Positions 1 to 64,000 of a DNA stretch of 64,000 nucleotides are shown here, piece after piece. A program made the translations under genes and the position numbers. The DNA is from Phoronis australis (lineage: Eukaryota; Animalia; Phoronida), in the NCBI GenBank assembly GCA_002633005.1, contig NMRA01000256.1, positions 176,068 through 240,067 of the forward strand, read 5' to 3'. The notes under the pieces were generated by a model. That model was not told the DNA's origin and did no database searches. It saw only the letters and a program-made list of their open reading frames with translations. Within the stretch, counting starts at the first letter, position 1, and every line of letters starts with the position of its first letter.

Positions 1-183
1 CCTCCCCCCGCTCGGCGCCACGCGCCTCGGATTCGACCTTTGCGGGAATCCTAAACCCCCCCTTACTGAAAACGTAGATCCGCCACTGATACTGAACAGT
101 TAATGTGTATCTTACACACATGTGGGTTTTAATAGAAGCTCGTAAACCATTTCGATGAAAACCAGCAATTTCTAGATTTGGTT

Positions 184-3100
184 TCACCATTCGTTGATGT
201 CAGGAAACGTCAGTAACCAATAACAAACAGAAAATACAATGAAAGATAAAGGAAAAAATAATCGGGAGTAAAAATCCACGTTTTGCTGAATAGTGTTCAA
301 TCGTGACAAGAACCAGTTGTACTCTCTTTCTTCAGGTGGTATTAAATACGAATTTCTCCTTGAATACCGGTGGTTTTCTTCTAGAATAAAAGGATGCGAA
401 TATCGCCGTGAAGCAGAGACAGTGCCGTCTTGTTTTGGAGTTGTGCTAAACGACTGTCTGCGAGCGGAGGCGGAGTCATCTCGAGTTATTACACCTTCCT
501 GAATGACTGACAGTCTAGGCATCTGTAGTATAATTAATGGGATTGTCATGCAATATACTTAACATTTCATAACATTTTGTCACAGGAGCTCAAAGCACCG
601 TCGAAAGAAAAATAAACATTGCTTTATTCGCAGGCACACGTGGAAGACATCGCCTTACCCATACCAAGAATAACGAAATGAAGAAACAAATTAATCAGAG
701 GAAGAATGATTTGCAAAAACATAATATATTATCTCCAGACGCTCCTAACGTCTGTAGATTGAATTTAAGAGAGTTTACTTACACAAACATTACATTTGCA
801 ATAAACGTCTTAGATACGTAGTGATAGAACATTCAAGAACGGGCATACCTCAAACGCCAAGTTATTGACCACTGATAACCGTTTCTTGTAGTCTCTTTGA
901 GTCTTCTTTTCTACTTTCTTGAAAAAATTGGCCGCGACAAAGAACTCAAAAAATGCGGCCAAAACGTACACTATACAAACGCTCCTCCATATATCGATAG
1001 CCTGAAAGCATTTAAAATGTAGTCGTAAAGTATTAGTGGACATAAATTGAACCTTGAGCGTGTGGTTTAATGAATAGGACCGTACCGAATACACACCGAC
1101 AGAACTCTCCTTTATCCCGGAGGTACGAAAACGTGTTGTTTTCATTGGCCTCACTTTTTAATCAAAGCACGTTTCCACAAGTCATGTCGGACACCGTCGA
1201 GACGTATGGCTATGGATATAGTCATCCGTTTAAAAGTATCATAAAAGAGAACGTATCTTCATTAATGGGAATTTCTGTTCGATTCAAAATAAACCCGACG
1301 AATTGCTTTGGTCACTTGCTCTGTCTTTTCTTGTCTTTGATTGATGTCGCCACTGAGAAACGTCACGCATCCAAGAATATTTGTTCTCAAGTTTATCCAA
1401 ATTTCTCCAGTTGAAGTTGCAGCCCGGAATAGGGAAATGATATTTTGTTGGCAATGAAAGAACGAATAGAGCAATGCAGCCGAGAAAAAAAAACTAAAAA
1501 ATACAACAACAAAGTATATTTCAAACTCCAATGGTGCGAAAAAGAGGCTTCAAAAGTGCTTCACGGACATTGCGGCATTGTGGGTAAATACAGCAAGATT
1601 CGAGTGTCGATAGTGTACAGTGTTGTAGTGAGGTGTAGGCGCACATAGGCGCAGCTAACCACCTTTTAGCATTTGAACGTAGCGCCTACGCACCGTAAGC
1701 TACGTTCAGTGCTCAAGGTGATGTGGTGGGCTTTGGGCGCCGACTTACCTCTAATTTTACCACTACAGCACTGATAGTGTATTTCGGGACGGGCCTAGGC
1801 CTACTTAGATATGACTTGCATTGTGAGAGAAAATTGTTTTAACTCGAGCAGACGCACTAGTATAAAACCAACTTATATACAATCTGTTAAGAATGAAAAA
1901 TCAACTCATTGTTAGTTTTTTAAGTGACTTGTCAAGACGAACTGCGTCGATATGGCACCTGACGCACCTAAGGTCGTGGTCTAATCTGTGTAGTCGGAAT
2001 AGAACTCGTCATTTTATGGGTAATTTTTCGTTTCGAATTTAAGATATAAAAGTGTCTATTAATCTGTACTCCAGTACGTTTTGGCTAATGCATATGTGTT
2101 TCTAGTCCAAGTGCGCATTTAATTAAATATGTATCAACTTGGAATTTCTAGTCCAGATTTAACCTAAATTCTAAAGTCGTCAAGTGCAATCTATGATTAG
2201 ACATATGTCCACGCGAGCCACTATGCACTCGAGCATAGAATGACGCTTATTTTGAGGTCACATCTAGGCTGTTGCACCCATTGCGGTTGTCTCCATTTGC
2301 TTTTTGTACAGCCCCTGTACATTACAACACTTTGAAACCAGCAGACAATTGATCTTTTTTACTTCACATTCGAACAGGCTGCGACTGTGATTCTTTCAAC
2401 GATGCTTTGGTGCAACAAGCCTTAGGGGCGGGAAGTGTCACGTCACCGCAGAATTTGTTTGTCCGCCAGTCACGTACGTTGTGGGCTTAGTGTGGTTCCG
2501 GTGAGAGATTGAATTTTAGAAACCTGTAGAATATCGGGTTCCTCTTCACTGTGAAAAACAGTAAACTGGTGTATACATAGTAAAACACGTCATAGGAGCC
2601 AGCTTTCTTTAATGAATTCGAGTCCCAATGGGACACACTGCTAGTCTCCCTAGAGTCAGGTCTCCAGCTACTCAGCTAGGTTTTAACTATATATTAATAA
2701 AGCATAAAAATGATTCCTGAGGTGATCAGTGAAATGAGTCCACCTGAGCGGCCTGGTCACGTCTGGTACTGTACGTTTACCTGACTGCCTGCAATCATCA
2801 TAACACGCCATCACTAATTTATTATTTACCATTGTGTATTCAACTTCAGGCAGCTGGTAAAGCGTCTTCTCCATCTGAACGACCATAATAAGCAGGGTAA
2901 AGACGCCGATAAGTGTTCGCACGGTCTCAGCCCTAACATCCAGAAAGAAGGTAGACCATGAGACGACGATAGTCATCGATGAGGGTATGTAGAGGTGTAA
3001 AAGGTAGTAGCCCATTTGCCGCTGGATACGAAAGTCTACGGCTATGCACGAGAAGGTACCTGACGAAAGAACAAGACCGCATTGAAATGATTGTTCATTA

Positions 3101-6100
3101 CATACAAGAGTTTTACAACAGTTCCCTCGAAGTCATTGTAGTATATTCTCCTTTTGTTAAGGAATCATAAATTTGACAATATCGAACAGAATTCAAAATG
3201 GCATCGACGTTTCTCGTTTTCAGTGAAGGAGGAGACCTTAATGTCGACCAGTCATCAGGTGGCGAGACCGGCTCACCTTGATGTGTTAAACATGTCGTGG
3301 AAATCGACATTTCCTGAGGCCGCTCAAAATTATTTCGGTAAAGAGACAATTCCCGAGCAAAGAAAGCAGAGACCAGTTATCATGAGCAGAAATGGTCACT
3401 TGACATTGTTTTTGATGCCGATTTTATAAGATGATGTCAAGCTTTCTTCGTCTGAAAAGGAACGTCTATACCAAATGATATTGATAGCGTTGTTTCGCGG
3501 GGAATGTGTCTTCCTTTTTGCTATATTTTAATAAATAAGACATGGTCACGTGACCAAATTAATGACAGACTGGTGTGAAGCCAAAAATGTCACCTTCATA
3601 AAATAAACACTTTAATCGATTTAAAGTTTATGTCGAACCAGGAACCAGCCTAACGCTCTGATGGCGGAACTAAATCCAACTCGCTACGTGGCAGAGTATA
3701 CTGAGACTATTTGACTGGAAATGTCACGCGGTTTGATTTAAGCGAACACTGTAAGAAAACGTCAAGATGCAAGGCCATTTGTTATACAATCACAAAAGCA
3801 CAACGGATATTGTTGTTTTATAGCTCTAGTCAAAGCTAACAACTCCAAGAAGTCTATCCCATTCAACAATAATCCCAAAATGATTTTTGGCCCTAAATTC
3901 TATAATATATTTTAAGGTTGTAAGTGATGTCGTTTAGAAAGGAGCCTTTCGCCGCTGATTAAGTTCAAATGATGATGAACCTCTTTGGGTTGAAAAACAT
4001 TGCCACGCTTATCTGGCCATTCTTCAATTGTTTCCTAATGAGTCCGCAGCTCAAATCACTGTCAATGCGGAAATGCCCCATTTTCGAATTTGCAATTTTA
4101 GGGCTGGCCAGCTGCAACAAAATCCGATGCGTCTTCTTGAGGCGCTGATGATTTCTATGTTCTTGTTGTGAACGGAAATCGATGCCTATCTAGGAACATG
4201 AATTCCAAAAGTCTGAGATTTCCACATACACTGTAGAGGGAGAGAAAGGGGGTGAGGTAGGGAGGGAGGTGGTGAGGGACGGAGACGGGGGGGAGAGGAA
4301 GGGAGGGAAAGAGAGAAAATAAATTTATTACGGTGACCATGCACTGTTACTTGAACATCCAGCTCACTGAACGTATTAGTTACTTTAAACAATATACAAG
4401 AACACCAGTGCACATACAATTTGATATGAAGTTCAAAATCTTTTAAGAAACTAAGTGAACAGAAAATTTTGTGGTGTATTAAGAGCACCTTCTGCACATA
4501 TCTAGAGGGATCATTAAAAAAAAATTTACATGTACATAAAATAGTAAGTTTGTCTTCAGAACTGAACAAATCGAAATCCGGGAGAATGAGTCTGATTTTA
4601 TCGACAAAATGGAAGTTAATACTGTTTATTGAAAGTAAAAATAAGAATACAGCCAATATACCACATCACGGAAATGAGTTCTCTGCTCATCTCACGGACA
4701 TATCCCCATGTAGATGGGTGTTTCGAAATAAAATCTGACCGGAAGAAAAATCAACCCTATGTATCATGTGCACCAGAATGCAATTACTAATTATTGGTTG
4801 GAAAGAGAATGTCCACAAATGTCAAAACCAATTATTTGGAAGTACCAACAAAGAGGCAACACGAGTGGTTTATGGTAACCAAGCAAACTAAGCCCAGAAT
4901 CTGCAAAATGGTTATAACATATCTTAGAATGCGTGTGTGGCCAGGTTATGGCTACCTTTCTGCTGCTAATAGATCTTTTCCTATTCCATATAGGCTGAAA
5001 TTTCAACAAAAAGAACTCAACAAAATAACTGCAACTATACCGTATACATAACACTTGGCACAACCTCCAATTGTTAAGTGACTGTGTTATTCAACACAAT
5101 AATTTTGTTCCCACTGTACATAAACTACACTGCCTCACCTTTTGGACTGGAACCAATGTTTACCTGTCGAGAAGCTATCAGTACAGTCGGTGAAGTTCGA
5201 ACGCTGGAGATCGAGTTGAAACCCTGACATGGTAATGTCAGAATTATATTCAAAGGCCCCTTTGTCAGAATCTTCAAAAAAGCCCCATTTAAGTATCACG
5301 TCTTGTACAGGATGACTATCTGAAAGATATCACAATTTAGTGGGACAACATGTAGCCCTTACCGACACAGAATTTAAAATTTAGACAGAGCCTTCAGAAG
5401 GCACAAGCCTATACCAAGGCGTTCTCTTTAGTCGTCAGGTTGTTCGATCACTTTCCTATTACTTCAGTGAAGTGATCAATGTTGGTTTCTTCTTTCTGTC
5501 AAGAAATGAAGTGCAATCGAAAGGTCTTTTACACAACCACCACACACTGAGAATTTCATTCATCACTTTTCATGACTTTTTAAACCTAAGCCGTGTTTTA
5601 AAACAAAGAGATTAGCACATAAAGAACAAAATAACATCATTTGAGGTAAAAGTTGCCAGATTTTCACGGTGATCTTGGAAATGATTAAAGTTGACATTGT
5701 TAGCCTGGCATTGTCCTTAGCAAACGTGGCGACAAGAATCAAGTTCATTCAGTGGACCTGAGACACTAGCGCTGCACTCGTGGCGAGAAATCTTCGTTAG
5801 GTCTAACCACTGTTCTGACCTTTGCAGCTCGCGCGAAGAAAATAGAGTGTGTCATGTTTGATAGCAATTTTGTGGACTAAATGGAAAGTGATTGCTCGAA
5901 TGGTAGTCAGTTGTTCTTAGAACTTGTTTTGCATGGGTAAACGTAACCCGGATACGGAAGTCCCGCCATTTTCAAATGATATCCTTGCTCAGTGTTGTAT
6001 TTCTGGCGCGAATCCAGATACACTTCAGACAAACTGAAATTGTCAAGTATCTTGTTTGGTAATGACATAAACTAAAATTCTGGATTCGTGTTTCCTTTTA

Positions 6101-9100
6101 TACACCGGGATAGTCGTGAAGTTGTGATTTCAGGTACTGCAAGCCCAAAATTTTGAAATTGGTGACTCTTTGGCATCTCAATTTTTCCCGTAGACCTAGC
6201 AAGTAGAAAACACAGCTTTGTTGAATTTCGTCATACTTGAGAAACCCCATCCAGCTAGTGTGCTTTCTCTCAGTTATGCCTTTTTCAGGTGTCTAGTTGA
6301 AATAGAGTGCAAACAGGAGCTTTCGTTGGCCTAGACTAGTGATAACGTCAAATCGGCCACTCGAACTACATGTACATGTATTGAACGGAATTAGTGAGTT
6401 CGATCCCATTAACTTCAACGTCACCGAAGAATCACTTCACTGACCGCCATTTTGCAAGTGTGCGTTAGGTTCCACAGCATCAGGCCTATTCGCAAATCAA
6501 GCTCGCCTTTCACTTCATAGCATAATTTTGCGAGGTCTTCCGTGGTATCGCCTTTTCTACAGGTTCTTGCGTCGCATATGGAACGCACCCCGGTATTGCC
6601 TATGAATAACCAAAGTGCAGCACGTAAACTCTCTAGCCCTGCGCCATTGTATTGTTATTGTTATTCGTAAGACTGATTTTTCTGGTTTGATGTTAAGTGA
6701 TAGACAATCATCTGCTGCTTTATAAACCTCTTAAACTACTGACACGTTGCTTATTTTACTGGCGTGGTAGCAGTGAACTGGCTGCGATCGAGGCTTGATC
6801 CGCTCACAAGACACCGGACTATCGCCTCATTTAAAGACAGGCTGCAAAATTCATTGCACATCCTCTCACTAGACCATTTCTCGTCTACGATATCAGTTGC
6901 ATAAACAAAATCTCTGCTGCTTCACCACGCGGTCAGATTGAGGTGCACTTCTATCCCTGGGCCTCAGCGATGTAATACCCAAATGAAACTGACAGAGCTC
7001 ACAATGAGTCAAATCGTTAACTTTTGTCCTGTGGTGTTCCGCAGTTTTATTGTGAAGTCACCCAATCCAGGACGCAGAGCTAAAATCACCCGCCAACATT
7101 TTGGCTTTGCATCATCTGGTGCACACTTATTAGTCCTGGAGTGCTAATACTAGATCTGAACATCTGATCCGTAGACTAACGCAGAGAACTTACTCTTCGT
7201 TGCATTGTCACGCACCATAACGACGCTATCAACATCGACGAAGACAAAACTCCTTCCCTAGGTTACATATGAACTTAGGTCTATACCAACGTGTTAAGCA
7301 AGAAGACCCTCGCCTCCATTTTCCAAACTATGAACTCACTGCTTGAGCAGCTCAGACGTATCGAAGAAACTCATGTGCATAACCGTCTCTCAGTAAAGCC
7401 ACCTCCTCCTTCGTCGCCGGACAAATCCATCGTGACAAGTAGACGCTACTGCCCGTCGCACTCGATTGGACCAATTGTTTACTAAAATTCCATTTATTCC
7501 GACGAATGGCAAATGCGCTTTTCTAGTGGCCCGTGATCGACAATGACACCGAAGAGCGCGCCTTGCAAGACACCACACCCTACGACCGACATTGTCCCCA
7601 TCCACTGTCGCCCTCACTGTCCATGTAGTCCAGTATCTTTATCTCGACACCTTTTTGGGCAAGTAGTCTTAAGGTTGATTTTTGACTTTTTTGCGACAGA
7701 AAATATATGATTAGTGCAGCAAGTGCTCGCTCGGTGGGCGCGACCGTCGACAGTATATCTACTCTATAGGTTGTTGGCGAAACTCGACTTTTGTTCGGAC
7801 GGGTCAAGCATTCTTTCGTTTTCGACTGCTTTGTTGTTGATTCTCTTAACGTAAACGCATTGATCACAACCCTGCACAGTAGTGTACATCTGATACACCC
7901 GTTACTATTGGAGCATCATTTGCAGCCGACGCCATGAAGTGTTTTCGACAACTCAGTTTGGTTATTCATTAAGGCACCTCTTCGTCTACAATGACTCGTA
8001 TTATCTTCGGAATGGACATCACCAGTTGTGCCTCTACAAACACTTATTGGGTGGATCTCACGCGGTTATCTGTGCCTATCCAACCTCAGGATTCAACCAC
8101 TACAGAATGATAAACTTCTCGAACACCATAGCTTATCTCTTAAGATGAGGCGCACCAAGAATCCCAACCATAACCAGAGAAGGTCATACAAGAGTGGTTA
8201 CATGAGTTGCTGTTTGACCATCTGGACCCTCACAGTGTCATTCCAGAGAAAGAACAAGAACTCGCAAGACTTCTCGAGTCGCTCAGTATTACAAGTGAAG
8301 CATGTGTGTGTACCTTCCTGAATGAGATTCTTGCGTCTGATTGCCTCACGGGTCGATTGAAACACTCACAACTAAATAGATAAAGCATGAAAGAGTTGAC
8401 GTAACAATGCAACTCGCGGTTCTTCTCAGATGGTAAGAAATATGGCCGCTAATCGAGAGATATTTGGTGTGATCTGGTAATGACTTGGTGAATTATAGTT
8501 CACGACAATAGACCAATATGACACGTGGATATATGTATGGAGTGTCATTTATTTCCACTTTCTTTACGATGAATCACTGAAACGAGCAGATAAATAAAAG
8601 AGTTGTTTAAAAATGTAATTTTGTAGTCGTGTATTGATCTGATAGGAAATACATGTATGGCTGAATCTGTCAAATTCATAACAGTACATGGGCTCTGGAA
8701 ATTGTCTGGCAAGCAATGCGGCCGCCGGACCGATATTTTTCATGAAGCATTTCGAGGTCTCTCAAATGCACCAAAAGATACTCGAATTCTCAAATTTTTT
8801 GGTGAAGGTCCCCAACCCCTCCCGTGCACTTCCCATATGCCAAAACCATATGAAAATGCTTCCGACGCCTCTGAATGTACCCTGCGTAATGTATTGGAGT
8901 CTAGGCTTTGTTACTTACAGCTCATAAAGGCAACGGGAAGTAAGTGCTTGTCTCCGGGAAAGTACCGGAAATTCAGATGACAAGACAATGTCATTGATAA
9001 CCTGAAATGAAAAAAGAGAGAAGTTGACAAAACATCCTTTTGATGTCTCATGATTAGGTTAAAAAGCACAGTCAGTTCTGGTCCGTGTACTATTTTGAAA

Positions 9101-12100
9101 ATCGTGGGTGTTCTTTTAGTTGCTCAGTTTTCAAAAACGAAAATCTACCTAAGACGAACTCTGACCAGTGTCGGTGGGGTGAAAGGATGACCAAAGATTG
9201 TCCTTTAAGGCAGCAGATTTCTACAGAATAGTGTCTGGAAATAGAATCTCGGAGTCAACACGGTGTCGTCCCGCGATTGCCGACCGAGTAGACTTGACAG
9301 TAACGCAGATGATCCATGACCATGCAACACGTCACTCGCCTGATAGCTCAACTTCATTACTATAGTTGTCAAGAAAAAATTATAACTTCTTGTATTTACA
9401 AGTCGACATTTGTAGCTGACAAGGTAATGCCAAAGACCACAGAATATTCAAAGTTTTACATTTAATAGTTTGCTATCGTTGCGTCTGAAGCGGCACCTCG
9501 ACAGGGTTTTAGCTCTGACGGGGGAGGGCAGCAAAAACAAGCGGCGATTACTGTTAGGCAAAGATGCCGTGCAGTTAGCGTTTTGTTTACATGATCCAGT
9601 GCCCTACCTGGTTGGAAGTATTATTATATTGACATATCAGAAGTCGCCGTTTTTCACACCTTGACGTGAATTAGCCTATGTGCTAGGCTTTCTTTCATTT
9701 GAGGCAGCTACGTGCGCTCGTATATAGCTCTTGGTCTCAGATTACTGATCCTCTGGTCACTTTAACCATGCATGCGGCAATAGTAGTGAAGTAATGTAAG
9801 CGGAACGGCAACAGGTCTGTATATCTTTTTTCTACTTTCACCATCATTTAGCAAATACAATGTCTCTCAGGGACTTTATGACGCCACAAACAGACACCTT
9901 TCCCTCTTAAAAACTTGAACACAATTTTTGCCTCAGCAATGATAGCATACCTTTGGCTGTGCGTTATCTGACCTCCCTTTTCCAACCAAATTGCTTCGTT
10001 GCTTTTGGTAACAACATGCCGTTTGCCATCAATCGCGTTGACGACAAATAAGTCTGGCAACCACAGTTTACGAATGAATTCTGGTCCTAAGTTAAACGAC
10101 CTGTTGCCGAATTGGAATAAATCGGGCCAGTCCAATCTGTGGTCAACCCATCTTTGTCTGAGGTAGATGTCTAGAGAATATTGCTGTGAAAACAAGCACA
10201 AAAAATGCATACTATTTGAGACAATTTCGACTTTAACTATACCTTGGACACATAAAGCTTCCGACGCCGATCCGAGGAAAATGGTATGGTGTAACATCCA
10301 GTCAAGGCATCCGGGTGCTGGCACCGGGGCAAAGGCTGAACGCTTTACTAAGTTGCTGATTCGATAAAAATCGCCCGATTACTGAAGCATTGGAATGAAG
10401 GAATGGACAGGATCGACCGAACGATATGTGACCAAGGCATAACATATGAGCCTGAAATAAGCGGACATTCATCTGGCGTATTTGACAAGGGACAGTTGTC
10501 ACCCAGATTCGGGGAAAAGTTAAGGAAAATTCTGGCAACTCAAGCAACACAGCACCCAATGAAAAAAACGGAAAAGACATTTCAGAAGATGCATCGATCA
10601 CAAAATCAAAGAAAGAGGAGAATGAACATCAACATGAAAACTCTGCTGTTAGGTATTCATATATAGGAAAAGAAATTTTCAATAGAGTTGATTAAAAACT
10701 CTTACCACTGGCGCCCCCATACTACACCCCGTGAAGTCTTACTACTTTGCCACTGAACCTGAACTCCGAATTTCAACCACTTTTACCACAAACACGTGAC
10801 CAATATATAAATAGAAACTAGATCTGCATTAAAGTCAATTGGACTAAAAGTTTCCGTGGTAATAAATTTTGTGCGTCTGAAGAGTTTTTGTTGGGAATGT
10901 GTGAATTGGAAATAGCTCTTTCCACGGAATATGAAGCGCAGCTGCACTTAGGCACTCTTAGCAAAGACAATTTTAGTGCGAGTGAACGCACGGCCCTTTT
11001 CCTACGAGTCGCATGTGCTCAAATGATGGCATGGCAACAAATCGCATAAAGCTATGCCGATACTCTCTGACCACAGGACTGCAAGAACATTTTTAAAAAA
11101 CTAACACTTTTAATACATAGACAACAGTGGGTTAAACAATAACAATAGCAATAATAATAGTTATAGTAATAGTAATATTAAGAATGTTAGTAATATTAAT
11201 AGTAATCGTAATAATAATATCGATGTATGTTTTTTTAAAAACATACATCATATTAGTCATATTAACTTAAAAGTTAATATGACTATCATCAAAACATCGA
11301 ATCAGGTTTAGGTTACAGGGCAGAGTTCCGTAGATCAAGGTAGGGAAGCATTGGGCATGGAAAACAAAGATATCCTACCTGGGTACATTGGAACGTGGGA
11401 ATTTTGGATGAGAAGAATTTAGGTACAGAGAATACCGTTATGGAATCGAAAAAGATATCCAAAGCATTTCAGAACAAAACAGAAAAATATCTTTCGTTCT
11501 CGATACTGAAGTTAAAATGATTGTTTGTTACGTTAATGAAAATACTATGAGTTTGCTGAGTAATTCTGGAAATAACATACAACCAAATCCAAGCAAGCTT
11601 TACAACTTTGTAAAGGTCATCATGGATCAAATCTTCCGCTGTGGAAGTGTGCCTAAACGTAATATACTTCAGATGTTGACAAAATGTGGTAGTCGGGAAA
11701 ACTATTTTACTGTAATTTCCAGATAGATTTATAATTTCTTGCATTTAAAATCACACAATATTTTCATGCAAGGTACCATAGCATTAAGACATATGCGGTC
11801 TGAAAAACCAAGACTATCAGATAGGATTTAAAATCAGATAACAGTGTTGACAGCAATCGAAAGAAAGTTTGCTTGAAAGTGGAACTTGACTGCACATGAT
11901 CGTTTTTGTCATTCTGGTGTAATTCTTGAAGACGTACATTTTATACGTACCATTTTTACTTCTTGCAAATTGGAGATGGAATTTATATAGGCGTTGATTT
12001 TAATCTCCAGTGGTCGAGAACCTGTAAGAAGAAACTATTGTTACTACCGGCGTCTGAGTCGTAGTAACGCCACTTTGTACGAATGGTTTGTTGTGTTTAC

Positions 12101-12886
12101 TGAACATCCGAAGAAAGTACAGCAACCTTTCCATTGTTGCCCCATTTGGATAGTAAAACAAAAAATTGATTGTGCTGCAAATACTGTTGCGAATAAACAT
12201 CTGGTTCAACAAAAAGCACAACTACATTCGAACAAAAGATTTGAAATTTTACTGTCACAGTTTTTGTGGACATTTATGAAAATGTCTTGATTTTCTTTAA
12301 ACTATGTATTTTAGAAAGCTAAATTCTACACCCGAAAAGAATAACACAATGATTGGTTTGTGAATAGACAACATTATTTGTCTTTATTTTTAAAGGCATT
12401 CTTTCCCTCCTTTGAAAAGTCGTAAACAGTATTTGACAGCAAACCAATCTAACTTAAACTTATTGAAAAATGATGTTGTTTCAACGCGTAATCAAGTGTT
12501 TTTAAATGGAATATTGATTTTTCAAAATAAATTTTTAGGTTATGGTGGTGCAACAACAAATTGGCTGACACATTTGAACGACGTTGAACTTCACCGGTAG
12601 GAGATACTCCTATTTTGTGATGTCTCTCGACTGAGTTAAACTCTACGCTCTATAGTGGTGAAAATATAGGGAAAAGATGTGTTTAAGATTTTATATTGTA
12701 TCTACAAATTAAGCACGTAAGCTTACCGTTAACAGGAAAAGGGACCAATCTTTTGTCGTATCCAGAAAGAAGTTGGCCCATTATTTCATGCTGTTGTATA
12801 CTCGTGTTCATAGAGCTGCAATTAGATGCATGTGAAGACCTATTGTACAAGTAAAACACTACACTCATTAGCAGAATCGCTGCCAT
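184..12886 (-). CDS. Pentameric ligand-gated ion channel subunit, glycine/GABA/GluCl-receptor-like, 8 coding exons, about 474 aa
   Basis: Phase-consistent GT-AG exons: 12727-12886 (signal peptide, LLSGYDKRLVP; in-frame stops upstream of the ATG), 11951-12021 (PLEIKINAYINSISNLQEVKM), 9951-10183 (loop D DIYLRQRW, loop A WLPDLFVVN), 8919-9001 (Cys-loop SCHLNFRYFPGD), 5164-5319 (loops B/F/C, CTDSFSTG), 2830-3059 (TFSC, M1 GYYLLHLYIPS, M2), 849-1001 (M3 AIDIW), 184-522 (M4 VDFYSRLFFPLSF..YW, TGA). Sum 1425 nt. A candidate non-coding exon donor (CAG|GTAAGA) lies at 13338. Confidence 0.93.
1618..1773. mobile_element. hAT-type MITE (156 bp)
   Basis: Terminal inverted repeats CAGTGTTGTAGTG / CACTACAGCACTG flanked by an exact 8-bp target-site duplication ATAGTGTA (1610-1617 and 1774-1781). 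Confidence 0.75.
4330..5080 (-). mobile_element. Possible highly decayed non-LTR retrotransposon 3' fragment
   Basis: Fragmentary ORFs whose composition resembles the LINE remnant at 16.8-18.3 kb; no intact motif. Confidence 0.25.
6760..8340 (+). mobile_element. Degenerate Ty3/Gypsy-like LTR retrotransposon (gag and protease remnants) in an intron of the channel gene
   Basis: Frameshifted peptides LTMSQIVNFCPVVFRSFIVK..RQHFGFASSGAHLL, VTHHNDAINIDEDKTPSL, KTLASIFQTMNSLLEQLR and VVGETRLLF..FVVDSLNVNALI resemble gag/protease regions of marine-invertebrate Gypsy elements as I recall them. PBS-like TGGCGTGGTAGCAG at 6760. No intact RT or paired LTR seen. Confidence 0.6.
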
Positions 12887-13076
12887 TTGAGACTATCGCT
12901 AAGGAGTAACGTAAGCTAAGATTAACCCTGTTCTTCCCTGCAATCAACGAAAATCAAAGTATTTTGTTTGGTATGTGACAAATGGATTATTTTATATTGA
13001 ATATACAACACTTGTGATTCGTATTGCTGCTGAAATTTAAAATCAGCACGAGCATAATAAGGACAATTTAAGTTTA

Positions 13077-13278
13077 GGGCCTGTCTCATGAAAAGAGACT
13101 TAAGACTAAAAACCTAAATTTGGTTTCACTCTCCTACTTCACAGTGGCGGAATAAACATTTGGCCAAATATTTTATGAGCGCATCTTAGTCCAGAAATAA
13201 TTTATAGACTTTTGTGAGGGGCTTAAGACCAAATTTTTAAGTTACGTCTTAAAAGTCATTTTTCGCGAAACAGACCCC
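13077..13278. mobile_element. PIF/Harbinger-type MITE
   Basis: Imperfect TIRs GGGCCTGTCTCATGAAAAGAGACTTAAGAC / GTCTTAAAAGTCATTTTTCGCGAAACAGACCCC flanked by TTA on both sides. Confidence 0.55.
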
Positions 13279-14055
13279 TTATCGCGAAACTCATTTAGCA
13301 CATTTTTGGATCTCAAATTAAAATCAAACAGTCTTACCTGGCGTCCACGGCAACCAAGTAAGAAAAGAACATAGCTGAAAATCGGAAAATACTCATTCTA
13401 AAATCAGGTTTCAAAATTGTAGTTTCGATATGAAAGTACTGAGGCCGACCGCAGACTGATTGTATCTGCCTGACCATGACGTCTTGGACATTGCGTAAAT
13501 AAGTAGTTATGTAAACTATGTGAATGGTATACCAGCATACGTGTACACACAGCTCTAGAAAGTACTCTGATTGCAAGTGCACGCATCACGTTAGAATTAG
13601 AATCTGTTGGCTGAGTTCGTAATTCGTCGATTGCACGCATCAGTTATCTTGCGGACTTTCGTCCACTCTGCCGCAAACTCCATAGACAAAATGAAAAGTT
13701 TTGTCGTTTCATCTTAAAAGCGTTACACATGATCACAGAAACTATATCTTGTACCATATTTTTGACTCTTTCACTTCCACCGAAACGGGGAGCGAGATTC
13801 TGATAAAACATGGAAAAGCCGCATAACTGACACTTTTTAGCACAAAACTAACACAGCTCCTTATGAAGTCATGTGGGTTCTGGATAACACATCATTTCAA
13901 GTAGGTTTTGGTGGCCTACATCAGTTGGTGTAAAGTTTGGACGCTACATGAATTCATGCAGGTTGTGCTCATCTACTCAGTTCATGTGGGTTCTGAACAT
14001 TGCCTCACTTCATGTGGGCCCTGTACACTACATCACTTCATGAGGTTTACAACGC

Positions 14056-14751
14056 TGCATCACTTCATGTAGGGTGTGTACACTGCATCACTTCATATAG
14101 GGTGTGTACACTGCATCATTCCATGTAGGGTGTGTACACTGCATCACTTCATGTAGGGTGTGTACACTGCATCACTCAATGTAGAGTGTGTACACTGCAT
14201 CACTTCATGTAGGCTGTGTACACTGCATCACTTCATGTAGAGTGTGTACACTGCATCACTTCATGTAGGGTGTGTACACTGCATCACTTCATGTAGGGTG
14301 TGTACACTGCATCACTTCATGTAGTGTGTGTACACTGCATCACTTCATGTAGGGTGTGTACACTGCATCACTTCATGTAGGGTTTGTACACTGCATCACT
14401 TCATGCAGTGTGTGTACACTGCATCACTTCATGTAAGGTGTGTACACTGCATCACTTCATGTAGGGTGTGTACACTGCATCACTTCATGTAGGGTGTGTA
14501 CACTGCATCAGTTCATGTAGTGTGTGTACACTGCATCACTCTATGCAGGGTGTGTACACTGCATCACTTCATGTAGGGTGTGTACACTGCATTAGTTCAT
14601 GTAGTGTGTGTACACTGCATCACTCATGCAGGATGTGTACACTGCATCACTTCATGTAAGATGTGTACACTGCATCACTTCATGTAGGGTGTGTACACTG
14701 CATCACTCCATGTAGGGTGTGTACACTGCATCACTTCAGGGTGTGTACACT
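14056..14751. repeat. 28-bp minisatellite, about 25 copies
   Basis: Head-to-tail GTAGGGTGTGTACACTGCATCACTTCAT units with point variants; degenerate copies extend left to about 13860; no spacers. Confidence 0.95.
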
Positions 14752-14959
14752 TCAGACATGTAGATTTTAGACACCACGTCGTTTTATGAAGGATTTGGAG
14801 ACTATTTCAATTCATGAAGGTTTTGGATGTGTTGTGGAATTTTTTTTTTACTATTATGCAGGTTTATAGTCGTTTTAGCTCTAACAAGAGCAACGCGGAA
14901 AGTTGAACTAAGGGCACAAATTGACTGCAAACGGTGTACTTCTAGACGGCCCCAAAACG

Positions 14960-16337
14960 TCAAATCCATTCGAAAACGGGAACATGCCATCGCTTTCTTT
15001 ATAGGAAGCTATTTACCAAATTTCAATGAGATCTGTCAAGGAACTTCAGAGAAACAAAGGAAAATGGAAAAAACAAAATTGCAACTAGGGGCCACAGCTT
15101 TCCTTGGATCCGCTTGAAAGTCGTCGTCGTCTGTTGCTAGCTTAATTTAATAAATATCCTGCAATGGGTTAAGGAGATACAGCTATGCACTGAAAACAAA
15201 ACAGAAATACCTCTAGGAAGTGCCAGAGTAATCGTAGTCGTCATCGTCAACCGTGCTCTTCACACTGAGAATATATATGCCAATTTTCAAAATCATACTT
15301 AGAGTGGTTTGGCTGACAGAGAGGCGGATGCCAAAACCAGACTCAAAAGCAGCAAAAATGGCCACAAGGTGGCGCAAAATACCTCTATTCCATCCGAAAA
15401 CGGGAGGATAGTGTCAACTCACCAACAGATGCCTATATTCCAAATTTTATGAAAATCCGTTGAGGACCTTTGAAGATGCAGATGTGAACGGAAAAAACTA
15501 AAATTGCCACTAAGGGTCACACCGGCATTCAGATCCGTCCGAATGTCGTCCGTTATCAACATCATATAAACAAACGGGAGGATAGCGTCATCTCACTAAT
15601 AGATGCCGATATATCAAATTTTATGAAAATACGTTTAGGAACTTCGAAGATACAGAGGTAATCGTAAAAGCTATAATTGCCACTAGGGACACACCGGTAT
15701 TCAGATCCGTCCGAAAGTCGTCGTCGTCCGTTTTCAACATCATATAAACACACTTGCCAACTTTAATAAAGATCCTCCAAACGGTTTAAGAGATACAGTC
15801 ATGGGAGCAAAGAAAACAAAACTGCCACTAGGAGGCGCCACAGTACTCAGTCTTCGAAAATTCATCGTCAGACGTCCTCTGCATAGCAAGACCGTGCATG
15901 CCAATTTTCACAATCATCCTTAGAGCGGTTTGGTTGATAGAGGTGTGGACGCCAAAAAACAAACTCGAACACAGTAAAAATGGCCACAAGGTGGTGCAAA
16001 CTAAGTCGAATCCATCCGAAAACGGGAGGATAACGTCATCTCACTTACAGATGCCTATACGTCAATTTTTATGAAAAATACTTTGAGGAACTTTGAAGAT
16101 ACAGCGGTAAATGTAAAAAACTAAAATTGCCACTAGGGGGCACACCGGTAATCGAATCTGTCCGAAAGTTCGCTCATGCCGTCCCATTCTTTGAAGGAAC
16201 ACATGTGCAAAATTTCCTGAACATACGACAAAGAATTTTGGAGAGCAGCGCACGCCGGACATCGGACGCTAGACGGACGCCGGACGAACGGGGATGATGA
16301 CAAAATGCATCCACATATAACTATGTGGGCACATAAT
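14960..16337 (+). mobile_element. Helentron/HINE (DINE-1-like) non-autonomous element with internal 130-170 bp tandem subunits
   Basis: Repeated subunits containing TTGCCACTAGGGG.., AAATTTTATGAAAATCCG and GGAGATACAG, followed by a (GGAC)-rich tract and a terminal hairpin ATGCATCCACATATAACTATGTGGGCACAT. Same family at 24.8-25.2, 40-42.6 and 62.0-62.8 kb. The superfamily assignment is inferred from this architecture. Confidence 0.6.
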
Positions 16338-16829
16338 AAAGGAAATCATTTTAATATATACAGGAAGGGCACTGAGCAAGGCACTCTCTTCTGTGTTTTT
16401 CTTCCTTCTCCTCTCTCTCTTTGATCTACACCATGAATAACCTTTTTTCTCTGGACACATAAACATGTTCTCTCTACCGTTTGAGNATAATGAGGTTTGG
16501 CTGAAGGTCCGCCCACTTTTTATAAATTTGAAAAATTAATAGTAAAATAACGAGAGTATGTACATGGCTGTAATTTACGAAAAGAGTTAATTTTAGTGAT
16601 ATCTTTCGATTGGCAAAGCTCAATTTGTGATCTAAGCAGGCGAAAGTAAAGGAAATAGTGACTTTAATATATACAGGAAGGGCACTGAGCAAGGCACTCT
16701 CTTCTGTGTTTTTCTTCCTTCCCCTCTCTCTCTTTGATCTACACCATGAATAACCTTTTTTCTCTGGACACATAAACATGTTCTCTCTACCGTTTGAGCT
16801 ATGCCACGAGACACTCTCATCACTATTTA

Positions 16830-18305
16830 TTTTGCTCAAGAGGCCATCGGCCCACAGGACATAACTCAACATAGATACAATAGAATACACATAAGTATTT
16901 GTCTGGTTACAGAAGCGTGATACACAAACTTAATCAAAATTTTCAGCACATAGAGATCAGGCATTCTGATTAACCTCACAAAGGAACGATTGGCTTGGTC
17001 CAATAAAAGTTAGGCACCAATCTCATTCTCAAATTATTGCAGAAGGGACATACATATAAAAGTGAAATTAATCTCTTACGAAATTTTTAGTATAGCTTTC
17101 TTTACATAAAGAATATTTACATAGATTTTTATCAACAGATAGATGTCTTCCCACCTCGACCAACAGCCTACGACATGAACATTGGAACCTTGTATAGGAG
17201 GTAATTTGAGTGCAACATAGGTTTCCAAATTAAACGACGTTTTGAAGAGGAAGTATGTACAAAAGTTTGAATTGTTTTGCACGTCTGTATTCCACTCTTG
17301 CAAAAAAGCAACCCTTAATTTTTTGTTTAAAGGTTTGTAAAAATAATTCTTCGCACCCAAATCCTTGCTCAAGCCACACAAAACCAAAACCATATCTATT
17401 TAACAGTGCCTTAACAAAATATGGCCCATGTAGATCGTCCCGCCTCGTCTATCTAATTTCACAAGCCAACTTTCATATACCAACTTAGAGTTACTTTAAT
17501 CAATATTTGGTTAACTTTAAAAATTATTTGTCAAAAAGCAGGAATCTCCCGAGTCCACCCAAACCGGCACTATTACTACAGCTTCTGTCAACACCCAGCA
17601 GACTTTTACAAAATGTGATGTGAAAATACAGCGGTCCTCTTTGAATCCTCACACTTCGTCACCATAACTAAGGATTGGGAAAACCATTTTGTCAAAAACG
17701 TCAAAGACAACTGCTGGTGGAAGTTTGTCACGTTTGCGCTGAAACTTTTTAATCATTAAAACTGCTTTTTGCTTGGGTTGCCAATGTCTAGATAGCCTGT
17801 GACCACAAATTTTGGGGGTAAAACATACAACGAGATATAAAACGAAGACACTGTAAAATTTCCACCACCAAAGTGTCATTTTTCTTCATTGCGCAATGGC
17901 CCACCTCGTCTGAAAACGACAATTGTTGTCTTTGACAAATTTAAACTCAATAAATGACAATACTTAATATGTAAAGCATTTATGTGGCGCTGGAGTTTTA
18001 TGGCTGTATCAGCACAGCCGACCATATCATCGATCTGCATACGTCAAGACACTTAGCGCGGGACCGTCTTCCCTCTTAATACAATACCGACATTTTCTTT
18101 GATAAGGTAGCTAACAAACTCATCAAGGTATATAACAAATAGAAATGGGCTCCACATACACCCTTCACGTGTTCCAATGAGGTCATCAAGTAATTCAGTA
18201 GGGTCACCATCTGTTCTCACTCGAAGCTCTTAGTTTATTGTACATACTTTTCAAAATTGTCAGAACATTGGTATGTAAATCAATTTTTTGTAACCTCTAC
18301 CATAG
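16830..18305 (-). mobile_element. Decayed non-LTR retrotransposon (LINE) reverse transcriptase, 3' half
   Basis: Broken frames give IGTREGCMWSPFLFVIYLDEF (RT Q-G-x-x-S-P motif), DDMVGCADTAIKLQRHINAL and FDKMVFPILSYGDEV; many stops and frameshifts. Confidence 0.8.
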
Positions 18306-18458
18306 CGACTTGTGTTTAATATTAACGAAAGCACGGAAGAAATCAACAAAAAGAGTTTTAAGTCGTCCCTTCCTTTTGTGTCTTTCTTACAGAAAGCACT
18401 GTATGTGATGACGTCAGAATTCGTTAAATGTTACTCTCGCGGATTCGGATCCGTGACT

Positions 18459-21400
18459 TCACTCCAAATCAATATAAGCATCATTTACTTTGCCTTTGTC
18501 AGGCACAACGTAATCACTACGTATTTTGTCTCGTTGTTGGATCTGTTGTCTTCCTTGTTTAGCTTCTCGTCTAGCATCCAAAACGTGAACTAATTTCTTT
18601 TTTATATCACTAAAATCCGGTCTTTCATCGGGTTGCAATTTCCAACAGTCCATCATCAAAGAATATCTGAAAAATGTCCATGGCCAGTACAATACTACTT
18701 CTAAGACAAAAATGATAAGCGACAACAACCGAGTTCTATGAACATATTCAAGAGAAAATTGAACTGTTTTACACTACTAGAAATAGTTTTATAATTTTGT
18801 TGAATTTTCATAATCTACGGCAGCATATTAGCAGAAAATCCAGGGTTTGAACCTGGGTCGGCACAAAGATTTTTGTAGACTTACATATAGGTCACGTGAT
18901 GTGACCAAGATATGAGGTGTATGAAGACTAATAATACTCACTTATACCAGAAAGAGTTTTTCATTGAAAGTTGATGATCATTCTAGAATGATAACATTTT
19001 AGAAGCGCACTCTTTGGCAGGAATCAATTTTTAATTTCATAGTTACCACGCTGCCTGTACTCCAACACACTCAAGAGCACAGGGTTTTACACTATAAAGT
19101 CCACATTGAACTGTAAAGCACTTACATGCAATATGCCTTGAGCATCACCATACATCTCAAATAACAAAAATCCATTCAAGAAAGCCTTTAACTGAAATGA
19201 AGAGGAAATGTGGCTAACATCTAATTGTTATCCGTTTCTATGTTCTGTAACTGACACACAACTTACGCGCTCTCAGGACAGTATTTCGGTTTGTCAAGAC
19301 GATATCCTGATACTAGGTAAGTTTTCATGCTGAAATTGTCTACGTCCGGATATGGCGGCTGTCCTCTTGTCACAAGTTCCCACAGCAAAACACCAAACGA
19401 CCACTAGAATAAAAAGAGTATAAGTGCTAATTGAAATGGAATCCGCCCTCATTTTATCATTGTTTTGGAGACCATTGCATAAGGCATATTATCTGAAAGT
19501 TTCAGTTGAATCAGTCATTTCTGAGATATATGATCTTCCGAATTTATCCTAATTTAAACATCTTTCTACGGTCTTACATACAATCATGTAACAACTGAAA
19601 CGTGTGCTATTCTTTCAATAGAACCATATTTCGTACATTTAACTCAACAGTGTGTTGATTGTTATGGAAAATCGCATGTTCATCTATGGAACCCGGAGGA
19701 CACCAACTTATTACAACATTACGATGACGTGTCCTCAAATTCGAACAAAAAATTGTTGCCAAAACATTCATTTTTTATTTAGATTTTCCAAAAACTCAAT
19801 GTCGTTAAAAATACTCAAATTTCATCATGTGTTTGTTGATGATGGATGTACAACATAAATTGTTCGAATTATGAAGCAAAGTTTTCTAAATTTTTTTTTT
19901 AGTTTAAAATTTTGTTAACATTTCAGTGTTCCGCCATGTTGTGTACTTAAAAACCTTTACCGTAACCTAAGTCCGCAGCGTGGTTAGACCCTTATTAGGT
20001 ACAAAGGTCCATAGTTGAACAACAATGTGTGCCGACCCGCGACTACAGCTCATGAAGGGAAAACGGTCCCAGTGTACAATTCACATGATATTTAAAGATG
20101 TTGTCTATTTTCAGTAAAGTCATACCACATCAGACTTTGAGGTGAATAAACCATCAGATAAACTCTCAACTGCCATCCATTTGATCGGAAGTGCGCGGGA
20201 TTCACCACTCAGGGAATAGTAATCTTTTTCATAAATGTCTCGCGACAAGCCGAAATCTGCAATTTTAACACACAGTGTTCTGTCGACCCTGAAAAATAAT
20301 ACCAATGGATTATTAAGATCAAAATCATGCATCTATTATTACGACGGGGTGAAAACAAAATGTCCAAGATTCCATCAGATGGCGAAAGCTTCCAAACTCT
20401 ATAAAAAGAACATTGCACGTATGTGAAAACTGCAAAACTGGATTTGAACTGAAAGAAAATCGCAATAACCGTCATATTTTTCGGGAAGAAAGGCGGGAAT
20501 TAAAGTTTATTCAATTTTAATGACAAAAGAAAATGTATCTTATAACTAAAGATCTCGTACTGACGAACACAAGTGCAAGTTTGGATAAAGACAACAACTT
20601 TTCTAAAATGTAGCTACATGTCTCGGTGGTAAAACATTCACCATTGTCGAGCTTTATTTAGAGAATGGATGCCAGAATGGCTATAGGTACAATACACAGA
20701 AAATTCCAAAGCACGCAAAAATACCAGAAAAGGACTGGCTAGCAATGTGCGAATCACAACTCAGTGTAACAGTGCCAACGACACATGGGAAACCTGTGCA
20801 TTGGGTGAAGTCGTTTCTGATAACCGAATATGAATGGCTTCACGCAGTTTGAAGCGATTATAGCGATTTAAGTATCACTGGCAATCATCGTAAAGTTGTG
20901 TTCCTCAGAGGCCTCTCTACAACCAACATTGCTTTCCAAGCGTCTAAGCATGTGTGAATTGTTATCACTAACTCAGTAGGTTTTCCTTCATCTTTGTAGT
21001 CAAGTGGCGAGTTGTGACAACAACTACAATGAAATTTATACACTACATGGGGATTTAAAGCGAAAAGAATCTTGTAAACTTCGCGATTAATGACAGTGAT
21101 ACTTAAATCGATATCGCTTGAAACTACGTGAAGCTTCACATTCGGTCTTCATAAACGCCCTCACTCAATGCACAGATTTCCCATGAGTTGTTGACACAGT
21201 TACCCTGAGCTGTGATTTGCTGTTTGTTAGCCAATCCTGTTCTGGTATTTTTGAGTGTTTTGGAATTTTCTGCGTAATTTACCTGTGTAGCATCCATTCT
21301 CTGAATAAAGCTGGACAATGGTGGATGTTTTACTGTCAAAACACGTCGTTACGTTTTAGAAAAGTAGTTGTCTTTATTCAAACTATCCTGTAATCATGAT

Positions 21401-24400
21401 CTACGACGGTGATTACGATCAAGAAATGGTGCAACGGTATCACAAAGTTGTTTATCAAACGCACGTTTTGTATTCAAGCCCCCATATTTCACTTACATGC
21501 AGTTTCGAGCTGCTAAATCACGATGGACGAATCTCTGACTGGATAAGTAAACCATACCATTAGCTACCTGAAGTCCAAATTCCATTAGCTCTGCCACCAG
21601 GAAAGACTGAAAACAACGTCAGACTAGTTCATTCTCTAGAAGAAGGACGACACCTGAGAAGTTTAGTACATATTTTTGTGAAGTGTTATTCAAAATCTAT
21701 TACAAGATTGTTTACGAGGCTAGCGCAAGACAAATAATCGAGATTAGTCGTCCAGTTCAACAATGATTCGTGCATTTTACGGATAGTGCTGGTGCGAATG
21801 GTCACGTCGCAAGTCGGGGAGTTAATCAAACTGTCTCCCCCCAAATATATCCATTGGACATACGCTTGCACTTACTTTTGAAGCACAGAAAAGGTAAAAA
21901 TGCCACATTTCCAATTACACGCCCCGAGCTTACTTTTTTCTCTGATGTTACGAGGTGAAGTCTTCTCAAGAGATGGCGATATGAAGGAGTGCATACTACC
22001 AAACATTTCGATGCGTGTCAAGATTACAACCTTCTATAGATATTATGCTCCAGGATGTGCATAACTTTTCAAAAATAGTCTCGAACCCTAACTGTATTAG
22101 CATTAGAATCTTGTGTGGCTCTGTGACACCTGGTTCAGGATTGGCCAATCAACGACGAAGTCAACCCACGGCTAAAATTTGGTCGTTTAATGCAAGAAAC
22201 CCATGGCAGTTTGTTCCCTTTACATTACTCCGTAGACAACGTTTCACTACAAATTGACGGGGAAACTGATTATTCATTAAGGGCCATGCACTGAGCTTTA
22301 GAACGCGTACGGCCATGCTTTGTTTTTGGCAGCATCTATGGAAATTAGAAGGTGCATGTTACCTTCTTGGGATTCAAAACGTAGCTTTTAAGATCGCCGT
22401 GCTCCATAAAAGGCAACACAACCATAGGCACGTCGTCCTTGATTACAATTCCGCATAGCGAAAGCACATTTTGATGACGGAAATCCTTCATCATCAGACC
22501 CTCCTCAAGAAATTCGGTCACCGTCGCTGCGGAGATATCAGCATCTACAACAACAGGAGAGCGGCGATAATTTAAAGTGACACAATACGTGAAAATATAT
22601 ATATTTTTGAGATCAGCACCACGACTGAGGCGACGGCTCTAAAACCCAGTATGTCCCTTCAATTAACCGTTAAATACAACGTCGATTGTTTGATCATGTT
22701 AAAGCTCCAGTCGTACATGTCATGCGCAAGGGAAAATAGTGAGGTTGTCAAGTGGCTGTCGTATGATATTTAAAAGTACGGCATTAAATGCATGGTAGAA
22801 GTTCGTCGTAAACTTTTGAAATTATACCGATATCGTACTTCAATCAGATCTGCGACAGGTCTATATCGTATACAGATACATTAATGACGCGAGAGATAAG
22901 TACCACGACCGTCCTACTTTAAGCGCAAGAGAGTCGTGCTGTTTCAACAGCTTACAGTTTTGCAAAGACATTTTAATGTTTTAGAAACACTCGTGTGATT
23001 TACCCTTCAAAACTTTGAACTCATCGCACGACAGACACAATCGTTCTCGAATGGATTTCTCGCGAGTTGATATCGAAGTTACTATGTGAAACTTGGTATG
23101 ACTTCAAGAATGCCCCAAAAAGCTACAAGTACAAATGCTACCCCTCAGTAACAAAAATTATAGAGCTGACGTATCGTTGTTTTGTATTGAACTTCACGAA
23201 TGAACACGAATGCTTGGTGTCGAGCTGCCACAGTAATTTAAACAGATATTAAGGATCCATGCAAATACCTCGTAACTGTTTCACTGCGACGTCTTTCGAG
23301 CTAACGAAATGTTCATCTAACAGCTCTGCCTTGATGACCTTGCCGAAATGTCCTTTGCCCAGCACGTGCTCCTCATTGAGAAGCAGACGATCGGGATGAA
23401 GCTGGCTAGCTTGAATGCGCATCTTGAGCACAGGATCCAATCTTTCCAAGAACTGCTTACGAATTACTGTATCATGAAATAAAAGCAACACGGACCGTTG
23501 ATAAGTGCCCACATTGTGCATCGCAAATGACAAAGTCATATTAAATGGGTTCTCATTTTTCAACATTTCCACGCACTACAACGAGATACGGGATGCAGTG
23601 CAAATCATTCGAAAATTGGCAACTGCAATCCTGCTGCATTGCGCCCTTGTTAGCTGTAAATGTTGAGTCCTTAATCGAAGCGCTTTGGGATTTAAAAGAA
23701 TAACCAGATTAATTTGATCCTGAACTATTGTCTAATGAGCCGACAGTGCAAGTCACAGGCAATGCGTATATGCGCCATTTTCGAATCCACAATTTTAAGT
23801 TCGGCCAACACAATAAACTCTGGAGCATTTTCTTGAGTCGCTAATGCATTAGATGTTCTTGTTGGTAAAGGAAGTAGAACCAAGCCGGTAGGAAACAATA
23901 TACGACCTCACATGCGCGTACCCAGGAGGGGGGGGGGGGCTCGGGGGACGAAGTGGGTAAAAAAGATCAGCCTCAGAGAAACAAAAAGTCCGAGCTAAAC
24001 AGGCCGAGATCTGGCATTAGGCCTACTTGCTTCAAGGGGTTTACTCTTGATCCATTAAAACTCCCACTAGGACTGTTCAAAAACGGGCAAGTGCTGCCCT
24101 CTCGTAGATAATATCCCATCTGTCAAATTTCATCTAACCTCGCAGATATTGCCAGAGAAACGTATAAAATTGAATCGACTACAAGGAAGGGGCAGCAGAG
24201 AACAGAATAGTAAAACAATCGACGCCATTTGTCAAATCTCGTAACAATGGCAGATAAAAAGGCGAATGCCAAACACAAATACCAAAACTACTAAAATTGG
24301 CGGGTAACTGAACTTGCTGGAGCCGTAACCAAATAGACAGGCACAGCCTTCTTCTATAAAAAATGCATCTGTCAAATTTCATGGAGTTTCTCCGAGGTTT

Positions 24401-27400
24401 ACGGTAGTTGTAGAGGCAGAAGCCGTGCACATACCAAGTCCACGTCAACGATCTCTTATAGAGTTGCTGGACGCAAGTTTGGCGAATAAGACGGTTAAAA
24501 TTACAATCAAGATTTTTGATCCGGGTACAACCAAGCCCCAAACCTCGTGTCCTAGCATACTCTCAAATCGCAGAAAAATAACAGGTGTCCGCATGGGAGT
24601 CTAAAACACTGGCAATCAAATACCAATAACCTCAACCATTTTATGGAAAAAAAGAAGATTCTGTGGAATCTCGCTCGCACAGTCTTGTCTAGTTTCAATT
24701 TCAAAAGATTAAAATTCAGCCAAAAATGGCAAAAACAAGGATTCAGCAACTTCAAAGTTCATCGTAGATACTTAGGCAGGGTCAAAAAAAATGTCACTTG
24801 GGAGAATGTCAGCCAATCAGATTCCCTAGAAAATCAACGTCAGATGTATTCTCCTCACTCTAGATGTATATCTCGTCAAATATACAATGATCCTTCACCA
24901 AACTTGAGGCAGTTGTAAAAATGTCACTAGGGAGCAATGTGATATTCACTGGTTCATCAGAAAACCAATGCCAGACATGTAGACCAATGGCCATTGATTT
25001 ACGAACTTAAGATTTCCACTAATAGTTGAAGGTGGCTCAGCAACATCCGGATTCATCCGAAATTCGTCATCTCTTATCATGTTCGCAGAAACGTGCCTGA
25101 CAGATTCCACGAAGGGGTTTAGGAGATACGGCTACAGACGCCGAACGCCCGGACGCTGAACAAAGATCATGTGACTACAAGATGTGTCCGCGTACATGGT
25201 ACATGCACGTGGGAGCATAAAAATCTCAGTTCAATATTTGTAAATAAAGACAAAATTTAATTATAAAGTAAAGCATTCATGTAGAATGGTGCCTCAGACC
25301 AGACCAAAGGAGCATTCTCTGTGCCGGTTAGTTGCATTTCACTAGATTTTTTCTCGCTGTGAAACATTTATTTAACTCGACCCATGACTGCATTATGTAG
25401 ACCCAAAACACTCGCGAGAAAATTATTGTGATCACTTTCTTGGGTTGTAAGGTATCACAATAAGTTGCAGACCTGCGTGATCTCGTGTTTTCGCGCGTTT
25501 CTTGCGTCTGCGACACACACGTTCAATTTACAACCCTGTCACCATCCAAGGTCTCCCGACTTCGGTAGACTACCAAGCCAGGATTCCAACTATGTGTTGT
25601 TCGGCCAGTGTATGGCTACACTTCGTATTCAGGTCAAAGTACTTTTGATCCAGTCATTTTCACAAGCAGGTTATGAAAAGGATAATGTTGTTAAGGCGTA
25701 CTTCGCAGCCCCAATTAATTTAAACAAAATTATTTCACAAGGTCTTTCAGTAAAACTTCAATGCACATTTCTGACATTCATCTCCAACAATCCTTTAAAA
25801 GGATACCAGACCCGGGTTTAGCCTTTTAATAGATACTAAAAACGAATTTACCATCCAGTTCTCTAGAACAAAGTAATGTTTGGTAATCCACGACAACCCT
25901 CAAAAGTTTGGAGGAAAGTTTGAAAACCCCTTTCAAAGTCTGCTAAACGGGCAAGCGTGACTTACGCTTTTAGCGAGTTACAAGACAACTGTGGGAAGAG
26001 TTAAAGACCACCCACCAAGGATCATAATGTCCAATTTGTGAGCTAGTGGTATGAGCTTTCAGTTAATTCCTGCTTTTGTCTGGTACGTTTGACGCCAAAG
26101 TTGCATTAACAGGTGACCGGGGAGAGCGAGGACTGGTTGAAATCATCACAGCAGGGTTTAGTATCCTTTTAACAAGTTCATTCAGGGCCCACTTGAAACT
26201 ACTAAGGAGAATAGCTGCTATTGTATCATGAAATACAACGAGAAATACAAACCTGGCACTTGATAGACATTTTCCCCCATGTCCCCTCTCTCGTTCAGAT
26301 ACTTCATGTACATACTTTCTTGTTTCAGCCGACGACCTTGTTTCCTTTTATTCAAGACTAAACAAACGGTTAAGGCCACAAAAGCCAAGATGAGGGCAAG
26401 TGCACCAAATCCGACTCCCATTCCAATTTTGAAAGCCTCTCTATCGGTAGATTTCCACTTCAAGAACCCCACGTTCACCTTGATATTTCCAACTTGCACC
26501 TGGAGAAAAGCATGTTTCCAAAAGGTCATTTTGACCTGTCATAGACTGCAAAGATCTGTGCAATTTGTGTGTAGTCTATCAGAGGTTCCTCTCTCTCCCA
26601 CACACATATAAAAAGAAGAATAGTTTGCTAGAGGTCTTACTATGCGCAAAATTTGTTGAATAAATCCCCGACAATGACGTCAGATTATCGGACGCCACAG
26701 TCGTTTACTAAGTTGTAGCAAATATCGTGTGCAAACACGCTTGAATGGACAGTCGCTCAAATTAAGCAGGATCGTTATCATGAAATTAAATTTTGCATAA
26801 AAGAATAGAAGAATTTAGAGAACCCTGAGCGAGTTGGCAGATGAAGTGCTCTTTCCAACGCATACATGTAATTGTTTATACCATACAAAAATTACGTGTA
26901 TTTGTGTTGATTATTTTAACTGCTAAAATATGCATGTTACCAGAGTCAAATTTGAAAATTGTGTCTATTTTATGATACTGTTTCTTTAATCCGCCTCTTT
27001 CAGAACACAACGTAATCCACAATATCAGCAAGTAAGAATAACCCAACATAGCAGACCAATGTGCCTGTGCTGCACCTTTGGATTTTCAAGCCTGTTAGCT
27101 GTAAGCGCGTTCGGGTCTTACTCGTTAGCGCGTTAAGCGAACGATTCCTAAACCAATGAACATTCATATCCACAAGATTACGTCACAAATTGCTGGTTGA
27201 GAATGGGTTGTTTACCAAGAATTGTACAATAGAAAAAAATGCAGCCACTTGACCTTTTCATTTATTATGCAGGGCGAACCTGATTCAAATTTTGACAGAC
27301 GCAGTGGAATCCGATAGTGTTGCTGTGTAATTGCTGACATGTTTTGTTGAGGTAACATTTGACATAAATAATGCATTCTGGGAAATGATGCCAGAGAAGA

Positions 27401-30400
27401 ACTCTGTGACTGAGTGGGACTAATCTCTTGTTTAGATGACAGTTTCAGAGACAAAGAGACACTACTTTCAGTCTGTTTGGCACGATACCCTTATGGTCTT
27501 GTCATGGAAATCTGGTGCCCCGAAAATTATCCAGCCAATAGGGATGAAACCATTTCCATTACGTCAGTTTATAAGTTCCCTATCCTTGATTTGATGTTAT
27601 ATTGAAGTTAGTGAATGATATTTAAAGAATAACGAACTATATGCAGGACATCGGAATCTTCGTCTAACAAAGTCAGAAGTTAAAAGCCGAAGCACTGCAA
27701 ACTGACAAAACTCGATACACCACTGAGACAAGCGAGCCGTCACATATATGTACAAGTGTACAAACTGATCCGTTAGTCGATACATGCAGGCCTAGCTTGG
27801 CACGCTAATGTGTGAAATCCGTTCGCGTTAACAACTGACAGGCTTGGAATTCCATAACAAAGCCGGTTAACGCGTTTTAATGCGTCCGGGGATAGATTAA
27901 TGCGCTAACGTGTAAACACTCGAGCGCGTCAACAAGTGACAGGCTTGAAATTCCATAGCAAAGCCAATAAACGCGTTATTTAATATATTCTGGCCTAGAT
28001 GATCGAGCTAACGTGAAAAACCCGTTCGCGTCAACTATTGACAGGCTTGGAATTCCATAATAAAGCCAATTAACGCGTTTTTAATACATTCGGGTCTAGA
28101 TTAACGCGCTAACGTGTAAAAACTTGTGCGCGTCAACAAGTGACAGGCTTTAAATTCCACATGTACAGATATTTACGCCTGATTTTATAGTATATCAGTT
28201 GGGAACATGTGCTTCAACCGACCTTCACATGGGGAGTTCGTCCAGTGCCAAAGTTGTTTTCGTCTACTTTGGGTTGAGATTCCGGTGGTCGACAGACGAT
28301 CTGGTTCGAAGATAGGTCTGTCACTGCACACTGAGCAGCAAGTCCCACGTAAACGGTGTAATCTTCAATGGCGCAGCCGTAATTCATACGTAAACCCTGT
28401 AGTGAAATCTTGCTTTGAAAACCCGATAACAACGTAGAGTAGATGACATTTATCATTTTCACGGTTTCCCACTCCACTGTTATGGGATTGTTAAAGCTGT
28501 TATGTACTAGCGTTTAAATTAGACCACTTACATTGCTTTGCTATGAATTTACATTTCATTTTTCCTAAATTTCACTAAAAAGACATGGTCACCAGACACA
28601 ATTAATAGCAGATTGGTATAATGTCAAAAAATCGACTTCTACCATCTTTCTTATATGCAGTTAAAATCTATAGTTTGTACATATCTGGTTAGACAGACAG
28701 ACATTTCCTACAGGCACGTACCGTATTTATCGGCCAAACCACCTAATTATCGAGTCTGGTCTCGCGTAATAGTATAACAAAGTGTCTGTTCATTTTAAGT
28801 CTAAGAATTAGCACCTCTCCTAATGTGAGTAGACTAAGGAGAAGGTTCAGACGAACTTTGTAACAGTACTTGGTCGAAATTAAAAGTTATCTTTTTAGGG
28901 AGGGCGATATTATGCTGCTTTACGAGACCAATTTGGAAAATTCACAGAATTCATGAGTTTAGTGTACACGTACTTGGGAAACAGCCTTTCAGTAGGATGG
29001 AGAACATTAATGAAGGTAGGCATGAGGCCATCAATACAGCTAGTGTCTTTGACGTAATTTCAACAACCAGACTTAAAAATGAAGACATTTATCAAGACCA
29101 AAAAAGCGGCAATTGCTGTTGTCAGTTGTTATTGTAATGCTTGAAAACAACTGTCTTACTGAGTTTGACCGCAGTTCCTGATAACAAAATGAGAGTTTTT
29201 AAAACAACTTTTGTTAATGAGACAAAGGCCTCTACCTTAATGGTAATGAAAGGCCTCTCCTTCGGATCAAACATCTTAACTTGACCAGGTTCCGTGAATT
29301 CGGATATAAAAGGATTTGAAAACACACGAATCCTTGAGTACTGTGGCAGGGATGAAGACAAGTTCGTGTAGGTCGGGACGCCATCTAGAATGAATCCTAA
29401 GTAAAACTCGAGATCGTCGTTGTTCAGTGATTGCTTGATCTGCTCCTCACGTTTTTGTCTTGATCCGTAGTTGTCAGGGAGAACGATATGCGGGGTTGGG
29501 CAGTCCATTGCGGTTGAATTTCTGACGGTGCAAATCTGAAGGAGAGTTACAGTGTATGTAAGATTATGTACACATACTCTAACCTCAATCAACGCCAATT
29601 TGTGAATGAAACATAAAGAGAACATTTCTCTAAAACAAAAAAATAGAACCCTGGTTTTTCTAACTTAAGTTTTGGGTTAATTTTTGTCACGACAAGAACG
29701 GGCACAGTATAAAGATTTCACTCGTTAATGACTCATCTTCCCTCGTAGATGACTCATCTAAAGAGTTCGAAAATTTTGGAACTTCCAAGCATTATTTACT
29801 TTACAACAACGTCCTATATGAGGGCCATTTATAAACGAAATCAATTTTGACCGAAGTTACCAAAGTAGGTCTTAGTATCTATTTAATATGACTGAATAAA
29901 AATCAAAGTTTTCAATAGCTACCGTGCTAAAAGTAGTAGAAGTGACGATGTACACCATTGTTGTAATCATAACTGGGGCGTACACTGAATCCAAGTTGCT
30001 CCCGTACACATGAAGAATGACGCCTCCTCTGAAATACAAGAGATTAAAATAGTGGCGGATCGAGGATAACCATAAGGCGAGGGGCCAGTATGTTGCCTCG
30101 GAGAATTGGGCAAAGCGCGATTGTATGTGCACAGGGAAAGTTGCGAGGGCCGGGGATGTGGACCTTCTATTCAGAAAAGCTATCGGTGGAATAAAAAAAA
30201 NNNNNNNNNNNNNNNNNNNNNNNNNNNNNNNNNNNNNNNNNNNNNNNNNNNNNNNNNNNNNNNNNNNNNNNNNNNNNNNNGGGGGGGGGGGGTGCGTTCA
30301 TCAGTGTAACCATGGGCGGTGTAGCACTGAAAAAGTGGGGCTATAGCCCCCAGCCCCTCTGTAGTGCACCGCCCATGGTCTAAGGCCCAGCGCTGAAAAA

Positions 30401-33400
30401 AGTGGGGGCTATACCCTTTGGTGCGCCGCCCATGGTAATACAGCCTTATAGAGATACCAGAGCGTCAGTGATATGGGATTCGGTGACACTCGGACGCGTA
30501 TTCTAAGAATAAATCTGTCAGCCAAGTTTTGCATGATTTGGAGTTTATATAAGAGCGTTACTTTAGTAGCGCAAGATACATGACATGGCCAGGTTGTGAC
30601 CTGATCGATTTCGTGTTCATCATGTGGTCACACGTGAATCTACAATGACGAACTCAAAGTATGCGCACTGAAAAGTCAAAAGGTTGTACCTCAAGAATGT
30701 CTCCAAAGGCTCTATGCGTTGAATAACTGGGTCTCCTTTATATGTAAACTCAAAAGTGGTACTGGTGGTAAAATTGTGAGGATATACGTCATAAGTAAGT
30801 TTAACATCCACAACTTCTTCTTGTTCATTCTTGCCTGTCCGACATACAACTGTCGTGTCGTTTCTGTAAAATACAATGCCACACAATAAATACAACTTGA
30901 ATACACTACAATGTACTGCTCCGCGCCTTCACTACATTACGATAGAAGTACAGTAGGCACCTGAATACTTGCAGATTTCCCATAGTGTGCAAGAGAAGTG
31001 GAAGAAAAACGTAACCGTCAAAATGTCTAACGGGACTTTCAGTTTTTGATGACGGATTTGAATAAACATTATGCTTGCAACGCAGCTGAAGGTAAGACAT
31101 ATCAAAAAGCCACCTGAGAGCTGAAGTGATGCGATATTTTTCTCGTCTAGTGGTCCAGTGGTGCGCGAGGGGGAGGGTCTGTCCATGACTCAAAACTGTA
31201 CAACAATTAATATCATCATGAAAGACTCGTAAGCAATTGCCGCTAAGTAGCGCAGAGACTTTGATAAAAATATTTTAGAACCGCTTGCGTGGTCTTTCGA
31301 CTTCTCTGGAAGGGATGCAGGCGTGAGCTTATTTTTAAACAGTTTCAAAACGATTTGGCACAGGCCAAAACCAACTACGCTATTTTCATTGGTTTCATCA
31401 AACGTATGGCCGTATCATTTTTAAAATTTCAGCAAGCAAAATGCCACGAAGTCTTCTTTTTCTAAACTTGACAATAACGTTTACTAAATGTACATATTCT
31501 AATTCATTACCTTTTCTCAATAGAGCAGAATTTGTCACCAACCAGAACCTTTACGTAGTGTAGATAAACTCCTCTTAATATGACCACAGTGCCACCAGCG
31601 AGCGGGCCGTAGGAAGGTCCAATAGAGGTCAAATGTGGCGACTGAAATGTGTATTTGACAGGTGTTATATGCAATTCAGTACTTTGAGTTTGAGGAGAAG
31701 GATGCGAACGACAACTTAATTTACGGGTTGTTTATTTCACTTTACAATGGGTTGTGTGATGCCAGTCATTCGAAACAGAATGAAACCAATGAAAACAGAG
31801 CACACAATTTAAATTAAAAGGCGAAGGCAACCTTTTCTCATGTCACTTTTAGCAAAAATAAGGTATTTTGATTATCCCAGGCATATTTTTCACGTAATTA
31901 CAGCTTTTCGTAATTTAATTAATTTCTCTTCCTCTACTCCGGAAGTGACGTTTTGGGAGGCAAGAATTTCGTGCCAATTTCCTTTCATACAGTCAGACTG
32001 TGAGAGCTGTCAAGTCAGTCATTGTTCTACCTCGGATGTGATAAGTTTGGTCGTCGTTTGCTTTTGTTTACAAGTCAGTCAACATGCCACGCTGTTGCTG
32101 CGTACCAGGATGTACTCATTATCGTTATACAACGCTTTGGGTACCTTCCATCGCTTTCCGAAGGATGACACACTTCGTCGCCGTACTTGGCTAGCTCGTT
32201 CGTGTGAAGAATGCAGCGCTACCCATTCACGCAACGTACAAAGCAGTGGCGAGCATTTTCAGCCGTTAGATTACGATAGTGATATGTACCCTGAATTGAT
32301 GAAGGTCCCTGCGAAACAACGCCTGAAGAAGGGTTCCATAACGTCGCTGTTGATTCCCGGCAGTGCCCCGTTGCCACCCCCGAGTAGTGCGTTTTTAAAG
32401 CGAGAAGCCTCGCAAGCTGTGGCCACCATAAACAGTGACTGGAGGCACTTCATCTACTGTCACCCATGCCTCCGAACGTACCCCATAGCGTGCAATTCCA
32501 AGAACTAGCAGTGATTCCCCGTGTGCTGTTGTCTCTAGCCTAGAGTCTGTAAGCAGCCCTGCAGTGATGTTGAGTAATGGAAGTGAATACACGCCCAGTT
32601 TGACACCCAGTGAAAAGGACAGTTCGTCATACAATGAACAGATTGGTGACCCTAAGTTTGATAAGTTTGTTGTGGACTTGTATAGGAGCTCTTTAGAAGC
32701 TGCCACGTGTGTGACGAGGGAATCGCACGGTGGGGTGCTCAAGTCACATGATCCACTGGGAGTGTGTCGCGGGACACTCGGGCAAGTGGGACAGTTCTTC
32801 CTCTGTACGTGAGACGATAATGAGTACATCTCGGTAGGCAGCAACAGCGTGGCATGTTGACTGACTCGTAAACAAAAGCAAACGACGACCGAACTTATCA
32901 CAACCGAGGTAGAACAATGACTCGACTGCTCTCACAGTCAGACTGTATGAAAAGAAATTGGCGCGAAATTTTTGCCTCCTAAAACGTCACTTCCGGAGTA
33001 GACGACGAGTAATTAATTAAATTACGAAAGCTGTAAATAAGTGAAAAATATGTCTGGGATAATCAACGAACCCTATTTTTGCTAAAAATGGCATGAAAAA
33101 CGGTTGCCTTCGTCTTTAAACAGAGTGTCTGTTCCAGTCTAAATACGAAGTAAAGGCACAGAGGTGTAAAACATGTTCGACTTTAAATGCCATGTCAGAG
33201 TAACTCAAAATTCGACAGCACTTTTAATAACTTAGACATAAAACAGACTACGTACACAATCGGAAGGCAGCGACCCGGAGCTTGAACTTCGGCAGTTACA
33301 TTGCCCGGTCGTGACGTCACAAATCCTCGAGCTGTTTTTCACAACGCCGGCTGGGTGACACCGGCACGGCACACATGGTGAAAAGTCTTGCACTGCAGAT

Positions 33401-36400
33401 TGCCGGAAATATCCTCGCTCACAAATTTCACAGTTGACTCCTCTTGTGTTTTGTTGGCAGTGGCACTGATAAGTGCCGTTCGAAAATATCGTGCAATTAG
33501 ACGCATGACCGTTACATGCGCACCTAGTTGCAAAAAATAAACACACGCATTCATCGTTATTGCTCATGGTGCATTTTTGATTCTTCACTTCCCTGCACCT
33601 TCTTTTTATTTCGAAATATTATCATTATCTTTGAAAACTTTCATCTTAACCCTAAATAAATTCATCTTGAAGGCAGTTTTTCGTTTACCGTCGGCGTTTC
33701 CCTTTTCTGCTCTGTCGCCACCTACTGAGAGTTTTTTTGAAACGCGCAGCCAGTGTAATGACTCAAGGCCAATAAATTAGAGTCAGCCGTGAGTATGCAC
33801 ACTCATCACAGCGCTAAGGGCAGCCACCAGCACATGATTTGTGTTTTAAAAAGGTAAAGAAATCGTAAAAATATCTTTTAAACTGATCGTGGCGAATCTA
33901 CATCTTGAGGACTCTAACGTGAGAGTTATTCACTGTGAAAATTGCAAAAGTTTCAAGAAAAAAATGTCAGATGCACTATTTTTAAAACACAGACGAAATA
34001 TAAGACTCTTTCTTCCCAATACAGTTTCAAATTCCAGGCCTCTGATGTCATATGTCGGACAGGGTAGAGTTCAGTAGCTGACTAGGGGCGAGAAAAACCT
34101 AGCCAAAATCACGTACTCTCATTTAAAATACACTGCAATACCTCGCGTAATCTCGCTACGGCTAGCCTTTTTGTGAGGTCCTGGTATTATTGAACTCTAC
34201 CCTGTCTGCTGCTTGAAATCGCCATGGTTTTGCTTACATTAACGGTCAAATGTCGCATTTCCCATAGAAGAGAAATGTGCTACCTCTATGCCTTGGCATA
34301 CGAAATAAAAAGACGTGATTTACCTTGTGGGAGAAAAATCAACGAAGTGAGGGGCAGTTGACAGGTAGCTTTTTTAAATTTGAAACTATGGGAAAATGCT
34401 TTGAGATCAGCAGAAATCCAAATCGTTACGAACAACTGTAAAAATAACTGGTAAACAGTTTGACTTCTTTTTCAGTGGCAGAGAACCACTTTGAATATTT
34501 TAGTCTATTTTACACGTTGTAGGCCTCTGACTCTAGCCTTGAATCTCACTCACATTAATTCTACTTCAATCCAAGATTGTCTGAGAATACTCGTTGAAGG
34601 AAAGTAATTACGGCAAATGTTTTGGACAATAGTATACCATCCCAATGAATCGTCACACAAAAATCTGGAGGGGAATGTTTCGGGCCGCGAACGTCACTTC
34701 CAGGTGACGCATCAATCATGAATTAGAAACCGGGGACTTTAATAAACTTGAAAATTTATTCAGGATAACCAAAAATGGCAGGGTATAAAAAATACACTCA
34801 AACCCAATGTCTGCCCCTTTAAGCCTCTCAAATGATGTCACAATTTATTAATCTTTCAGCAGATGGTTATCCGACCATTCTAAATTGTGCCAAAATGTGT
34901 TCTAATGTTTTCTGTAGTTCATCCGTCGATCATCATAACTAAAAGACAAGTGAATATTGGAGCCTATCCTCTAGCATAATATCTTAGTTCTTTTAATAGT
35001 TAAATAATTAACAATTTTGAAATATATTTCCCAACAGTTACCTTCCATTTACAGCGATCTCCTGCACCCCAAACCAGGCTTCTCCTTGACCGTTATTAAG
35101 AATAACTCGCACGTGACGCGCTAAACCTCGGTAAGAATCACTTGGATAAAGGGGACTTAGATCTATTCTGAGAGTATAGACGTCCGTGAGGTTTGGCCTG
35201 GTATATAAAATAAAAACAGCAAAACGTTTAAACTCAAGAAAGAACACTGCATCCACAAATTTTAAAGTTGGAAAATAATTCAGAAAAGATCACGTCCAAA
35301 ATCCGTACCTCTGAGTCGTTATCACAATACGATTTATTCAATTTGCCTCAACAAGTGACCACAATTATCAGTAATGTTCCTTATGTACAGTGAATAGGAA
35401 ATTGTTACCCCACGGAGCATTTACTAATAGCAATGATAATAATAATAACATTTTAAGTTCTACAAGATGAGGACAAACTATTTCAATTATGCATCTTTCT
35501 TGTCATTTACTTACATAAGGGTGCATGTCGGCGTGCTAATGTTAGGCAATATTCCATCGCAGAATGTGGCAAATTTCACCCACGTTTTCCACTCAGTGGC
35601 CAGATTGTTTCTGTACTGAATTGTCGCTGAACGATAGCTACTCTTGAGCTTGCTGTGGTATGAAACTGAGGCCACTAAGACAATAACCTACACAACAGAA
35701 GACAAGCACATAGATCACTATCTGTCGCTAAGGACTCTTCGTAAGTTAACCAACATGTATTTGTTCCCAATGAGATTAAAGACAGAGAAATGATTCAACG
35801 GTGTGATTTCTTACCTCAAAATCCTGTTTCAAGTCCATAACGATACTGGCATTATTCATGTACGAGCTGGTCCATGTTGTATTCTGGCCGTCGTTGATCA
35901 GAGACGGGGTGCTGTCGTAAGCGAGTCTCGAAACAACGTTGGAGATTTGTGGAAAATCGTTAGTCGCACACAACGTGTCATTCAAGAACTAGAAAGGTCA
36001 TCAGAAGATAAGTCATCAATCGGTTATTGTAAGAAATGTTTGGCGTAAACTCTCTCCAGGTTTATGAAAAATAACCTTCTGATGCCAAATTGATGCAAAT
36101 CCTGTCTTGAACTCACCTTAACAGCAAAAAGAGAACTTCGGCAATATTCCACGGCAGATTGATCCGGAGACAGTTTCATGGAAAGTGACTTAAGTAAGAC
36201 AGAAATTTGATCTTACGCACCATAAAACGTATTATAAAAATTAAATCTCGCTTGACCAAAAATGCCAAGTCTGTCAGAATATACCCGTAACTGCTAGTGA
36301 CTGAGAAAATTTCTATGAATTATTTCAAGACTATGATGTTATACAGTTAAATCATCATCAAGCCACCGTGAAGAGGGAGCTTAAGATGACATCTGTGGAG

Positions 36401-39400
36401 AAGTCTTAAAGTCACTTTTCAATTTTGCTTCTATAGCTTAGGGACGTTCAACTAATATATAGGCTACAGATACGACGTTAATTTCTAAAATATAACTACA
36501 ACACTGTACGTGTGCTTATTCACACGTGTTAGTCAAGTTATCTTATTTCAATTCTTGACAGAAACTTCCAGTGCTATTTTAAACTACGGAAGTGGTAGAT
36601 TTGTATGACACAGCAATGACTGCACTTTATGGGGGCAATAAACCTTCCTACTACCACAAAACCAATTTGCTTCACACGACTTTCCGTAATGAAATTGGTC
36701 TCAAACTGCTCACATTTGACGTTGAAGTTGATTTACTTGAGAAAACTGATAGCTTGCTGTTGCTTGAGACAAGGCTCTGCAAATTGTCTTGTCACGGCGG
36801 GTCATTTTATGCACTTAACATGTTCGCAACGAACAACTATCTTCAAGTTCTTTGCAAATCAGAAATCATTAGCCCATCTCATTCAGAACAATTTGAGATC
36901 AATTTTACATTGGTAAATGGTCTCAATCAAAAGTTCGTTTGTTAGAAGAAAGACGGAGTCGTAACTCCTTGAAAGGGACATAATGAGGGAGAAAGGTTAT
37001 GTTTTAAGTCAGCCTCAGCGCGGAATAGAACATGCAACCTTTGCGTTTGCAGACCAACGCTCGGCTCTCGGAGATAAACACACTAGATAAACGACAAAGT
37101 ATCTTAAACAGTACACACCATGGATTTTTGCACATTTTGAATTACCGGTGGCCACAGACTGAATGTATGACGTAAAATTTAGCTAAACCCATGTTTATTT
37201 TGTGTAATTAGCTCAAAATTTTGATTTTTCTTTCAATTTTGCCAAATTTCACATTTCCCGCCATGTGACGTCATGGGTTGAACACAAGAGATCAGTGACT
37301 AGCATTGAACAATGGCGGAGACCAGGGAATTTGAAAGTGACGACGATTAAGAGCAAGAATTGAACGAATACTATGAAGAAACGTATGGGAATGGTGGCCA
37401 GGATGAGGAAATGGGGTTGCACGAAAGCGAGAACAAGTTTAATGTGCTTCCGGCTGCGTACTTTTCTACTTTGAGCCTTATGAACTGGATCCTCCCGCGA
37501 GAGAAGCGGCCTCGGGCTCGGCGAGTCAACCCAGTCATCCAACAGACGATCCTGAATTAAGAGCTGATGTTTCTGAATGATAAATATTGTCCTTTATTGA
37601 ACCAGGCCTTCATCGTAACGTCTCATGTGACTGGAGTCGAAACACGAGTCCTCAAAGTGGGCAGAACACAGAGTGGCCCCGGACCGAATCGCTTGGTCCA
37701 CGATGACGTCCCACACTCTCGTTCGGCGCACGAAGTCATGCCACTTCTGCGCAACTTTGGTGTCCTTCGGAACACCGAGACGTTTTCCGCCTGGCTGCTG
37801 TTGCTGCAGCCTCCGGAAACACATCTTTTGATCCCTCTACGAACCTTCTCGACGCTAAATGTACTTTGCATTCTCTTCACTCTATACACTTTGTCTCTGA
37901 TCCGAACGGTATTGCGAACGACTTGGGTTCAACCCATGACGTTGTACATAATTATTATTTTTTTCAATTTTTGCGTGTTTCTTTGTGAGCTGTGCACTAA
38001 AGGCACTGAAATCAAGTAAGATATAATAATAAAATTTATTTTGAGGTACTAGAGTACGTCATGTTGTGTACACTTTAAACATTTGTATGTGTTCGATACA
38101 TTGGCCTTAATTACAGGCCAGCGAATGTGTGGCAGACAACGACGGGAATTGCTGGTTTGTAGTAAGATCGCATAACATCAATCTATTCCGTCCAACAAAA
38201 AATCCGAAAATTACTGTTTTCGGCTGTAAAATCTATAATTATGTCTTCTTCATTTTCGTGTCAATACCTTTGGGAAATCAGGCGGACATCTGCAACTGGC
38301 GAGATCCAGCATGCCATGGTCTGGAAATGATCCGGAGTAAACTTCTTCGATTTCCCTACTTGTAAGTATTTTCTCGTAAAATCTGAAGTCTTGAATGTGT
38401 CCCAGGAAGACGTCTGTTAAGAAATAGATAGAAGTGACAAAGCGGTGGCGTTGGGGATTTCATAAGGTACCTCGTATAGGTCTAAAATGTAGGCTACTTG
38501 TTATGTAGTCTAGCGCACTGCATGAGAAAGAAAGAAGGTGTCTTCAACTATTAATAGGAAACTCATCAAACTATATATTCTAAAAATCCTTCGGAGTCAC
38601 AGAATTATATTCTGTGCATGAAAACAATGTTCAGAGGTACCTTATCAAGTGACAGCATTTTTGTCAAATATCACAATTTTAACGGAGATCGCTGTAATTT
38701 CCACAAATTCGGGTTTTTTCGCTCAAAACGTCCAAATTCTGCTGTTTTATCTTATTAGCTACGAAACTGTGTCTGGGATTTCTTATTAAGGCCTTTGAGC
38801 TCAAGAAATCCGATGTCAGATTTTGACGTCTTGATTTCTGACAGCAGATTTCTCGGGCTAAGATGTCCTAAAGCGAAATCACAGACACCATTTTGTACTT
38901 ATAGAACACAGACACAGAATTTGAAAATTTCGTTGACGTCGAAATCATATGTACTGTCTCTTTCACTGTTATTGAAGTGGGTGAAGGTTGCGGTGTTCTT
39001 TGTGATTGACAGAATTTTGGCTGTAAGAGTTGCATTTGTTGCATACTGAAATTTGTACCTATTCCTGGTGAGTTGATCGACTCTCTTGACAAATGACTGG
39101 AGAGTTCTGAACATGCAGTGCTTGGCCCTTCTTCCGTGCTTGGTGTAGCTATTGGAGACAGATTCGGGGTTGTGATGTCGGTGTCTGTTGCGTAATAAGA
39201 TATTATCGATTCCACTTGTAGTTGGTGAATGTTTCATTGGTGTTTTTGAGTGCCGTCAGAATTTGGTGTGTATGGCTTACATCTGTTGCTGTTGTATGTT
39301 GAAAGAAAGTGCTCCCTGCTCGTGATGAAATTTGTTCTGATACACCAGAGCTAGTTCTCTTAGCGAGTACTGATTTCTGAACTGGAAGTGGATATAAACT

Positions 39401-42400
39401 TATTAGGTGAGACCGCTCGCTTTCGTCTTATATTTCTTGTCTGTGGTGTGGTAGACATGCCTAACGCAATATAAAATTATATACTTTTCATAAGTTTCAA
39501 AAAATAATTTAAACATGTAACGGTTCTTTGTCAGCAGCTGTAAATAAACGTGATTCAAATGCAACACTTTTGGAGACGGGGAAAAGCATTGTATTACACT
39601 GTTTTAACAAAAGATCTCCAGGTTGTTTCAGAGCACAAGTGGGGTGTTTTCGATAAAAAAAATCTTACCGTCCGGCTTTATGTATCCGGCTAGAGTAAAT
39701 GTTTGATTATCAGAGATCCATGCGTCAGATTTTAATAAATCCCTCTTGTGCCAGGTCTGCACTCCGTCGATGGATACCGTTACGTCTGGAAAACTGAACT
39801 GTAATTGGGAGAATGTTGTAGCATGAAAATGGAGAACAACAAACAATTTTATAGCTTTTTAAATTTCAGTTTTTAAACAGGAACAACGCAGGAACTTTGA
39901 AATGCGCCCACGCCAGCATTGCAAACGGTGTGGTTCTTGGGATGTTTACTTGTACCATAAAAATGGATGGCTCAGAATACCCTGAACTCATCCGAAAATG
40001 GTAAGGTGTCGTCATCTCTACCTGCTTTCAAGTTAAAAGGAATACAATTGCAAGGTTTCAAAAACATCTTGGAAGAGGTTTAGGAGATACAGCCATAGAT
40101 GCGAAAAATGTCACTACGGGGCACCACAGTAGTTGTAACCGCTTGCTTGAAAATCTACGTCAGTCATGCTGTTGTCATTAGGAACACATCTACCAATTTT
40201 CATGATAATCTGCACGGTTTGGCAGATACAGAAGAAAATGACAAAAACAGATTAATAATAATTAAATGGTCACTAGATGGCGCAAAATCCGAAAACAGGA
40301 ACATGTCATCGGTTCTTTAACAGAAAGCAATTTACCTAATTTCATAAAAATCTATCAAGGAGCTCCAGAGAATGAGAGTAAAACGAAAAAAATGAAATTG
40401 CCACTAGGGGGTACACCATTCGTCGGATCCGTTTGAAAACCGTTGTCAACTTCATATAAATATACTTGCTAAATTCAATAAAGATCCTCTAGAGGGTTTA
40501 GGATATACAGTCATGGGCGTAATAACTGCCCTGGAGAGACGCCACGGAACTCAAAGTCTTCGGAAAATCATCGTCAGCCGCCCTCTTCACAGTAGGAACA
40601 TATACTGTACGTCAAATTTTACTATCATCCTTAGAGTGCTTAGGCTATTAGAGGAGCAGACGCTAAAAACAGACTAGAAAACAGTAAAAATTGTCCCTAG
40701 GTGTAGCAATGAATCCATCCAAAAACGGGAGGATAGCGTCACCTTCTTAATAAATACACATCTGCCAAATTACATGAAATTTCGCTGAGGACATTTGAAG
40801 ATACCGAGCTAAACGTAAAAAATAAAAATCGCCACAAGGGGCACAACAGTAGCCCGATTCGTCCGAAAGTCATCATCATTCGTAGACAACTTCACCTAAA
40901 TACACTTGCTGAATTTAATAAAGATTCTACAGACGTTTAGGATCGAGATACAGACATGGGTGCAAAAACAAACAAAGCTGATACCAGTAGGCGTCACAGT
41001 AGTCAAAGTCGTCGGAAAATCATCATTAGCTGCCCTCAGGACAGTAAGAACATATATACCAATTTTCACAATCATCCTTAGAGTGGATTGATTGATAGAG
41101 GGGCGGACGCCAAAAACAGTAAAAACTGCCATTAGGTGACATGACATACCTCAAATCCACCTGAAAATGGAAGGATAACATCATCTCACAAACAGATGCC
41201 TAGCTGTCAAATTTATGAAAATCCATTAAGGACCTCCGAAAAAACAGAGGTAAACGTAAAAAATTAAAATTGCCACTAGGGAGCACACCGGTTGTCGGAT
41301 CGGTCAGAAAGTTCGCTCATGAAGTTCTATCTAAGAACAGAACATATCTGCAAAATTTCAGTAACATGCATTGAAGGGTTTTGGAGATAGAGTACCGGAC
41401 GACGGACGTCCAACGGACGCCAGACCGACACCGGAAGGACGCCGGCCGGACGCCGGACCGACACCGGACGGACGTCGGACCAACGCCGGATTGACGGAGA
41501 TGACGGCATAATGCGCTCACATATAAGTATAGCTGCACCAAAAAATGCTAGTACATTGTTAGTCATCATCTCATATTCGATGTTGCTTTGGTACAGATGA
41601 ACTATGTGCCCAGTCGTATTCATTACCACTTTCTCACCATTCGGCAACTTTATCGCCAGTGAGCATCCCCATTCACCACACCTGCAAAGACCGTACAAAA
41701 ATGAAACAGGCGATACAATGGTAGTCATATATGTTCAAAAGTCTGTTGTCACGTTCACAAAAATGCACAGGCCAACTTTCACAGCTGCGGATGCTACAAA
41801 ACCAAACTGCCACTAGGGGGCGCCGCAACAGTCAAACTGTCTAAAAATTGCAAACCATGCTCTTCCCAGTATGAACACATTTACCAAGAAAACAAAATTG
41901 CCACTAGGAAGCGCTATAGTAGTTGGTGTTGTCAAAAATCGTCGTCAGCCGTCCTCTGCCCAGTAAGAGCATATATGTCAATTTTCATAACCGGCAGACA
42001 GAGGCGCGGCCGCCAAAACAGACTCAAAAATAATAAAAACGGTTACTAGGCGGCGTGCACTACGTCAAATCCATCTGAAAACGGAAGATGCCATCACCTC
42101 TTTAATAGAAATCTATTTGGCAAATTTCATAAGAGTCCGTCAAGTTACTCCAAAAATACAGAGGAAAACGGGAAAATAAATTTGCCACTAGGGGGCACAG
42201 CGGTCGTTGGATCCGTCCAAAAGACATCGTCACCAATTGTCACCTTTATGTAAAACCACTTGCCAAATATAACAAAGTTCTTGCCGAGGGTTTAGGAGAT
42301 ACAGCTATGAATGCAAAAAAACTGCCACTGGGAAGAGACGCTGTAGTCGGAACTATCCGAAAAACATCGACAGCCGTCTTCTGTCAAGTAAAAAAATGTA

Positions 42401-45400
42401 TGCCAATTTTCATGATTACCTTTACAGTGGTTTGGCGTCTAGAGGGTATCACGGGAAAACAGTAAAAATGGCCAATGTGTGGCTCAAAATACGTCGAATC
42501 CATTACAAAACGTAAAGTTGGCGTCATTTTCGTAATAGCTACCTAACTAATTACCAAATTTCATGAAAATCCCTCAAGGAACACCGAAGATAACAGAGGC
42601 CACCGTGATTCAAAGAGCATCTGAAACTAGACAAACCAACAGCCGTAGGGGGAACATATTTTGGCGACTGGGCATTCCATCTCTCTTGCGTCATCCAGGA
42701 TCCTAGCCAGGGAACAAAATTGGCATACTCGTAAGCTCAAAGAGGCCATAAACATCACCAGTCAACGCCCTCTCTTGAACCGGGACCGAGGANTTACCCC
42801 CCCCCCCCCCTGTACTACAGCATTCTTAAAGGCGGGAAATCCCTCATTCATCGATAAAGACCTGGCGGACCAGGTTGAAACGTCTGAAAACAACATACCT
42901 CGTCTTTAAGTAAGTGACCTTCTTATGTACTACAATGCCTCTAGAGACCAATGACGAACCTATTCTCCAGGACCGAACTTATCACAACCGAGGTAAAACA
43001 TTGATTGACTCGACAGCTCACACAAATTATATGAATAGAAAAGGCGCGTAACTCTTGACTCCAAAAACGTCCCTTCCGGAGTATAGCACGAGTAATTAAT
43101 TGCATTACGAGAAGCCGAAATTAATTGAAAAGTATGTCTGGGATAATCAACTAACCTTATTTTTACTGAAAATGACATGAAAAGAGGTTGCCTTCACCTT
43201 TAAATTCCACATTCAAACTTTCTACTTCAATACGTTTATTGGGCTAAATTCTTAAAGGAGCATGCCACCCAAAAACAATCTAATTTGTATCAATTTAGAT
43301 CGAGTAGTTCTACTCCATAACGACACGTACGGAGGCAAACGGAGGTGTTGAAATTATCCAATGACGTCATCGGTTTCACACGCAGTCTGTTCAGCAGTTC
43401 ACAACACGGGTTACTGGTGTCAGCTTATCGCTTGAAGACATCGTTTAACACCAATAAATCATCAAACTTCGATGTAAAATCCTTAAAAATACACCGAGTT
43501 CTTATAAAAACGTGTCGTTTTATTTCGCTCTTACGGATTTATTGGTACTTGGACACACCGTAGCTTACAAAGTTCGGCAGGCCAATAAGGTCCGTAGCAG
43601 GAGTTTGGGGTCTGTTCGGAGATAATTTCGAAGTATTTTCCGTAAGATACAGACAGGAGAACCTAGATCTGTGTTGTTTAGACTTGTGATTTTTGGAGTT
43701 CTAAACACAAAACGCTTGTTATCCTGGCCAGTGGCTCCGAGCTCGATCAGGCCCGTCATGGCCGGCCGGATTGACTCCGAGTCGTTATCCCGGCCAGTGG
43801 CTCGGAAACTGATCAGACATCACGAACATAAACCAGCCAAAGTTCAGTGGAAACTAAACTTCCAGTCAATAAAATACTATACTAGTGAGCCAAAGTAATA
43901 TGCACCTGATTATGTTGGTGAATTAGCCACGAAACTGCAAATCTACTTACTCGTCGGGGCCGCGAATTCAGGTTCCGCTTTGGCCACAGCACCGTCAGGG
44001 CAGAAGTTGTACATTGACAATCATTATTTGAGTAATGTAAATGTAAATAAAGATTCCCCTAACACCTGGCCGTGAGATGGAAATCGAGTTGTTTCACAAC
44101 AGTTTCTGCCAGCAAACACTAAATTAGCATGAGCTCAGACGGCCTCGGTGTCTCGTCAATTAGTTTTATTGCACCTAAACCCGGTAACGCCGTGATTTAT
44201 TCATTGCTGGCTTCTCAAATCATTTGCACTCACGAACACTCCAAAGGTATTACAAATTGCATCTAATGAGACAGACTTTGTTTCAGTTTTATATAAGTAT
44301 TGGTTAGGGTGAGAATAATTCATTTTGAAACAGAACGCTCATTAATAAACGCCAACATGGCAACTCGCAATCCCGACTTAGGACGAGCTAGAGCTCATCA
44401 GTCCCGACTTCACAGGTGGATCGTTAAGTTTTACAGGTTATCAATTCGAACAGGAATACAGTGATGAAGAAATACTAAAGAGGCGCCGTGAACAAGCTCA
44501 GACAACGGAACGTATGGAGTTTTCTGGTAAGCCGGCATTCGTCAGGCACTGTTGACGTCTGCAGGCCACAGACACGGAGATGTTTCACGGCCTCATACTT
44601 GCTATTTACAGCGTACATTTCATTCTTCACTATCATGAGTCACTTCCTAAGCATTTCGGACTCTCGAGGAAGTAAAAAAGCGATATACCCGCTTTCCTCG
44701 CAGCTGCTTAGTTCGGACAAGCCGGAACGATGCACCGCAACATAGCGGCATTCACTCTGCATATGAACCACTGACGTCGCTAGCGTCGTTTCTCACTCGT
44801 TCCTCGCAGGTTAACGCGACACCTCTTGGCAAGGCAAGGTCGACCGTACACGAGGCGAAATGGATATAGACCGATTAAGACGGCAAAAAATAGGTAAATC
44901 GGGTGGCATTCTCCTTTAAGTTTTAAAAATAGGCTACTCGTCGAAACGCACAGACTTGGCAATATGTTTTGCTCAAAATCACTACCTAAATTGTAAATTA
45001 TAAACTCATTTACATTATGCAAAATAATAACAACGCTTCCATGCAATCACAGACAATGAAAATGGCCCTCCGAATGATTATTCAGTGGTTCACCCACAAA
45101 AGTGGTGTCAAAATTCTCCACTTTTGAAGGGGCTAGCTAGCGCGTGCAAACTTAGGCCTCTTTTATTCATTTTTCTTGGGCTCTCTCAGATTGATGTTTG
45201 AAATTAATTAAGATAATTTAGTCCTCATTTCAGGGTTTCGTATTTAGATAGTTGAATGCTAAAATTCCGTAACGAATGTACCTTTCATGTGTCACGTACC
45301 CGCGATCTGATTTTGTCAAGCCGAAATCGTATAGTTCAAACTTCAATAAGTAGTGTTAGCGGTGATGTATCTTTCGGTGAAGCATAGAACTCTAGCCAGG

Positions 45401-47469
45401 ACTGGAGTTCTACAGTTGAAGCAAATAATCACCTTCATCTAGCCCATGTAGAATTAGGAATGCATGCTCGACGTAAACGAATTCTGCCACCTTAAACAAT
45501 GGTTTCTACATGTGGCACTGCCTGAGGCACTGTCGTTCCAAGTCGTCAACTGCAAACCACGATAAAATTGTAACCTCAGGACTGTCATCGGAAATGAGAG
45601 GGTCTCGGAAATATACTTGCTAGAGCTGAAAGTTGGATTATTATTCCGTGTGCTGTGTGTGTAGAGATGACAACATCAGATAAACATCGCCCTGATTATT
45701 TCCAAACGTTTTCGTAACCCCAACGTCACGGGCTCGTACATCAAGATAATTTTAAGAAAGGTATTAACCTGTCCATTTGAAAAGATTAAGTGTGCGTATC
45801 TTATGTTCGAAAAGAGGCTCTAACAATCAACGAAGCAGGATATGTACGTCTGCTTTCTTCGTACAAAAATAATTGCCAAAATTTACTTTTGTTTTATTCA
45901 AAGGTTTTTTATCTTGCTGCAAATCATAGCCAGTTACTGAAATATTGTTTTATGACGTCCGATGTAGGTTGCATAAAAGCTATACCTTGAATATGATTAA
46001 TGGCGTGTCATGATACCATTATTGAGCAATGTACTGGACGTCATGCAAAAATCGAAGTTATCCAGCTGATAAGTTATAAAGTTTCATGTAACCCAACCTT
46101 GCATAGTACAGAACAAGCTAATGATAAACTACGGTAAATTTTTCTTAATCTTTATCTTTGATGAGAATTTTGACAACGTGAAATTTCACCTGTCCGACAT
46201 ACCGTACGCAATTACTTTTTACCTGGAGTGTGACGTGAGTCCACCGTCCAAGAACGATCGTCCACAGCATGTCGGTCAGGGTAAATGTTGGATCCTTGAC
46301 CGAACGCTGCTGCAGAAGTAGTGTGTCGTTGAGAAGTGAACACTGCATCACCCAAGAGTTCGTTTGGACTGTGAATACGTGGCTGAAAATGTTAAAAGTT
46401 GTACGAGTGGTACAAGCCATTGCCCCGATCACCTTTCAAGTTTATAAAACGTTTGAAATTACAATCCTGACTCGTGTTCGCTATGAAACGCAATTTTAGA
46501 TTGAGATTGGTTTCAACAACGTTGGTTTACACAGAATGTGATGAAATTAAATTAATAAAAACACAACCGAACATGACGCATATCACTACCGTACTAGTGC
46601 TGCAGATAAAAAGCGATTCTATTGAAACTTCAGCAGGGATAGATGCAAGAAACTCAACGAAAAGCAAAATCACTCATGATCACTCATAATGACGTGAGTG
46701 AAAGGTATCGTGCAATGATGACAGGCACTAAAATAATTGGTTAGTAAGGTTGCAATGTTGAATTATGGGATATAATTTAGTATTTCCGTTCCATAAGCGA
46801 AGAATTCTCACCGCAAGAGCTTCACGAGTATCATGAGTCTACGGAAGGGTACGCACCCCAAAACACGAATTGCAAATGCCAATCAATGCTCGAGTTTTCT
46901 GCTATTATTTATCATGGAGCTTTCCCGTTGTTTTTCAAAACCGCCTCAAAGCAGAAAACGCAAGCCGTGTTTTGTGTAACAGATTAGTAGCCTACTGTGT
47001 TTTTCAGGTCTTCATTTGAAGAATAAATTAAGTATGCATACCGTGTAATATTGTCTGTGATATTGTGTTTTATCCAAAAGGTCGCCGTCGACTGTTGTCC
47101 GATAATAGAATGATTCATTTTAATAGGCTTTTCTACGCAACGCGTTATTCCGCTGTAGTAAAGTGCCTGTCCTGTGCTCCTGCTTCTCACAGTCGCCCCA
47201 CAGCTCCACTTTGACGAAGTAAGTACGTCGATGTATTTCGGTGTAGACGTTCTTGTTGTACACACCTTGGGGCTGCAGTTTAGTTTCCTTTGTTGGCTCA
47301 AGATGACTTCTCCAGAACAGGAGACAGAAGCGCCGTCTGGATTCTCGTTTACAACCACCGGCTTACCGAGAGCCACGTTGAATTCTCGAGGATACCACAG
47401 ACCGGACGCGGAACCATCTCGGATGCCGCAACATGACCACACCAGGAAGAGGGCAGCGTAGTACCACAT
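18459..47469 (-). CDS. MET/RON-like receptor tyrosine kinase with usherin-like ectodomain (signal peptide, LamG-like, LamNT, laminin-EGF x1.5, IPT x3, TM, kinase), 20 coding exons, about 1254 aa
   Basis: Phase-consistent GT-AG exons: 47042-47469, 46223-46382, 39669-39798, 38268-38413, 35815-35988, 35515-35687, 35042-35197, 33256-33523, 31511-31641, 30690-30863, 29923-30028 (donor uncertain), 29236-29535, 28223-28396, 26253-26499 (TM), 23269-23466, 22363-22544, 21497-21606, 20126-20288, 19267-19403, 18459-18666. Sum 3765 nt. Kinase motifs [63 protein letters not shown] are MET-type. IPT motif [11 protein letters not shown] possible extra 5' coding exon lies at 49863-49873. Confidence 0.88.
24770..25222 (+). 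mobile_element. Diverged copy of the HINE-like repeat family
   Basis: GTCACTTGGGAG and GTCACTAGGGAG subunits, GGTTTAGGAGATAC, GGACG tract and terminal hairpin-like end. Confidence 0.4.
27800..28160. repeat. About 101-bp tandem repeat, about 4 copies, with an inverted copy near 27075-27140
   Basis: TGACAGGCTTGGAATTCCATA or close variants recur at about 27836, 27938, 28039 and 28141. Confidence 0.8.
30201..30280. other. Assembly gap (80 N) between poly-A and poly-G runs inside an RTK intron
   Basis: Run of N characters. Confidence 0.99.
30310..30378. mobile_element. Small palindromic MITE-like repeat
   Basis: CCATGGGCGGTG...CACCGCCCATGG inverted ends; partial second copy to about 30435. Confidence 0.5.
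31819..33115 (+). mobile_element. Kolobok-like non-autonomous DNA transposon with about 310-bp TIRs and a frameshifted THAP domain
   Basis: TTAA flanks, AG...CT termini, long inverted repeats 31819-32125 / 32813-33115. THAP remnant [10 protein letters not shown] // [15 protein letters not shown]...EHF...RLKKGSITS. Confidence 0.8.
37108..38074 (-). mobile_element. Kolobok-like element with frameshifted THAP domain
   Basis: TTAA at 37104 and 38075; ends ACAGTACACACCATG / CATGTTGTGTACACT; subterminal inverted CATGGGTTGAAC. THAP remnant RCVSGGCSN // [14 protein letters not shown]...[11 protein letters not shown]. Confidence 0.75.
39960..42595 (+). mobile_element. Two adjacent HINE-like arrays (about 39960-41543 and 41690-42595) with about 430-bp higher-order periodicity
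   Basis: About 15 subunits, each with a GCCACTAGRGGGC-like core; (GGAC/CCGG) tract at 41395-41500; same family as 15-16.3 kb and 62 kb. Confidence 0.65.
42600..42900 (+). mobile_element. Penelope-like element 3' fragment (GIY-YIG endonuclease C-terminus)
   Basis: [11 protein letters not shown]...[19 protein letters not shown]...LNRDRG matches the PLE endonuclease tail; followed by a hammerhead-like fold. Confidence 0.75.
42847..42888 (+). ncRNA. Degenerate minimal type I hammerhead ribozyme associated with the Penelope fragment
   Basis: P1 TTCA/TGAA, core TCGATAAAG (consensus CTGANGA), P2 ACCTGG-CGGA-CCAGGT, GAAA, CG, TC cleavage site. Confidence 0.5.
42971..43199. mobile_element. Solo right end of the Kolobok-like family seen at 31819-33115
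   Basis: GACCGAACTTATCACAACCGAGGTA...GTCTGGGATAATCAAC...GGTTGCCTTCACCT|TTAA matches 32887-33115. Confidence 0.75.
43256..44915 (-). mobile_element. Kolobok-like non-autonomous element with THAP remnant
   Basis: TTAA|AGGAGCATGCCACCC ... GGGTGGCATTCTCCT|TTAA. Minus-strand remnant from ATG 44743: [11 protein letters not shown]...ISLFYF // PRESEMLRK*...LRVC. Confidence 0.75.
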
Positions 47470-49035
47470 GACGAATTTACGTCTATACTTGCAACAATGG
47501 TAGTTACAGCTGTAAAATAAATATGGTTATCACTTAAGTAAATACTTGAAACGGCATGTTGATAAAACTCAATGAGGTTAAGACGCAAATATAGGCCTAT
47601 CAGGGTGTGCGCGTGCATTGAAACAGATGTTACATAGCTTTATAGAATCAGTTTAGAGATCATTATCGTTTTACGGCCAAAACGCATTTTGCGAGTTTTG
47701 TTGGGTGAGGCAGACTGATTAATAAAAGTTATTATCAGCTTTGGATCGACCAGAGCTACAAAACCATAAAACCCGACATTTATTGAAACCAAGGCCAGTT
47801 TATTTGCCAATGATATATGCTAAATCCCGTTTATTGAGTGAGATTTTGCTTAGTCAGAAGGGCGTTTGGTTGCTACAAGCGAAGGTTCCGGTTTCGAATG
47901 TGCACTAGCGGTGTTCTCAGAAAACCACATTCCGCCGATAACGCCACATTATCAATGTCCTCTTTCGTTGCTTGATAGATTGAATATTATATCGATGACA
48001 ATTTGATTGCAGCCAACACACCGTTTCATTTATCGCAGGTCCTTTGATTTTGTTCTGTACAGTATACGGTATCTGATGCCCGCACACTACTCGAACTAAA
48101 TGCTGGGGGTGTTCTTCCTCAGTTATAACCAACGGGAAGTTAGGCAGGGTGATGAGATATCAATCCTTGAAATAGGACCTTTTTAGAATCTCCTTTAAGG
48201 AAAACGTCTCGTAATGCATCTAGCCTCATATAGCTATTAAATAAATCCCTCGGAGGAGTTATTTTGAAAAATGTCACCGTTTGATTGAACTGTCTAGGTC
48301 ATAAGAATTAAAAAAGGTGCTTCATTCTGGTTAACGATGCATGTTAAATAATTGCTATCTTTTTAATTGCAGCCAACTAACATTGTTGTATCACGACATA
48401 TCACAGGTTACAGTAAAACGCCTGGAATAAACCTTGTGACACTTTTGCGGCTGAATCTAACTTGCCGGGTCATATTTGAAGCAAAAACTAACCTGGTACA
48501 CTCAAGCTTTGAAATCAGTTGCGAATTGGGATGGGAACGAAATGGGTACTGCACCGACAATACCCAAGTTGTTTTTGTCTAAAGACACGGGTTTAATGCA
48601 CCTCTCCTAACTTAAAAGCGTTCAATGATCTAAATGTTACTCTAATTATGTAGATATTTCAATGTCTAAAGTAATAAAAAATGAAACTAGTGATAGGTCT
48701 ATATATGTAAGAGTAGAAATTCCGTTGTTTGTGGGTTTAAACTTGACGAAAGAAAACCGATAAGCTCAAATTCTGCTTGTCGTCATCTCCCAGTCTGCTC
48801 GAACCGAAGTTTTGTATGAACCCGCTTAAGTGACGGGGCCTGGGTTTGCTCACCTTCGTCATTCCCACGATGGCGCGGTCTTTGGGAGGAAGGCTTACGA
48901 CATAATTCAGGGTGTTCCAAAGTTCACGTATTGATGCTCACAATGACCTTGTTTGTGTGTGTGTGCGTACCGTAAATGAAATTAGAGCATTGTGGAGGCC
49001 GGCTGTCTGCTCCTAAACGTTTCGGAATGAATGGA

Positions 49036-49130
49036 GATACATACGTACATGCATGCAGGCATACATACACACATGCATGCATGCATATATACATACATGC
49101 ATACATACACACATACGTACATATATACAT
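49036..49130. repeat. (TACA/TGCA)n compound microsatellite
   Basis: Direct reading: ATACATACGTACATGCATGCAGGCATACATAC... Confidence 0.85.
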
Positions 49131-51229
49131 GGAGTAAATTCAATATTGAGGTGGCTGTCTTCTCATGAAATTAACCCAAAGACCCCTCGTAGAACTAGTT
49201 ACAAGACCTCGGGCCTAATCTTTGGAAGGCCCTTAGCTAGTCATAATTAGCACTCTTTCACTGATGGCTGCATTCATTTTATTATGAGGCCCGGTCTAAG
49301 CAGCCGCTCATGTCGCCCGTAGCCACCTCGACCAAATCTCGACTGAGGGGAACGTTAAGTTATTTTACCGTGTATCAAAATTACTGCACACAAATGCAAT
49401 GCCTTTTGAACAATTGGAACACTGGGGGACGTTTTCTAATGGATGCACTGAAGTGTACACTAATAATTATGTATTTCTAATGCACTAACTACTTCACGAG
49501 TAACCCAACTAACAGTGCCATGGTACTGCCGGGTAGCTCATGATAACCTGGGAGTAATATACTCCCTAGTAGGGAGTGGAAACTTTGATATTGGTCCTAG
49601 CTATAACCTGTAAATTCAACTATGCGGTGCCGTTTTTCTCCCTCCAATATACAAAGAAAACGATTAGCGTGTTCTCTATAGCTGTATCGAGGTGGATTCC
49701 CATATACCTGGTGGGAACAGACGGCTACCGTGACCATAGCGGTGCCGCTGATCCGCATTGAGGATTTCATACATCCATCGGCAAGTCAACTGAAGGCGAT
49801 ATTTAGTACTGCGTTACGGGCTGGATTCGAATGAAAATGACAGACAAATTTTGTATACTTACCTTTGCACCATGCAATTCCGCCGGTGGCCAACGCGCAC
49901 ATAAATAAATGTCATGGACAATGCCGTAAATATTGAGTTCACCCGTCACCGCATGAATAAGTTTGAATAGAATGGATGTGGACGTTGTTATAATCGATGA
50001 CAACGAATCACAGGCCGCTCTCGTCTGTTTCCTTGTCCGAGGAGCACCACCCAAACCATTGGTAATTTCCTTTGCATTTCAGTAAAATTCACACTTTCGG
50101 TGCTCCAAATGGTGGAACTGGTGATTAATTCTCAACTGAAATTGGGAAATTACTCATAACTGGCATTTACTTTGTGAGTGCTACTCCGAACAGTAGGCTG
50201 TGCATTCTGACTCAACATGAGCCACTCTGACAGTTGGAACTCAGGGACAGGCACGGAGAAGTGGCTCGGGTGCCCCAATAAGCTACTTTTGAATTCTCAT
50301 AAAATTTGGGGAAAAAGTGCTACTCAGTGCCTATCGGAACTAAATGCTTAAAATAAATTCGGATAACACATGACAAGATCTATATCTCTGCGTCCAGTAG
50401 GTCACATTAAAAGACAGTTATTTGGCATAGCCAGAACCCGAATCAATGAACTGACCTGGTTAGTCTGCATTTCTCTAGAATGGAGATTTTAAATGTACGA
50501 AATGTGTGATGACAAGCTTTGGTTTTCAAATTCAAGTGATACCAACTGATTACCGTAACCAGTCGTGTCATCTATAACAATCCTTTAGCACGCTCGCTAA
50601 TGAATCTCGGCTTGTAATCCTAGCTGTAGAAAAATCAAAAACCGTGACTGAAGTAGTGTGCTTTCGCAGCGGACAGCTTTGACCCTCACGTAATCCATCC
50701 CTGCTATCAAACCAATGGCCTTACAAAACAAGGCATGCATATGCATTCGTTTAAAAATTACGACAGTCTTTTTTAGTACTTTAAACGTGATTTTTGTTAT
50801 TAACGGATATCAACGTTTAACAATGTTTTGGAAACAGCAATGCTTTGCAAACTCTTGCAAATCCTTACCTCATTGAGTTTGATTCAGATTGCTTTGGCGA
50901 GTTGGACGACTGCGTTGAGAGACCGACTTGCCTCAAACAACTATTTATGACAAATGGGAGGACCACGTTTTAGTTGAAAGGGAGCAATGGTTTCATCTTT
51001 CCTAGTGTTTGGTTAGTGAACATTGCACACTGGCAGGTGACGGAAATAATATCAATCAATTCATTTCTGTAATCATACCGTGAATAATATGCTTACAAGG
51101 AAGTCTCACATGTCTAGAGATATACGTGAATTTTCATCGCTCGTCCTTCTGAGCGGCCTCTACCAGGATCAATGAGAGCGCAAAATACCACATCTCACGA
51201 TTTCTCAGGGGCCGGACCTCCGTTTCTAA

Positions 51230-51850
51230 ACATCATAAATTTAATAAGTTTACAGACATGCTCCATTCCTGACAGAACTTATTTAAAGCACACAGTAGTT
51301 TTTGCAGTTAACTGGAGCGTAAGCGCACAAGGTCGTATCGTCGGCATAACTGTATGACAATACTTTTACATCAGAGACATTTTGACTTAAAAATACCATC
51401 GTCATTACTAGAGTGGATACATTCTATAAATTCATTCAAATACAATGTAAACAAAAGAGGGCCTAACAAACAACCTTGCCTAGTGCCAATATTGAAATCA
51501 AAAGCAGCAATTTTACCAGTCCGCGCTCTCACAAACGTCCGAAGTTTGCTATACGTTGATTGTAAAGTTTTTAAAAAATCACCTTGAACTCCAACATTTT
51601 TTAATCTGAGCCAAAGCAACTGATGGGGAATATTGTTTAATGCTTTAGAAAAATCAGTGAATGCACAGTAGAAACGATGTCCTTGTTTGCTTATGTACTT
51701 TTGAACTATAGTTGACAATGTAAAAATTTGGTCGACAGTGCTGTATACCTTTCGGAACCTTGCTTGACATTCAAACAATTTAATATTCTCCATGGCCCAA
51801 TCAGTAAGGCGCACATTCAAATTTTTGTAAAAAAGTTTCCAATCACTGGC
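51230..51850 (-). mobile_element. Decayed LINE reverse transcriptase fragment
   Basis: ORF 51371-51904: QARFRKVYSTVDQIFTL, AFTDFSKA, IGTRQGCLLGPLLFTLYLNEF (non-LTR RT motifs); truncated. Probably the same clade as 16.8-18.3 kb. Confidence 0.85.
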
Positions 51851-54800
51851 AGAAGTAAAATGATCACCGAAACGTGTTAGCCACGGTGTTACGGCGGTCT
51901 TCATTACTGGAACAGATGTTGCCGAGAACTGACCATTGTCCGCTAATGTATAATAATATTTTGTGAGTGAGATAATTGTTGATGTGTCATCCTGATTATA
52001 ATGAAAAATCTAAGTTAATCAAATGCGTCTGGACATTTCTAGCTTGCTTCAGTTACGGTGAATAATGCTACAGTTCAACATTGGAACCAATATGAGTATT
52101 CGCTTAGGTCCAACTAACTGGAGTTGGCCGAAAACACAGAATATCAGGAACAAGATGCATCATTAGGCCCATGTTATCGCCAGATCGACCAGTTACGTGC
52201 CCATTGGTAAGAAAAATTCTCTCTTGGAGCCGTCTGAATTGCGCCGAAACACTACTCAATTGTGATATTCCGCCGTTTGTTAGAAAATAATTGGAATTGT
52301 ATCAACTGAATCGCGTTTTGTGCCGAGAAAAGAAGTACGGAACAAATTATATAAGAGTATAGGAACAAATTATATAAGAGTCTAGAAAAAATGTCCAAAC
52401 TTGGAGCATCATATCTAATAAATGATTTATAAGATTCAAATGAAACTTTCAGATATTATGCTCTATACTATGTAAATGACTGTTTTTCAAAGGATTATTG
52501 GGAATTGTTTTTAAGATGGGTCACTTTTGCAAGATGGGCTATGATTGAAACAGAAACAAAACAATGAGTTTAAAAACTATAACAGCGTTTTTTGAGCTTT
52601 CATGAAAACATATATCAAATGAAAATTGGTCATGTGATTGATTGCCTTGATTTGCATTGAATATATCTTTAATTTCTTTTTTGCTAAAGTTTACTGAAGA
52701 CTGGTCACATTACATAATCAATCACAGTTTGCATAATTGATATGAAGTCAAACATCAAATTCTACAGGCTTTCTGTTTCAGGAAATTTATATCTGTTTGA
52801 GTTGAAGTTTAAGTTTTGTAGATGTTAAGTTGGGGAAATACACAAGGTTGTCGATAAGGTTCCACATAACCTGATGAAATAAGGACCGACGAGCGCTCTT
52901 TGAGGGAGAGTTGTCTAGATGTACCTACTGGCCATGAATAAGCATAGACATCGAGCTATAAATGTATTGTAATCGATTTGACTGTCGTTTTTCCTGACTG
53001 TATTATAAGCACAGTGTTATCGACTGCTTCTAGCACGCCGAGTAGTTTTCTGATTGCTGACTAAGTGTTACAACCTCTTAGATGTCATGTAAACAGGCCA
53101 CACAGTGCCCAGAAACACTCCGACTTTGTTTATCGGAGAAGACAGCTAGTAAAGAAATCTTTCTCCGGTGTATTCTTCCTTTGTTTGTTTTGTAGAAAAC
53201 AAACAGCGGTGTGCAAACACATCTTTTGTATTATCAAGAGGGCAATTTCCGGTGGAAGAATAGGACCTTCAAAGCATTTTACATTTGTGTGGTTTTGTTT
53301 ATGTAGAATCTGATCGACTAGTCTGTACATTTAGCCAAATATCTAGAGCATCATGGGATTGAACTCATCAAAAGTACATCTTTTCCGAAAGGATAAATTC
53401 TGACTTTACACCAATCGTGACATTAATTAGGTCACTTGACATTATCTTTTGATGGAAATTTAGCGAAAGGGGTGCAACAGGATCAATATAAATGTTCTAG
53501 ATAAGTTCTCAAAGAAGCTGTTACAAAATTCCAAATTATCGTTTCATTTTCGACATGTAACTATAATTTTTTCATCAAAATCATATCCGACTCCTGGTTT
53601 TTAATAGCCTCTCAATATTCAACAGCGGGATAAAAAACAGTTCATAATATCATATTAGAGGACAGTATTATCTGAAAGTTTTATATGAATACGATCAACA
53701 GTTTCTGAGATAGATGTTCCGAAGTCGGACAAAATCCGGCGGACAATTCTCTATGGTCCCACAAAACCTTAAGTGGCGCCGTCTCTTGATCGTGGCTCAG
53801 ATTACGTAAATACGCAAAATGATACTTATAAAGGGGGCTAAATTTACTCTTTTTACTTCTTCTGGCGGTCATCAGTGAGAGCCCCATGTCTAAAATTAGC
53901 CTGTGCCCGGACTACAACAATCACCTTTTCGTCGATAAAGCCTTACCCAAAGTTGTAAAACGTCATGTTGCCGTGCCCCTTTTTGCTTCGAAATAAAAGT
54001 ACAGTACCTCTATAGGCCTACCGTGTAAATCAATTCAGATCGGGTGGTATCACTGAATTGTAACTTCGCCGTTTTCACTTTTTTCTGTACTGAGCAGCAC
54101 AGACTTTTTGACTTATTCTACCTTTGCTACACACCCAATTATCGGGGGGAGGGGGGCACATATGTGACTAGTCACTTGGGGAGGAATCCAGTGCACTCAC
54201 TGCATTTAACGTTGTGCCACGCTATTTGCGTTCACCCCACTCGCGACCACCGATTTTGTGCTCGCTCAATGCCCAACTCATCAGGCGGCATCCGTTTCGC
54301 CAGTATCAGTTCAAAATCACAATAGCCCTAACCGTAACTCTCTGCAACAGGGTGCGCCCCCTCCACACACCTGAAATGAGTAACAACCAATTCCACCACG
54401 ATTTCGGTGCAGCTTGCCAGTTTCGTATTGTCACTATAGCACAATTTCCACGTCAAAAACATAAGATATTCATTGAAAACCAGTTTATTTGACGGATTTT
54501 TCACAGTGCACCATTACAAATTAAGTAAACCCCCAATCGATAACTTACATCAAAACATTCATTAAAACACACAGTGTGACCACATTCCGTATGAGCGCAT
54601 TAGAAAAAATTAAGTGGGCCACTACACTCGGTTATTACAAATACAACAGTAATGGGTGGTTAAGCGCTTGTGGCCAAATAAAACTGAAGACACCGCTGAC
54701 GTCTTCTGCCAGACACAGTCATGACGCTGGCAGATTACACTGCACTCGGTTAACAACTACAATGTCAAGGACCAAAGCCAAAACATCAAATGGATCATAC

Positions 54801-57541
54801 AGTACTATAAGTCATTTTACAACTGCTACCAAATGATGCAGCGAGATCAGTAATGACTAACGAGAAAAATCCGACACTTAATTTACTTAATACAAACGGG
54901 ACATTTTGACGGACGCTGTGGATAGCTACTATACTATACAGTCAACGCCGCGGGGACACTAGAATTGGGTGACTATAGCGAGGTATCTGCGGATGGTCAT
55001 ACTAGAAGAGCAGAAAGTAATCAGAATATTGCTAACCGATCTTACGACCTGAAATCTGTCTTTGGCATTTCTACAGAGATAAAGGTTTCAAAATTTCCCC
55101 TCATTACCCATGAGCTTTTGTAGGCAAGGTTGGCAACACTCGAGTTTGGTGTAGCAAGATTACACACAGCTATAGACGCTGGATAACATGACCTTGGGGT
55201 CTCATCTCTGTACTCGAAAATTAACTAATTGTATGTCACCTTTAATGTAAACTTACAGATTTGTATTCCATAGTGCAACATGATTGGTTAAAATTCGAGT
55301 ATCAGTGATCCTAGACCCTGAAGGTGTTGTTAGCAAAATCTTTAGATTTGAGATTGTGTGTACCACACCAGTAAGAAGACAATGCCCTTTGCAAATGAAT
55401 ACACGAAAAACCAAACTACATTGTCTGCTGTTTGACTCACTCCACACAGAGCATTACAGAGTCTAATGTACGATTCCTAAAACTGAAAAGTGATCCTGCA
55501 TTTAAACCAGCACTGCAATCAACAGTGGCTAAAGATATAAATTCATAACAACGGGTGTCTCTAAATCATTACAGCCTTCTGTTAAAATTGCTGGTGGTCC
55601 CCTTTGCACTAATTTTTATTGCCATGCCTACAATTCTGAGGTACGGAAATTATATTGTACCTGGTTAAAGATAAATTAAAAAACTTTCAGCATGCATGGG
55701 TACTGTAAATTCGCATGAACAACATATACACATTCACAGTGCTCTGCTTGGACACCAGACACGATGCCTGGTAAATAGACAGCATCAACAAAAGCTTTTC
55801 AATTTGAAAACACTGGACATTGCACTGGATGCCAACTGCAGAACTGAAACATGTGGCACATAACAACTGTTTTGCTGTAACCTATTAAAGATAATACGCA
55901 GCTAGAGTTAAAGTAATGTAAAGTCATTGACCACTATCCTTAGCTATTGTTCATTTGAGAGACAAGCTTATTTACAACAGACCGTCCGCTATATTGCAAA
56001 TAACATCCTGTGAAATACAACGTACTGCGGTCAATCTTCATCAACATTTTTCCCAACCCAAAAATCACATCTAAGCCCAGTAACATACAAAACAAAGTCA
56101 CTGTTGCAAAAAAAGAGCAGTTTAATTCAAAAGTTAATGCTTCTGACAACTAATTACTGAGGACGAGCAAACTGGGGAGAAATGAAAGCAACCCAATTTC
56201 GTAGGAAGACTCAGCTCTGCTTTGTACACACATCTCAATTATGCATCATCATGATTTCGTCATTCTTAAGCCATTTACATATTATCTTAGGCAATTAAAC
56301 ATATTTAACACCTGTGCGAAGGCACATTCTCAACAATTAAGCCATAACAAATCCCTGCATGTAACTTGCATCTAATCGTGCAAGATTTCCTGTGAATAAC
56401 CCTGGACAATATTCCCAAAAGACTAACTATATCTTATTTTTTCTCCTTTTTACAACAGATGTCAGACCCAGTACAGGCCAAATATCAGACAAAAACATTT
56501 TTCCTATCCTATTGGTGTACCTCAGGAGTAAATTCCACTTGCATTTAGCAGCCAAGACCCTGTGAGTTCCAGGTCATTTTGTCTGATTATTTTGGCATAT
56601 ACTGTAAATCCATAGCAGAAGACAATAAACCAGATCATCACCAAAGCAACGACAAAAACACCTGTGAATACATTCAACAATTTACCCAAGAAAACAAAAC
56701 AAAACACGATCTTTCCGATTGGAAACTGAAAAGGTTCATTTCTGATAACAAGTGAAAAATTCACCATGCAGCCAAGTAAATTACATCTAACGGGCCCAAA
56801 ATTTTTGTTTATTCCAAGAGAAAACTTGGGGAAAATTTATCATACTTTGCCATGTCTTACAACACAACAACAAAAACTGTACAATGTTGTTTAGATAGCA
56901 GCATTTATTGACTGCAGCTTATTCTATGTACAAGTCAAAATAGATTTACAACATTCGGGCACTAGCTCCACCTAGTGGTCTTATTCAGAGATACTATTCA
57001 ACCCTTGACAACCATTAATATTAACATTCTTAACAGCATGGATAGGAATTACGCCTACAGAAACCCTCAAAAATAAACCAACAGTATCCAAGGGCTGTGT
57101 ATCTACGATCCCTTCACCTAATTTTATTCATAAACTTTGTATTAAGTCCACGAGAAATACTGAAAAGTTGATGAAAAGTCAACAAGATTCCAGTATCTTT
57201 CAAAATTTTTTAGCTATTCCTGGTTGTTAACCTTGAGAAAAATCCAGGACACAGTCAAATAAAAAGTGGCAGATCACTGTTCAAAAGTCAACTAAATCAA
57301 ACTATCTATGACTCTTTAACCAATACTTGTTTGTGACCTTTTATAAAAGTCCAGAGGAAATACATGAAGACAGGTCACCCAAAACACAACAAAAACTAGA
57401 AAATCTATGCCTTTCTGCCTATCCTTTTCTAATGAACTTTGTACAAAGTCTAAAAGACATGGATAAAATTGGCAAATTTAACAAAAGTCAACAAAATCCT
57501 TCAAGTATCAAAGCCTCCCATATCTATCTTCGCATGTAAAC

Positions 57542-60500
57542 TTAGTAGAACCTTTTCCTTGCATTTTCCTGTTTCTTCTGAAAGATGACGAACCCGACCA
57601 TGGCACACACACCCAGCCCCACGACTAGTAAGAGAATGATAATGAAGAGTCTCCAGCCAGAGAGACGACTTAACATGAATGCACCTTTAGGGTCGTCCAC
57701 GTGATCTGCAACAAGATCGTAAAATTACACAATGAATATTACAAGTTATTAGTAAGACTGTGAGAGCATATAAATACGCTGTTGTAATTCAGTGCTAAGA
57801 TGTAGTTATAGTTATAAGGTGACTTGACGTAATCAGTAGAGGGAGTACTTAAGAGACTATGGAAAAATCTCACTAATCTGGACAAAAATAATTAACAACA
57901 TTGCTCTTTTTCATTTTCAAGGGTTTATATTATTGCTGTGAATGCCTCCAACCTCTGAAAATATAGTCAGGGGATAGCTACAGTATAGAACTAGGACATG
58001 GAAAATAACTAGATGATACATAACATTTATGAAAAAATGAGGAGAAAATTTTCAGCCATCTGCCATATTGTGTCCTAAATTGGTGACATTTTAATACAAT
58101 GTTCACTGTATCATAACACTAGTCTGTAACCTCGACCAACAGCCTCGGGGAAGTCATGTGTCTGGTTGGGCTTGTGCTGAAGGCTTTGTGTGTTTGACAA
58201 TTAGAGCTGAAGTCTGACATTTGAAACAAAGTAATGTTCTGTTGTACCTCTCATCAAATGTCAAAAGAATGGAGCAAATTTTTGAAGTTGGCAGGCTGAA
58301 TAGGTTTCAGGGCAAACTGGTCCATCTTTGAGAATAAGTGGGTAGACTTTTACACCAATTGACCCACGTACTAAACAGAAGATGAAGTTCAAAACTGTTA
58401 AAAGCAATGAGAATCAAAAGGCCTGAAAAAGCTCGACAGCAATTTGAAATCAATAAAAATCAGACTTAAAACTTGCTGATTTGGCAAATAAATAATGCAT
58501 ATTACATAATATTAAGAGTGGCAACGAAAAACAGCAAAGCTATACAATATTTGAATACTGAATTTTTTAAAAACTCACAAAAGGTGACAATTACCTCAAA
58601 TTACCAGTCAGCAATCTCTTACTTCTGATCTAATGATCATTACATCAATTTCTAACTTTCAACGCACATGGAAGTCGTTCTTGAGAAAAAGACAAACTAA
58701 AAGCAATGGACTTAAAGTACCCTGATTGTGCAAGATAAATTCCCTCGTGAAAACCAAGGCAACAACCAGGAGCATGACATCTCACCGTGATATTTCAATG
58801 TTTCAGTTTCATCACTGTTTAAGCTTAAAGTGAATTTCTTGAGTCTGCGTGTAACGTGCAAAGTAACGCGATACTGCAAGGTTGTGTAAACATTTTTAGC
58901 AGTTTTCAACTAAAAACTGACAAATGCCAGCTCTTGAAAAGGCAAACATTTGGAGCTAAAGTTCACAAAAACTTCTATTTTCATAGTTATAAACGTAGCT
59001 TCATTGAAACTAAAGAAAAGTCAACAAAAATCATCAATGTCCTTGAAAACTACTAGAGGACAGGTCGAGTGCTTACGGTGAGGCCACAAAGTATAGTTGA
59101 TTCTGGTCTCATTTTTTTAAATCGAGTCGGTGGTGCGGTATTTTTTTAGTTGCTCACTAATCCAACAAAAAACTCTACATGATCGCTTGGCAAATCATAG
59201 CATTTCAAATCTTACTTACTCTTGGTTATAAACCTTGGCTGAAATTGATGTGGGCGAGCCTATTTTTAGTTGTTAACCTCAGGTCTCAAAATGAGTCAGG
59301 GGACAGACCAGAACCAAGATACTTGTCTGGCACAATGAACAGGTTCAGATGTGACATATCCACTTGGCTGCTGAGGGTAAAAAGCTTAGAAACAAATTAT
59401 AGCTACGGCCCGGCACACACAAAGAGATACGTGTTAAGGTAACAACCTCGACTGCCAGTAAGCTAGGCGCGTAAATTGATGCTGGTTACCTGCAAAGAGC
59501 AAGGAAAGTGCTCAATGAAAAATGTCAGCTGGGCAAGTTTATTGTCTTATTTTCACTACTTAAAGGGACACTAAACTTTGTTTTGGTGATTACACCCAAA
59601 CATTGTTCTGTTCTCTGATAACGCACTTTTGGTGTGATACTTGGATGATGAGGCCAGTATTCAACTCATAAGATGGATCCTGTGGTTTTTGGTGGGTAGT
59701 TTTACTCCACAGTTATTGTGCAACTCATCAAATGTGTTAGTCACACTTGTCGGTTCAGCAGGCTTAACAAAGACTTTCAAACTTGCTCTAAACTTTTGAG
59801 AGCTGACGAGACCATAATTTAATAATATCAGAGCTTGATGACAAAAGTTGATATTGATATCAGTTAATACGCCACAACAGGGTTTAGTATCCTTTTAAAG
59901 TAAGGGACAAACAATTCATTCTACCGCGTTCCCTGCACATAACAGAACCCCTCTCGAAGGTGACATCACAATGTCACAGGACTGAATGGTTAAATGTTAT
60001 TTAGCAAAGCTAATTAGCCAAGCTTTCAGCTCATCTTGCCCAGTACTCTGAGGATTTGGGCTTGTGAGTTAAAAAAACAAAACAAATATGGGATGTACAC
60101 CTCCTGCACATGTGGAGGAATACCATAATCACAGATGATTAGACGTAGATGTGAGCCATGTGCTTAACTTACTGCCAGCTGAAGCAGCTGGCTAAGTGCA
60201 TAGTTCATAGTCTGGGCCAGGTCTAAACTCAACTATCAAAGTCATGCTGCCATAGGATAAAAGGAAACCACTGCCACTGCTAGCTGACCCCCATGAAAAT
60301 ATGCGCCATGTATTGAGCAGCAAATATAAGTGAAAAAGCCAAGATCTAGAATAAAGAGATGTCTGGAAAACAAGCAAAACAGCAGTCAACATTCCTGTAT
60401 AGCTCTGTACTGTAAAATCTCACCAATTTCGGGAAGAACACCTGCCAAAAATTGCCCCTTCTTTCAGTTTTCAAGGGCTTTTAACATAGCTGTGCATAGT

Positions 60501-63187
60501 GATTGTGAATGCCCATGATTTTTCAAATGATGCAGAGTCTGAACACAGAAAAGCAGTAATTTGGTGCTGAACATCTTTTAGGAAAAAATGACAAAACAAA
60601 ATTTCAATTGCTATACGGTGTCCTATATTGGTGAGATTTTCCCCGTATTAAATTTTGACTGCAACCCATGTGGTGCAATTACTGATTTTGCTCCCTAGTA
60701 CACCACCTGTGAGGTCGGCCACATGCTCTACAAAATTTACAAATATCAGACATTACTTTTAAGTAGTAAGCATCTTGCTGAGCCCAGGTTGATAATTTGC
60801 ACTCAGCCTTAACATACAAGTCATTGTTATTGAATTTCACAATTATTATTACAAATGTTACTAATTTTAGAATCCTGGTAAATAAACGTCAACCTATGTT
60901 CCATGGTGCTCTATATGAAAAAATTATAAAACCAACATAGGGATGAACATGGCAGCTGTTGGGTGGATGCTAAATAATATATTGCAGTCCTAGAAGGGGG
61001 ATAGACTGAGAAAATCCTAGAAAAGGTGGTTGTTGACTAAAGGTGGACACACTGGGACATGTTCCGACAATGCCAGTCACTAGCAAGTCAAAGCTAGTGA
61101 GAGGACAAGCTCCTCCTGACACACAAGGCAGTATGTCACTCGCCTTATCGAACACTTCTCCAATCCAGAAAAAACAAGATTTGAAAATCCAAAAGTACGA
61201 TGCACCAGGGTGATGAAATATAACATGAAGCCAAGTGGGAAAATGGACTTCACATCCACACATCTGACAAATGTCTGGCCCCAACTGAGACATCACCCAT
61301 ATACACAGATATTTCCAACCAAAACTACAAGGCCAATGGACTGATTTCTTCCAAAGTGCCCACAAGTATGCAAAAACAGTCAACACAAAAATACATCAGG
61401 GGGCACTGTAACACAAAGGATGACTTGAGAAACTCAAGCCTCGGGTTCTAGACAATTATTTTCAAAAATAATTTAATCCCACTCATAAGTATGGAGTTTC
61501 TGAGAATTGCTAAATTTTATTGATTAAAATAAATTACATTCACCTTTTTGTACAATGACAGGAGGCAGTGTGGTCTAGTGGGTCGAGTGCCTGCCTCATG
61601 TTCTCTAGGTCGAAGGTTCTTATCCCACTGGACCCCACTGCTCAGTCTTCATTTGCGTATATGTCTATGTGTGTTATATGTAATGTTAAAACAATAACAA
61701 GAGCAACGCAGAGCGTTGAAATGCGCCCACAATTGCACCGCATACGGTATCCTTCTAGGGTTGTTTATTGGTACCATAAAGTGGCCAGTAGAGAGCATAT
61801 ATGTAGTATGTTGTACTTTGCAAAATGGAAAATCATGGTCATTGTCTCCTCAATAGGCTAGGGGCAAAATGTGAGTAATCTTCATAATACAAGCACATCC
61901 TATACACCAGATGCTTAAAGCACCACAGAAACATAAAATTAAAAACAAATTTACCAACATACGAGATTAGCACAGCATTAGAATGCCAGAAACAAATTTC
62001 TACTTGGAACTTTTCCTTCATAGTCACGAAGTAACACAAAGTACACACCTGAAGAAAATACAGAGGTCAATGTAAAATACTAAAATTGCCACTAGAGGCA
62101 AATACTAAAATTGCCACTAGAGGAATACCGGTAGTCAGAATCATCCTAAAGTCGTCATCGTCCGTTGTCAACATCACATAAATACACTTGCTAAATTTAG
62201 TAAAGATCCTGCAAACGGTTTGGGAGATACAGCCATGGGCGCAAAAAAAACAAAACTACCACTAGGAGGCGCCACAGTAGTCCAAATCATCTGAAAATCA
62301 TTGTCAGCTGTCTTCCTTATAGTAAGCACATACACGCCAATTTTCACAATCATCCTTTGAGCGGTTTGGTTGATAGAGGGGTGGACGCAAAAATACAGAC
62401 TCGAAAACAGTAAAAATGGCCACTAGGTGGCGCAAACTATGTCGAATCCATCTGAAAACAGGAGGATAGCGTCATCTCACTAATAGGTGCCTACATACCA
62501 AATTTCATGAAAATCCGTTCAGGACTTTTGAAGATACAAAGGTAAGCGTAAAAAACTAAAATTGCCACTAGGGGGCACACCGGTAGTCGGATCCGTCTGA
62601 AAGTTCGCACATGCCGTCCCATTCATGAATGGAACATATGTGCCAAATTTCATGAACGTATGTCAAAGGGTTTTGGAGATAGAGCAGTGGACGCCGGACG
62701 CCAGACGCAGGACGCCGGACGGACGCCGCCCGGACGGACGGACGGACAGAGATGACGGCATAATGCATCCACATATAAATATGTGGGCGCATAAAAATGG
62801 GTTCATGGGTTCGATGCAGTAGCCCAGCTGACCGGCCTTCGCACGTCTAGTGCAACATGTACCAGCTCACCTGCACCAGTTTTGTTGCTAATCTGTCATG
62901 TGATATTAATTACATAAGCAACATATGATATTTAGGAAAAGAGAAAAGGGCACGTAACCCAAAAATTTTACTTAAGCCTAAAACCACTTTTCATGGAATG
63001 GAGTCAGAATCTTCCTTTCACACCAATGTGAAATCGTGTTAAACAACTCATATGATAACCCAGGTATGTACTAGCCAGACTTCATGTTGCAAGGTCACAC
63101 TATCCAACGCTCAATAACCTTACCTCTAGGAGGAGCAAAGAACGAAGCGGAGGGAGAGATCTTGCTGTAGTCTTCCTCATTTTTATC
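57542..63187 (-). CDS. LMAN2: VIP36-type L-type lectin (vesicular integral-membrane protein), last two coding exons; 5' part lies beyond the window
   Basis: Exon 63124-63187 (DKNEEDYSKISPSASFFAPPR) splices in phase 1 to exon 57542-57705 (DHVDDPKGAFMLSRLSGWRLFIIILLLVVGLGVCAMVGFVIFQKKQENARKRFY*). This closely matches the VIP36 stalk, TM and KRFY tail. Not in the ORF track. Confidence 0.92.
61561..61790 (+). mobile_element. tRNA-derived SINE
   Basis: Pol III A box TGGTCTAGTGG and B-box-like GGTTCTTATCCC. The body GAAATGCGCCCAC...GTACCATAAA is also present at about 39880-39962. Confidence 0.6.
62050..62796 (+). mobile_element. HINE-like element (best-preserved copy)
   Basis: Subunits with CCACTAGGAGGCGC, CCACTAGGTGGCGC and CCACTAGGGGGCAC; (GGAC)n tract; terminal hairpin GCATCCACATATAAATATGTGGGCGC. 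Confidence 0.65.
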
Positions 63188-63743
63188 CTGGAAAACAGAT
63201 TTAAACAGAACTTCGACAAACATAGTCTAAAGAGTAACAGAAAAAACAGCAGCAGCTGAAAATAATAAGACAGGAAATAATTATCTGACATTCAGTCAGC
63301 ACAACCATTTCAAAAATGTATCCTGGGACAAGACCAACAAATTCCAAATACAAAGTCAACACTATTTACTGAAGATGTGTAGCAGTGCTCAACAATGATT
63401 TGGAAACACTCCTTTTTTATAAACCACGGTTATGCAGGACCAACAAGCCAAATATAAATAAAACAAAAATACACTGGACTCAGAAAAAGTAATATTTTTC
63501 AAAAGTAGAATACCTGTAGAATTGGATTTTTCCACCAGTCTGTCACTGATTGGGTCACATGACCATGTACTTTTAATAAAATTTAGCAACAAAGGCAAAG
63601 TGATAGCAAATGGGTATTAAGAAAATGATCAGATTTTCTTTGATACAAATGTTCAAGTTGAAATCTCAAAGAAGTCCATGTCGCAACATGTTAGTGAATA
63701 AAAGAAAGTATGCTATGGATTTGGTTTGAGCTCTCACCGGCGC

Positions 63744-63955
63744 TAAACAGTTAAACGTCGGATGCCTGTTTTATCTGCAGACGGACCATTTCAAGTGACT
63801 ATAACCTCTCACTGAGGCTAAATAGTTAAATACCAGATGCCTATTTCATTTGAAGGACTATTTCAAATACACTATAACATCTCACTGAGACTAAACAGTT
63901 CAATGTCAGATGTCTATTTCATGTGGAAATGGACTATTTCAAGTGGTTGTAACCC
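63744..63955. repeat. About 74-bp tandem repeat, 3 diverged copies
   Basis: CTAAACAGTT...GATGCCT...GGACTATTTCAA...CTCACTGAG recurs. Confidence 0.7.
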
Positions 63956-64000
63956 ACATTCTGTCAAAGAATTGAAATTCTTATTTAGACAACTCATCAC

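What the first reader, a model, noticed from the sequence alone, without database searches (positions are those of the whole stretch)
8919..9001. Cys-loop receptor missing the second cysteine of the Cys-loop
Seen: the 83-nt exon encodes RLSMTLS-C-HLNFRYFPGDKHL-L-PVAFMSY. Position 15 of the C-x13-C signature is Leu (CTT, 8938-8940), two substitutions from a Cys codon, so it is unlikely to be a base-call error. The FPxD motif and the GlyR/GluCl-type loop C pair (CTDSFSTGTFSC) are retained, and the gene is otherwise intact. Established knowledge: the disulfide is near-universal in animal pLGICs; Cys-less pLGICs are mostly prokaryotic or a separate clade. Inference: secondary loss within the GlyR-like branch, leaving a free thiol or one paired with the extra N-terminal Cys in ASNCSS.
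Basis: partly seen in the sequence, partly recalled or inferred. Interest (0 to 1): 0.72.

Follow-up and report, generated by a model that had tools for sequence, protein, structure and literature searches.

The report
Cys-loop receptor missing its disulfide
An intact animal gene for a glycine-receptor-like ion-channel subunit has leucine in place of one of the two cysteines that name this receptor family and also has a rebuilt pore lining, so it likely folds without the family's hallmark disulfide and likely works as an atypical partner subunit rather than as an ordinary chloride channel.

Summary
Confirmed. The 83-nt exon (9001-8919, minus strand) is exon 5 of an intact 9-exon, 478-aa pentameric ligand-gated channel gene. 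Cys-loop position 1 is Cys166; position 15 is Leu180 (CTT, 8940-8938). The exon is unchanged in contigs of three DNA runs (one sample) and no alternative exon exists in the window. None of 179 homologue alignments shows Cys paired with a non-Cys residue. No orthologue was found; the best full-length relatives are about 33% identical glycine-receptor-like proteins. The protein keeps all seven universal pLGIC residues, the amino-acid-binding motif and the loop C cysteine pair, and its divergence is too large for pseudogene decay. Best reading: a functional, fast-evolving subunit that secondarily lost the disulfide, with Leu filling the core as in bacterial channels. Pairing with the N-terminal Cys27 is unlikely. 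Secondary loss is already published for nematode, spider and tunicate subunits, but the four published sequences I read lost both cysteines. Expression evidence is a trace; no fold or function was tested. The scan had not noted this on other DNA.

The parts
13338..13396 (-). Exon 1 (coding part, 59 nt): start codon and predicted signal peptide, likely cleaved after Ala19
   Evidence: gene model; signal peptide judged by eye from the hydrophobic core and V-D-A site (inference)
12727..12839 (-). Exon 2 (113 nt): N-terminus and helix alpha-1; extra Cys27 at 12820-12818 inside an N-glycosylation sequon (NCS)
11951..12021 (-). Exon 3 (71 nt): beta-1 and beta1-beta2 loop; loop G has Asn, not the Arg of ecdysozoan GluCls
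9951..10183 (-). Exon 4 (233 nt): loops D (Arg90), A and E (Ser157)
   Evidence: (PF02931 E 6.7e-11)
8919..9001 (-). Exon 5 (83 nt): Cys-loop with Cys166 at position 1, FPGD, Leu180 at position 15; start of loop B (Met185 where GlyR has Glu)
8938..8940 (-). CTT (Leu180) at the position of the second Cys-loop cysteine
5164..5319 (-). Exon 6 (156 nt): loop B Tyr187, beta-8/9, first loop C cysteine (Cys232), Thr238
2830..3059 (-). Exon 7 (230 nt): Phe241, Cys243, pre-M1 Arg252, M1 Pro264, M2 with rebuilt pore (Thr-2', Val-1', Arg0', Leu2', Phe6', Leu9', Val13'), M2-M3 Pro309 and Tyr313
849..1001 (-). Exon 8 (153 nt): M3 with conserved Asp318 and Cys324 and an unusual Arg321; start of the cytoplasmic loop
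184..522 (-). Exon 9 (coding part, 339 nt with stop): cytoplasmic loop and M4
   Evidence: PF02932 E 0.012

Best explanation
The gene encodes an intact, fast-evolving glycine-receptor-like channel subunit that carries Leu at the second Cys-loop position and a rebuilt pore lining, and it likely folds without the Cys-loop disulfide and likely serves as an accessory subunit of a mixed pentamer. Shown: intact reading frame, Cys166/Leu180, kept gating-interface and ligand-site residues, changed M2. Inferred, step by step: (1) the ancestor had the C-x13-C bond and Cys at position 15 changed to Leu in two steps; (2) Leu packs into the beta-sandwich core where the disulfide sat, as the hydrophobic residue at this position does in bacterial pLGICs, leaving Cys166 as a buried free thiol; (3) the loop still couples binding to the pore through Phe173-Pro174-Asp176, Arg252, Pro309 and Tyr313; (4) the pocket would bind a small amino acid other than glutamate; (5) five copies of Leu2', Phe6', Leu9', Val13' without the PAR motif would make a poor chloride pore, so the subunit more likely co-assembles with conventional subunits, whose own disulfides would also ease folding, and alters conductance or selectivity. 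About 0.75 for steps 1-3, 0.5 for the whole chain.
For: Intact 9-exon ORF; codon unchanged in three run assemblies. All 7 residues of the superfamily-wide conserved set in Table 1 of PMC4795631 are kept (Phe173, Pro174, Asp176, Phe220, Arg252, Pro264, Pro309). The M2-M3 Tyr that H-bonds to the Cys-loop backbone in anion-type receptors (PMC13232294 passages) is kept (Tyr313). The five-residue amino-acid-agonist motif of PMC4338433 is complete (Arg90, Ser157, Tyr187, Thr238, Phe241), with neither the loop G nor the loop A Arg needed for glutamate. It keeps 42 of 56 conserved columns, like other long-branch family members (45/57, 43/56, 45/58, 44/59). In a neutral-decay simulation the gene stayed intact in 1 of 2000 runs at 5% divergence, where only 11% of conserved residues had changed, against the 25% actually lost. 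Bacterial pLGICs typically have a hydrophobic residue at the second Cys position (PMC4795631). Val-1', Phe6', Lys17', Glu24' and Arg321 occur in 0 of 26-30 aligned representatives. Depth bins of RNA run X6 (0.09, 0.05, 0.34, 0.04) fit one read pair spliced across exons 6-7-8 (predicted 0.09, 0.05, 0.33-0.36, 0.04).
Against: No orthologue or paralogue was found, so dN/dS and conservation of Leu180 are untested. All DNA evidence is from one sample. RNA depth over exon 5 is zero in X5, X6 and X7 (about a fifth of each run read) and in X5 and X8 at 80% likeness; the spliced pair is my inference from bin depths, a single molecule, not a listed joint. Both faces of the ligand site are kept, which fits a homomer as well as an accessory subunit. 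A C138S change at the first Cys-loop Cys is listed among human startle-disease GlyR alleles (PMC6110938 table), so conventional receptors tolerate loss badly. Tree position is unresolved. No structure was predicted. No partner subunit is known: the window holds no other pLGIC gene and the genome was not available.
Confidence: 0.5

Rival explanations
1. The subunit is functional and disulfide-free but works as a homopentamer with a new job: a cation-permeable or weakly conducting sensor, like the cation channels that arose inside the anion family.
For: Both faces of the ligand site are kept. PAR is lost and 13' is Val; there are acidic residues at -3', 16', 24' and 26'. C. elegans LGC-50 lacks the PAR proline and is cation selective (PMC8536830 passages). 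G4' and the M3 EF motif that PMC13003095 links to anion channels are kept, so the selectivity is open either way.
Against: No Glu at -1' or -2'; Arg0' is kept. Leu2' plus Phe6' in five copies would narrow and dewet the pore (inference; Phe6' as a mark of the obligate-heteromer GlyR beta subunit is recalled, not from a call).
Confidence: 0.25
2. The gene is under relaxed selection or recently dead, and Leu180 is a damaging change that has not yet been followed by a stop or frameshift.
For: Longest branch in the tree; 14 of 56 conserved columns lost; Arg in M3; only trace RNA. Intactness is still likely at low divergence (0.37 at 0.5%, 0.14 at 1%).
Against: Two specified hits in one codon within 2% divergence have a chance below 0.0004 (d squared, my arithmetic). 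Most lost columns are conservative swaps (V-I, M-L, L-F, W-F, L-I), and all 7 universal residues and 16 splice dinucleotides survive.
Confidence: 0.15
3. Leu180 is a private allele of the sequenced individual, or an assembly artefact; the species normally has Cys.
For: All DNA runs that hold the stretch are one sample, and contigs drop rare variants.
Against: Two base changes are needed. Contigs of X1 and X2 differ from the window at 9419 while X3 matches it, which suggests two haplotypes were sampled, yet all carry CTT. Neighbouring loop residues (Gly175, His178) are also unusual.
Confidence: 0.06
4. Cys166 forms a replacement disulfide with the extra N-terminal Cys27.
For: After the loop C pair is set aside, Cys27 and Cys166 are the only two extracellular cysteines, an even number.
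Against: Cys27 lies about 8 residues before helix alpha-1, at the membrane-distal top of the domain and inside a glycosylation sequon; Cys166 lies on beta-6 at the membrane interface with its side chain in the core (established pLGIC topology, recalled; not modelled here).
Confidence: 0.04

Closest known systems
Glycine receptor alpha subunits and invertebrate GlyR-like/GluCl subunits
   Same: Best solved-structure matches for exon 7 (GlyR alpha 58-62 bits, GluCl 53, GABA-A 42 or less); best full-length match an amphioxus GlyR-like protein, 32.5%; loop C Cys pair, amino-acid-agonist motif, M2-M3 Tyr, M3 Cys.
   Different: No second Cys-loop Cys; no PAR; Leu2', Phe6', Val13'; Met for the loop B Glu; Arg in M3; only about one third identical.
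Secondary Cys-less anionic-clade pLGICs (filarial nematode Q70GM3 group, spider A0A087T721, Oikopleura E4XNB9; Jaiteh et al. 2016, PMC4795631)
   Same: Loss of the Cys-loop bond inside the anionic clade with the Pro-loop motif kept; the four sequences read (Q70GM3, E1G692, A0A087T721, E4XNB9) keep a loop C Cys pair; the nematode and spider ones lack PAR.
   Different: Those four lost both cysteines, and the nematode loop is shifted by one residue; this gene keeps the first Cys and the loop length. None is reported as functionally characterised beyond an RNAi test. No kinship was tested.
Primary Cys-less pLGICs (GLIC, ELIC, protist, lophotrochozoan and schistosome clade; PMC4795631, PMC9874803)
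   Same: FPxD kept with a hydrophobic residue at the second Cys position; no PAR motif.
   Different: They lack both cysteines and form a separate clade; this gene has GlyR-type loop C, M1 and M3 motifs.
C. elegans LGC-50 (and EXP-1, LGC-35): cation channels derived from the anion family
   Same: Loss of the -2' proline of PAR (PMC8536830).
   Different: Different lineage and ligand site; their Cys-loops were not examined here; selectivity of this gene is untested.

Membership tests
pLGIC (Pro-loop) superfamily | [quoted passage not shown] | tested here: met
   Exon 4 PF02931 E 6.7e-11; exon 7 PF02932 E 1e-4; exon 9 PF02932 E 0.012 (single exons); full-length blastp to GlyRs 220-236 bits
pLGIC (Pro-loop) superfamily | F/YPxD, beta-9 aromatic, pre-M1 Arg, M1 Pro, M2-M3 Pro (Table 1 of PMC4795631) | tested here: met
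   7 of 7 kept
pLGIC (Pro-loop) superfamily | Assembles as a pentamer and gates an ion pore | not testable with these tools
   Needs expression; the folding tools take only unspliced window translations
Cys-loop receptor in the strict sense | Two cysteines 13 residues apart forming a disulfide | tested here: not met
   Cys166 and Leu180
GlyR/GluCl-type anionic receptors | Loop C cysteine pair | tested here: met
   Cys232 and Cys243 align with the pair of GlyR-like homologues
GlyR/GluCl-type anionic receptors | Amino-acid-agonist motif (loop D Arg, loop E Ser, loop B aromatic, loop C Thr and aromatic) | tested here: met
   Arg90, Ser157, Tyr187, Thr238, Phe241
GlyR/GluCl-type anionic receptors | PAR anion-selectivity motif at -2' to 0' | tested here: not met
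   Thr-Val-Arg
GlyR/GluCl-type anionic receptors | Phylogenetic placement in the clade | tested here: inconclusive
   Split from GABA-type rows at SH-aLRT 94 / bootstrap 86 (24 rows, 5 long or partial rows left out); AU p 0.55 for grouping with GABA-type rows, 0.28 for GlyR proper
Glutamate-gated chloride channels | Loop G Arg (ecdysozoan) or loop A Arg (lophotrochozoan) | tested here: not met
   Loop G Asn, loop A Val
Primary Cys-less eukaryotic clade | Both loop cysteines absent; groups apart from Cys-loop receptors | tested here: not met
   Cys166 is present; no member of that clade was in my tree, so only the motif half was tested

The most novel reading that the evidence does not exclude
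A natural half-way state in the loss of the Cys-loop bond: an animal receptor that folds and gates with one free cysteine and a leucine, coupled to a rebuilt, non-chloride pore, i.e. a glycine-receptor descendant turned into a cation-permeable or non-conducting chemical sensor, with Cys166 possibly acting as a redox-sensitive switch at the gating interface.
Probability: 0.2. Interest if true: 0.72.

Novelty: new variant of a known kind. Interest (0 to 1): 0.45.

Why it matters
Why animals keep the Cys-loop disulfide when bacterial channels fold without it is described as partly unexplained, and it has been proposed that extra hydrophobic core residues could replace it (PMC4795631, section 'Pro-loop receptors'). 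This gene is a natural single-site test of that idea in a glycine-receptor-like background: one cysteine kept, the other replaced by Leu, all gating residues intact. Adding the Cys back, or moving Leu into a vertebrate GlyR, would separate the folding role of the bond from a gating role. The rebuilt pore makes it a candidate for a new channel type as well. It is one gene in one individual with no function shown, and loss of both cysteines already has precedent, which limits the surprise.

Tried and rejected
Alternative or duplicated Cys-loop exon: none in the 64 kb. RNA editing as a rescue: CTT cannot become a Cys codon by A-to-I or C-to-U changes (reasoning). Compensating indels around the codon: not needed, the loop aligns without gaps to all 28 homologues. 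Orthologue searches led nowhere: exon 4 and exon 7 word searches gave 4 and 18 candidates, 0 scored; the full HMMER scan gave 598 hits, the best 150 at most 49% identical over the exon; an alignment search returned 2410 hits, the 120 listed being vertebrate and amphioxus GlyR/GABA-A proteins; the metagenome scan gave 6 loci, none close (not read further). Paralogues at 80% DNA identity over exons 4-5: none in contigs of X2 and X3. No RNA holder listed by the run index. No whole genome held. The protein atlas gave no answer. First tree joined the gene to a bed-bug subunit, a long-branch pairing; that row was dropped. The GlyR C198/C209 mutants cited in PMC4795631 are not used as evidence: C138 is the Cys-loop Cys, so by my numbering those are the loop C pair. 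Two papers were not held. Literature searches for a natural single-Cys loss found no such report, but the library is partial and I read only 3 of 201 parts of the PMC4795631 alignment, which may hold such cases. Earlier scan notes: none relevant.

Full report
Observation. The exon at 9001-8919 (minus strand, 83 nt, AG/GT bounded) encodes a Cys-loop whose first position is Cys and whose fifteenth is Leu, codon CTT at 8940-8938. CTT is two substitutions from TGT and three from TGC. It is exon 5 of a nine-exon gene (13396 to 184) with eight GT-AG introns and an uninterrupted 478-codon frame; cysteines are at 27, 166, 232, 243, 324 and 466. The organism was not identified and no genome was held; the lack of any close match in libraries that contain vertebrate proteins suggests an invertebrate (inference).

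Is it real? Contigs from three DNA runs cover the exon. X1: one 11.4-kb contig, 6 differences from the window, the 5 listed all outside the exon. X2 and X3: no difference in the exon. All are one sample and may be the window's source. X1 and X2 differ from the window at 9419 while X3 agrees with it, which suggests that both haplotypes were sampled and both carry CTT (inference). A motif scan, blastn and a profile search of all six frames found no second Cys-loop exon and no second pLGIC gene in the window.

How unusual? Of 179 homologue alignments covering both positions, 175 have Cys at both and 4 are misaligned fragments; none pairs Cys with another residue. About 120 of the proteins are vertebrate or amphioxus receptors; among the diverse 50%-identity representatives alone, 42 of 44 have Cys at position 15 and 2 have a gap. 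This is a small, similarity-biased sample, not a census.

Relatives. No orthologue was found. The best full-length matches are GlyR-like proteins of amphioxus, vertebrates, an acoel and a chiton at 30-33% identity. Exon 7 matches solved GlyR alpha subunits best, then GluCl and an invertebrate GABA receptor, then GABA-A. In a 24-row tree (322 columns; 5 long or partial rows of 29 left out) the gene is the longest branch and falls on the GlyR/GluCl side of a split with 94/86 support, outside GlyR proper; AU tests reject neither alternative placement. The assignment to the GlyR/GluCl type therefore rests on motifs: the loop C Cys pair, the pre-M1 and M3 motifs.

Is it alive? It keeps 42 of 56 columns conserved in at least 85% of 28 homologues, the same share as other long-branch members, and all seven residues that PMC4795631 lists as conserved across the superfamily. 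In a simulation of neutral decay (my assumptions: indels at a tenth of the substitution rate, 32 splice bases) the gene survived in 1 of 2000 runs at 5% divergence and 0 of 2000 at 10%, where 11% and 22% of conserved residues had changed; the gene has lost 25%. So most divergence arose under selection for an open frame; a very recent death is not excluded. RNA: about a fifth of three 2026 runs was laid; exon 5 had zero depth, and other exons only traces. The X6 depth values fit one read pair spliced across exons 6, 7 and 8, and X5 has the depth of one pair on the last exon. This is weak evidence of very low, spliced expression; it does not show exon 5 in a transcript.

What else changed. The ligand pocket keeps the complete amino-acid-agonist motif of PMC4338433 (passages) but has neither Arg needed for glutamate and has Met at the start of loop B. 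The gating interface keeps Asp176, Arg252, Pro309 and Tyr313; the last is the Tyr shown to H-bond to the Cys-loop backbone in GABA-A and glycine receptors (PMC13232294 passages). The pore is rebuilt: Thr-Val-Arg for Pro-Ala-Arg, Leu2', Phe6', Leu9', Val13', Glu16', Lys17'; Val-1', Phe6', Lys17', Glu24' and an Arg in M3 were seen in none of 26-30 aligned representatives.

Mechanism. Shown: the sequence features above. Inferred: the ancestral disulfide was lost by Cys-to-Leu; Leu fills the core, as the hydrophobic residue at this position does in bacterial channels (PMC4795631 section 7); Cys166 stays a buried thiol; coupling runs through the kept Pro-loop residues; the bulky pore makes an accessory role in a mixed pentamer somewhat likelier than a homomeric channel (0.5 against 0.25). 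Decay (0.15), a private allele (0.06) and a Cys27-Cys166 bond (0.04) are less likely. No structure was predicted, because the folding tools take only unspliced window translations, so packing and distances rest on recalled pLGIC topology.

Compared with what is known. PMC4795631 (passages, sections 7 and 11, supplement 1 parts 146, 148 and 199 of 201) reports a primary Cys-less clade and a few secondary losses inside the anionic clade (two nematode groups, two spider sequences, one Oikopleura). The four secondary cases I read in full (Q70GM3, E1G692, A0A087T721, E4XNB9) lack both cysteines and keep a loop C pair. PMC9874803 (first third of the text) describes schistosome channels lacking both cysteines and PAR. 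PMC8536830 and PMC13003095 (passages) show that PAR loss can go with cation selectivity but does not predict it reliably. PMC6110938 (passages) lists C138S as a startle-disease allele. PMC4938653, PMC4569296 and PMC2064938 (passages) held nothing on single-Cys loss. Searches found no report of a natural loss of only the second cysteine; the library lacks most subscription papers.

Verdict. Real feature, a new variant of a known kind: a pLGIC by every superfamily test run, not a Cys-loop receptor in the strict sense, GlyR-like by motif, with an atypical pore. Interest 0.45: a neat natural test of the role of the disulfide, held back by published precedent for secondary loss, a single individual, no orthologue and no function.

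Noticed in passing
window about 18460-47500, minus strand: A large receptor tyrosine kinase gene upstream on the same strand: MET-like kinase exons (best solved match HGF receptor; PF07714), a transmembrane exon near 26221-26538, IPT/TIG exons (30623-31731) and laminin-EGF repeats (33235-33618). A signal-peptide-like exon at 46987-47526 may be its start. Laminin-EGF plus IPT plus MET-like kinase, with no Sema domain seen, is an unusual layout; no gene model was built.
   Followed up: partly
window 984-986, minus strand: Arg321 in the first turn of M3 where homologues have Met or Leu (0 of 27 have Arg); it could pair with the acidic residues at M2 16', 24' or 26'.
   Followed up: partly
window 37597-37836 (-) and 31813-32505 (+): THAP-domain fragments (PF05485, E 1e-5 and 0.004) inside the kinase gene's introns, probably DNA-transposon remnants.
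   Followed up: partly
window 51374-52009, minus strand: Reverse-transcriptase fragment (PF00078, E 1.5e-12), LINE-like; similar-looking open frames at 17079-17885 gave no Pfam hit for the piece tested.
   Followed up: partly
window about 1570-1775 and 2620-2715: Short, very high-copy repeats in intron 7 (summed contig depth over 10,000) that are abundant in all three RNA runs from other loci; SINE- or MITE-like.
   Followed up: no
window about 16180-16830: A local duplication: two copies of an open stretch of about 45 codons on either side of the single N at 16486; may be a tandem repeat or an assembly join.
   Followed up: no

Follow-up and report, generated by a model that had tools for sequence, protein, structure and literature searches.

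The 64,000-nucleotide window of Phoronis australis DNA analysed here (contig NMRA01000256.1, positions 176,068 to 240,067) harbours a gene of 20 minus-strand exons, which run from an ATG at 47469 to a stop codon at 18459 and constitute a single open frame of 3765 nt encoding 1254 residues (Table 1). With the exons placed by coordinate, the frame is free of stops and every intron follows the GT-AG rule. The predicted product comprises, in order, a signal peptide (judged by hydropathy), a LamG-like domain, an LN domain, one and a half laminin-EGF (LE) modules, three IPT domains, one membrane helix, and a tyrosine kinase. The first-pass annotation, made from the letters alone, had proposed exactly such an uninterrupted 20-exon frame from a signal peptide to a MET-type kinase, and both parts of that proposal were borne out. 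A 21-exon alternative with an extra 72 nt at 36117-36188 keeps the frame too and would yield 1278 residues, but RNA excludes the candidate exon: depth is zero over 36059-36300, and 16 reads (5+4+7) join 35988 directly to 38268, where exon 4 ends. Within the window none of the exons is duplicated, and third-position GC differs mildly between the usherin-type exons 1-8 (0.52) and the MET-type exons 9-20 (0.46).

Table 1. Exons of the chimeric gene, its junction intron, and neighbouring features in the window
Feature	Coordinates	Strand	Residues	Content and basis
Exon 1	47042..47469	-	1-143	Signal peptide (by hydropathy), cysteine-containing cap, LamG-like from aa 98 (by profile); ends in phase 2; stranded RNA depth 13 in run X4
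Exon 2	46223..46382	-	143-196	LamG-like; 160 nt, phase 2 to 0
Exon 3	39669..39798	-	197-240	LamG-like; 130 nt, phase 0 to 1
Exon 4	38268..38413	-	240-288	LamG-like end and cysteine linker; 16 reads splice to 35988
Exon 5	35815..35988	-	289-346	First part of LN domain
Exon 6	35515..35687	-	347-404	LN domain
Exon 7	35042..35197	-	404-456	LN end; intron within Arg456, before Cys457
Exon 8	33256..33523	-	456-545	Complete laminin-EGF (8 Cys) and shortened one (6 Cys)
Junction intron	31642..33255	-		1614 nt, phase 0; 19 joint reads, 3/3 runs
Exon 9	31511..31641	-	546-589	First IPT start, equivalent to MET IPT2
Exon 10	30690..30863	-	589-647	First IPT end, second IPT start
Exon 11	29923..30028	-	647-682	Second IPT, partly by eye; 80-N gap in upstream intron
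Exon 12	29236..29535	-	683-782	Second IPT with insert and furin-type site; third IPT start
Exon 13	28223..28396	-	783-840	Third IPT; Pfam TIG 0.0035, under cut-off
Exon 14	26253..26499	-	841-923	Stalk end, membrane helix (~865-889, by hydropathy), juxtamembrane start
Exon 15	23269..23466	-	923-989	Juxtamembrane, glycine loop (959), catalytic lysine motif (982)
Exon 16	22363..22544	-	989-1049	Kinase alphaC to hinge; top solved-structure match MET
Exon 17	21497..21606	-	1050-1086	Intact catalytic loop
Exon 18	20126..20288	-	1086-1140	DFG and activation loop with Y1105, Y1109, Y1110
Exon 19	19267..19403	-	1141-1186	Kinase C-lobe; top match MET, RON second
Exon 20	18459..18666	-	1186-1254	Kinase end, tail with Y1238 and Y1250, stop
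LINE-type fragment	51374-52009	-		Upstream of the gene; reverse transcriptase, Pfam RVT_1 1.5e-12
Repeat family	40000-42600			In the 6.4 kb intron 2; dispersed, ~440 nt; strongly one-stranded RNA from related copies
THAP-domain remnant	37597-37836	-		In intron 4, second such remnant (Pfam 1e-5); high RNA depth from related copies
Inverted-repeat element	31814-33120			In the junction intron; ~1.3 kb, ~200-nt terminal inverted repeats, inner inverted pair; THAP-like remnant (E 0.004); one end recurs at 43043-43206
Tandem array	27780-28159			In intron 13; 3.7 copies of a 102-nt unit
Inverted-repeat element	20578-21384			Between exons 17 and 18; about 800 nt
Ion channel exons	187-10378	-		Downstream; Cys-loop ligand-gated channel; Neur_chan_LBD 2e-12 at 9851-10378, Neur_chan_memb weakly at 2686-3132 and 187-558

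The RNA data consisted of contig set X1 (a small share of it) and three raw short-read runs (X2-X4), all from one study, with alignment over 28000-47600 at 92% likeness and over 28200-36300 at 98% likeness. RNA junctions across 33256/31641, the check proposed in the first-pass annotation, are present: 19 reads from all three runs (2, 4, and 13 reads) are spliced there, with 1, 4, and 5 start sites and a shorter side of up to 73, 57, and 70 letters, respectively. No competing loose end was seen at either side of this junction among the rows listed. All eight introns inside 28200-36300 appeared as CT..AC RNA joints, and the intron upstream of exon 11 was spliced across its 80-N gap by 14 reads from two of the three runs. 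Of the loose ends, those at 35990 (5+4+7 reads) coincide with the end of exon 4 and those at 28221 (4+12 reads) with the start of exon 14, which encodes the membrane helix. The observed splices link exon 4 to exon 14 in a chain of short reads, none of them gene-spanning. In the 92% alignment, intron repeats dominate the joints, and exons 1-4 rest on stranded depth rather than joints; the exon bins over 28000-47600 contain reads on one strand only, exon 1 in X4 being an example. Overall the RNA depth is low: in a fifth of each run, an exon position is covered by about 2-25 reads.

Repeats are found in several introns (Table 1), and RNA from copies related to the junction-intron element comes from both strands. 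A transposon-driven origin of the join was considered and is unsupported, similar THAP-bearing or inverted-repeat elements being found in other introns too. The 80-N assembly gap lies 1.3 kb from the junction intron. Within exon 3, one X1 contig differs from the genome at 10 places in the 26 nt of 39699-39724, changing seven residues of a LamG loop; it may stem from a divergent allele, from a paralogue, or from an indel that was misaligned.

The head of the protein (residues 1-545) was characterized mainly with profiles. Exons 1-7 taken singly gave no meaningful Pfam match, and PHROGs and NCBIfam searches with the N-half exons returned nothing significant. A home-made LamG profile was built from 15 prokaryotic LamG domains, of which 11 came from loci collected with a seed protein and four from the plasmid of that seed; the seed, a protein matched by exon 4 at E=1, was itself excluded. 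Residues 98-268 scored 34.5 bits against this profile, a value reached by none of 500 shuffles (best 5.8), and still 16.6 bits when exon 4 was left out (0/500 shuffles, best 3.7). Residues 289-454 scored 14.2 bits (0/1000 shuffles, best 4.1) against an LN profile derived from the four of five laminin-like metagenome loci with a long enough LN stretch (Pfam Laminin_N). Compared with its counterpart in human usherin, this LN domain lacks about 40 residues, and its score is weak; in pairwise tblastn on its own the region was not significant, with 21 of 300 shuffles reaching the score. Exon 8 matched Pfam EGF_laminin (PF00053) at 1e-10 over two stretches, its best solved-structure matches being netrins and laminin short arms, and the LamNT and laminin-EGF regions claimed earlier were recovered by the LN profile and by Pfam. 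The second laminin-EGF module retains six of eight cysteines; because the published pairing is 1-3, 2-4, 5-6, and 7-8, none of the six is left unpaired.

Other searches with the head contributed little, and usherin was not among the proteins they returned. Solved-structure searches with exons 4 and 5 gave nothing useful, the structure prediction of residues 21-142 alone was unusable (pLDDT 33), and a profile search with exon 1 hit three repeat-rich unrelated proteins that were dismissed as chance. The metagenome locus scan yielded five laminin-like loci, two of which (L003 and L005) showed weak kinase matches on separate stretches; the prokaryote genome scan yielded none among 228, and the viral contigs gave a single weak locus, which lacked LamG.

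According to the available portion of PMC7317166, the N-terminus of usherin is ordered LamG-like, LN, and LE, and missense mutations of USH2A cluster in this region. The same order was found at the N-terminus here. In addition, the intron positions were compared with human USH2A, whose exon ends were taken from variant names in excerpts of published papers: c.485 (PMC5606877), c.651 (PMC3678402), c.784 (PMC4173666), c.1143 (PMC6836415), and c.1550, in intron 8 at Arg517/Cys518 (PMC9918427). With 12 residue anchors drawn from the variant papers and PMC7317166, paired by eye, and a tolerance of 24 nt chosen with the data in view, all five boundaries were matched in the same phase, at offsets of 15, 9, 6, 21, and 0 nt. 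When seven introns were placed at random 200,000 times, 13 placements matched four boundaries and none matched five, one of the boundaries sitting on an anchor. Independently of the anchors, exon 2 (160 nt) and exon 3 (130 nt) are close in size to USH2A c.486-651 (166 nt) and c.652-784 (133 nt), and the intron at Arg456 before Cys457 parallels human intron 8. An extra intron at cds 864 is without a USH2A counterpart among the compared boundaries. Outside the count of five, the intron at cds 1211 presumably fits the USH2A boundary c.1328. By domain order and literature intron positions, rather than by aligned usherin sequence, the head is usherin-type. The claim that about 545 N-terminal residues follow usherin is supported in domain order, with the refinement that the LE region has only one and a half modules, the second with its reduced set of cysteines.

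The body (residues 546-1254) was easier to classify. Pfam recognized PK_Tyr_Ser-Thr on six exons and TIG on exons 9, 10, and 13 (3e-6 at best), with only exon 9 above cut-off, and none of the 21 pieces scanned with Pfam matched Sema or PSI, as the first-pass annotation had anticipated; IPT1 is gone as well. Among solved structures, exon 16 matched MET best (55 bits, followed by MER at 47 and RON at 41), as did exon 19 (MET 62, RON 56, RYK 50 bits), and exon 18 gave a tie between ROS1 (55.5 bits) and MET (55.0 bits). The expected MET-type kinase was therefore found, and by best hits rather than by a tree it is closest to MET/RON as far as sequence comparison reaches. The C-half exon sizes and phases also resemble those generally given for MET, a likeness not counted as evidence here.

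Exon 9 marks the start of the stalk. Its best match is MET 657-699, with plexins behind, and MET residue 657 is the start of the published IPT-delta-1 construct and of IPT2 (accessible part of PMC2475716), so the join is placed at the IPT1/IPT2 boundary. About 310 residues lie between the junction and the membrane, corresponding to three IPT domains and not to MET's four. Exons 10 and 12 showed no MET match against solved structures; exon 12, without a Pfam or PDB match of its own, was assigned to IPT by position and by-eye comparison with Aplysia Met. A furin-type site at residues 708-711 lies inside the insert of the second retained IPT and is polymorphic, R711H removing its last arginine in 9 of 21 X4 reads.

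In the kinase, the glycine loop, catalytic lysine, catalytic loop, and DFG are all intact, and the activation-loop tyrosines Y1105, Y1109, and Y1110 are spaced as in MET Y1230/1234/1235. MET carries a two-tyrosine docking motif near its C-terminus, which served as the comparison for the tail. The tail tyrosines Y1238 and Y1250 are 12 apart and without a Y-x-N motif, their spacing and context being unlike those of MET.

The locus is one transcribed gene with an usherin-type head on a MET-type body; it was likely assembled by exon shuffling and likely encodes a receptor switched on by a matrix or cell-surface partner bound to the head. Its origin would be the joining of 5' exons of a duplicated usherin gene in front of the IPT2-starting exon of a MET-family gene, by exon shuffling in a phase-0 intron, with Sema, PSI, and IPT1 replaced. 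The chimeric receptor put forward in the first-pass annotation is upheld with respect to the single transcribed gene and the types of its two parts, and the phase-0 junction at a domain boundary is consistent with the shuffling it had assumed. Excerpts of the literature report in vitro binding of usherin LE repeats to collagen IV and fibronectin; usherin LN-LE3 has been modelled on netrin bound to FN3 receptors. By analogy, the LN/LE rod might bind a collagen IV-, fibronectin-, or FN3-type partner, whereupon the receptor would dimerise or cluster, Y1105/Y1109/Y1110 would be trans-phosphorylated, and docking would be opened at Y1238/Y1250. Cleavage at the furin-type site might shed or loosen the head.

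The nature of the activating ligand admits another answer. The non-HGF ligand suggested at first is insecure, since deletion of residues 25-741 leaves human MET able to bind HGF and to respond to it through IPT3-4 (available portion of PMC2475716), domains that are kept here among the three membrane-proximal IPT domains. An HGF- or plasminogen-like kringle protein acting on them, with the head positioning the receptor or gating access, is nevertheless rather unlikely: the divergence of the second and third IPT leaves exons 10 and 12 without a MET match among solved structures, the second bears a long insert, and a head of 545 residues with paired cysteines has been kept. It is improbable that the kinase works independently of a ligand or depends on a partner, through self-association of the LN/LE rod or as a co-receptor of canonical MET. 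MET lacking exons 7-8, with IPT1-2 rearranged, is auto-active in glioma (accessible text of PMC4469304), and usherin LN-LE3 has been modelled as a crossed dimer; the glioma variant, however, keeps Sema and stays inside the cell, and the LN-LE3 dimer is a homology model.

A slimmer chance still is given to a chimeric duplicate that is transcribed yet dispensable and drifts free of selection for any function. The low RNA depth would suit such a duplicate, as would the diverged X1 contig of exon 3, the single-exon protein searches that returned no relative, and the three of seven exonic X4 variants that change a residue, one of them in the furin-type site. Against it, 1254 codons in 20 exons have remained without a stop or frameshift despite the far-diverged head, the cysteine pairs and catalytic residues are kept, and four of the seven X4 variants, a small sample, are silent. 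Most improbable is that the locus consists of two genes or was misassembled around the repeated inverted-repeat element of the junction intron, an 80-N gap lying nearby: RNA reads of three samples bridge 33256 and 31641 at CT..AC, their shorter side reaching 70-73 letters, and others are spliced across the gap, contradicting the separate transcripts or misassembly that the first-pass annotation had set against its own model.

The chimeric, head-activated receptor therefore remains the preferred reading, and its architecture is likely new. Full-text literature searches found no described combination of LamG-like, LN, LE, IPT, and kinase, and single exons, used as queries for homologues among longer proteins, matched 0 of 309, 0 of 64, and 0 of 7 candidates, a weak result in that a kinase exon failed likewise. 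Because these protein searches used single exons and gave no relative, novelty is likely rather than shown. Automated annotation may already list the protein under a generic name. The amphioxus kinome (D'Aniello 2008) and the sea urchin receptor tyrosine kinases (Lapraz 2006) may include similar receptors. The architecture is absent from the available parts of PMC3516229, PMC6374515, PMC8662651, and PMC4224354; judging from its accessible text, PMC6374515 would miss this gene because that survey covered Sema-containing proteins only. The accessible portion of PMC4729200, including two supplements, makes no mention of usherin, and that of PMC9654511 holds nothing on the architecture. Swapping of receptor tyrosine kinase ectodomains is a recognised process (excerpt of PMC8662651).

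The gene is an RNA-supported natural chimera of two well-studied human disease-gene families, whose parts meet cleanly where a domain boundary and an intron coincide. Should the head act as the sensor, a tyrosine-kinase receptor would be read by laminin/netrin-type domains, and it would offer a ready reporter for binding partners of the usherin LamG-LN-LE region. The gene also provides a natural setting for asking whether Sema can be dispensed with when MET signalling is rewired. A tentative and somewhat doubtful extension is that an undescribed conserved class exists in which an usherin matrix- or link-binding head drives a MET-type kinase, coupling basement-membrane or ciliary-link attachment to growth and motility signalling; such a class, if real, would provide an enzymatic read-out for partners of the usherin N-terminal domains.

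Compared with known systems, the gene combines features of several families. MET and RON are built as Sema-PSI-4xIPT-TM-kinase, whereas the gene here has an usherin-type head in place of Sema, PSI, and IPT1; it resembles MET in the best match of its kinase, the spacing of its activation-loop tyrosines, a stalk beginning at the 657 equivalent, and two tail tyrosines. The furin-type site is located in the second retained IPT here and in Sema, at 307/308, in MET (excerpt of PMC4469304). Aplysia Met, by eye, carries a basic cluster in an IPT insert too, so the site is not decisive as a sign of a plexin-B or Met-LP stalk origin. Like usherin, the protein has LamG-like, LN, and LE after the signal peptide and shares five intron positions and phases; usherin, however, continues to 10 LE, an LG pair, 32 FN3, and a short PDZ-binding tail, of which only 1.5 LE occur here, and it lacks the IPT stalk and kinase. 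Like the Met-LP receptor tyrosine kinases of echinoderms and lophotrochozoans, the gene places a MET-like kinase under a different invertebrate ectodomain, but the ectodomain of Met-LP is that of a complete plexin, Sema included (available part of PMC6374515), whereas the present one is free of Sema and PSI. Met-LP shows that the MET-like kinase module has recombined before, and, from the sequence likeness, the donor of kinase and stalk may have been Met or Met-LP. With netrins and laminin short arms the protein shares LN followed by LE; in those proteins LN comes directly after the signal peptide, whereas here a LamG-like domain precedes LN and a kinase is added. As a general rule, netrins and laminins are not known to carry a LamG-like domain in front of LN, and none of the laminin-like metagenome loci examined has one in the same frame before LN. 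By defining architecture, the gene belongs to neither the MET nor the usherin family and is built from both.
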